Below are positions 1 through 53,363 of a stretch of DNA of 53,363 bases, piece after piece. The stretch comes from Chiloscyllium plagiosum (Eukaryota), in assembly GCF_004010195.1 (NCBI RefSeq), contig NC_057757.1:8662789-8716151 (forward strand). Direction: 5' to 3'. Positions within the stretch are counted from its first letter, which is position 1. Every line of letters begins with the position of its first letter. Below the pieces are notes generated by a model. That model was not told the DNA's origin, ran no database searches, and was given only the letters and a program-made list of their open reading frames with translations. The translations under genes and the position numbers were made by a program.

Positions 1-78
1 TCTTTCTTTCTCTCTTTCTTTCTCTCTTTCTTTCTCTCTTTCTTTCTCTCTTTCTTTCTTTCTCTCTTTCTTTCTTTC
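1..78. repeat. (TCTT/TCTC)n simple repeat, truncated by the window edge
   Basis: Pure T/C tract read directly from the sequence. Confidence 0.95.
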
Positions 79-482
79 TATATTCTGTCCTTTTAATGTA
101 CCCCCTTCATGCAACCATTTTAAGTTCCAAGTAGTCCTCAAACTCTAACTCAAACCGTGTTACAAAATAATTTCTCTTCGTGAACCTTTGCACTCTGCTT
201 TCATCAGTGAGCCTGAAGGCCACATGAGTAATTTTGTTGAACATGCAAAATCAATAAATGTTTGTTGAAACAGGTAATTGCAACAGGAAGATCGCATAAA
301 ACATTAATGACATGATGTTGGGTCAACTCCCTCTGTTCCCTGTCTGTCCAGTCCTTAGAACAATCCATTGTTCATGAAGGCTGAAGATATATGTCTAAGA
401 TTCGCTATGGTTTATTATTATCTAATTCACTTTTTATAGTCAAGTTAATTTCATTTCTGTCTGAAGCAATTCAATCCCTCAA

Positions 483-1352
483 TGTTGGAAATTGCTTTAT
501 ACCTCCTGTATGTACTTACACCATCTGAGTAAAGGAGCATTATTTATCTTGTTCTGCTGATTACTATGGACTAAGTCAGATCTCATAATGAGACCCGGGT
601 TGATCTGTCTTTCTTTGTATAAATAGCCAACACTGTGTAAACTTGCTGAAACATAGGCAGAAGGCAGGTAAGGCTGCAGATTTAACAATAGAACAGAAGC
701 TTATTACATAAAATGTAAACTATAAAGCAAAACAAAACAAGTTAACTTAATAGAGTAGAGTAGATCTTAAACCACATAGCAAAACAACCTTTTCATGTAA
801 TCTCAAAACCATATCTTCAGTGATCAACTCTGGAGTGATTATCTCTACATCTGAAACCATTTAATGTTTCCCAGTTCTGTCCTGTGAACTATGATGTCTT
901 CTCACACGGATGCTTAGAAAACTGAAAGCTTAGACTTTCTCAGGTTTCAATAATCTGTAGGTTTCTAACCAATCACACCTGGTCTGGAAGTTACACAAAA
1001 TAACTTTCTATTAAACTAACATTTCTCACTGAACTTCTCTACACTCCTTTACAGCAGGGATTATGCTTGTGATCAAAGCCAGGCGCCCTCCAAAGCTGCT
1101 TCCTACTTCAAAATCTATCCTTGATTATTCAGAAACACTAAGCAGTTAATGGCCCTCAATGTTTAGCCACACACTCATAAACAGTGCAAAATATCTTCTA
1201 TTAACACTCCAAAGGCTTCTTGCTCTCTGACGCAGAGTGGATTTTGTCATGTTTCTGGAAATATTGTCCAACCTAGTTACTCTTTTTAATCTCTTCACAA
1301 ATTAACCAACACCCCCAGATGCCACCACTTTGAGATCCAACCTGATGTGACA
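483..1352 (-). mobile_element. Possible decayed solo LTR
   Basis: TGTTGG...GTGACA ends and a composition resembling the other minus-strand LTRs here. No TSD or second copy seen. Confidence 0.25.
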
Positions 1353-1789
1353 GAAACCCTTCATTACAGGCTAAAGTTCAGTCCATTTTCTTTGGTATAT
1401 TATTTTACCAGACTATTCAAATATTTAAATTGGTTCACTCTGCAACATCTATTATCAATTTTGCCATCCAGAAAATGGCTATCAGAATGACTTAAATTGT
1501 CAATTATTTTCTACTTTCTTTGTTCGACAATAACTGTTAAATGATCAGAAAATATACATAACTAAACCTGAGGAAGATTGATGCCTCAGTCAAATACGTT
1601 GCTGTTAGCCATCTTCTCCTGCCGCTGTCAGATTACAGTCCAATGTTGACACAATCTGAAAAACCTGGCGTTCTGCTTAATCCTCAATCAATCCCCACAT
1701 TCTGTATTCTCCCTGCCACCAGTTCACTTCTCCCTCAGTTTACAGATGAATGCATTCTAATGTCCTCACGGTCAATCCTGTAACTGTAA

Positions 1790-2000
1790 GATATAGCCAT
1801 TCAGCCCATCGAGTTTGTTCCACCATTCAATGAGATTGTGGCTGTTCGGTTAACTCCTAATTCCACTTTCCTGCCTTTTCCCCATAGCCTTTGATTCCCT
1901 TCCTGATTAAATGTTGATCTTATCGCTGAATATACTGAAAGAGCCAGCCTCTACAGTCCGTTTCATTAAAGAATTCCATAGATTCAACACTCTCGGAGAT
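1790..2000 (-). mobile_element. CR1 LINE 3' fragment
   Basis: gccattcagcccatcgag...ccaccattcaat...aaagaattccatagattcaacactctc is the reverse complement of the CR1 ORF2 end and 3' UTR that recurs through the window. Confidence 0.7.
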
Positions 2001-2189
2001 TTTCATAGAACTATTTTAGAATCATGCAGGATAGAATGTGTGAGCTGACTAAACTGCTCTAACTCTACACTAGTCCCAGGGTCCAGCATTGGGGTCCATC
2101 AACTTGAATGTTATCACACTTTGAGTGCTCATCTAAGCATTGTTTTTAAGTCTTGCAGTTCCCTGCCTCAACTAACAATACCTTCTGTG

Positions 2190-2380
2190 ATAATAAAAAC
2201 AGAACATGTTGAAGAACGTCAGCATATGTGGCAGAAACTATGAAGAGAGAAATAGAGTAAAGTTCTGATTCCAACATAATGAGTTCTGAAGAAGAGTCTT
2301 CGGAATTAAAACTGTAACTCCATCTCTCTCCATCGATGGAGTCAAACCTGTTGATCCCTCCAGCATTTTCTATTTTTATG
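2190..2380. mobile_element. Penelope-like pseudo-LTR remnant forming an imperfect inverted repeat, with a degenerate hammerhead at 2281-2320
   Basis: ataaaaacagaacatgttg... pairs with ...cagcattttctattttta. Contains gagtt-CTGAAGA-agagtc...aactc. Confidence 0.6.
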
Positions 2381-2589
2381 ATAGGTTTCCACAGGATTTT
2401 GCTTTGATTTGTAGCTGGTTCTGACAGGTATACTTGCACAGTTTAACCCAGATATCCAGAAGCTGGATATTTTGTTCATATTCCTTACTTCTGTGGAGGC
2501 AAGAGCAAACTCTGGAGTGAACTTCAGTGCAGCTGTTTGGAGTTAGAAAATGAGACGACAGAAACATTTCATGATATGACATGAAAGAG

Positions 2590-3070
2590 AAACTAGGTAC
2601 AGGAGCATTAAAAAAATCAGAACATATGAGCCTGCCCTGCCATTCAATATGATCATGACTGATCATCCTCGTCAGTAATCTGTTCCCACTTTGTCCCGAT
2701 ATCCAAGAATCCCTCTCATTCCAAAGAATTACATTGACATCTTTCTCGAAAGTTTTCAATGTTATGGTCTCATTGAGATTCTGTGGCAGATAATTCTACA
2801 GGCTCACCACTCCCCGGGTGAAGACATTTCTCCTCCTCTTCGTCTTAAATTACCCACTCTGTATCCTTAAACCTGCTTTTGGTTTCCTCAGTCGGTGATT
2901 ACATCCTTCTTGCTCCCTAATAATGTCTGGATTTTGTAGGTTTCTAGGAGATCTCCTCATCATTCTTCTAACTTTTATTGAATATATTACCAATCAATCC
3001 GATCTTTAAATGTATCTCAATTTTTCAATCTCAGGATTCAGCCTGGTAAAATTTCTTTGCATTCCTAGTA
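2590..3070 (-). mobile_element. CR1 LINE 3' fragment
   Basis: gagcctgccctgccattcaatatgatcatgactgatcatc...ggctcaccactcc...gtgaagacatttctcctc motifs. Confidence 0.7.
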
Positions 3071-3437
3071 CCGAATATTATTTCAGGAAATGGTTATGAT
3101 ATAACAGGTTTCCTGCAGGAAGGTGTTAATGCAGTCAATATTTATCGTTGCATTGCAAATCATGTAAATCTTCTTCCAATTATGTTTGATAATACAATAC
3201 GTGTGTCTATGTTTATAAATGTCAGACAGCGAATGCAATGTTCTTGTGTGGAGCAGATGTGTCTTTGGCTCCTGAACTCACCAAACTGGGTGTACACTCA
3301 CATTAAGGCTCACGGCAAATAAATAATATCGCCTAACAGTAAGCAGGAATAAATGATTGCAGATGCTAGAATCGGAACTGAAAACAACAAATGCTGGAGA
3401 TTGCAGCGGGTCAGGCAGTATCTATGGAGAGACAGCA

Positions 3438-3475
3438 AGCTAATGTTTCGAGTCGAGATGACTCTTCATCAGAAG
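3438..3475 (-). ncRNA. Minimal type I hammerhead ribozyme motif
   Basis: Minus strand reads CUGAUGA-A-GAGUC-AUCUC-GACUC-GAAAC-AUU, with a perfect 5-bp helix II. Confidence 0.55.
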
Positions 3476-3691
3476 GGTGGAGGGGACAGCATTTATGCAA
3501 TAGTTGGGTGGTGGAGTACGGGGAGAGAAAGGTTGTTGACAGTGCAGATTAAGTAATCGGAATGACAGATCAATGGTGTGTCTAATTTTCAGACTGGAAA
3601 GGACAGATAATCCCAATGGAGTCGGGGGTGGGAGGAAGGGAAGAGAGGTCACGGTGACAGAGAAAGTAACAAGTGGAAAGGGAAGGAATAG

Positions 3692-3801
3692 TTTAAAAAG
3701 TTCTTGGCCACTCGAATTTTTACAGATTGCAGTATGGTATAAATCTTTTTCTGTGTTGCTGGTTTTAAATTAAGCAGGAAAGTTTCCCTCGTGTTGTAAC
3801 A
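3692..3801 (+). mobile_element. 3' end fragment of a Gypsy LTR of the same family as 29446-35739
   Basis: aaaagttcttggccactcgaatttttacagatt...aaattaagcagga...cgtgttgtaaca closely matches 30033-30138. Confidence 0.85.
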
Positions 3802-5342
3802 ACCGGTGCTTTATTTCTCCAAAGTAGAATAGGGCACATCGGGTGCCGCGAAGGCAGATTGGAGGAGGAACAGGTGAAATGCTGCTCCACCTGGAAAGAT
3901 AGTTACGTCCATTTCATGGTGAGCAGGGAGGAGGTGAAGGGGCAGATGTTAAACCTTCTGCATTTACTTTGTAAGTTGCCATGGGAAGGGAGGATGGTGT
4001 TGTGCGTCGAGGAATGAACTGGGGGAGTGAGAGGAAGATGAGTTTGGTGGTGTCATTCCATTTGAGTTATCTGAAATGGAAGAGAATTTTGAATACGGAG
4101 GCTAGTGGAATGGAAAGTGTGGACAAAGGGGAACCCGATCACGCTGTTGTGCGTGATGGGAAAGGGCAAGGTGGAAGCACCAATGATAGGTTTGATGCGG
4201 TCAAGGGCCTTGTCAACTATAGTGGGCAGGAAACCACAACAATGGAAGAAGGAAGTCATGTCAGCGTTCCTTGCCATGTCACCTTCCCATTTAACAGCAG
4301 AAGATGCAACACATGCCCCTTCACTTCCTCTCTGCTCACCATCAGAGGGCCTTAACAGCTTTTCCAGGTGTAGCAGCATTTCACCCGTACCTCCTCAAAC
4401 ATGGTTTATCGTATGTGCTGCATCCAATGTGACCTACAGTACATTGGAGAAACTAGATGCAGACGAGGTGAAAGCTTTACAGATCATGCACTAACGGGAC
4501 CCTGACCGTCCAGTAGCCGGTCATTTTAACACAGCGTCATGCTCACATTCCCATGTGTCTGTCCCTTGCCATGCTGCAATGTTCCACCGAATCACAGTGC
4601 AAAACAAAGTCACCTTCAGACTGGGCACTTTATGGTCTTCTGGAACTTTTCTTGAGTTCAGATTGGGCTTCTGCTCCTATTCCTTCCCTTGTTTTCAGCT
4701 TCACTTGTTACTTTCTCTGTCACTGTGACCTCTCTTCCCTCCCCTGTGCTCCAGTGGGATTGTCTGTCTTTTCCAGTTTGATAGTTAGACTCACCATTAT
4801 GCTGCCATTTGATTTCTTAATCTGTACTGTCAACAGCCTTCTCCCTCAGCACTCCCCGTCTCCATACCCCACCATTGCATATATGCTACTCCCTCCACTC
4901 TTCATGTCAGCTTTGACGCAGAGTCCTCTAGAATCGAACATTAACTTGGCAACTCTCCATGGATGCTGGCTGACCCACTGTGATTTTTTAGCATTTGTTG
5001 TTTTCAGTTCAGATTCCAACATCTGCACTAATTTATTTCCTACTCTATGCTAGACTACATTATTTATTTGATAATATTTTGTTGATTAACTTGATGCCAA
5101 TCCCAAACTCCGACACTGTGTTCACGCTAAGTAGAACAAGTTTCAATCATTGGTTGCAAAAACAAAGCTGCACAGTCCCATCAAATTTTACAGGATATTA
5201 ATTGCCCCCTTCAGAAATTTTCTCTATTGGCTCAGTGAAAAAGCATTCATCTTTTGTTATTAACAGCAATTTTTAATTTAAAAGGTTATAAATGTCTGTC
5301 GTTTGCTGGTAAATAATTTTGATATTCCTCTCATATTTACAG

Positions 5343-6259
5343 TGAACATAGTCACAATTGTGATCTTGTCTCGGAGAAAATGTGGTCTCTCAAACTGCGT
5401 CACTTCCTACCTGCTCGCCATGGCAATGGCAGATCTACTCGTTGTTATCATTGATCTGATCCTGCGGCAGATTCCTATTGTCTATCGGGAGCAATTTAAT
5501 TTTGTGAGGACCATTCATTTGTGTAATATCCATGCAGTCTTGTTGTATGCTGTCACTGACTGCTCTGTCTGGTTCACTGTCGCTTTCACCTTTGATCGCT
5601 GCACTGCCATTTGTTGGCAGAAACTGAAATCGAAATATTGCATTGAGAAGATGGCCATTGTGGTCCTTGGAACTGTAACTGTGATGAGCTGTTTGAAAAA
5701 CACATTCTGGTATTTTCTGTATACAAGTGATTATTGGCTTTCCAATAATCCCTGGTTTTGCCGCGTGTCTTTCAATGTATCTCGTTCACTGGTCTGGGCT
5801 GTCACTGAATTAATGCATTATATTTTGACACCATTCGTTCCCTTTCTCTTGATTTTAGTGTTCAATGCATTGACAGTCCAGCACATTATCATAGCCAGCA
5901 GAGCTCGCAGGAGACTGCAATGTCAGGGTCAGGGTGAAAACGCCAAAGATCAGGAGATGGGAAACCGAAGGAAATCCATGATTTTGCTGTTTGTTATGTC
6001 GGGAAATTTCATGTTGCTATGGGCTGTCTTCATGATCTCTTTCATATTGAGACGCTTGGATTACTTGGGATATCCTATTTCTCTGCCTACCTTTGTATCA
6101 GAAATTGGCTCAATGTTGCAACTCCTGAGTTGCTGCACAAACACCTTTATTTATGTAATTACTCAGCAGAGGTTCAAAGAGGAACTGAGCAATGGAGTCA
6201 CGTATCCCCTGGCAATGACTGTCAAGTTGTGTCAATGGATGAGGCAAACACTTTCTTGA
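5343..6259 (+). CDS. GPR139-like class A GPCR, gene 1, exon 2 (mid-TM1 to C-terminus); exon 1 not in the window
   Basis: Acceptor atttacag at 5335-5342 (phase 1) and an open frame to TGA. Motifs include AMADLL (TM2), C3.25, FDRC (DRY-like), WFC (ECL2), FMLLW (TM6) and NTFIY (TM7). Paralogous to 22209-23098. Confidence 0.9.
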
Positions 6260-6505
6260 AAAATATTTTTGTGTCTCACTCGATAGAATGTTCAGAAGAA
6301 AACCTTGATTTTTTTTTTGTTCTTTTCTAAAACATTCACTGATGAATTCATGCAAGATCATTAGAAATCGGAGAAGGCGATATGGCCCCCTTCAAACCCA
6401 CTCCACCATTCAATAAGATCATGGCTGATCCGACATTCCTCACACCCACTTTCCTGCCCTTTCCGTAAAATCCTTCAATTCCCAAGTCATCCATAACCTA
6501 TCCAG

Positions 6506-6976
6506 GAGGAAAAAACAATGACTGCAGATGCTGGAAACCAGATTCTGGATTAGTGGTGCTGAAAGAGCACAGCAGTTCAGACAGCATCCAAGGAGCAGCA
6601 AAATCGACGTTTCGGGCAAAAGCCCTTCATCAGGAATAAAAGCAGAGAGCTTGAAGCGTGGAGAGATAAGCTAGAGGAGGGTGGGGGTAGGGAGAAAGTA
6701 GCATAGAGTCACGACATGGTTGAAGAGCTTCAGGGCAGAGGAAATGACCTGGGAGTTGCAGTGGGAGAGGGACTCCCTGCAATTCTTGTAGAGAGAGGAG
6801 GAAAACTTCTGCAAGGCAGGCATCCTTGCAAGAGGATTCGCAGAAGGGTTAAAATCAACGAGGAAAAAACAATGACTGCAGATGCTGGAAACCAGATTCT
6901 GGTTTAGTGGTGCTGGAAGAGCACAGCAATTCAGGCAGAATCCAAGGAGCAGCGAAATCGACGTTTGGACAAAAGC
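6506..6976 (-). mobile_element. Miniature, internally deleted Penelope-like element (pLTR, ORF 5' end, 3' UTR, pLTR)
   Basis: 12-bp TSD taacctatccag at 6494-6505 and 6977-6988. Direct repeats 6506-6623 and 6860-6976. The minus strand encodes MPALQKFSSSLYKNCRESLSHCNSQVISSALKLFNH. Confidence 0.8.
6601..6637 (-). ncRNA. Minimal type I hammerhead ribozyme motif
   Basis: Minus strand reads AUUC-CUGAUGA-A-GGGC-UUUU-GCCC-GAAA-C-GUC-GAUU: complete core, 4-bp helix II, palindromic ACGU. Confidence 0.65.
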
Positions 6977-7071
6977 TAACCTATCCAGCTCAGTCTTAAA
7001 TGCACACAGGGAATCTGCCCCCACAGCCTGAACAATGAAGAACCTCTTCATGTCTGTCTTAAACTGGTGCA

Positions 7072-7160
7072 CCTGAAGAAGGGCTTATGCCCGAAACGTC
7101 GATTCTCCTGTTCCTTGGATGCTGCCTGACCTGCTGCGCTTTTCCAGCAACACATTTTCA
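7072..7160 (+). mobile_element. Penelope pseudo-LTR fragment beginning with a hammerhead core (7073-7100)
   Basis: CTGAAGA-a-gggc-ttat-gccc-GAAA-cgtc-gattctcctgttccttggatgctgcctgacc. Near-identical copies at 11083-11204 and 35386-35498. Confidence 0.8.
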
Positions 7161-7251
7161 CCTTTATTTGAGACAGTGTCCTCTCGTCTTGGACTCTGCC
7201 ATAAAGGGAAACAATCTCTCAACATTTATCCTGTCGAGCTCCTTCACCTTT

Positions 7252-7547
7252 CTAGATTAGATTACATTACATTACAGTGTGGAAACAGGCCCTTCAGCCC
7301 AACTAGTCCACACCAACCCACAACCCACCCATACCCCAAATCTAACACTATGGGCAATTTAGCATGGCCAATTCACGTGACCTGCACATCTTTGGACTGT
7401 GGGAGCAAACCAGAGCACCTGGTGGAAACCCAAGCAGACATGGGGAGAACATGCAAACTCCACACAGTTAGTCACCTGAGGCGGCAATTGAACCCGGGTC
7501 TCTGGCGCTGTGAGGCAGCAGTGCTAACCACTGTGCCACCTTTCGGC
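7252..7547 (-). mobile_element. HE1-type V-SINE
   Basis: Minus-strand tRNA-like head ggtggcacagtggttagcactgctgcctcacagc...gggttcaatt (A and B boxes), V-domain tgtggagtttgcatgttctcccc, and a CR1-like tail. Confidence 0.9.
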
Positions 7548-7829
7548 CCACTGTCTCATCTTTCAATGAGACCACCTTTCATTCTTAAACGATCCTTTGA
7601 GAAAAGTTCCAAGGTATTCAATCTTTGTTCATAAGACGATCCCTCCATACCAGGGATGATACGAGCATGTCTTCTCTGAAATGCCTCTGATGAACTGCTC
7701 ACAGTAATCCAGATGTGGTCTCATTAGCACCTTGTGAAGTTGCAGTGAGACTTCCCTACGCTTATATTAGGGCCGACATTCTACTCGCCTTCTTGATTAC
7801 CAGCTGCACCTGATTAAAGATTGGACAGC

Positions 7830-8165
7830 ATTATGGAATCTTTACTGTGTGGCCCAATAAGTCCACACCGAACATCTGAGGAGTACCCATCCAGACCCAT
7901 TCCCCCACTACTCCATATTTACCCTCACAAACGCACCTAACCTACAGATTCCTGAACACGATGGACAATTTAGCATGGCCAGTTCACCTAACCTGCATAT
8001 CTTTTGATTGTGGGAGGAAATCAGAGCACCGGAATAAACACACGCAGAACGGGGAAAATGTTCAAACTCCACATAGACTATTGTCCGAGGCAGGTGTCGA
8101 ACCTGGGTGCGCGGCACCCAGGCAACAGTGAGGCAATAGTGCTAACCATTGAGCCACCATGTGGT
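7830..8165 (-). mobile_element. HE1-type V-SINE
   Basis: Same head (ggtggctcaatggttagcact), V-domain and tail as 7252-7547. Confidence 0.85.
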
Positions 8166-8269
8166 CACAAAAGAGTTGCGGAGTTTGTACATTTCGGCAA
8201 ATTCGAATTTCATTTCCCTCTGAGACCAGTTGAACCCGGCTCAACAGACATGTTGTGTTGGATGTTACA

Positions 8270-8660
8270 GTAACAGAATCAGAAAGCACAGGATTATGTC
8301 TCAGTTAAACAGCAAACACTAAAGCATATTATTTCCATTCAACTACACTTGGTCCATAACCAACAACGTCCTGGCATTTAAAGTGCTTCTTAAATGTAGT
8401 GAGAGTACCTGCCTCTACCATCTTCCCAGGCAGCGTATTTAATATTTCTGCTACCCTCTCGGTGAAAATCTATTTCTTCACACCTCATCTGATCCACTTA
8501 TTCTTCACCTTAAACTTATAGCCCCCGGTCTTAGACGTGTTTGCCATGGAGGTACGTTTCTCACAGATTCTCACCAGCGACCTGATCTACCGCTCATAAT
8601 TTTGTGTATGCCAATCATATTCCCCTCAGCCTCCTTTACCAGAGAGAAAACAAATCCAGC
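8270..8660 (-). mobile_element. CR1 3' fragment
   Basis: cttaaatgtagtgagagtacctgcctctacca...cccctcagcctcctt...gaaaacaaatccagc. Confidence 0.7.
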
Positions 8661-8669
8661 AAGTAGGGG

Positions 8670-9038
8670 TGTCACCCCCAACTGGGTACAAAGACTCGGG
8701 AGGCAGACAGAATTCAGGTAAGTGGCAGACTTTCATTCAAGCAACAATCGATTAATGCTGGAAGAAGGCCAAACAACCTTTCCCGAATCTGGCCCTGATG
8801 TCAGAACCCTGTCTTTCTATGAATTTACGGCTCAGATTGGAAGAACTATCAATGGCATACTCTTTTTTTTACTGTGAAACACAGCATTTTCATACATTTT
8901 GTGTTAGAATAATCACACACAACGTGGTCACTGTGTCCTTCCCCTGTATTCCACATACCCAACCCTGTGAAATACCTAATCATTGACAGGCATTCCTACT
9001 GACAGCCCCAGGTTCTCATGATCTCATGGCGTTTAACA
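8670..9038 (-). mobile_element. Possible LTR
   Basis: TGTCAC...TTAACA ends, with TATA-like and polyA-like words in LTR order on the minus strand. No TSD or second copy seen. Confidence 0.3.
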
Positions 9039-9889
9039 CACACTGTAATCTCCAGACCTTGGTCTCTTTTTATGCATCCAACTGATTTGTCTTTCACAGT
9101 TACTCGTTATTCTCCTTCGGACCTGTCCCAGACTTGTATATCTTGAAGGATTGCTTGAATTCTGTTATTCATTGTATTCCATGTGCCATCTCTATCAAGT
9201 TATGTTTTTCCTCTTATATTTTCCACTGTCCCAAATATATCTATAAAATTTACAAAAGACAGTTGCTTTTAACTAACTGCTATAAGATTTATCGTGTTAA
9301 TTTCCCATTATAAAGTTAGCTACACTTTTCAACCAATAAGTTGTGAACAATCTCTTTCATATAGCATCCTTTTTTAAGATAAAGAAACGTTTACGGACAC
9401 TAATTAACTTTCACATCGAAGTTTAAATATTTTCATCTAATGTTTCTGTTATACTTTGGTTATTATGTGTATCTATAATTGTGATGAAATCTATCTGTAT
9501 GATTATCTGACAAATCTTTAACTCGAACTTACTTCTTGATATTGGAAATAACTTAAAAGGAAGAATTGATTACTATAAAATAACTTCAGATGTTTTCATA
9601 ATGAGATGGGCTGAGATTTATAGTGCTTGTTCTAACTGACACTGTTCACCTAATGGGACAGCATGCTTTCATTAATGAGGATGGAATCAATCAGTTGTCA
9701 TATTTTAATGATCTTGTGTCTATCCTTAGATACCCTCGAATCAAACTGTTTCAAATAGTTGCTTGTAGCATCTCTTGTTCACTTTGGTGTAAGTCTCTGC
9801 AAAGGTACCATGATGGTTCATTTCTCTGCAGGAGCAGGTTGATTAATTCTAGTTAACCCTTGTCGTCCAAATTGTATTTTTCAAACATG

Positions 9890-10246
9890 GGCTGCCCTTA
9901 CACAGCCTATTCAGTCCGTCCACAGAACTCAGAATTTCCATCCCAGACAACGTTCTGGTGAATCTCCTCTGCACCCTCTCCAATGTAACCACAGTGCTCC
10001 AGCTGTGGGCTAGCTAATGATCCAAAAAGTTTGAACAAGACTCCCTTGCTCCCATATTCTTCAAGCCGAATAATGAATGTAAACATCCCACATGCAATCT
10101 TCTCCACCCTGTCGACCTGTTTGGACCCCTTCAGAGAACTATGGACTTGGTGGACCATCATCCCTTTGTTCCTCAGTACTCTCGAGGGACTGACCATTCA
10201 TTTTGTAACTCCGTCCCTTATTTGACCTCCCAAATTACATCACCTC
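9890..10246 (-). mobile_element. CR1 ORF2 (RT C-terminal) fragment
   Basis: ORF 9907-10197 reads VHSSLKGSKQVDRVEKIACGMFTFI...LASPQLEHC. Confidence 0.85.
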
Positions 10247-10867
10247 TGTTATGGACAGGCCAGACCACCTTCAAAACATTTCAAGAAGACAGCCAAGACC
10301 CTAACTTTTCTCATTATTTTAAGCAGGTGTAGAGTGGATATTCAAGGAATGATGCAGCTGTCCCAACCATTCAGTTTTCAACAAAACAAAAGTCTTTTAC
10401 CGATTACTGAATGAAACATGGACAAAAGAGTACAGAATATAGAATAACGTAACGTATCTTAAAACCTAATCAACTCTATCACAATTTTATGATGCTGTTC
10501 CAAATACATGCAACATTCTCATAAATACCCCCTTTGCAAAAAAAGGTAAAATCAAACACAGGTTCTTACAGGAGAGATGTCAGAGAGAGTCAGGCAGAAA
10601 ACCTGTGCTGAATCCGGGAAACCTGTCCCCCAGCAGCTTCAAACTGACTCATTGCTAAAACCAAATCAAACCAAACCAAACCAGAATACACCCTGAACTG
10701 AGAGAACTTGGCACTCCCTTTTCATTGTATAAGTGTCTTAAAGATAAAAAAAACATAAAAGCATTCATCACTAGATATTTCCAGACATATCGTAACCTCT
10801 TCTTACATACATTTTTTGAAATAAAGCCAAGGACAACATAACCTTGTTAAATGACTAGGATGTAACA
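10247..10867 (-). mobile_element. Solo Gypsy-type LTR
   Basis: TGTTATGG...TGTAACA ends. The reverse complement ends ggtctggcctgtccataaca, like the LTR ends at 40189, 40855 and 46312. Confidence 0.7.
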
Positions 10868-11062
10868 TGTCTAGTTGGAAGATGAGATGCTGTTTCTCCA
10901 GTTTGCGTTGAGCTTCACTGGAACATTGCAGCAGGCCAAGGACAGACATGTGGGCATGGGAGCAGGATTGTGTATTCCAGTGAAGCTCAACGCAAGTTGG
11001 AGGATCAGCATCTCATCTTCCGACTAGGCACGTGACAGCCTGCCGGTCTCAACATTGAATTC

Positions 11063-11204
11063 GGGCATAAGCCCTTCTTCAGGAAGAAGGGCTTATGCCC
11101 GAAACGTCGATTCTCCTGTTCCCTGGATGCTGCCTGACCTGCTGCGCTGTTCCAGCAACATATTTTCAGCTCTGATCTCCAGCATTTGCAGACCTCACTA
11201 TCTC
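11063..11204 (+). mobile_element. Short Penelope pLTR insertion with a palindromic 5' junction
   Basis: 15-bp TSD ctcaacattgaattc at 11048-11062 and 11205-11219. Perfect 21-bp inverted repeat 11060-11080 / 11083-11103. Confidence 0.85.
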
Positions 11205-11599
11205 CTCAACATTGAATTCAACAACTTCAGATAAGTTTATTTCATTTATTTTATTTTTTTCTCATTATTTTTCACTGTTCTGTGCCTCTTATTTTTTGAT
11301 TGTCTCTCTTTCTTTCGCTCCCCACTATCTCATCACCTTTTTCCTCTCCTCTTCCCCCTTTGCTACCCTTCTCCCCAGTTCTCTATTTTGCCTTTGCTTC
11401 ACCCCTACACCCCCAAACCCCCACATATTTTGTCACACAGCACTGGCTTCAGCTTTGGTCATTCACAGCTCCTAATCTCCCTATAATCTTTCTATGCATT
11501 GCCATTATCATCTCTTTATTGCTACCTTTGCTTCTGGAGCCATGAGTCGCCTTCTCTCAGCCTCGTATAAATACCTCCCTATTTCTCCCCTTATTTTTT

Positions 11600-11638
11600 A
11601 GTTTTGACAAAGAATCAGTTAGACTAGAAACGTCAGCT
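11600..11638 (+). ncRNA. Variant hammerhead motif with a U3-A8 core
   Basis: agtt-TTGACAA-agaatc-agtta-gacta-GAAA-CGTC-agct. Helix I agtt/agct; helix II imperfect. Confidence 0.45.
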
Positions 11639-12854
11639 CTTTTCTCTCCTTGCAGATGCTGCCAGAACCTGCTGAGATTTTCCAGCATTTTCTCTTTTGG
11701 TTTCAGATTCCAGCATCCGCAGTAATTTGCTTTTATTTTGCTAGTACCTCCACTGTCTTGTCTCTTATCTTTCAACAAGTATGTCAACAACCTCCTGGGT
11801 CACAGGCAAATCTGATATCTACATTACTAAAGTTTTGTGTTTTCGAGTGATGGAGAAATAGAGCGTGGAAAATAAAAGACCTTTGATTCACCTTGTCCAT
11901 GCTGACCAAGTTTCCCAAACTAAACTAGATCCACTTGTATGCATTTCGCCCATATCCTTCTAAACCTTTCCAATTCATGTGCCTGTTCAAATGTCATTTA
12001 AATGTTGCAACTGTACCACCAGTGTTCCTGCTCCAATTAAATTTTCTGTCCATCTTCAACTCAATTTTGTAGTTTATTGCCAGCTCAGCTTTCTTCTTTA
12101 ACATATTCAGGTAAAATTGCGCGATGCTATTAAAATTTGTCATTTTCATCTCATCAATATTGCTCCAAAAGCTTTGAATATGTCAAACACAACGCCACAA
12201 CCTCGGTTAGACCAGTAATCCCCAAACTGTCTTCCCAAAATCCATTTGGAGCGACAGAAACATGTTTTGACCTTTACATCCTGGGCTTGATGTAACGTTC
12301 CAGTGAAACACAATGTGAGCTGGAGGAACAAAACCTTGCTTTCCTCTCTGGCAATTCGCAGTCTCTAAGACTCAACATTGCAGTCGCCAACTTCAGAGAA
12401 TGAGGTTTGACTTCCATTCTGATTACAATGCTACCCCACACCCCGGTTTGCAACTTGTTGGTTTTGCTTGCAGTCCCATTTTCCACTTTACCTACCGATC
12501 ATTAACACCTATTCTGTCTAAGGATACAGGAGAAACCATTTAGGAATGAGATGAGTCGAAATGTTTTCACCTAGAGAGTGGCAACCCTGTATAATTTCCT
12601 GCCACAAAAAGCATTCAAGAACAGAACATTTAATGCTTTTCATGAAGGAATTACTTATCGATCTAAAAGCAAAAGGGTTCAAAGAGTACTGGGAGAAAAC
12701 AGAACTGGGTACTTAGTTGGATGAGCAATGATCACCTTGAACGGTGAAGCAGAGCATTTGATGTGCTTAATAGACTATTCTGACAATGCTACTAGAGCTG
12801 ATCATCATTGAAAAAAAAAACAAAGTTGGATTTATTAGTTTTCTTTCATAAAAT

Positions 12855-13190
12855 CATAGAATTTCTAGTGTTGAAAGAGGGTATTCGTCTCATCGAAATT
12901 ACACAGACTGTCAGAAGAACATCTCACCCAGCACCCCCTGCTCCAATCTGATTCCTGTAGCCCCCATTTTTCATGGCTCCTCCACATCCCCGACACATCC
13001 CTGGACTTCTGGCAATTCAGTATGGCCAATTCACCTAACCTGCACATCTTTGGAGTGTGGAGGAAACCGGAGCTCCCAAAGGAAACCGACGCCGACATGG
13101 GAACAACGTGCAAACTCCACACAGCCAGTTGCCCGAGGATGGAATTGAGCCTGGGTCGTTGGCGTTGTGAGTCAACAGTGCAAACAATTT
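12855..13190 (-). mobile_element. HE1-type V-SINE
   Basis: atggccaattcacctaacctgcacatctttgga...tgcaaactccacacag...ggaattgagcctgggtc. Confidence 0.85.
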
Positions 13191-13605
13191 AGGGAAGGAA
13201 ATTGACCAATCCTATCCAGTCTAGCCCACATGAGACTCCAGACCAACAAGATATCGGTGACAATCTTCGCTATTCAAGGTGCACTTCGAGATGGGCACCA
13301 AATGCAAGACTTGCTGACACCCATAATCCTATAGAAGACTAGATCCAGCATTCTTGCCCATCTCTAATTGCACAGAGGCAAGTAAAGACTCAACTCGAGT
13401 TCTCGAGTCATACAAAGACCATATCTCCTTCCCTGAAGGGCATTAGTGAGCCAGATGGGTTTTTAATGACAATAATTATATCCCTTCAGATATCTATTGA
13501 ATTCAAGGTTCTTCAACATCCAGGTGGAATTTGAACACTCTTCGCCAGCATATTCATAGAAAGGTTTTGCTTACAAGTTCAGTGAATTTTCCACTGTGCC
13601 ACTCC
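13190..13605. mobile_element. Deu-domain SINE (SacSINE1-like) fragments in both orientations
   Basis: tttagggaaggaaattgacc...cacatgagactccagacc (+) and ccttccctgaagggcattagtgagccagatgggttttt...ggtggaatttgaac (-). Confidence 0.55.
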
Positions 13606-13907
13606 CGAAACTAGCATTTGCAGCTTCATTCCCTGTGAAGATTTTAACTCTACTGGGGATACAGCTCTGAGAGTGATGTCTTAGTTTCATCGCATCGACA
13701 AGTCTTTTGTGACCTTCATTGTCACAATTAGGTCACACCTTTTTAAATAATTGTTGCATTGACTTCAATTGTGACACCAAGCGATTGTTGAGAAATAAGA
13801 TGACAATATCTTTGTGGTTGTTTTTGTAAGGCACAGACTCGATGGACTGAAAGGTCTTTTTATGTACAAATTTCAGATGTATTGGCGATGTCTCTATGAG
13901 GCAAGTC

Positions 13908-14690
13908 CATTGGGCAAGTCTAATTCTAGAGCGAATTATACAATGAATGGAAGAGCCTTGGGAAAAGTTGATGGGCAGCGAGATCTGGGAGTGCAGGTCC
14001 ATTGTACCCCGAAGGTTGATGCACAGGTGGATAGAGTGGTCAAGAAGGCATATAGTATGCTTGCCTTCATTGGACGGGATATTGCGTATAAGAGCTGGCA
14101 AGTCATGTTAAAATTGTACAAGACATTGGTTCGGCTGCATTTAGAATATTGTGTACAGTTCTGGGCGCCACATTACCAAAAGGATGTGGACGCTTTGGAG
14201 AGGGTACAGAGAAGGTTTACAAGGATGTTGCCTGGTATGGAAGGTGCTAGCTATGAAGAGCGGTTGAATAGGTTAGGTTTATTTTCACTAGAAAAAAGTA
14301 GATTGAGGGGGGACCTGATTGAAGCTTCCAAAATCATGAAGGGTATAGACAGGGTGGATAGAGACAAGCTTTTTCCCAGGGTGAAGGTTTCAATATACGG
14401 AGGTCATGCTTTCAAGGTGAGAGGTGGAAAGTTTAAGGGGGATACACGTGGCAAGTACTTCACACAGAGGGTGGAGGGCGTTTGGAACGCATGCCAGCAG
14501 AGATGGTAGAGGCAGGCACGGTAGATTTATTTAAGATGCGTCTGGACAGATGCAGGAGTAGGTGGGGATCAGAGGGTTACAAATGCTTAGGAATTGACCG
14601 ACAGGTTAAACAGTACATTTGGATCGGCTCAGGCTTGAAGGACCGAAGGCCTGTTCCTGGGCTGTAAATTTTCTTTGTTCCTCTCTGTTG
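13908..14690 (+). mobile_element. Young 5'-truncated CR1 LINE (ORF2 C-terminus and 3' UTR)
   Basis: GKSN..YTMNG..QRDLGVQVH..KKAYSMLAFI..LYKTLVRLHLEYCVQFWAPHYQKDVDALERVQRRFTRMLPG in ORF 13814-14509. Confidence 0.95.
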
Positions 14691-16421
14691 TCTGTTCTGA
14701 CCCTACAAGCTATTAAAATGTAGTTAATCAAATAAATGTGAACGAACTCACGGGGCTGATTAGCCTATTCCCATTCCAATGTTCCTCGCTACTTATCTCA
14801 ATAATTTTGGAGACACAAACTTTTCACAAGCTGTCAAAAGTTTTTCATTGATCTTCGAAGCTGCAAATGTTTAATGCATCTTTTTTTCACACAGTTAAAG
14901 GAGTTTTAAGAGATTTAAAATAATTCTGAAGCACGTGCTCCTTTGAAGTGTTCTGAGACTCAACCATGATAAAAGGGCATGTGTCGTTAGCTGGCAAGTC
15001 ACTGGGTGTTTGGTCTGGATTCGTCAGCACTGTCCCTCACAGCATAACCTTGTAGCTCGATTTGACTCTGGGTCATGGTCCAGTCAAAGGTGAAATTCTC
15101 ACGACCATCAAGTAACCTCTTAAACCTCGGCTCTTGGCAAAAGCTGCAGCTCCAAAATTGATCAGAGAATCCAGACTAAATCAAACCAGACAAAGATGAG
15201 TGTTCTCAGTGTCAGGAGAATTTGATACTTTTCTTTTGCAACATAAGGGCTACCTTTATCAGGTGAAGCATAGAATACAGTGGAGTCGGCGGGGGTGGGG
15301 GTGGGGGAGTTAATGTTGTAACCATATAAAATTCTGGTGAAGCCACAATTGCAGTTCTGTATGCAGTTCTGATCATCAAATTATCGGAAGGATGCAATGG
15401 CATAGCAGAAAATGCTGGTGTGGCCAAAGCTAAAATATTGCATATAGTTGTGGAACTCACCGCCTGAAAGGGTGGAAGCATGAATCCTTATGACATTTTA
15501 AAAATATTTAGTTGAAAACTTCAAATTCTGTAGCATACAAGATTGCAGACTGAGTCTTGGGAAATACAATTACAGTAGGTGTTTGTCGACTAGCCAAAAT
15601 GGGCAGAAGGGCCTCTTTCCATGCTGTAATATCTAATGGTGTGTATCAATTAGCTCAGTTGGTTGGGTAGCTGGTTTGTGATGCTGCCTCATTCCAGATT
15701 TTTTCAAGGGATCAGACATTGTACCAAGTTCCCATGAAATCTTATGTACTTAAAGAAGATCATTCTAGGAACGATGTGGTTACGTGAGACAGAGTTCACC
15801 GGAGGATAACCAGGATGCTTGGAACTCCCTGCCTGAAAGGGTGGTTGATTTAGAAACTCTTCCACCACACAAGCTGCATGGGGTAGGAGTCTTGAGTTGC
15901 AGTGGTAGTTTCCATACCTTTGGGTCAGGAGCCTCCTGCTTCAAATCCCCTTCAGTGCAAAAGGTGAATCTGAGCAGGTTTATTTTTTTTTAAAAAGTCT
16001 ATAACACACATTTAGGTATTCACTTGCTTTTTCATTACCTTCAGGATGATGGGCTAAAAGCTGATAAATGGAGTTTAGTTGCAATCAGATTTTTGGTGGC
16101 TGGCATGAACACAATGGACTGAATGGTCTCCTTCTGTGTCGTAAATGTATAGAGTGCTTTACATCACATGAACAATGCTGCAACATTCAGACATAATTTC
16201 AATTTCTGTTCCAGGATTATTTCTTGTCTCTGTTTCTCACTTCAGCCGATTTGCAAAACAAAATGTCTCTCCTTTGGTGGATATATAAAAAAAATTTAAT
16301 TAGTACATAACATCGCTTGCTCTGTAGAAATGTGTCTGAGTGCCAGCGAGTAGCTGAATGTGTTTGTTCAATAACGGTGATTAATTCCATTTCCCATGCG
16401 GCCATAGGAGAACGTTCCAAG

Positions 16422-16432
16422 TATAATATATA
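16422..16432 (+). promoter_or_regulatory. Candidate TATA box of gene 2
   Basis: TATAATATATA starts 72 nt before the ATG. The paralogous spacing is 78 nt. Confidence 0.45.
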
Positions 16433-16493
16433 CGAAGAATCTGAGTGACAGTTTCTTGTTTCTCCTTGAAAGTGTTTTGAGGACTGAAGCACC

Positions 16494-16635
16494 ATGCTGG
16501 AATTACACAGAAGCTCAGGTCCCAGCCAAAGTGAGAAGACAGGCTGGTCCTTGCTTACACTGCTCAGGATACAGTTTGTTTTTCGGGATATACAGAAACT
16601 GTACTATCCTATCCTGGCTGCTTTTGCTGGTCCTT
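16494..16635 (+). CDS. GPR139-like GPCR gene 2, exon 1 (N-terminus and first half of TM1)
   Basis: gcaccATG context. Encodes MLELH...LRIQFVFRDIQKLYYPILAAFAGP, followed by a phase-1 donor T|gtaagt at 16636. The DIQxxYYxxLA motif recurs at 36239 and 53048. Confidence 0.85.
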
Positions 16636-16819
16636 GTAAGTTACTCTTTCCAGATTTTATTTTTCCAACGCATGGTATTTCTATGATTGCTACTTCCATT
16701 CATCATCCATCAGTAAAAACACTTGGTTACCTGGGTAATCCAAAATATCATGTTGTAAATTGTGGGGCATTTCTTTATTTGGAAAGCTGGTATTTTCATT
16801 TCTGATCTAATGTACAGGG

Positions 16820-17240
16820 AGGGACTAGTTTAGTTTACTGGAATTTAGAAGAATGATACGGATACTCAGAGAAATCTACAAAATGTGAATAGAATTTGAC
16901 AAGCTAACGGCAAGAAGGATGTTCCAATGACCTGGGAATCCAGTACCACAGGTCACTGTCTAAGTTACACGGCAGGCACTTTCGGTCTGAGATGATGAGA
17001 AATGTCTTGAATCCAAGTGTTGAGTCTAGAGAAATATCTGGCCCAGAAGGTAGTTGAGGCGAGAACATTGAATGCGGTCAAGAAACAGTCAGTGAAATTT
17101 CTTAGTGTTAAAGGAGTCAAAGGGTTAGGGAAGAATGAGGGAACAGGGTACTGAATTGAATGAAATGATGTGATCTTATTTATGAATGGATTAGAGTTGA
17201 AGGCCTGAATAACCTACTCCTACAGCTATTTCTCTATTAG
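16820..17240 (+). mobile_element. Decayed CR1 3' fragment
   Basis: actggaatttagaagaatga...ctgagatgatgagaaat...ggcctgaataacctactcct. Confidence 0.65.
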
Positions 17241-18824
17241 TTCCAGATTCAAAGTTAGTTACTGCAGAGTTCCAAATTTGCCTGTATAAACATTGTATTC
17301 CTTCAGAAACATTTGATTGAGGTTTATTTCTTCTCTACTACCATTTGTGACTACCACCAGGTATATTGCATTTTTCCATAATTGATAACATTCCACCTTT
17401 CCTCGACTTGGTGATAGCACAGTTATTTATTCAAGTTTAATCCTTTCATTTTTTGTATTTCGATTTGCTGTAGGAATACATACCTTTTGAAATTTTGAAC
17501 TTTTCACAGTCCGTAACATCATGAACATTGAATGAAAAAAAGCACTTTTTTGTCAGATATATTTTGCACTGAGCATTTTTTTAGCGCTAACATACCTCAG
17601 AATCATGGCCTGAGGAACAATAACTCAATCTGGAAAGCTCCTGTGTGATGGTGACCTATTCCAGAATACAAATGATTTGATAAATGAAAACAGGTCTTGT
17701 CATTTATCTCATTCTTACTTATTCTTTCTTACTATGTGTTTTACATGAGCAGACAGTATAATTGTATTTTATCATTTCCATAATGATGAAAATGCATTAT
17801 TTGTGTTACTATGCCCACTTCTGTTAATTTATTCTTTGGTAAGAAAATAATAAGAGATGTGAGCAGTGTTGACTACTTGGATGTTAGCACCTCTTCCACC
17901 AAGCAGTCAGACCACAGTTTGTTTGATGTAACACTAATTCCACTTTCCTGTCTGGCATTATAGCATTTGATTCCCTTATTCTTTTAAAATCCCCCTTTTT
18001 TTTACCCAATCTCTAATACATTGACTGACTATTTTTCACTATTTACAGGAGAGAGAAGTCCAAATACACGAAAAAAATATTCCTACACTTTAACGAAAAT
18101 GGAAACTCCTTATTTTGAAACTTTTCCCCTTATACAGGGGACAGTATCAAGAGCATCAACTAAAGGAAAGGGCTTGGATGTTTAGGGAGGATTTAAAGAC
18201 AGACATTTCACTCGTGGGTACTGAGTATCTGGAACTTACTGTTTGAAAGGGTGGTGGCAGGAATGCTGAAGACTTTAGGAAGTATTTAGATAAACAGTTG
18301 AAATGCAGGATTACAGGACAATTGTCATAAAATGAGATAAGAATAGATGGGTGTTTGTTGGCTAGCAGAGGTATGATGGGCTGAATGGCTGTAATACCCA
18401 ATACGCTTAGACTTAAAGGTACATATCCTTGTTGAAGATTTATTTTCAAGAAATCTGACATTCTCTCAGCATCAATCCTGTCAAACGTTCTCCGAGTTTC
18501 GAGAAATCTTACATGTTTCAACGAGATCATCCTTCCTGTTCCTAAACTCCAATGGGTTCAGGCCCAAACTGCTCAACCTTTGTTCCGAAAATAAACCTCT
18601 TCACTTAAGGACTCAGACAAGTGAGCCTTCTCTCAACTGCCTCCGATCCACGTTATGCCTCATTAATGATGGTGAGCACTGCAGCCAATATTCTGGGTGC
18701 AGTCTCCCCGATGATCTGTGCAATGGTAGCAACCTGTTCCTCATTTCAGAAGCTATCCCCTTTGCAGTTCAGCCAGCAATCCATTTGCTTAACTAATTAC
18801 TTGGCACACATATTAACTTGCAGA

Positions 18825-19192
18825 TGGTGAGGAGTGCAGATGCTGGGAAATAAGAGACGATAAAATGTGGAGCAGGAAAAAGCACAGCAGGTCAAGCAGC
18901 ATCAAAGGAGCAGGAGTGTCGATGTTTTAGGCAGGACCCTCAGACTCCCCAGTATCTGCAGTGCTCACTATCTCCAAGTTACTGAAAATCATACTGTGAA
19001 GCCTCTGCCAAGGAGGCCCAACTTGAAGTAGTTTTCCTCCTCCCTCCGCAAAGATCTCAGTGCGTCTCCCTCCCACTGCAAACCCTTGGTCATCAGGCCA
19101 GTCCTGATGAAGATCCTACCCAAAACATCGATACTCCTGCTCTTTTGTTGCTGCTTGACCTGCTGTACTTTTTCCAGCTCTATATTTTAATG
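18825..19192 (+). mobile_element. Miniature Penelope-like element with an inverted pLTR
   Basis: 18850-18930 is an inverted copy of 19118-19190. The ORF 5' remnant (FSSSLRKDLSASPSHC) is joined directly to CTGATGA at 19104. Imperfect flanking duplication cacatattaacttgca / cacacattaatttaca. Confidence 0.7.
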
Positions 19193-19381
19193 ACACACAT
19201 TAATTTACATGTTGTGAGACATGGATAAGATCTGTTGCACCGTATTTTGTACAGTCTCAATTTTATTCGTACTGTGAACTTCTATTCTTGTTGTCATTGT
19301 AGACAGCTTAGCATTTCCCCATGTTATCACCAAAACTGTTGCCTACTCACTGAACCTAGTTTTTTTTTCCATTTGCACCTG

Positions 19382-19398
19382 CCCCCCCCCCCCCCCCC
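19382..19398. repeat. C17 homopolymer
   Basis: Read directly from the sequence. Confidence 0.95.
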
Positions 19399-20129
19399 AC
19401 CGATTTGCTTTTGCAATAGATTCACACTGACTGTAAGTATAGCTACAATACAGTCAGCACCGTCATTAAAATCATTAACATCAGTTGTAAACAGCTGCAA
19501 TCCCAGTTCTGATCTATAACCTCATTATGGTACTTACAGTTTTGTGACCTGAACACGGGAGTTATTCTGATCTATTCTCTGTTGGGTAGCCAGCCCTGCT
19601 GACAATCTTCAAAGTCACCTGCTCCTACCTTGTCGACTAGAGCTTCCTGGACAATGAGCGTGTTCCATTCCTGAATACGTCTGTATGATGATTTGTGCAC
19701 AATCGGAACACAGTACAGTTCAGTATAAAATATCCATTCGTAAGTACAAGTGAAATGTTTACATGTCAAAATCTCAGAACTTAATTTTAACACGGGATCA
19801 TGTTCATAAGTATGGGGGTTTATAACTCAGACATTCATAAACTCAGGACCCCTGTAGTAATCTTTTGTGTGTAACCTTTTTGAATAATTTTGGAAATCCA
19901 AACACATTCCATCTTTCGGTTTAAACACAGGAAGTACAGAGGAAACTCAGCAAGTTTGGCTGCATCCGTGGAGAGAGAAACAGAATTAACATTATTAGAC
20001 CAATAGGACTCTTCTTCAGAACATCTGTGGCTTTTCCTTTCTGCATTTACTCTCTTACATCGTCAAAGAATGCAAATAAATTTATCAAACACTTCTTCCT
20101 GGGAACATTGCAATGTGTGTTCACATCAT

Positions 20130-21225
20130 TTCCATTTTCTCATGGGATGTTGGTATCTCTGGCTGTCCAGCATTTGTTGCCTATCCCTTGTTGCCCCTTG
20201 AGAATGTTATGGTGAGCTGCCTTGTTAAACCACTATAGTCCATGTGCTGTAGGTAGACCCACAGGGAAGGAGTTCACTGATTTGGACCCAGTGATACAGA
20301 AGGAGAAGTTATTTATTCCAAGTCTGGATGGGGAGTGGCTCAGATGGGAACTTGCAATGGGTCAGTGTTATCATGTATCTGCTGCCCTCGTCCTTCGGGG
20401 TGGAAGTGGTCATGGATTTAAACGATTCTGTCTTAGGTTCCTTGATACACTTCTGCAGTACGTATTGGAAATGAGATACCCTGCCATGATTGGGTGTCGG
20501 TGTTTGTAGTATGGAATGTTTATGGATGTGGTGCCAGTCCAGTGGAGAAAGTGAGGACTGCAGATGCTGGAGATCAGAGCTGAAAATGTGCTGCTCGAAA
20601 AGCGCAGCAGGTCAGGCAGCATCCAAGGAGCAGGAGAATCGACGTTTCGGGCATGAGCCTTCGTGAAGAAGGGCTTATGCCTGAAACATCGATTCTCCTG
20701 CTCCTTGGATGCTGTCTGACCTGCTGCGCTTTTCCAGAAAAACATTTTCAGCTCTGCCAGTCAAGTGGGCTAAGTTTTTCTGAATGATGTAGAGCGTCTT
20801 GAGTGTTCTTGGAGAGGAACTCATACATGCAAGTGGGAAATACTCCATCAAACCCCTGAGATGTACCTTTGCGGACATGCTTTGGGGAGCTACGAGCTGA
20901 GTTAGTTGCTGCAGCATTCCAAGCCGCTGACCTGGTCCTGCAGTCATTGTATTGACATGGCTCAGTTCAGTTCAATTTCCAGTCATTAGTAACTTCCATG
21001 ATGCTGTTAGTGGGGGACTCAGTGATGGAAAAACCTTTCAATGTTAAAGGATTGGATTGCCCTCATATGAGACGGTCATTGTCTGGCAATTGTGTGTTAC
21101 AACTGTTATATGCCACTTTTCACCTCAAGCCTGGATATGTCCAGGTCTTGCTACATTTGGGCATGGACTGCTTCAGTGCCAGAGAAGTCGTGAATGGTTC
21201 TGAATATTGTGTAATCATTAACGTT
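20130..21225 (-). mobile_element. L2/CR1-clade LINE 3' portion, interrupted by a Penelope palindrome
   Basis: Minus strand GQRLGMLQQLTQL..LMEYFPLACMSSSPRTLKTLYIIQ resembles a post-RT LINE region. Related pieces at 28970-29445 and 52230-52570. Confidence 0.65.
20546..20754. mobile_element. Palindromic Penelope pLTR insertion
   Basis: Arms of about 85 bp (20576-20662 / 20665-20755). TSD tgccagtc[c/a]agtgg at 20532-20545 and 20755-20768. Confidence 0.85.
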
Positions 21226-22208
21226 AGCAAAATATTTCTGATGTGTGAATGTTATTGTGATCTAGATATCTTCTGATGAAGTAATGTTAATAGCATAATT
21301 TCACAGTGTGTACGAAAATATGGAAATGTTATGGTTTCAATATACAGCAATTACAGGAGGCACTGATTTGGGAATGTCTGACTTACAAAAGCTCATACTT
21401 ATGGTCACGATTTAATACAGGGCTATAACTTTAAAGACGTGACATATGAATATCTCCTGTACTTGTGAACGCTTCCTTGATATTGTCCTGCATTGTGTTC
21501 TGAATTGCACCAAGATTGGCTTGTGAACCCATTCAGATATCCCGGTGCCTCTAAGATCTGTGTTTTCAATATTGGAATTGAATAAGGACATACATTAGAA
21601 ACAGAAGTAGGCCATTCAGCCCCTCCAACCTGCGGGCACATTCAATAGATTCTGCTTGTAACTTCAAATCCACATTCCTGCTGACCCTCAACAATTGGTA
21701 GAACTGAAAGAACATTAAGATTATAATTTATTTATGATATTATTCAGCACAGCTCTACGACAGTCTCTGACATTACCTAGACTAATATTAATAAATTAAT
21801 ATTCCGGCCCAGTCACAATTATTACTGGCCCATTTCTCATTAACTATTGCAGGATCCCACAGTCACTAAAGTGTCAGTGCTCATCTTCATCGATCCTCAC
21901 CCTTTCAATTCAGTCTCTGCCTTAATTAATTCAGGCCTCTTTCATCCTCTTTAATGAGGAGAAGCAAAAATGGCTAGTGTGTGTGAAAATAGAAAGGATC
22001 AGCATGCAAGTCGACAGATTCACAGCCATTTGAGAGAAATGATTCCTTCTCATTTCTGTTCCAAATGCAAAACCCCTTCTTCTCAAATGGTGACATTTTC
22101 ATCCGGATTAACCCACAAGACGAAACAGATGTTTTGTATTGACACTCAAAAACTCCATCAATATTGCCTTTTCTCTTATTCTAATCTGTCCTGTTTGCTT
22201 CCTTCCAG

Positions 22209-23098
22209 TTAACATGATAACGATTGTAATCCTATATCGGGGCAGGTGTGGCCTCTCCAAATGCGTCACACGTTACCTGGTAGCCATGGCAGCAACGGAT
22301 CTGCTGATCATTATCTTTGATCTAGTATGGAGGCATATCCCTTCAGTTTATCGTTTGGAATTCAGTTTCTTATTGTATATCCCAGTGTGTAACATCCACG
22401 CTGTTTTGCTCTACACTGTTACTGACTGTTCAGTCTGGTTCACAGTCAGTTTCACATTCGATCGCTACATCGCCATTTGTTCCCAGAAATTGAAAACTAA
22501 ATACTGTGTGGAGAAAACAGCGACTGTGATTCTTACAACAACTGCTCTGCTCTGCTCATTGAAAAATACTTTCTGGTACTTTATGTACTCGAATAGTTAC
22601 TGGTTCGCAAATCTATCCTGGTTTTGTGTTGTGAAGCAAAGTGTTGCACAATCAAAAGTGTGGGGTGCTGTTGAATTCTTCCACTACATATTGACACCAT
22701 GCATTCCATTTATTATGATCTTGCTGTTCAATGCTTTAACGGTCAGGTACATTTTAGTCACTAACAGAGCCCGCAGCAGACTCCGGAATCATTGCTGTAG
22801 GGAATGTCCCAGTGACCCTGAGATGGAGAGTCGCAGGAAGTCCATAATTATCCTGTACGCTATATCAGGGAACTTCATTTTATTATGGGCAGTTTATATG
22901 ACCTACAGTATTTATTGGAGAATGGCTTACCTCGGCTATGAGACTGTACATCTCCCTGTGTACGTTAGGGAGGTGGGGTTCATGCTTCAGCTTCTGAGTT
23001 GCTGTACCAACACCATTATCTATGCAATAACACAACGCAAATTCAGAGAAGAGCTGCAGCATCTGTTTTTGTTTTTGTTTATTACCAATAAAAAATAA
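22209..23098 (+). CDS. GPR139-like GPCR gene 2, exon 2; spliced product 343 aa
   Basis: Acceptor tgtttgcttccttccag ends at 22208 and its phase matches exon 1 (142+890=1032 nt). Motifs AATDLL, CNIHAVLLY, FDRY, WFC, FILLW, NTIIY. Confidence 0.92.
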
Positions 23099-23174
23099 TT
23101 GAAAGCAGGAAAAGAAATTATCGCCAATGCGTCTTCAGGTCTGTGTTTTTATTTTTCTGTTGCTTACTGGTTTA

Positions 23175-26100
23175 GCATAGAGCCATAGAATCCTTTCCTG
23201 TCTGTCTATTTGCCCAAATCCCTGTTAAATGTTGTTTTTGTATATTCCGCAACCATTTCCAATGGCAGCTTATTCTATGTGTGTACCACCCTCTCTGTCA
23301 AAACATTGCTCCTCAGTTTCCCTTCATTCTTTCCCATCTAACCTTAAACTGAAGCCCATTAGTCCATGATTTCCCAAACCTGGAAAGAAAACTGAGTGCA
23401 TTCACTCTATCTATGCCTCCTTTGGCATACACTTCACAACACCCCTTCCTCAGTCTCCTACATTCAAAAGAATAGAGTCCTCGCTTGTCCAACCTCTCCC
23501 AATAATTCAGACCTTTCAGTCCTGGCAACATCCTTGTAAATTTCTTCTGCACTCTTTCCAGTTTAATAACATTCTTCCTACAACAAAGTGAATAAACGTG
23601 AACACAATACTTCAAATGTAGTCTCACGAACGTCCAAACTTGTGCAACATAACTTCCCAGCTTCTACACTCAATGCTCTGACAGATGAAGGCCAGTGTGA
23701 CAAAATCCTTCTGTACTGCCCTGTCAACTTGTGACTCCACTTTCAGAGAAAGGTGCATCTGAACCTCAAGGTCCCCCTGTCCCACTGTACTCCTTAAGAC
23801 CCACCCATGCATGTTGAAACTCCTGCCCTGATTTGACTTTCCAAAATGCAAGAACTCACATTTCTCTGTATTAATCTCCATTTGCCATTTCTTGGCCCAA
23901 TTCTCCAGCTGATCAAGGTCCTGCTACAATTTCTGATCGCCTTCCTCACTGTTCACGGTGCCCATCTGTTTGGTATCCTCTGCAAACCTACGAATCATGC
24001 CTTGTACACTCTCACCCAAGTCATTGATATAGATAACAAACTGATCATTGAGACACTCCAATAGGAGTAAGCTTCCAGTCCGACAAGCGTCCTTCCATTA
24101 TTACCATCTGCTTCCAACCATCAAGGGAATTGTACATCCAGCTCGCCCTGGTTTCCCTGTGATTTAAACTTCCACAGCAACCTACCACGTGGAACCTTAT
24201 TAAAGGCCGAACTGAAATCCATATAGACTACATCTACCAGGCTACCTTCATCAAACTTCCTTGTCATCAAAGAAGTCTAACAAGTTTGTTGAAGGCATGA
24301 TCTCCCATGCACAAAACCATGCTGATTGTTCCTATTCAAACTGTGTCTTTCCAAATGCATGTATATTTTATCTGTGAGAATCTTGCCAAGTCAATTACAA
24401 ACCACAGATGTTAGGCTTACTGGTCTCTACTTCCTGGGTTTTTCTTTGTATCCTTTCTTGCAGAATGATGCAAAATCCGTTCCCCTCCAGTCTTCTGGGA
24501 CCTCAGCCGTGGCTAACCCCGATGAAACATATCACCCTGGGCCAGCGTACCTTCTTGTCATAGAGTCAGAGTCATAGAGATGTACAGCACAGAAACAGAC
24601 CCTTCGGTCCAACTCGTCCATACTGACCAGCTATCCCAACCCAATCTAGTCACACCTGCCAGCACCTGGCCCAATATCCTACAAACACTTCCTGCTCATA
24701 TGCCCATCCAGATACCTTTTAAATGCAGAAATTATACTAGCCTCCACCACTTTCTCTGGCAGCTCAGTCCACACATGTATAACCCTCTGCATGAAAAGAT
24801 TGCCCCTTAAGTCTCTTTTATATCTTTCCCCTCGCACCCTAAACCTATGCCCTCTAGTTCTGGGCTCCAGGGAATATACTTTGTCTATTTGTCCTATCCA
24901 TGCCCATCATGATTGTATAAACCTTTATAAGGTCACCCCTCAGCCTCTGACGCTCCAGGGAAAACAGCTCTTGCTCATTTAACCTCTCCCTTTAACTCAG
25001 ATCCTCCAACCCTGGCAACATCCTTGTAGATCTTTTCTGAGCCCTTTCAAGTCTCACAGCATCCTTCTGATAGCAAGGCGACCAAAATTGCATGCAATAT
25101 TGCAACAGTGGCCTAACCAATGTCCTGTACAGCCGGAACATGACCTCCCAACTCCTGTATTCAATAGTCTGATCAATAAAGGAAACCTCCTTCACTCACC
25201 TATCTACTTGCGACTCCACTTTCAAGGAGTTATGAACCTGCACTCCAAGGTCTCTTTGTCTCGCCTCTTGCAGTGTTCTTGGATATATCCGCTCAGCGAC
25301 AGGAGAGTTATCCACCTTCATAAATTATAATACATCCAACACTCCCTCAACTGTGATATATGGACAGTCCCCAAGATATGACTATTAGCTTCCCCAAGTT
25401 CCCAAGTCTTCATTTCTTTCTCCATGGTAAACACAGAGGAAACATATTCATAGAGAGCATCGCCTATCCCCTCAGGTTCCGCACATGCAATGCACTTTGG
25501 TCCTTGAGGGGTCCTATTCTCTCTCCAGGTATTCTTTTTCCTTCAATGTACTTTTTAAAAATCTCTTTGGACACACCATAATCTTCTCACCCAAGGCTAA
25601 CTCATGGCTGTTTTTCGCCGTCGTGATTTCCTTCTTCAGTAAGCTTCTGTAACCCTTATATACCTCCAGGGATTTGATTGATCCCAACTGCCTGGACATG
25701 AGTCACATCACGTTTTACTGGTAAAAGCCTCAATATCTCTTGTTATCCAAGCTTCTGGATTCCTGCCAACATCCAGCTTCACCCTCTCAGGAACATATTG
25801 ACCTTGAACTCTAGCTATATCACTTTTAATGGTCCCCCACTTGCTGGTGTTGCCTTTGTCTGCAAAGGAAGTACTCCAACCAACACCTGCAAGCTCCTGT
25901 CTTATTCCATTAAAAAATGCCTTACTCCAATTTAGAATTTGAGCCTGTGGATCAGTTTTGTCGCTTTCCATAACTATTTTAAAATTAATATGGTCGTTGG
26001 TCCCAAAATGGTCCTCCACTGTCACCTCAGTAACCTGTCCTGCCGTATTTCCGGAGAGGAGGTTGAGTTTTGTCCCTTCCTGAGTACGACCCTCTATATA

Positions 26101-26410
26101 CTGCTTGAAGAAACTTTAAAACGCACGTAACAAATTCCTTCTGATCCCTTAACGCTGTTGCATTTCCAGTCTACAGTAGGAAAATTAACCTCCCTCCCAC
26201 CCACCCACCCCCATCACGACAACCTTATTGTTCCTGCAAATCTCCCCAGTCTCCCTGCATGTTTGTTCCGTTAATTCCCACTGACTATTTGGGGCCTATA
26301 GTACAACCTCAAGAATGTCACTATCCCCTTCTTACATCTTAGCTACACTCACAAAGCCTCCCTGGATGATCCCTCCATTATTTCATCTCTAACTACTGCT
26401 GTGATACTCC
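23175..26410 (-). mobile_element. Long decayed CR1 LINE (ORF2 from the endonuclease/linker region to the 3' end), split by a second CR1
   Basis: ORFs 23313-23627 and 23624-23881 (KCEFLHFGKSN..DLEVQMH) and 25708-26025 (EDHFGTNDHINFKIVME..NWSKA). Confidence 0.9.
24557..25260 (-). mobile_element. Nested younger CR1 3' fragment
   Basis: Tail repeat catagagtcagagtcatagag. ORF 24992-25195 reads LYRTLVRPLLQYCMQFWSP. Confidence 0.85.
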
Positions 26411-26899
26411 CCTTAATAACAAAAGTAAATCTCAGGGAATAATGCAGAATCTCAGCCAATGATGCACAACCTTTTCGAAGTCCATTTCAATGGGACAAAT
26501 AATACCATGGCATATTCACTGTCAAATGACAAACACAGTATTGGAAGCCTCTGGAGACTGTTCCTGTACTGTTGTAAGGGATGCATGCGATCAGTAGTTG
26601 CTACCTTCAATAATAGACACTGAGGCTCTGAAGGAAATGGAAAACACAAAGACAGACTCAATGCCCAGGTAAAGCAGCATTGCCTCCCAAACATTCCACA
26701 ATACACTTCTCACCTTGAAACCACGTACCAGTGTGCTGTGACACACCAGTTGAAAAGCACTGAGACCAATTACTCAGGAAGGTCAAAAGCATTGCATCTA
26801 CCCTCTCTGCTTCCTATTCCTTTGAAATCCTGGATATAAATCTTAAGATCCAAATGATTGACCCACTGTTGCACTGTTTAATTTAACCAGGGTGCTTTT

Positions 26900-28133
26900 A
26901 GAACACGGAACACGGAATACACAACATAGAACAATGAACAGAGAGCCATAGAGTCATAGGGATATACAGCACAGAAACAGACCCTTCGGTCCAACTTGTC
27001 CATGCCGGCCGGATATCCCAACTCGTCTCACTTATCAGAACCTGGTTCATATCCCTCCATAACCTTCCTATTCATAAATCTATCCAGGTGCCTTTTAAAT
27101 GTAGCAATTGTACCAGCTTCTACCACTTCCGCTGGCAACTCATTCCATACACGAACTACACTCTGCGTGAAAAAGTTATCCCTTATAAACCTCACCCTAA
27201 ACCTATGCCTCTCGAGTTCACGACTTTCCCACCTCAGGGAAAACACTTTGACTATTTATCCTATACAGGCCTTCTTATAAGATTTTATCAGAAAATATTC
27301 TATAAGGTCACCCCTAAACCTCCGACGCTACAGGAAAACAGACCCAGACTATTCAACCTCTCCCTATGGCTCAAATTCTCCAATCCTGGCAACATCCTTG
27401 TAAATCTTTTCCAACATTTTTCCTATAGGAAGGAGACCAGAATTGCATACAGTATTCCAAAAGTGCCTGGAACAATATCCTGTGCAGCCGCAACATGACC
27501 TCCTAACTCCAGTACTCAATGCTCGAACCAATAAAGGAAGCATACCAAAGCCCTTCTTCACTATCCAATCTACCTGCAAATCTACCTTCAAGGAACTATG
27601 AAGCTGCATTCCGAGGCGTCTTTGTTCAGCAACACTCCCTGGGACCTTGCCATTAATTCCTAGAAGCATTGCATTCCAACAAACAATTATCAACATACAC
27701 ATTGCCTTGGATCCCATTTACTACCCCTGAGAAAATGAACAGGAAATGCTATCACCATAGGAAATGACATCACCACAGGAAATGACATCACCAGCCCAAG
27801 GCAACCCAAATATATAAATAGAAAGCAGGAAACATCAGCAGTGCTTCATCCGGACGCTCACTGAAGATGGTACCTAGCATGGTGATGAAACGTCTGAAAA
27901 TGAACCTTCCAGTTCAGCGAGCAAACCTACATCCAGAACCTCAACCTGAGCTACAAATCTTCTCAAATCTTGCTACCTTACCATTAATTGTGTAAGTCCT
28001 GCTAGGATTTGCTTTCCAAAAATGTTCCTCTTCACATTTATCTAAATTAAATACCATCTGCCACTCCTCAGCACATTGGCCCATCCGATCAAGCCTCCAT
28101 TGTAATTTCAGGTAATCTTTTCTGCTGTCCACT
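26900..28133 (-). mobile_element. CR1 3' fragment containing a Penelope insertion
   Basis: ORFs 27028-27246 (NFFTQSVVRVWNELP), 27364-27717 and 27941-28132 (WQMVFNLDKC). Confidence 0.9.
27659..27974 (+). mobile_element. Penelope/Poseidon-type 3' end from a second PLE family, with a hammerhead at 27858-27897
   Basis: 15-bp TSD acctt[g/a]ccattaatt at 27644-27658 and 27975-27989. Begins LEALHSN..(frameshift)INIHIALDPIY. Contains tca-CTGAAGA-tggtacc-tagca-tggtgat-GAAA-CGTC-tga. Confidence 0.8.
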
Positions 28134-28246
28134 TAAATGTCACTGACTCCATTATCACCATTGACAGTGCATCTATGCACCCACCACTACCTGCTTAAAG
28201 AAACAACTTCTGAGATCTCCCTTATACCTTCTTCCACTCACCTCAT

Positions 28247-28670
28247 AAGACCATAAGACCATAAGACATAGGAGTGGAAGTAAGGCCATTCGGCCCATCG
28301 AGTCCACTCCGCCATTCAATCATGGCTGATGCGCATTTCAGCTCCACTTACCAGCGTTCCCCCCGTAGCCCTTAATTCCTCTAGACAACAAGAATCTATC
28401 AATCTCAGCCTTGAAGACATTTAGCGTCCCGGCTTCCACTGCACCCNNNNNNNNNNNNNNNNNNNNATAGCCGCCTTCCTGACTTATATACTCACTTTTC
28501 CTTCCCGGCTGCCCCTCTGCTTGCCGTCACTTCCTCTTCTGCTCCCGCTCTTTCTGTGGAGAGAGAGTAAAAAAAACACACCGCTGCCCGCTACAGGTAA
28601 GCAATTTTAAAACAAACTGTCTTACCTTTGCTGTAGTCTCCCGGGTTCTCTTTTACTTCGACGCTGCTCC
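28247..28670 (-). mobile_element. Ends of a probably full-length young CR1 spanning an assembly gap
   Basis: 3' tail (cataagac)n on the left, GC/CpG-rich 5'-UTR-like sequence on the right, and 8-bp TSD cacctcat at 28239-28246 and 28671-28678. Confidence 0.65.
28447..28466. other. Assembly gap (20 N)
   Basis: Run of n. Confidence 1.
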
Positions 28671-28969
28671 CACCTCATTTTCTTTATGAGAGTTAATTCA
28701 CTAAATCTGTAAACTGCGTGCCTTGAAGCCCCATTATTTCAATCAGTATGCATGCTTTGGCACATAAAACAGGCAGAAGAACGTTTTTAAGCATCTCTGG
28801 TTTTTCCTGACTCTTGCTCTGAGATGTATGTGTTCCATCTTGTGCCACTGTTCTGTTTTACATGCTTATGAATATTTCAACATTTGTTTATCTGTAAGAG
28901 AGAAAACGTTTCCTCATCTCTGTTGCAATGGCCACCCCGTATTTTTAAATTATAGGTTTGTTAAACATT

Positions 28970-29445
28970 AAACGATGCATCTGGTAGATGGTACACACAG
29001 TCGACGTTGGAGTGTATGGGTGGGTGTGGATGTGGTGCCAATCAAGCGAGCTGCTTTTTCCCTGGATGGTGTTAAGCTTCCCTGAATGTTGTTGGAGCTG
29101 CAATTGTCCAGGCAAGTGGGAGTATTCCATCACATTCCTGACTTTTACTTTGCAGATGTGTGACCGTATTTGGCAAGTCAGGAGGTGAGTTATTTGCTGC
29201 AGTATTCCAAGCTTCTGACCTGCACTTGGCAGTCTGTTTGCCCAGAGTACATGGACTGCAGTGATTCAAGAATGCAGCTCACCACCACCTTCTCGTGGAT
29301 AATTAGTGATAGGAAATAAATTATGAAACACCCAGACAGACACACATCCCATGATGAAAAAAGTCATTCAATTTATGTGGCTAGTTTTGTTCAGTTCGAA
29401 TCAGGGAATCCAAGAGGAGGCTAGTGAGGAAATCAGTGATTGTAG
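28970..29445 (-). mobile_element. L2/CR1-clade LINE fragment with a nested opposite-strand LINE tail
   Basis: ORF 28945-29133 (MEYS..KLNTIQGK). A + strand tail ggactgcagtgattcaagaatgcagctcaccaccaccttctc is inserted at about 29235-29362. Confidence 0.65.
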
Positions 29446-32400
29446 TGTTATGAAGATGTGAACGTACAGTTCAGAGAGTAAAGGACTTGGAAAGTGCACC
29501 AAGTGCTGCAGAATCTACAAATTAATATTTGATTAAGAACAAACATCACTCACTCAATTGCAATGAGACAAAAAACGCAAAATCAGTTTAAATTATACCC
29601 CAAGAAATATCAAACTCCAATTCAATTTGCCTCGAGTATAATGGCAATCTTAAAAGGCAATAATGGAATCCGATGCTTTGGGGTATATGTCTGGGGAAAA
29701 TTGAACAGTTGAGAGGAGAACTGACAGAAGCTTGGAATACTGCAGCAGACTGCTGAAAAAAATAGCTCTCTGAAAAGAACTTTTTTGTTGAGTGACCTGC
29801 GACGCACAAATTCCTAAGAAGAAAAGAAGACACAGAATGATCTAAATGATGCACGAAAGCTGCCTGGTTTTGTGGTAATAAGTATGATTTTGTAAATCTT
29901 AACTGGGAGTTCTATCGAACTTGTACTATAGAAGGCAAGCTAAAAGATAGGTTAGATTCAGAAGTTGTAAATAATGGTTAGTTAATTATTCTCTGTTATT
30001 CTTTAAGAAATAAAGTTGTTGATTTTTACTTTCAAAAGTTCTTGGCCACTTGGATTTTTTACAGATTACCGCAAGGGATATTTTTTTCTGTGTTGCTGGT
30101 GTTAAATTGAGCAGGAGCGTTTACCCCGTGTTGTAAAAGTTTGGGCTCTTGCTTGTGATTTGAGCTGGTTTTGACAGATTTGAATACATTTGTTGTTACC
30201 AATAGATTTAAATCCCTGCAGGTTAGTGTCCTAGATCTTTAAATAAAATGTAGGTGAGACAATTTGTTAAATTTCGGTGACTTGTGCTTGATTCAAGTAA
30301 AAGTGAAAGAAATGGCTCTTAAAATTGCTTAAGAGGTTTGGTGATTTGAAGATGATTCTCAGATTTGCCAAGAAAGTTTGGAAGGAAAGAACATGCTCAT
30401 ACTTTTAGAATTAGCAAAGAAGTTAGATTTGGGCAAAAGTAAAGCTAAAATTGTAAGGGGATTACTCAAACACGGGTGTGTTAGAGAAACAGACAACTGC
30501 AGGAAAGGTAGAAAAAGCGTAAGTTATAACTGAGGAAAATGGAGCGAGAAGATAAACAGAGAGACAGAGGAAAAACAGAGGGAGAGAAAAGGAGAAATGC
30601 AGAGAGAAGGAAGTGAAAAAGAGGAAAAAGAGAGAGAGAGAAGGTTATTGGCTGAGCAAACAGAGAGAGAAAAGAAAGGGAGGGAGTAAGAGAGTAAATT
30701 TAAACTTGAGAAGTTGTGACTTCGTCAGCAGTCAATTTAACAGAATGCAGATTTAAGGAGAAGGTCGTGGTAAATATAAATATGTCAAAACACTGCCACA
30801 TTTTGATGAGAAAGATGTTGAAATTTTCTTTACTTCAATCAAAATATTAGCTGGGCAGATGGAGTGGTTTGAGGATTTATGGGTACTGATAGTTCAGACG
30901 AAACTGGTATTTGCTGCGTTGTCAGATGAGGGGTCAAGGGATTATGAAGAGGTTAAACAGACTATTTGAAGTGCTTATGAACTGGTACCAGAAGCATATA
31001 GACAGCAGTTTAGAAACACAAGGAAGGAGCCAGGTCAGACTTATGTTGAGTTTGAAAGTGTTAAACATAGTCGTCTTGATTGATGAGTGCGTGATTTGAA
31101 ATTAGATAGGACATTTGAGGCTCTGAGAGATTACTCTGCTGGAGGAGTTTACAAACTCACTTCCAGAGATGGTAAGAATTCACATGGAGGGGCAGAAAGT
31201 TCAGGAAGTGAGATGGGCAGCAGAATTAGCAAATGAGAACATGTTGGTACATAAGGCAAGTTTCCAGCCAGCATTTCATCCTGTAAGGGATAGAAATTGG
31301 GAAAATGGGGGATCCTACACTATGAAACCAAGAGCAGAGTGTACTGGTAAGATTTTACCACTGGTTAAGAAGTCAAAGAGGGTGGACAGGAGGTGAAAGA
31401 TCTCAGGTGTTTTCACTGTAAGAGTGCACAGCCTAGGCAGGGACTGGGTATGGAGTTAGTACCTGATCTGTACAAAGAATTTGCCTTGGTGGGTAATGCT
31501 TACGCAGCAACTACAGGGGGAGAAGGACAAGAAGTTATAATTTTGAGTGACACAGGGTCTAACCAGTCACTCATAGGAAGGAATGAGCGAATATGCACTT
31601 TTCTGATCTGTTAGCTGAGAGTGTGGTAATTTGTTGGATAGATTGTCAGAAATTTAGCACTCCCCTGTGTACAATTAGCTTGGAGTGCCAACTTAAGACT
31701 GGATAAGTTACAGTGGGAGTGATTGACAATGTGTCAGTTCCAGGAATTCAGTTTGTTCTTGGGAATGGTTTGGCAGGATCCAAAATGACACCCCTTGTTG
31801 TGGACATGCCCAAGGAAGACCAAGAAACTGAGGAATTAAAACAGAAACATTCTGGTATTTTCCCAGATTGTGTGGCAACCAGGTCCCACTGTCATAAGTC
31901 ACAGCACGAAGCAAAAAGTAAAGAGAAAGATGAACGAGTTGAGGTTCAGTAAACGGATATCCTGTTTGACATGGTGCAAGAAAAGCCTGAACAGCCTGAA
32001 CAGACAGAAAGTCAGACAAAGGTGTTTAGTCCTGAAATGTGCGTACTCTGAAAAGGAGGCAGGGAACATTCTGTAGGTTTATTTTCTGAAAGATAGAAAT
32101 GGATGCCACGGCAAGTGACTACAGAGGAGAAATGTGCCAAAGTGCACCAGATTGTGTTGCCAGCAGCATACAGACAGGAAGAGCCCTGGAGAGCACATGA
32201 ACTACCTGTAGGAGGTCTGTTAGGGTTACGAAAGACTCGGGCTAAGTTAAAAAAATCTTTTATTGACCTGTATTGCACAAGGATGTTGTTAACTTTTACC
32301 ATACGTGTTATACATGCCAAATGGTAGATAAGCCACAGGCAATAATAAAACCAGCACCTTTGTTGCCAGTTCCTGCATTTGAAGAACCTTTCATGTGGGA

Positions 32401-35400
32401 TATAATTGATTGTGTAGGCTCCCTCCCGAGAACTAAAAGTGGGAACCAATACTTGTTAACCATAATGGATTTGTCTTCCAAAATTCCAGAGGCAATTCTA
32501 TTATGGAGTATCGAGGCAAAAAAAAGGTAGTAGAGGAGTTAGTAGCTTTCTTCCCACAGTATGGGGTACCCAGAGAGATTCAGTCGGGGTAAAATTTCAC
32601 TTCTAGTCTGTTGAGGAGATTATGGATAGCTTAGATATCCAGCACTTTAAATCCAGTGTGAATCATCCTGGATCCCAATAGCCTAGAAAAGGTGGCATCA
32701 GATCCTGAAGACCATGTTAAGAGCGTACTGTCAGGACTACCCAGATTATTTGGATAAAGCTATCCCATTCGTATTGTTTGCCATTAGAAATCCCCCAAAC
32801 TGATCTGCTCAGTTTACTCCCTTTGAGTTAATATTCGCACATGAAGTGAGAGGCCCTTTGAAGTTAATTAAAGAAAAATCGACAGGACCAAAGTCAGAGA
32901 TCTCACACTTACATTATGTATCAGAGATGGAGGAGAGACTAAATAGAGTAAATGGATTAGCTAAACGGCACCGAGAAAGGGCATAGTATAGAATGAAGTA
33001 GGTGGCAGGTAAAAGCTCTAGGACTTGGATGTTTTCCCGAGGGAAAAATTGCTTATCACTAGTTACCTGTGATAAGAAATCCATTTTAATCCAGGTTTAG
33101 TGCTCCTTATCAAATTGAGAAATATTTGAGTCAGATGAACTATTTAGTAAAGATGCCAGATAGGACAAAATGATATTGGGCATGGCATGTGAACATGTTG
33201 AAACTGTATTACGCTGGAGAGAAAGAACTGGAGAAACAGGTGTCAGTTACTGCCCCGCAGAGTGAGTAATCAAATCCAGATGATATGGATTTTGAGATGT
33301 CTCAAAGTAGATTAAAAAAATGAAGAAACAGATGGGGAGGACTAATGTCATTGTACATGAGGTAGACGGAGGGAATACTGCACTGAAAAAACAACATTCC
33401 TCTTGGCTTAATCCTTTCAAAGCCAGACAGGTTCAGATGGATGTGGAGATCATGCTCAATGAGGACATCATCGAACCAAGCCAGCTAGAGTGGAGTTCGC
33501 CGATCATCTTTGTCACCAAACTGGATGGGACCCACCAATTCCGCATTGATCATCGGAAAGTCCACACCGTTACAAAATTGGACTCATATACACTTCTTGG
33601 ATTGGAGAACTGTATTGAGAAATTCAGACAAGTCAGTTACATCACCAAGTTGAACTTAATGCGTGGTTACTGGCAACTACTTTTATCAGAGCAGGTGAAA
33701 TGAATTTCTCCATTTGTAACCCCAAATGGGCTATATCAATTTAATGTGATGCCCTTTGGAATGAAGAACGTGCCCATCACATTCCAAGGACTCATGAACA
33801 GAGTCGTGTCTGGGTTAACAAACTATGAAGTCTATTTGGTCAATGTAGTGATCTTTACTAAGTCCTAGAAAGATCACATGGTGCAGTTGGCAATGCTCTT
33901 TGGACAACTATGAGGAACACAACTGGTGATAAACCTAAAGAAAATGGAATTCACAGAAGCAGAGGTGACATTAGTGGGACATAACATCGACCATGAAAGG
34001 CTGATTGCACAGAATTCAAAGACAAAGGCCATCGAGGAATTTCCAAGGCCAAACTTGAAGAAAGAGGTGGTTCAATTCTTCGGACTCAGCAGATTCTATC
34101 AGTAGTTTGTTCTAAACTTCTGCAGTGTAGTGGTGCCATTAACCGATTTCCTGAAGAAGAACACAAAATTTCGATGAACAGAACCATGCCACGAGGCATT
34201 CGACCATTTGAAATCGACATCAACCACCAAACCAGTTTTAGCTTCACCAAACTTTTCAAAACCTTTTAACGTCACAATCAATGCTAGTGACATTGGCGTT
34301 GGAGCTGTACTCCTGCAGGAAGACGAGGATGGGAATTAACTGCGAGTTGGTTACTTTTGGTTACAAGAAGATCAACATCCACGAGGGGAAATACTCCACA
34401 ACCAAAAAGGAGCTATTGGGTTTGTTGCTGGCCTTACAGCATTTTAATGTACAATGCATTGGAGACAGTTGAGTACAATGACCACAATCAGCTTACATTC
34501 TTAGAACGTTTTAAACATAAGAAAATGAGACTATTTCATTGGAGTCTTATGTTACAGACTTTTAATTTAAAAATTATACATGTGGGTTGGAAGAATACAA
34601 TCGCAGACGCGTTATAGCAGATTTAACTGATAGAGTTCAGATGAGCTTTGTCTTTTTTAATGTTATACATTTACAGGTATATGGGAAAAAGTCAAGGTGA
34701 ACTTATATTAAAGTTATCTGTATGTTGGGTAAATGTCTTATAAAAGTAGAGAAAGAAAGAAGCCATCTTTTCATTATGGTGGTTCAGTTATTTTCTGAAG
34801 AGGGAAGGTGTCATGAAGATGTGAGCCTACTTTTAAGAGAGTGAAGGACTTGGCAAGTGCACCAAGAGCTGGAGAATTTACAAAATAATATTTGATTAAG
34901 AACAAACAGCACTCACTGAGTTGTGATGTGACAAAAACACAAATTCAAATTCAGCCAATCAATTTAAGTTATACACCGAAATACATCAAATTTCAATCCA
35001 ATTTCAATTGATTATCTTGACAACCTTTAAAGCCAATTACGCAATGCGATGCTTCGGGTGGTATAAGACTGGGGAAACTTGAACAGTTGAGAGAACTGTC
35101 AAGCCCAGCATGTAAACAGACTGCTTGAAAAAGTAGCTCTCTTAAAAGTACCTTATCGATCAGTGACCTGTGACGCAGAAATTCCAAAGAAGAAGAAAAT
35201 AAGACACAAGAAGATGCAAATAGAAGCATGAAAGCTGCCTGGATTTGAGATAAGAAGTGTCATTTTGTAAATCTCAATTGGGATTTTTATCGATGGAAAT
35301 GTGTTGCTGGAAAAGCGCAGCAGGTCAAGCAGCATCTAGGGAACAGGAGAATCGACTTTTCGGGCATTAGCCCTTCTTCAGGAATAATGCCCGAAACGTC

Positions 35401-35739
35401 GATTCTCCTGTTCCCTAGATGCTGCCTGACCTGCTGCGCTTTTCCAGCAACACATTTCCATCTCTGATCTCCAGCATCTGCAGACCTCACTTTCTCCTCT
35501 GGGATTTTTATTGGGCTAGTATTAAGGGGGGGAAGGTAAAAGATAGGTTCAAGGAAGAAATTGTGAATAGTGGTTAGTTATTTATTCACTGCTATACTTT
35601 AAGAAATAAAGTTGTTAATTTTTACTTTAAATAGTTCAAAGTTTGTGAGAAGTTTGTGAAATAGTCCTTGGCCGCTCAGATTTTTACACAGTACTGCTGG
35701 TTTTAAAGTAAGCAGGAGGGTTTACCCCATGTCAGAACA
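29446..35739 (+). mobile_element. Decayed full-length Gypsy LTR retrotransposon A, Gmr1-type (gag-PR-INT-RT-RH)
   Basis: LTRs 29446-30138 and 34809-35739, TSD GTAG (29442-29445, 35740-35743), PPT gaagagggaagg. Protease ILSDTGS near 31540; integrase HELP/CYTC/IDCVGSLP..YLLTIMD at about 32190-32800; RT WSSPI..RGYWQ..MPFGMKN at about 33490-33790; RNase H at about 34280-34615. Many stops and frameshifts. Confidence 0.95.
35291..35499. mobile_element. Palindromic Penelope pLTR inserted in the 3' LTR of Gypsy A
   Basis: 12-bp TSD tgggatttttat at 35279-35290 and 35500-35511. Arms 35292-35369 / 35385-35462. Absent from the 5' LTR. Confidence 0.9.
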
Positions 35740-35759
35740 GTAGCCTCGTTGAATATGCC

Positions 35760-36172
35760 TATTGAATCATGGCAATACTGCATCAGTCAAAATGCTACTA
35801 ATGACAATTCCCCCATTATAACTTTGTTTCAAAATTTGGTCTTATTTCCCACAATTGATTGTTTAAGAAGATACCTTTGCAAGAATTGTCAAACATGGAT
35901 TATTCTGTTCATATGCAAACTTGGATAAATTCTTGGGGTTGATGAGCAGGGATAGGGTTAGCTGGTCAGGACATGCACTCTTCATGCACAAATTCCTCTA
36001 ACAATACTTGTTGATTTTGTTACTTATGGTGGTGGTTGCAATTAGGCTCAAGTAACTTCGGAATTTATTTTCTGATCTGTGAAATTCTCTTTCGTATAAA
36101 TAATGGAAGTTTTCTCAAACTCCCAAATAAAGATCCAGGTAATCCTCGAACAGAATCATTCAAATAACTATT
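35760..36172 (+). promoter_or_regulatory. Conserved upstream region of gene 3 with TATAAATA at 36095
   Basis: Colinear with 52580-52982 (ccacaattgat; ctggtca..ttcatg.acaaatt.ctct; tttctgatctg..tataaataa). Confidence 0.65.
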
Positions 36173-36477
36173 ATTTACAAAAGGGGAAATGTGTCTCTTA
36201 GTTTTACTATCAAGTAGAAGATTCTGTGGGCGATCACTGATATACAGAGGAGTTACTACCCTGTCTTAGCTGCTGTTGGTGTCCCGGGTACGTTACACCC
36301 TAAGGATGATGTTTCATGGAGTGGAATGTAACCATATGTGTCATCTTAATTTTTGTGCCACTTTTTAGAATATTCTTCCATCAGTTTCAGCAGTGATTAG
36401 ACATGGAGGAATTCAGTTCTTCTATACAAATTCATTATAATCAGATCATTTGTGAGGCAAAAAAGCAGCCTGTTGGT

Positions 36478-36725
36478 TTATCTACCTGTCTGTCTGTCCA
36501 TCCATCTGTTTGTGCGTGTGTATTTGCGTATTTGTCTGTCTATTGATGTATCAATCCCAAAAATGCTTCTATCTATCAATTCTTTCTTTTATTATTTCTT
36601 TCTTACTCTATTTTTTCTCTCTTTCTTGCCATCTTTCCTCCTTTACTCATTCTTCCTGTCTTTCCTTCTTACTACTGCTTCTTTCAAACGTTTTCACCTT
36701 CTTTCACTCATTCTCTTTTTCTCAC
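36478..36725. repeat. Degenerate TCTG/TG/TCTT low-complexity tract in the gene 3 intron
   Basis: Pyrimidine-rich tract, positionally equivalent to the (TATC)n after gene 4 exon 1. Confidence 0.7.
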
Positions 36726-37154
36726 TAAATCTTCATTCAAAGTTTTTCTTCTCGGGCAAGATGAAAATGGGATTAAACAATAATTAATGGCAATTTATAT
36801 ACTTTATACATGACCCATTTCAATGGTACAAACCATCTAAGAGTTTCAATGGCTCATTTTGTTCCAGCATTTTTGCGCTTGTTGCAAAATTTGGCTCCAA
36901 TTTGCTAATTTATTCATTTTTAAAAGTGTTAACTTTTTGTTATAACCATGTTTCACAGATCCATGTGTTGTGGGTATACTCACCACAATTAGCTACTTAT
37001 TAAGAAATCTTAGAGCCAATCAACTACTGAAATAATAATTTAAACTTTACCAAGATCCCTAAGTAAGCAGGTCAAAGCCATGAAATCCAACTTAGCTTTT
37101 ACCCGATTCATGGTACAATCTGTCCAGGATTTCAACCAACAGTGGTCTGTCCCA

Positions 37155-37308
37155 GTCTAAGGATGTGCAGTTTTGGTAGATTGGCCTTGGGAAAGGTGGG
37201 TTCTGAGGGATCACGTAATGGAGTTGGTCTTGTTGTTATGCTGTTCGGCAGGTCAGTGTAGACTGGATGGGCCCAACAGCCTCTGTCACACAGTAGGGAT
37301 TCTGTGAT
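37155..37308 (+). mobile_element. HE1 SINE 3' half
   Basis: aaggatgtgcag..gattggcc...gtcagtgtagactggatgggcc...tagggattctgtgat. Confidence 0.65.
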
Positions 37309-38679
37309 CGGTTTCCAGTGTTCAATTCTGTGCACTGTTGTTCCTTGAAATTCTGCTGTTGAATTGTTGCGGCATTGGATTCTCATACAATTTTCTCTCT
37401 TTCAAGCTTGTGATGTCATATTGTTGATGATTCAACAGCTCCTTTCATCCCCAGCACTGATTATACTTTCAGAGACCTCAAGTCTGTCGTTCACTTTCTC
37501 ATCAGAAATAAGTCTTTTGTATCTTGTTACAGTTGAGGTTAGCTGTCTGTTTAAAACACAGCTTTTCTTGTAATTTGTGAAAAGGTTGGACGTTGATGCA
37601 AAAACACTGGAAACTACTTAAGAATTAGTATCAAATTTTTACTGGAAATAGAGCAAGAAAACATTTTTGCATTATACCTGTGCGATAAATGATCTTAGTT
37701 ATTCTCTTCTTTCACTTTAGCGTAATTTCAAATAATGACCCTGCTACTGGGAAAGTGTGGGCTTTCCAAATGTATCATTCATTAACTGGTGACTATGGCA
37801 GTGCCGAATCTACTGGTCACTATCTTTTATCTGATACTCTAACAAATTCCCATTATGTATCGCAGCGAGTTTCTATTTGTGCCTGCACTCCATGAATGCA
37901 ACATCCATGCTGTTCTGCTTTTTGCTGTCACACACTGCTTTGCCTGGTTCACGGTCATATTCAATTTTGATCGGTTTGTGACCATATGTTGCCAAACGCT
38001 GAGAAATAAACATTGCACCAAGAAAACAGCGGCTGTGGTTTTCGGAACAGTGACTGTGCTGAGTTGTTTGAAAAGTATTTTCTGGTGTTTCATATATTAC
38101 AATCGATATTAGCTTTCTGAGAGTCCATGGGTTTTGAAAATCCTCAAAATACACTTACTTCAGTTGTATGAACCATTGTTGAATTAATGCATTACATGAT
38201 AATGACATTCATTCCATTTATTTTGATTCTACTGTTAAACACATTCACAGTCATAAACATTATATTAGCCAACAGAGCTCACAGGACAGTCTGGGGTCAG
38301 ACTACTGGGGATAGTGTCAGTGACCCAGAAATGGGGAAATCCTGGAGGAAATCCATGGTCATGTTATTTATTATGTCTGGCAATTTCATCATGTTATGGA
38401 TGGTGTTCATTGCTTAATCCATATTAAAACGATTTGATTATTTGGGAACTCCAGTTCCTCTGCTAACATTTGTAAGAGAGATTAGCTTCATGTTCCAGCT
38501 CCTGACTTGCTGCACAAGCACTCAGTTACTCAGAGGAATATCAGAGAAAAGATTAAAAATGGGATAATGTATCCTTTCACAAGTTTGGTCAAAGGAACTT
38601 GATTAAACATAAGCCAACATTCAACATTAATACAACATTTCGTTTCACAATCTGTTATATTATCTGTTCAATGATTTTT

Positions 38680-39750
38680 TAGAATGATGTGAAGCCGGGG
38701 CCATTACCAGTATCAGTGTTGTGGTCCTCACTGTTCCTATTTTATATAATTGATTTAAACATTAATGTAAGAGAGTTGATCAGTGAGTTGGCAGATGAGA
38801 CAAGAATTGGTAGGGTGGTGTATAATGAGGAGGATAGCTTTACATTACAGGAAAATGTAGACCCCCGGGTAGAAGGGCATACTGCATCAAATGGAATTCA
38901 ATCGGGATCAATGTGATGTGGTCTACTTGGACAGGGCAAATAAGGCGAGAGAATGCATGATTGACAGATGGTCGGGAACAACATAGAATCAAGGTGAATG
39001 CTTCTCGATCTTTTCAGTCTCATGGCCCACTTCAATGAGACAAATAATACTATGGCACTCTAACTTTATATCAAATCTCAACGTCAGTACCAGATCCTGG
39101 GAAGCACAGGATATCAGAGAGATATTGATATGGATGATCCCTAATTCCTTAAAGTATCAGGTCAGGTGGATAAAGCATTTGAGAAGGCATATGGGATGCT
39201 TGCTTTTAAAAATCCAGAATTTGTGTTTAATAGTGTGGAGGTGATGTTGGAATTAGCTTAAACATTGGTTCGATCTTAGCTCATGTACGATGTGCAGTTC
39301 TGGAATCCACATTTTAGAAGGGATTTGATAGCACGAGAGAAGGTGGAGAGGGGAGTTACCGGGATGTTGCCTGAGCTGAAGAGTTATTTTAAAAGAGAAA
39401 TTGGACAGACCGGTGTTGTTTTCCTTAGAACAGGGGAGATTGATAGGTGATATCATTGATATGTGTCTAATTATGAGGGGCATAGGTAGAGAAGACAGAA
39501 AAAGTCTGCTTGATGAAGGGACCAATAAATTAAGTTAATGAGCAGGACGCTTACAAGAAATGTCAGTAAACATTTTTGATCCAGTGGGAATCTGAAACTC
39601 ACTGCCTGTATGTTTTCTGGAAACAGAAACCTAAATAATATTGAAGAAGTATTTAAATGTACCATTATTACGTCAAAGCACACAAGGCGATGTGCCAATG
39701 TTGGAAAATGGGTTTGGAATGGTAAAATGAACATTTAGATAAACACAGGC
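38680..39750 (+). mobile_element. Decayed CR1 ORF2 fragment
   Basis: LFLFYIIDL..ISELADETRIG (degenerate FADDT motif) in ORF 38689-38916, followed by the VQFWNPH region. Confidence 0.8.
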
Positions 39751-39759
39751 TTAAATGAA

Positions 39760-40189
39760 GCATGAGTGGGTGGGGTCATGCGCATACAGGCCCAGGGTTT
39801 TACATTGTTGCTCTCACGGGTTGAAGTTAGATTTTATGATATTGAAGCTGCTACATCTAGCTCTCTCTCTCTCTGCTGCTCTAAAAACCTTGAGTACTCT
39901 CACAGATGCTGGACAAAGGTGGGTTGGATCATTTGATGATTAACAGTTAAATAATACATTTGTTTGTTGAGTATATTGCTCGAGTTAAAGTAATGGAATT
40001 TTTTCTATTTTTATTTGTTTCTTAACTGTGATATGAGAATTAGATGTGTTTTAGTTAAAGCCTGGGAATATCACTAAATGATTCACATCTGGAATGCATC
40101 ACCTTACACTTGCCTTTAAGTAAGAGAAAAGTTCAGGTCCAGGCTATCTCTGTGATATGCTTATAGAGGGTTTGGTCTGGTCCATAACA
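39760..40189 (+). mobile_element. Partial Gypsy-type LTR (5' boundary uncertain)
   Basis: Ends gagggtttggtctggtccataaca, like the element B LTR ends. gagaaaagttcaggtc matches the reverse complement of the 10247 LTR. Confidence 0.55.
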
Positions 40190-40211
40190 AGGATTACTGA
40201 ATTGTTAAAGC

Positions 40212-43200
40212 TGTCACAAAGCTAGCCCCCTATTTTATAAAAGCCGCTCCTTGGTTTCAGAATACTCTGCCCTTGATTTTGTTTTTCAGTGGAATAAAAA
40301 ACTAGGCCAGGCTCCGATCAGACTTATTTGGTACAGAGATGAACATGATTTTGAACGGCCTTTTGTTTATATGTAAACAGATGAATACTTCAGGCCAAAG
40401 TGGTCATGTTTTAGATGCGACCTGTATAATGAAAGAGGAGTGGTCAGCTCTCTAGCTGAGCAGCTTAGTTCAGTCGAGAACTGGTTGGGAGTTAAACAGT
40501 GAGTCGTGTGGAAACTCTCGCTTCTGCCCTTCTAACTTCAACCTGTAATTTTCTGGCCCTTTTTTGTACTGTGCTTTAACGGGATTTGCTTATTGGGACT
40601 GTTATGTATATTCGGAGCAGCATACTTAAGTTTAGTTTGGATAGACTGAGTTCTGTAGGGGTTCTTTATTCTGTTCTTCGTGTTTCAATGTGCAATTTTG
40701 TTAAATTCTTTTTTTGTCTGTTTTAAACCACATAGTCAACATCACTAACTTACTCTGGGTAATTTCCACTGTGCATTTACAGAAACAAATTGCATAGTTA
40801 TGGTCAGGGATGCCTGCTTATGAATGTTTTGATTGGTCTGGCCTACTCCATCACAGATTGGGAATTCGTTGTGGAAATTTAATTCGGAGTGGTAGGTGCT
40901 AGTGTGTTGGTTTGGTTAGGTAGACAAAGCTTGGCATAGAAACGGCACTTTTAGTCACCAGACGTTTTCAGGAAGTGGATGCAGTGGCTATGGAAGCTTT
41001 CCAAAAAATGAATAAGACCAAGCTGCAGGAATTAACAGAGAAGCTGGAATTAGAACTTTCTGGCTTTCTGACCAATAGTTCAGCATTTAAACTTGCTGGA
41101 GAAAACATCAGAATGTGTAGAGATAGCAAGAATTCAATTGCAAATGAAGCAGACTGAGTTAGAGGTGAGAGATTAAGAAAAAGTGGCAGAAATGAAACAG
41201 TTTGAGCTCCGATTAAAAGCAGAAGAGACGGAAAAAGACAGTGCAGCAGAACAGAGAGAAAAAGACAGAGCAGCAGAACAGAGAAGAGAAGAGAGCAAAG
41301 ACAGAAAAAGAGAGAGCTTTTGAAGTTCAAAAACTGACACTAAAAAAGGAAAGTCAGCTTAAAAGGCTGGAGATAAAGGCTCAGGGTAGACTTAGTGAGG
41401 AAGAGAGTGAAAATAAGCAAGCCCCTGGTAGTCAGAGGCCTAGAGAGAAACTGTTTAAATATGTTCAAGTATTGATTAAATTGTATGGGACAGAGGTTGA
41501 AGCCTTTTTCATCTCATTTGTAAGTGTAGCAAAACAAATGCAAAGGCCAGTGGTAATATGGATTTGTTGATCTAAATGAAACTTGTAGGTAGGGCTGGTG
41601 AGGTATTCACATCGCTATCAGAGGAAGTATCAAGGGAGTATGAGGAGGCGAAAAAAACATATGAGCTTGTCCCAGAAGCCTACAGACAAAGCTTTAGTAA
41701 TCTAAAGAGGGAACCTGGTCAAACCGATATTGAGTTTGAAAGGAATTTTGATAAATGGATAAGAGCTTGAAAAGTCGAGCAAACTTATGGTGCCCTTAGA
41801 GAGGTAATTATTTTGGAAGAATTGAAAAAAAATCACTGCCTGAAGTAATACAAACTCACGTGGAAGAGCAGAGAGTTAAAACAGCAAGATTATCAGCTGA
41901 AGTGGCTGATGATTATGAGCTGATCCAGAAAACTCGTATGGGTTCCAGAATCAATTTTGGTCCATGAGGGATAGACATTGGGGCCAAGAGAAATCCTCCT
42001 GTGGAAAGGGAACAGTAGTTTTTAGTGAACATCATAATGATAACTTACCACAGTGTTAGGAAAAAGAAACCCTTGAGGGGGACAGTGAAGTTAAAAGGCT
42101 CCAGTGTTTGCATTGTCATAAAGTGGGCCACATGAAATCACAGTGTTGGTGGGAAAGGAGAAAGCCAGATGTATAAAAACCAGACAAGCCTGGAAATTTT
42201 GTAGGATTGATGACAAAAAGCACAAGAGAAATTAGGCAACTGCCTAAGAATGTACAAGATGTTCAGAGGTTGATTAAGGAGGAAGTGTCAGATCCACTTA
42301 AAAAATATGCATGCGAGGGTAAGGTTTATTCACATAGGCCAGGAGCAGTAGGCAAGGAAGTTACAATATTAAGGGACACAGGATCGTCTCCGTCTGTAAT
42401 GTTGAAGGATGAGGAGATATGTATTCCTGGGCGTCTATCGCCAGTAAAGGCACTGGTAACAAGAATTCATGGTGAGACAAAAAAGTACTCAGTTATGTAA
42501 AGTGAGGCTAGAGAGTCCAGAAAAGAGTAGATAATTTTTGGTAGGAGTGCTAGGCAAACTCTCAGCTCTAGGAATACAATTTGTCCTTGCAAGTCATACT
42601 GCTGATTTACTGGTGGATGTGTTTATCGAGGACTTTTCCCTGATTGTGTGATCACAGGATCACAGATGCACAAGTTGAAGCAAGGGAGATCAAAAGGCAC
42701 CGAAAAGGAAGCTGACATAGGTTTATCAGAAAATTATTTCGATCAGATAAGTGAAACAGAGAAGGAGCAAATAGGTAGACATGCAAATATATTTAGCTCT
42801 GCTAAGTTGATTGAATTACAACAGAATGATGAGAACTTAAAGCAGTTATATCGAAAGGTATTTACAAAAAAAAAAGAGTGAATGCAGCCCTGTCTGTTAT
42901 TACTTAAATATGATGTCTTAATGAGGAAATGGAGACTATCACACATTCAAGTAGATGAGAAATGGGCAGAGATTTTCAAGTTGTTTTGCCAGTAGGTTAT
43001 AGAAAGGATGTGTTGTGAGTGGTGCATGAGCTGCCACTTGGAAGTCATTTAGGGGTAAGGAAAACAAAGGCTAAAATACAAAAACATTTTTATTGGCCTC
43101 GATTGCACAAAGATGTAGTTAAATTTTACAACATACGTCATACATGTCAGCTATTCAGAACACCACAGGCAGTAATAAAACCTTTAATACGTTTTTCAGC

Positions 43201-46200
43201 ATTCAAGGAACCTTTCATAAACAAAGAGTGAGAATAAGTATTTACTAACAATAATAGATGTGATCACTAGGTTTCCAGAGGCAATCTCTTGTTGCAACAT
43301 CACAGCTAAAAGGGTTTTAAACTAATTACTTTTTTTTTACTCGATACGGACTTCCAATAGAGATCAACTTAGATCAATGATCGAACTTCACATCCAAATT
43401 ATTCAAGGATGTTATAGATTACTTAGGAATAAAGAAATTAAAATCTACTGCAGACCACCCTGAATCGCCGGGAGAGCTAGAGAGGTGGCATCAAACATTA
43501 AAGACCATGTTGAAGACTTATGGTCACTATTATCCAGATGATTGCGAGATGGGAATTTCGTTTGTGCTAATCGCGATGAGAGATGCACCAAATGAATCAA
43601 CCAAATTCAGACAATTTGCATTAACTTTTAGGCATGAAATAAGAAGACCATTAAAATTGATTAAGGAAAAAATAATAAAAAAGAATTCAGAGAACACCCA
43701 TTTGAACTATGTGCCAAATTTTAGAGAATGATGACATAGGGCTGACCAATTGGCTGGGCAGCATTTAAAAGTATCACAGCATAGAATGAAACAGGAAGCG
43801 GATAAAAGATACACAAATTCATAATTTTGCATTTGGGGATAAGCTATTGGTGTTATTTCCAGTAACAGGCGAGCCTTGAAATGCAAACTGTAGTGAACTG
43901 TATCAAAATGAAAGGAAATTGAGTGAGATAAACAGCTTTATAAGGACTCCAGATAGGAAGAAATCTTACAGAGCGTTTCTTATGAATGTGCTCAAAAGGC
44001 ATTTTGGAAGGGAAGGAAAGCAAGAGGAGAAGGTGTTAATGATTACAGCACAGAAGGAAGAACCAAGTTCAGAGGAATCTGACTTGGACATTCCTCAAGT
44101 CAAATTGGACAGTGAGGAATTTGTCAAAAATTGGGATAAATTATTGAGTTACCCTTCACAAGAAAATCGAAATGACCTGAAAGAGTTATTACTGTCACAT
44201 GGGGAAATATGCGGAAATAAACTGGGAAGCACCAACCTAATTGTGCATGATGTAGATATAGAAAATGTTGTTCTGATTAAGCATATAGGCATAACCCTCG
44301 AAAGTTGGCACAGGTTCAGAAGAAGATAGAGCTCATGCTGCAAGATGGCAAAATCAAAATGAGTTTCAATGACTGGAGCTCACTCATAGTCATGATGTGC
44401 CAAAGCCAGATGGGACCCATTGGTTATGTGTGGACTATTGAAAAGTCAATGCCATTACTAAGACTGATGCAAATCCAATTCCACGGTTAGGGGACTATGT
44501 CGAAATAGTGAGACAAGCAACTTAGCTTTCTAACTTGGACTTACTCAGAGGCTACTGGCAAGTACCTTTGTCAGAAAGACCAAAGGCGATTTCAGTTTTT
44601 GTAACGCCAAATGGACTATATCAGTTCAAATTCATGCCATTTGGTATGAAAAATGCTCCAGCTACATTTCAGCGACAGACCAATAAGATCATTGCCCGAT
44701 TACCCAAATGCTGTTGCATATTGATGACCTGGTGATTTTTAGTCACTCATGGAAGGAACATGTATGACTTTTATCAGACATTATCAATTGACTTCGGAAG
44801 GCAGACTTGGTAAACGTATCTAAAAGTGAAATTGCCAAAGTCCAAGTCACCTTCCTAGGTCATGTTATTAGACATGGACAAATGGCCCCATGAGACATAA
44901 AAATCAAAGTAATTGGGGAATTTCCCACACCATCAACAAAAAATCAGTACTATGGTTCCTGGGATTGAGTGGATTTTACCAAAGGTTTGTGCCAAACTTT
45001 AGCAGTGTGGATGCTCCAATCACTGAATTGTTAAACAAGGGCAAGAAGTTTCAGTGGGCAGCGGACTGTCAAAAGGCACCTGACAGCATAAAAACTGTGT
45101 TAACCACTGCCCCAGTATTAGCCACACAGGATTACATGATGCGTTTCAAGGTGGCTGTGATGTGGGTATCGGTGTGGTACTCCTGCAGGAGGATGGCAAA
45201 GGGGTAGAAAGACTCATCGGGTACTTTTCCAGGGAGTTGAATATTCACCAACAGAAATATTCAATGGTAGATAAAGAGACTTTAAGCTTGGTGTTGGCAT
45301 TGCATCATTTTAGTGTTTATATTACCAGCAATGCATCTGAGACATTCATATACACTGCTCATAACCTATTGACGTTTGTGGAAAAGGTCAAAGACAAAAA
45401 TGCCAGACTGTTTCGATGGAGTTTGTTGTTACAGCCATTCAATTTGGCAATGGTGCATGTGGCAGGTCACGAAAATGTGATTACCAATGTGTTATCGAGA
45501 CTTGAATCAGCTATGGATGGGGTGTGCCACACCCTTTATTTGCATGTGATTGTGCATGTTTGCATGTTTATAATTAGTATAGTATACATCTGTTTACACT
45601 ACAAAATGGGTTTTTGAAGGGTTAAAACTGAAGCCATATTTTGCTATTGATGATTCATTTTTTTTAAGGGGAGATGTGTCACATAGCTAGCCCTTTCTTT
45701 TTCAAAAAGCTGTTCCTTGGCTCAAGGATACTCTGTCCTTTTTTTTCAGAGAGGTAATAAACCAGACCGGGTCCGATTAGGCTGGTTTGGTACAGAGATC
45801 AAAAGCATTTAGATAGGCCTTTTGTTTATATGTAAACAAATGAGAATTCAGGTCAAAGTGGTCATGTTTTAGAAGTGACCTGTATAATGAAAGGGTAAGT
45901 GGTCAGCTGTCTAGCTGAGCAGTTTAGTTCAGTCCAGAACTGGGTGGGATTTCAACGGTGAGCTGTGTGGAAGCTCTCTCTCCTGCCCTTCTAACTTTAA
46001 CCTGTATCCTATGACCCTTTTTTGTACTGTGTTTTAAATGTGGTTTGCTAATTGGCAATGTTGTGTAGATTCGGTTCAGCATATATATGTCTAGTTTGGA
46101 TTGACTGAGTTTTGGAGGGGGTCCTTAATCTGTTCTTCATGTTTCATTGTGTAATTTTATGAAAAACGTTTTGCCTGTTTTAAATCTGGAAGTCAACCTT

Positions 46201-46312
46201 GCCAATTTAATCCGGGTAATTTTCACTATACACTTAATGAAACAAATTGCAAAGTTATGGTGTTTGCTGCCTACTTAAGAATGTTTTGAGTGGTCTGGCA
46301 TATTCCATAACA
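40212..46312 (+). mobile_element. Decayed full-length Gypsy LTR retrotransposon B, Gmr1-type
   Basis: LTRs 40212-40855 and 45677-46312, PPT aaggggaga. Gag YELVPEAYRQ and CLHCHKVGHMKSQC; protease ILRDTGS; integrase HELPLGSHLGVRKT..HFYWP at 43019; RT DLLRGYWQVP..MPFGMKNAPATFQR at 44535; RNase H GIGVVLLQ..KETLSLV at 45162. TSD not preserved (aagc vs catc). Confidence 0.95.
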
Positions 46313-47514
46313 CATCGTAGAAGGAGCCCATTCAGATGTTGTTTTTGTGCTGGCACTGAGAAAGAACGATTCACTTCGTGCCACTCCATCGTGTCTGTAC
46401 ATGATCCAATCCCGAATGTTTCAGTTGAATTTTCCTCCACCATTTTCTTGGACAGTGCAAACAGATAAAAACGATTAGCTTCAGGATCCGTTTTCTTTTC
46501 TTCTGCCTCTAAGCTTCCATCACCAACGATTTCATTTCATGTTGACATATTTGCAATCCTGCCATCAATGGGAGCAGTGCTTTCTCAATATTATATCAAT
46601 TTTGACTCCTCAAGATTCGGGAGACTGAACATTACCTCCTTGTTTCTCACATGCCACTGGTAATAAAGCCTTGGGTTTCCAACAACTTCATGAATGACTC
46701 TCTGCCTCCCATTCTTCTAAATGCTGTTAAATACAGGCCCACATGTACCGATGTCTTTTCATACAGTAGCCCTGCCCTCCTCGATATCAGCCTGGTGTCC
46801 ATTTGCTGGACTCCCACTTTCACCTTGAATGATAAATGTATAATCTGCTCAGGCCTTGCTTCTCCTGTAGCCCCTTTAGAATTGTCTGCTCTTTATTGTT
46901 ATGCCTCTTTGTGATCGTTGGACCAAAATGAAGCAATTGATACTTGTCACTGCCTCAGTATTTTTAAATTCCCCAGTCTCTGCTTCCTTCTGAAGAAGCT
47001 TTTTTGAGACTTTACAAATGGGAAAGGACCTGATGGCAACGGTCAAGGCAGCAGGAAGACTGGGAATGATGAACATTTGTGCAACCTCAGTGTGGGACAT
47101 CCTCCCAAATGAATGAGTGGCCCAGATCCTTTGATCCCAGTCATGGTGCAACATTGTGATGCCTGCTGCTTATGGAGAGCTACATTGGGACAACATAAGA
47201 AGAGTTGAGTTACTTTGGAGGCTGGGAATCGCCTGACACCAGATATGACTCCAGGATTGGGGCAGGGGGTTGCTGTGTGTAAACGTCGATGTTCCTGCTC
47301 AGGTCTGTCAGCATGTAACCCTATGTCACTTCCCTGCATTTCATTTGGGATTTATTAGGGGTTCCAATGATCAGAGTCAGCTCAGAAGGACAGCTCTGTT
47401 CCTTAGGAGGAGGCTCCAAACTCTCCTGTACCTCAGGCTCGCTGGTGCCCTCGGACTTCTTTTTGAAAAACATCTATTCAGGGATGAGAGTTTAATTTCC
47501 TGCCTGTCCATAAT

Positions 47515-47690
47515 TGCCCCGAGGTCCACATTGCTGTGGGGCTGGGGTCACATGTTGGCCAGGCCATGTAAGGAGGGCAGGTTCCTTCCTGAAAGTCAGT
47601 GAACCAGACATGCTTTTCCAACTATTGTCAGATTTTCATTGAATTTCCATGCCCCCATTGACTGAGACAGAATTCGAGCCCAGGTGCAGA
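47515..47690 (-). mobile_element. Deu-domain SINE remnant
   Basis: ccacattgctgtggggctggggtcacatgttggccaggcc..aaggagggcaggttccttcc..agtgaaccaga. Confidence 0.6.
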
Positions 47691-47789
47691 TTGAAATAAT
47701 TCTACAAGGCTGGTATCTTATCTCCAAGTCTTCCTTTATTTCCAGGTTCTTGGTAACCTGACCCTAGTCCAGCTTCTCCCAGAGTGTAC

Positions 47790-50740
47790 AGAACCCCCTG
47801 ATAGTATGTGGATGGTCCAACTGGTGGAGGGGCAATACCGGGCCTTGTACTGGTTAGCGATTCTGACCATGTTACTAACCTTCCACTGGGAGAGCATTTT
47901 AAAAGCAGTGAGCAGAACCCCTTTTGTCTTCAGATACTTATGAACAAGGATAAGTCAGGACCTTGTGGCATGTTACTCAATTGGGGGAGGGAAAATTACG
48001 TTAGTATCAGGCAGGAGTTAGGGAGTGTTAATGGGGAGGAGCTGTGATCAGGCCAATCCACATTTGGCATGTAGGAGTTGTTTAAAGACTGGCTGTTCAG
48101 GGTTTAGGACCAAAATGTTCCATTAAGGAGGAAGGTCAAGGATGGCAAGGTCAGGGACCTTTGGATAATGTGGGAGGTTGTGAATTTACTCAAAAGGGGG
48201 AAAATATAATATATTTCGCACACTAAAATCAGACAGAGCCCATGAGGAATATAAATAAGGCAGGAAAGAACACAAACAGGGAATTGGGAGAGCAAGAAAG
48301 GACTATGAAATGACCTTTGCTTTTGTTTTAAAGAGAAACCAAAGTCATTCTGTATACATATTTAAAACAAGGGGATAACTAAGGAGAAGGTAGAACCACT
48401 CAAGTATAAAGGAGTGGACTTGTGTTTGGAGGTGAAGGATGTGGGTGAGATCCTAAATGAGTACTTTATGTAGGTACACACCCAGGAGAAGGATATGGAG
48501 GATGATGTGATTAGCGTGGAGCATGCTAATGTGCTTGGGCATTTTGAGATCAAGAACGAATTGATGTTCGATCTCTTGAAGAGCATTAATATAGCTATGT
48601 CCCCAGCGGCCGATGGTATCTAATCAGGGTATGGAGGGAGACAAGAGAAGAGATATTTGGGGCCTTGAGCAAGACCTTTGTGCCCTCACTAGGCACCGGA
48701 GACGTCCTGGAGGACTGGAAAGGAGGTAATGTTGTTCCTCTCCTCAAGAAGAGAAATTGGGATAATCCAGGAATCTATAGACTGTTGAGTCTCACATTAG
48801 TGATAGGGAAGTTATTGGAGTGAAATCTTCGGGATAGGAAGAAGAATGGCCTAATTAGGGGCAGTCAGCCCGGCTTTGTGCAGGGCACGTCGTATCTTAC
48901 TAACTTGACTGAATTTTTCAAGGAAGTGAAAAGGCTGATCAGTGAGGGCTGAACAATGGATGTTGTCCACATGGATTCTAGTAATGCTTTCCACAAGGTC
49001 CTTCATGGTCAGCTCATCCAGAAGATAAATTTGGATGGGATCCACGGTGACTTGACCACATGGATTTAGGATTGGTTTGCCCATAGTAGGCAGAGGAGAG
49101 CAATGGAAGTGTGTTTTCCAGATGGAGACCCATGATGAGTAGTATTCCAAAGTGAACCATACTTAGACCTCTGATGTATCAATGCATATAAATGACTTAC
49201 ATATAAATGACTTTATATAGAAGATCAGTGGAGTTGCGGATAGTGTAGCCGGTTGTGAAAGAGTCCAGTGACATATAGATCAGTTTCATATATGAACGGA
49301 GAAATGGCAGTTGGAGATTCATCTGGATAAGTATGAGATTCTGCACTTTGGGAGATCACATGTTAAGGAAAAGTATACAGTTAATGGGAGGACCTTGACC
49401 AGCATTGATGCGCAGAGGGTTCTTGGGGTTCAAGTCCTGAGCTCCTATAAAAGCAGTTAGGATTGTACACAAGGCATATGGCTTGCTTATGTTTATTGGT
49501 CGGGGAATTGAGTATAAGAGTGAGGATGTCATGTTGTAGATTTATAAGAATTTGGTTCAGCCGTATTATAACATAGAACATAGAACAATACAACACAGAA
49601 CAGGGCCTTCGGCCCACGATGTTGTGCAGAACATTTGTCCTAGCTTAAGCACCTATCCATGTACCTATCCAATTGCCGCTTAAAGGTCACCAATGATTCT
49701 GACTCTGCCACTCCCACAGGCAGCGCATTTCATGTCCCCACCACTCTCTGGGTAAAGAACCTCCACCTGACAGCCCCCCTATACCTCCACCCTTCACCCT
49801 AAATTTATGTTCCTTGTAACACTCTGTTGTACCCGGGGAAAAAGTCTCTGACTGTCTACTCTATCTATTCCCATGATCATCTTATAAACCTCTATCAGTC
49901 CCTCTGCTCCTCCACCTTACTAAGGTGGAACCCTACCGTTAACCCTGTATTCTGCATTCTTATTTGTTTTTCCAAAATGGACAACCTCACACTTGACAGG
50001 GTTGAACTCCATCTGCCAGTCCTCAGCCCAGCTCTGCATCATATCTAAGTCCCTTTGCAGCCGCCAACAGCCCTCCTCACTATCCACAACTCCACCAATC
50101 TTCGTATCATCTGTAAATTTACTGACCCACACTTCGTCTCCCTCTTCCAAGTCATTAATAAAAATTACAAACAGCAGAGGACCCAGAACTGATCCCTGCG
50201 GATCAGTATTGTTTTCAATTCTGGTTGCCACACTACAGGAAGGATATGAAGGCTTTCGAGAGGTTCAGAAGTGGTTTGCCAGGATGCTGCCTGGATTAGA
50301 AGATATGAGCTTTAAAGCGAGGCTAGAAAATGTCAGGTTGTTTTCTCTGGAGTCATTGAGGCTGAGGGTAGACTTCATAGAAGTCGATAAAGTTACGAGA
50401 TAATGTTGGCAGTGAAAGTCTTTTTCCAGAGTTGAAATGTCTAAAACTAGGGGTCTTGAATTTAAGGTGAAAGGTGTAAAGTTCAAAGGAGATCTGAGGG
50501 TCATTTTCTTCAACAGGGAATGGTAGGAGTCTGGAACACACTGCCAGGTAGTGCGGTGTAGGCAAATGCGAAAGGGCTGTTTAAGGGACTTTTAGATAAA
50601 CACATGAATATGTAAGGAATGGAGGGTTATAGAGCGAGGGCAGGCAGAAGGGATTAATTTAATTTAGCGATATGGTCGACACAGCATTATGGGATGAAGG
50701 GCCTGTTCCTAAACTGCTACTGTTTTCTGTTCTATGTTCC
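47790..50740 (+). mobile_element. Long decayed CR1 LINE ORF2 with a nested minus-strand CR1
   Basis: PTGGGAIPGLVL..LGEHFKSSEQ (47808), ccaggaatctatagactgttgag (PGNYRP region), cttactaacttgactgaatttttc, and a 3' tail ttctatgttcc near 50735. Confidence 0.9.
49570..50203 (-). mobile_element. Nested CR1 fragment (RT core joined to the 3' tail)
   Basis: PQGSVLGPLLFVIFINDL..VSKFTDDTKIGG in ORF 49920-50231, with tail (acataga)n at 49570. Confidence 0.9.
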
Positions 50741-51019
50741 TGCTTATATCTGTCAAGCAGAACTCTCTGATTCGACCAGGTAAACAGCCCCAATCAAAGA
50801 ACTCATGTTCGACAAGGTTCATCTGAATTCGTGACAATCACTCCTCTCAGGGTTTAGGGATTAATACTTCATTAATAATACCGCTAGGTCAATTCCTCTC
50901 CAGATAAATAACAGCAACTGAACATTCCCCAGCATATTTGACTCTTCTTAATACCTTTTCCTCCTACCTCATCCATGATAAATAGTCCTAATGATGTTCG
51001 AGACAATACAAGTGACACT

Positions 51020-52215
51020 GAGCATAAGACAGAGGGCTGTCTTATTGAAGTCATAGAGGACTTTGGTAAGACCGCAGCTGGAGTATTGTGTGTGGTTTTG
51101 CTCTCCCTCCCTGAAAGATGTTATCCTTACCATAGAGGGAGTGCAGCAAAAGCTGATACTGAGGAGGGCAGGATTGTCCTCTGAGGAGAGACTGTCCAAC
51201 TGGGCCTGTGTTCACTCGAGTTTAGAAGGATGAGAATGGATCTGATGGAAATGCACAAAATTCAAACAGGTGAGATGCAGAGTAGATGTTTCCCCAGGCT
51301 GGCGAGTCTAGAATGAGAGGTCACTGTTTCAGGATATGGGAGGAAAGCAATGAGGGCTAAGATGAGGAAACATTGATTCACACAGAGGGTGGTTGACCTG
51401 TGGAATTCTCTCCCACACCAGACTGTCGAGGCATGGTCACAGAATCTATTTGAGAAACAACTGAATAAATGTTGTGATGTAACGGCATCAAGATGTATAG
51501 GGCGAAAGTGGGAACATGAAATTGAGATCGAGGATCAGGCAAGATCATATTGAAAGGCAGAGCAGGCTCGAAGAGCTGAGTGGCCTATTTCTGTCGTGGT
51601 CTATGTTTGAGGCAAAGCTGAAGTAGAGTTTACTCAGGCTCGCTTGAGGCTCTTTGATAGGAAGAATAGAAGGGCTGAATGTTACTTGAACAGCGAAAAT
51701 ATCTGCAGAATGATTCGGGAGTCATCATGAACGTTTTACAGAAATGGGAGACGCCGCATTTTATGGATATTAGGGAAGGACAATGGGCAGGTGGCCTTTT
51801 TTGCTTATGGGAACAGAAAATAGGAAAAAGGAGATCTTGTTAAACTGTACAAGCCTCTGGCCAAGATGCCCCTGAAATATTGTCAACGGCTTTCAGCCCC
51901 TTATATTAGGGAAGATATCCTTGGCAGTGGAGGCAGTCAGAGATGATTCACTCGGCTGTTACTAGGAATGGAACGAATGTCCAATGAGGGGAGTTTGATG
52001 AGTGTGGGCCTGTGGTGATGAGATTTTAGACAAATCAAAGGCACCATTATGAAAGTATACAAGACTCTTTGAGGTCTTGTCAGGTTGGAAATGGACAGAT
52101 TGTTTCCCCTTGTAGGTGAGGCCACGATCTGGGACTTGTTCAGATTGGGATGTCTGGTCGCCATGGACTAGCTGGACTGAATGGCCCTTTTCCCTGCTGA
52201 ATGACTCTATGGCTA
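51020..52215 (+). mobile_element. Two decayed CR1 3' fragments
   Basis: ctttggtaagaccgcagctggagtattgtg...ctgtggaattctctccca (51020-51610) and ctgtacaagcctctgg...ctgaaatattgt (51680-52215). Confidence 0.75.
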
Positions 52216-52229
52216 TGTTTATGGAGGTG

Positions 52230-52570
52230 CACCCGTCCAGGCAAGTGGGGATTATATCATCACACTCCTGCCTTGTGGCTTGTTGATGGTAGACAGGTTT
52301 TGCGGAGTCAGAAATTGAGTTACTTTCTGCAGTATTCCCAGCCTCTGACCTGCTCCTTGGCTGTGTGCACCGACCTGCAGCATGTAGACTGCACTTGGTA
52401 AAGAAAGCAGCTCACCCCACCTTTTCAAGGGTAACTATGAAAGGACAGTAAATGTTGCTACACCCAGGAACTCCAACATCCGATGTGATGCTACAAAAAC
52501 CATGGTATTGAGTGGCTTGTTCAGTTCAGTTTTAGGTCATGGTAACCTCCAGGACATTGCTAGTGGAGAA
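52230..52570 (-). mobile_element. L2/CR1-clade LINE fragment with a nested opposite-strand tail, paralogous to 29100-29445
   Basis: Same order and junctions as the block upstream of gene 3. Confidence 0.7.
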
Positions 52571-52579
52571 TAGTTGTCC

Positions 52580-52982
52580 TCCTTGAATTATACCAATGCT
52601 GTCTGCGTCTATAATCTGACAATTAAATTGTCTCATTATGATTACTTTACAATGTTTGTTGTTGTCATCCACAATTGATCTATTTCAGGAGTTTATTTTG
52701 GTAGAATTCTGGCATAAGGACCACATTATTAACGTGCAGATTTTGATGCTGGGGAAAAAGGATACTGTCAACTGGTCAAGAGTTGCATTGTTCATGTACA
52801 AATTACTCTGACAGTGGTTGATGATTTCATTACTCCAATTGGTGTTTGTAATTCGGCTCCCTCAACATGGGGACGGAATTTCTGATCTGATGAATTCGCC
52901 TTGCTATAAATAAGGGATGTTATCTCAATCTCTCAAACAGATATCAGACCAAACCTTAGCAACAATCTTCAAAACATCCGTC
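52580..52982 (+). promoter_or_regulatory. Conserved upstream region of gene 4 with TATAAATA at 52905
   Basis: Colinear with 35760-36172. TATA-to-start distance is 78 nt in both. Confidence 0.65.
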
Positions 52983-53096
52983 ATGTGCAAAAGGAAATTC
53001 ATGTTTCTTGTTTTTTGGTCAAGCTGAAGGATCAGTGGGCGATTAATGACATACAGAGGATTTACTACCTGATCTTAGCCTCATTTGGTGTTCCGG
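52983..53096 (+). CDS. GPR139-like gene 4, exon 1, with an apparent 1-nt frameshift (pseudogene or assembly error); exon 2 beyond the window
   Basis: WAINDIQRIYYLILASFGVP followed by G|gtaagt at 53097. The ATG at 52983 is 80 nt from the YY codons (81 in gene 3) and is therefore out of frame. Confidence 0.75.
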
Positions 53097-53274
53097 GTAA
53101 GTTACATCCTAGCAATGTTGTTTCAAGAAGTGAAATTCAATTCAATCTTAAAACGTCTGTCTTTCCAAAATAAGCTATCTCACATTATTAGAGTGGCAAG
53201 AGTTAATGAAGAATTTCTTTGTCCGTTCCGAGTGCAATGCTATTGATAAGCTGAGGCAAAAAGCAATCATCCAC

Positions 53275-53320
53275 CTATCTATCCATTTCATGTATCTATC
53301 TATCTATGTATCTATCTATG

Positions 53321-53363
<43 letters not shown>
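53275..53363. repeat. (TATC)n microsatellite
   Basis: Read directly; runs off the window end. Confidence 0.95.

Follow-up and report, generated by a model that had tools for sequence, protein, structure and literature searches.

A 53,363-nucleotide stretch of the Chiloscyllium plagiosum genome (contig NC_057757.1, positions 8,662,789 to 8,716,151; hereafter the window) contains several divergent genes resembling the receptor GPR139, raising the question of what these receptors are and what they might sense. The original prediction read them as a tandem birth-and-death cluster of GPR139-like receptors with a possible chemosensory or metabolite-sensing role.

Receptor genes in the window and their closest relatives

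Four two-exon class A G protein-coupled receptor (GPCR) paralogs, all on the forward strand, occupy the locus as predicted (Table 1), with exon-2 starts spaced 15.5–18 kb apart, the last of them (~55789) past the end of the window. A phase-1 intron lies within the first transmembrane helix (TM1) of all four (YY..LA....P /.N..TI), again as expected. Gene 2 is complete, its two exons (142 + 890 nt, GT/AG intron ends) encoding 343 aa; gene 3 is dead, with one stop in exon 1 in addition to the damage in exon 2; and gene 4 is dead too, its frame-broken exon 1 measuring 96 nt versus 97 in an intact paralog and its exon 2 (G000:C48:8718577-8719443) being disrupted too. These states agree with those first proposed, except that gene 1 can be called open for exon 2 only. 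Its exon 1 is absent from the window and, judging from alignment to an 89%-identical paralog, most likely falls in the assembly gap (a run of N) adjoining the window start. The same alignment revealed a LINE-like insertion ~156 nt above the expected ATG of gene 1.

Table 1. Receptor gene features in the window (position 1 is its first nucleotide)
Feature	Position	Strand	Remarks
Gene 1 exon 2 (mid-TM1 to C-terminus)	5343..6259	+	Open frame, TGA stop
Gene 2 proximal promoter	16361..16429	+	Blocks named after factors by resemblance only
Gene 2 exon 1 (47 codons + 1 nt; N-terminus, outer half of TM1)	16494..16635	+	GT donor
Gene 2 exon 2	22209..23098	+	With exon 1, intact 343-aa class A GPCR
Gene 3 TATA box (36095) and disrupted exon 1 (36189-36287)	36095..36287	+	
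Gene 3 exon 2, pseudogene	37721..38602	+	5 stops, frame breaks
Gene 4 promoter elements (52848-52912) and exon 1 (53001-53096)	52848..53096	+	One base short

The Pfam 7tm_1 domain was detected beyond chance in genes 1 and 2 (E 7e-19 and 6e-15), and these two genes are identical at 24 of 27 TM3 residues and differ in their loops, bearing out the expectation of a near-invariant TM3 with divergent loops. The same domain was matched in 99/99 family members. An alignment-based AlphaFold2 model of the full-length member P0084, used in place of single-sequence folding of gene 2 (pLDDT 41), gave a confident seven-helix fold (pLDDT 89); most of the 50 structural matches listed for it are peptide receptors, with nearly tied E-values. 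TM3 is near-invariant, as is the signaling core (the DR motif, D2.50, P5.50, N7.49 and the TM3-ECL2 cysteine pair), with an invariant D-R, and TM7 carries N-T-x-I-Y. By their 7tm_1 domain, fold, and DRY-like and NPxxY-like motifs, the family members are class A (rhodopsin-like) GPCRs. At E ≤0.01, the 99 members matched only 7tm_1, 7TM_GPCR_Srx (11/99) and one DUF, with no match to rodent FPR or to the OR, TAAR, V1R, T2R and V2R families, the latter five being left off the trees described below. The likeness to nematode Srx/Srw receptors, also an orphan GPCR lineage grown into a repertoire, is by Pfam score only and weak (best E 5e-7), and each of the 99 scores far higher against 7tm_1. Srw receptors have themselves been linked to peptide receptors.

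Derivation of the family from GPR139, as its name implies, was not borne out. Among solved structures, GPR139 comes closest in sequence (GPR139/GPR142, PDB 7vug and 9m42; E 2e-7); it belongs to the same wider clade, has similar TM1, TM2, TM3 and TM7 motifs, and lends its name to the public gene models. However, identity to the shark's own GPR139, a separate single match at C21:58.73 Mb, is ~23% (22.8–24.9%), and a joint clade was rejected (AU test, p = 0.0057). Unlike GPR139, the family has the TM3-ECL2 cysteine pair, lacks P6.50 and R6.51, and is present in thousands of copies rather than one. Its members are not GPR139 orthologs. Instead, an amphibian/sturgeon "GPR139-like" gene (XP_069092602.1 = P0228; P0397; P0413) was placed as sister group of the chondrichthyan expansion with SH-aLRT 99 in two trees, both being quick searches with SH-aLRT support only, in which GPR139 formed a long branch and GPR142 was left out. 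This gene shares the AFTFDR, C..LK..YC and DPE....R.S motifs with the shark family but retains P6.50 and occurs in approximately one cluster per species, apparently as a single copy. None of its 25 matches, from a search of limited sensitivity, belonged to a teleost, the coelacanth or an amniote.

The sister gene is 66–74% conserved across 20 amphibian clusters, as would be predicted for a receptor of an endogenous ligand. Together with the structural match to GPR139, this could mean that the shark receptors bind endogenous amino acids or neuropeptides, like GPR139 and GPR142, and were amplified for dosage or fine tuning. We consider this very improbable given the distance from GPR139 and the state of its binding pocket. 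We take the L-Trp/L-Phe pocket of GPR139 to comprise E3.32, F3.33, H5.43, W6.48, R6.51 and N7.39, with H3.37 presumably playing a part alongside E3.32, R6.51 and N7.39. In genes 1, 2 and family member L041, H5.43 and W6.48 are kept and F3.33 is changed to Y, whereas E3.32, H3.37, R6.51 and N7.39 are all replaced (positions were assigned by motif-based numbering, not from model coordinates). Because these pocket residues are not kept, the proposal of a Trp/Phe metabolite receptor is weak; an endogenous ligand would also leave the diversifying selection described below unexplained.

Family size and genomic organization

Clustering and birth-and-death evolution were confirmed around the window, where 233 kb hold 12 exon-2 copies (7 open and 5 dead), but the scale is one of thousands of loci on many chromosomes rather than the single tandem cluster proposed. 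Genome searches with an exon-1/splice-donor motif returned 1,485 matches (vs 0 in controls), and two TM3 motifs from exon 2 returned 1,080 (vs 1) and 1,057 (vs 0). Since the exon-1 pattern recovered none of the exon-1 copies within the local 233 kb, 1,485 is an undercount. A capture-recapture estimate gave ~2,985 loci. By these counts, the family has no fewer than 1,485 members in this genome, and likely ~3,000. Open copies are frequent, with 117 of 134 top subfamily matches free of stops and an in-frame Met lying 25 or more codons upstream of the donor in 24 of 30 sampled exon 1s. As anticipated, this lineage-specific expansion goes under the GPR139 label: "probable GPR139" is attached to 118 of the 120 matches listed, the other 2 being unnamed, and a literature search found no description of the family.

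Such numbers might stem largely from passive amplification within satellite-rich chromatin, with assembly artefacts swelling the count and few of the genes working. The introns of the big subfamily contain tandem repeats, shared flanks extend ~0.6 kb to each side of exon 2, many copies lie on small unplaced contigs of an assembly of 101,977 contigs, and dead copies are common locally, as noted above. Nonetheless, we regard this explanation as highly unlikely. Only 5 of 2,278 subfamily pairs share more than 92% protein identity, and no pair is above 95.4%; uncollapsed alleles would look different and are thereby ruled out as the chief contributor to the total. In addition, public proteins form 1,609 clusters at 90% identity, a promoter block is conserved exactly at 474 places, and omega is 0.17–0.3 in TM3, inner TM6, inner TM7 and the intracellular loops (68 copies).

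Two further origins were considered and set aside. Transport within a large mobile or viral element is not supported: at the three query loci listed, shared flanks, apart from satellites and repeats, mostly end within ~0.7 kb upstream and 1.5 kb from the exon-2 start. Orphan exon-2 cassettes came into question because a search of 6–29 kb often turned up no exon 1; however, two loci do have exon-1 copies, 17 and 22 kb upstream, and the exon-1 motif has more matches than the exon-2 motif.

Diversifying selection on the receptor surface

Selection was analyzed in 68 copies picked as best scorers from one subfamily of at least 352 copies. Allowing omega >1 improved the log-likelihood by ~723, and 26 of 28 strongly selected sites fell within the 94 of 300 columns that face outward (p = 1e-12). 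When synonymous rates were site-specific, the ML tree gave 24 selected sites (22 outward) and a star tree 30 (27 outward). About 90% of these 24–30 sites lie on the extracellular rim. They are concentrated on ECL1, ECL2, the tops of TM5–TM7 and ECL3. A split-half test gave pN of 0.38–0.40 against a gene-wide pS of 0.09–0.11 in 5/5 splits, and among 22 proteins of gene-1 type from other sharks these columns again show greater variability (entropy 1.18 vs 0.45). Synonymous change at the selected codons is itself about twice as high (pS 0.18 vs 0.10); hence, local mutation or conversion contributes. In this sample, then, a ligand-facing surface has diversified over a conserved core, and the subfamily is the family's largest young branch, changing unusually fast at its outward-facing tips.

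The extracellular hypervariability originally proposed thus has a counterpart in positive selection within this branch, but not in the window's own genes, neither of which has dN/dS >1 relative to its closest paralogs. Both are under purifying selection, with pN of 0.018 at the 28 sites for gene 1, and pN of 0.19–0.26 vs pS of 0.21–0.30 for gene 2. Genes 1 and 2 are members of older, slower subfamilies common to sharks.

Positive selection this strong, focused on particular sites of an otherwise invariant framework, could also characterize an innate-immune or barrier repertoire, in which leukocytes or mucosal cells sense pathogen or parasite peptides through the variable rim, or in which pathogens or toxins bind the rim and escape from them drives its change. 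Such a role, which we judge unlikely, is the main rival to chemosensory sensing. It is consistent with the star-like subfamily, whose variable sites are almost unlinked (r2 0.02–0.05; 59–65% four-gamete pairs), and with omega reaching 10–25 at single sites, values commoner in host-pathogen conflict than in odorant receptors. EBF, moreover, is active in B cells too. Against an immune role, NF-kB, ISRE, ETS and RUNX motifs showed no clear excess around exon 1 over intronic or upstream windows (35 genes). Furthermore, none of 8,645 marker rows from the supplement of a bamboo-shark immune-cell atlas is named "receptor 139" or gpr139, although 11 shark rows there do carry "coupled receptor" names (PMC11372145). 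This absence is weak counter-evidence, as marker tables miss sparsely expressed genes and these rows are part of a longer table.

Promoters and a putative chemosensory role

The promoter of gene 2 contains a forkhead-like block (16361), a homeodomain-like TAAT core (16379), an O/E-like degenerate palindrome (16392) and a TATA-like box (16422). Family promoters share a TATA box and, upstream of it at a fixed spacing, a degenerate element that may be weakly O/E-like. An O/E-like site lies 10–45 nt above the TATA box, an interval chosen after sequence inspection, in 10 of 15 promoters compared with 3 of 72 control windows. Allowing up to two mismatches to the published O/E consensus, we found 31 promoter sites vs 20 upstream (shuffle mean 19.5; 3 of 300 shuffles reach 31), 8 of the 31 being 21–23 nt above the TATA box. 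At up to one mismatch, enrichment was absent, with 3 sites in promoters and 3 upstream (shuffle mean 2.1). Unanchored motif discovery in the promoters yielded no clean motif, and a seeded composite pattern matched 7 of 47. O/E and homeodomain sites are described as typical of OR promoters, and O/E-like sites of V1R promoters, in two studies (PMC3247239, PMC3247230).

This weak resemblance, the one hint as to tissue, points to sensory neurons and away from reproductive recognition in gonad, sperm or female tract, diversified by sexual conflict or mate recognition, which we find improbable; gamete recognition by thousands of loci would also be unusual. Rapid surface evolution is nonetheless typical of reproductive proteins. 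The wider clade also includes the insect sex peptide/MIP receptor (PMC12208981).

Reads from 4 of 24 runs were assembled at big-subfamily loci. In three runs guessed to be RNA, contigs run on through the intron, and no splice joint occurs among the rows listed (38 loose ends fall outside these); a single-cell run gave 0 reads. No RNA run containing a subfamily exon 2 was listed among coded runs, which carry no tissue labels. These runs weigh neither for nor against expression. The top-50 list of a catshark olfactory data set includes no GPCR (PMC11979771), for which sparse expression would also account.

On balance, we give an even chance to the family being a chemosensory repertoire, hitherto undescribed, whose predicted ligands are external peptides or proteins, a different one for each receptor, recognized through the variable outer rim. 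Large ligands are suggested because variation lies at the mouth (6.51, 6.54, 6.58, 6.61, 6.62, 7.32, 7.35 and alternate ECL2 residues), not in the deep TM3 pocket. The invertebrate relatives of the GPR139 clade are peptide receptors (PMC12208981), in keeping with this reading. Duplication, with exchange or recurrent change among copies, may reshuffle the variable sites. Expression would be sparse, in olfactory or other chemosensory cells, driven by promoters that combine a TATA box with putative O/E-like and homeodomain-like sites, and signaling would presumably proceed through an ordinary heterotrimeric G protein.

Like the OR, TAAR, V1R/ORA, V2R/OlfC, T2R and rodent FPR genes, the shark family forms a very large, clustered repertoire under birth and death, as is expected of chemoreceptors, with compact coding regions, TATA and putative O/E-like and homeodomain-like promoter elements, and a variable ligand face. 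It differs from them in its independent origin from a peptide-receptor clade, in an olfactory role that is putative, and in variation that occupies the outer rim above an invariant TM3, whereas OR variation lines the transmembrane pocket.

Cartilaginous fishes have been described as relatively poor in GPCRs (PMC8455134) and as having only ~10–50 known olfactory receptors despite large olfactory organs, a contrast flagged there (PMC10116579). The 1,500–3,000 loci mislabelled "probable GPR139" challenge the former view and provide a direct test of the latter. It is possible, if somewhat short of an even chance, that a peptide-receptor lineage related to GPR139 gave rise, in cartilaginous fishes, to a dominant chemoreceptor family of their own, with thousands of genes, at least as many as mammalian odorant receptors, and an antibody-like variable rim for waterborne peptides and proteins. 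If so, the view of sharks as GPCR-poor animals that smell with only 10–50 receptors would be overturned. An immune role would instead make this a germline-encoded variable GPCR repertoire, for which we know of no vertebrate precedent on such a scale. Either way, one orphan gene that is conserved and low-copy in amphibians has exploded in sharks and rays.

Window genes and extent of the family

Translated searches of the genome holding the window (3.56 Gb in 101,977 contigs; window at G000:C48:8662789-8716151) identified three exon-2 and three exon-1 copies within the window, all on the + strand, and the closest named relatives of these genes come from sharks. Gene 2 is complete, encoding 343 aa with a phase-1 GT/AG intron inside TM1. 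Gene 3 is a dead copy, while gene 4 has an exon 1 of 96 nt (97 nt in an intact paralogue) and a disrupted exon 2 positioned just past the window end. Exon 2 of gene 1 is open. A paralogue of gene 1, located 38 kb upstream, aligns to both flanks of the N gap preceding the window, and hence exon 1 of gene 1 most likely lies inside that gap; a LINE-like insertion is found ~156 nt above the expected start. The four same-strand paralogues in differing states noted originally were therefore recovered. Birth-and-death clustering also held locally, as the 233 kb around the window contain 12 exon-2 copies, seven open (one truncated by a gap) and five dead. Other elements in and around the cluster are listed in the table.

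Coordinates of gene 2, of repeat and transposon-like elements, and of loci discussed in the text
Feature	Position	Strand	Basis or remark
Gene 2 exon 1	window 16494-16635	+	translated search
Gene 2 exon 2	window 22209-23098	+	translated search
LINE-like fragment	window 13799-14506	+	judged by eye; no Pfam family matched
Second, weaker LTR-retrotransposon-like remnant	near window 33311-34614
Decayed LTR-retrotransposon-like remnants	window 41217-45614		between genes 3 and 4
Frame matching Pfam RT_RNaseH	window 45084-45614		E 5e-23
LINE-like reverse-transcriptase fragment	window 49923-50264	-	RVT_1 match, E 2e-11
Multi-kb tandem arrays flanking the cluster	G000:C48 about 8747.4-8760.9 kb and 8634.1-8638.4 kb		period near 43 nt; loci L007, L016, L002, L003
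Single GPR139-motif locus	C21:58.73 Mb
Contig from run X7	L027:2685-4150		small guessed-RNA run

A genome search with gene 2 returned 8,299 first-look candidates, and the 132 that were scored were full or near-full matches, mostly at 56-65% identity, spread over many contigs. In whole-genome counts with exact patterns, two TM3 motifs occurred 1,080 and 1,057 times (controls, 1 and 0), the exon-1 end plus splice donor 1,485 times (control, 0), a 25-nt promoter block 474 times and a pattern for one subfamily 352 times. Such patterns undercount. Of the 12 local copies, the first TM3 motif recovers 6, and it misses all 30 divergent loci; the exon-1 pattern does not match a single local exon-1 copy. 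Over the range common to both lists, 26 of 53 promoter matches had an exon-1 match at 273-560 nt further downstream; scaling up from this overlap gives ~2,985 loci in total. The figure is rough, as the patterns are not independent and some genes are split by gaps. The original prediction of a tandem cluster was thus right about clustering and too modest in scale, with the exon-1 matches and the many contigs indicating many copies genome-wide rather than a few in one cluster.

Uncollapsed alleles were rejected as the main source of this count, given that just 5 of 2,278 pairs among 68 copies of the largest young subfamily exceed 92% protein identity; very divergent alleles could halve it at most. 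Stop-free copies made up 117 of the 134 top subfamily hits, although these are the best scorers and so biased to intact genes, and exon 1 was open in 24 of 30 sampled. The first 9.5 Mb of contig C8 (108 Mb) hold 59 exon-1 matches; C8 is dense with the family there and beyond, and on several other large contigs copies cluster near the ends. The four genes of the window are ordinary members of an extraordinary family.

Relationship to GPR139

Public databases yielded 2,035 candidate proteins, with 1,609 clusters among them; of the 120 matches listed, two are unnamed and 118 come from sharks or rays under the name "probable/putative G-protein coupled receptor 139". A profile search gave 133 representatives at E 1e-30 or better. 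Organism look-up of 20 of these returned 17 chondrichthyans (sharks, skates, rays and Callorhinchus) and three entries without an organism, and ten lower-ranked hits included salamanders, coelacanth, two teleosts, amphioxus and one shark. Other genera, Heptranchias, Heterodontus and Mustelus among them, also have gene-1-type and gene-2-type subfamilies.

Orthology with GPR139, and with it derivation from that gene, was rejected. A GPR139 motif occurs at a separate, single locus on contig C21, whose product shares 23% identity with genes 1 and 2. Two quick trees placed the chondrichthyan expansion in one group (SH-aLRT 93 and 97), apart from GPR139 and from another conserved vertebrate "GPR139-like" gene, and a constraint uniting the expansion with GPR139 was rejected (p-AU 0.0057, with GPR139 on a long branch). 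In the same trees, a gene of amphibians and sturgeon was sister to the expansion (joint support, 99). The amphibian gene is represented by 20 clusters, roughly one for each species, which are 66-74% identical to the query. An old jawed-vertebrate orphan thus kept a low copy number in amphibians and multiplied in cartilaginous fishes.

The second "GPR139-like" gene (proteins P0239 and P0276-P0393) occurs in sharks, fishes, amphibians and reptiles; of the 120 matches listed, none of those with a name is from a mammal or a bird. Two of its models are named "transmembrane protein 183A isoform", which suggests that neighbour.

Variable sites and predicted ligands

The selection analysis covered the largest young subfamily, of which 68 stop-free copies remained from 115 distinct exon-2 copies after removal of 12 with stops, one with N and 34 of other subfamilies; their tree is star-like. 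Allowing omega >1 in a grid codon model gained ~723 log-likelihood units and identified 28 sites (posterior >0.99, mean omega ≥3), of which 26 fall within the 94 of 300 columns facing outward (p=1e-12; regions set by topology after the entropy profile had been viewed). These strong sites lie in ECL1 (n=4), at alternate residues and the end of ECL2, at 5.30-5.33, 6.51, 6.54, 6.58, 6.61 and 6.62, in ECL3, and at 7.29, 7.31, 7.32 and 7.35. Pairwise omega was 1.43 in ECL2, 1.30 and 1.42 at the tops of TM5 and TM6, and 1.89 in ECL3, and below 1 in ECL1 (0.69) and at the top of TM7 (0.82). TM3 is nearly invariant (omega 0.21), as had been noted for the window's genes.

As controls, pS was 0.116 at conserved codons within the outer regions versus 0.092 elsewhere, and sites chosen in one half of the copies gave pN of 0.38-0.40 in the other (gene-wide pS, 0.09-0.11). 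When synonymous rates could differ among sites, the model retained 24 sites with the ML tree and 30 when a star tree was used. Synonymous change, however, roughly doubles at the selected codons, and linkage hardly departs from background whatever the distance; gene conversion or recurrent mutation is thus at work and may inflate the omega values. The signal of diversifying selection is seen in this subfamily and not in the window's genes: the loops of gene 1 hardly differ from those of its paralogue, and in gene 2 pN about equals pS at the 28 sites (pN 0.06-0.08 elsewhere). Among 22 gene-1-type proteins of other sharks, the same columns are the more variable ones. In the long-N-terminus group (14 exon 1s), the N-terminal helix had pN 0.41 versus pS 0.37.

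In one large group the extracellular N-terminus contains 14-residue (42-nt) tandem repeats, each with a Met, whose number varies (exon 1s of L156, L158, L160-L165, L171 and L178-L180; about ten repeats in L180). The most variable subfamily (L021, L027, L031, L039) has long introns upstream of exon 2 with tandem-array periods near 40 and 65 nt, which may explain many copies on small contigs and favour exchange between copies.

An alignment-based model of the full-length family member P0084 (pLDDT 89) shows, besides the seven helices, an additional helix at the N-terminus and an ECL2 of two strands. Foldseek matched it mostly to peptide receptors at near-tied scores, with GPR139 at rank 16, so the modelled structure shows a class A fold and little beyond. 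The TM3 and ECL2 cysteines are invariant across 99 sequences, whereas GPR139 lacks the TM3 cysteine. The GPR139 pocket residues E3.32, R6.51 and N7.39 are replaced in genes 1 and 2 and at locus L041, and P6.50 is lost in the chondrichthyan expansion but kept in the amphibian gene. That the mouth varies while the floor stays fixed suggests ligands of large size, peptides or proteins for example, in line with the peptide-receptor kinship of the GPR139 clade (PMC12208981).

Promoters and candidate functions

All 15 promoters examined have a TATA-like box, 70-130 nt above the ATG. A degenerate O/E (EBF)-like palindrome occurs 10-45 nt above this box in 10 of the 15, versus 3 of 72 upstream windows, this interval having been picked after inspecting the sequences. 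Scanning 16 non-redundant promoters with the published O/E consensus (PMC3247239) gave no excess at one mismatch (3 versus 3) and a modest excess at two (31 versus 20 upstream and 13 intronic; shuffle mean 19.5, with 3 of 300 shuffles as high as 31). Eight of the 31 sites sit 21-23 nt above the TATA. In several subfamilies, gene 2 included, a forkhead-like plus TAAT block precedes the O/E-like element. The element is real and constrained, its putative factor being named by resemblance. O/E and homeodomain sites are typical of OR promoters, and O/E-like sites of V1R promoters (PMC3247239, PMC3247230); by analogy, the promoters give a weak tissue hint toward chemosensory cells.

In the small guessed-RNA run X7, a single contig of even depth runs through exon 2 of L027 and 500 nt or more of its intron; its source may be DNA, pre-mRNA or a transcript that starts in the intron. 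Several copies of L027's subfamily have an in-frame ATG 8 codons above the splice acceptor.

We favour a chemosensory repertoire for peptides or proteins, a reading with about an even chance of being correct, in which each receptor's variable outer rim on a fixed core would bind external peptides or proteins. A repertoire for immune or barrier sensing is possible but doubtful; the GPR139-like gene name is absent from an 8,645-row bamboo-shark immune-cell marker table (PMC11372145 supplement), which argues weakly against broad leukocyte expression. A role in reproductive recognition is improbable, and slightly more so are receptors for endogenous ligands and, equally, passive amplification. Overall, the original observation of four paralogues stands and its interpretation stands in part, chemosensory function being predicted from sequence.

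Genes of the family already exist as public gene models. Our searches of the open-access literature found no paper treating them as a family, and when five shark genome papers were searched by term, their main text made no mention of it (PMC11979771, PMC10620051, PMC13100897, PMC11406177, PMC7677710). The sole match for GPR139 with cartilaginous-fish expansion was a review that names GPR139 solely in the title of a reference. Cartilaginous fishes are described as having a relative paucity of GPCRs (PMC8455134) and about 10-50 olfactory receptors (PMC10116579). The family described here forms a large and variable repertoire of GPCRs that arose independently.
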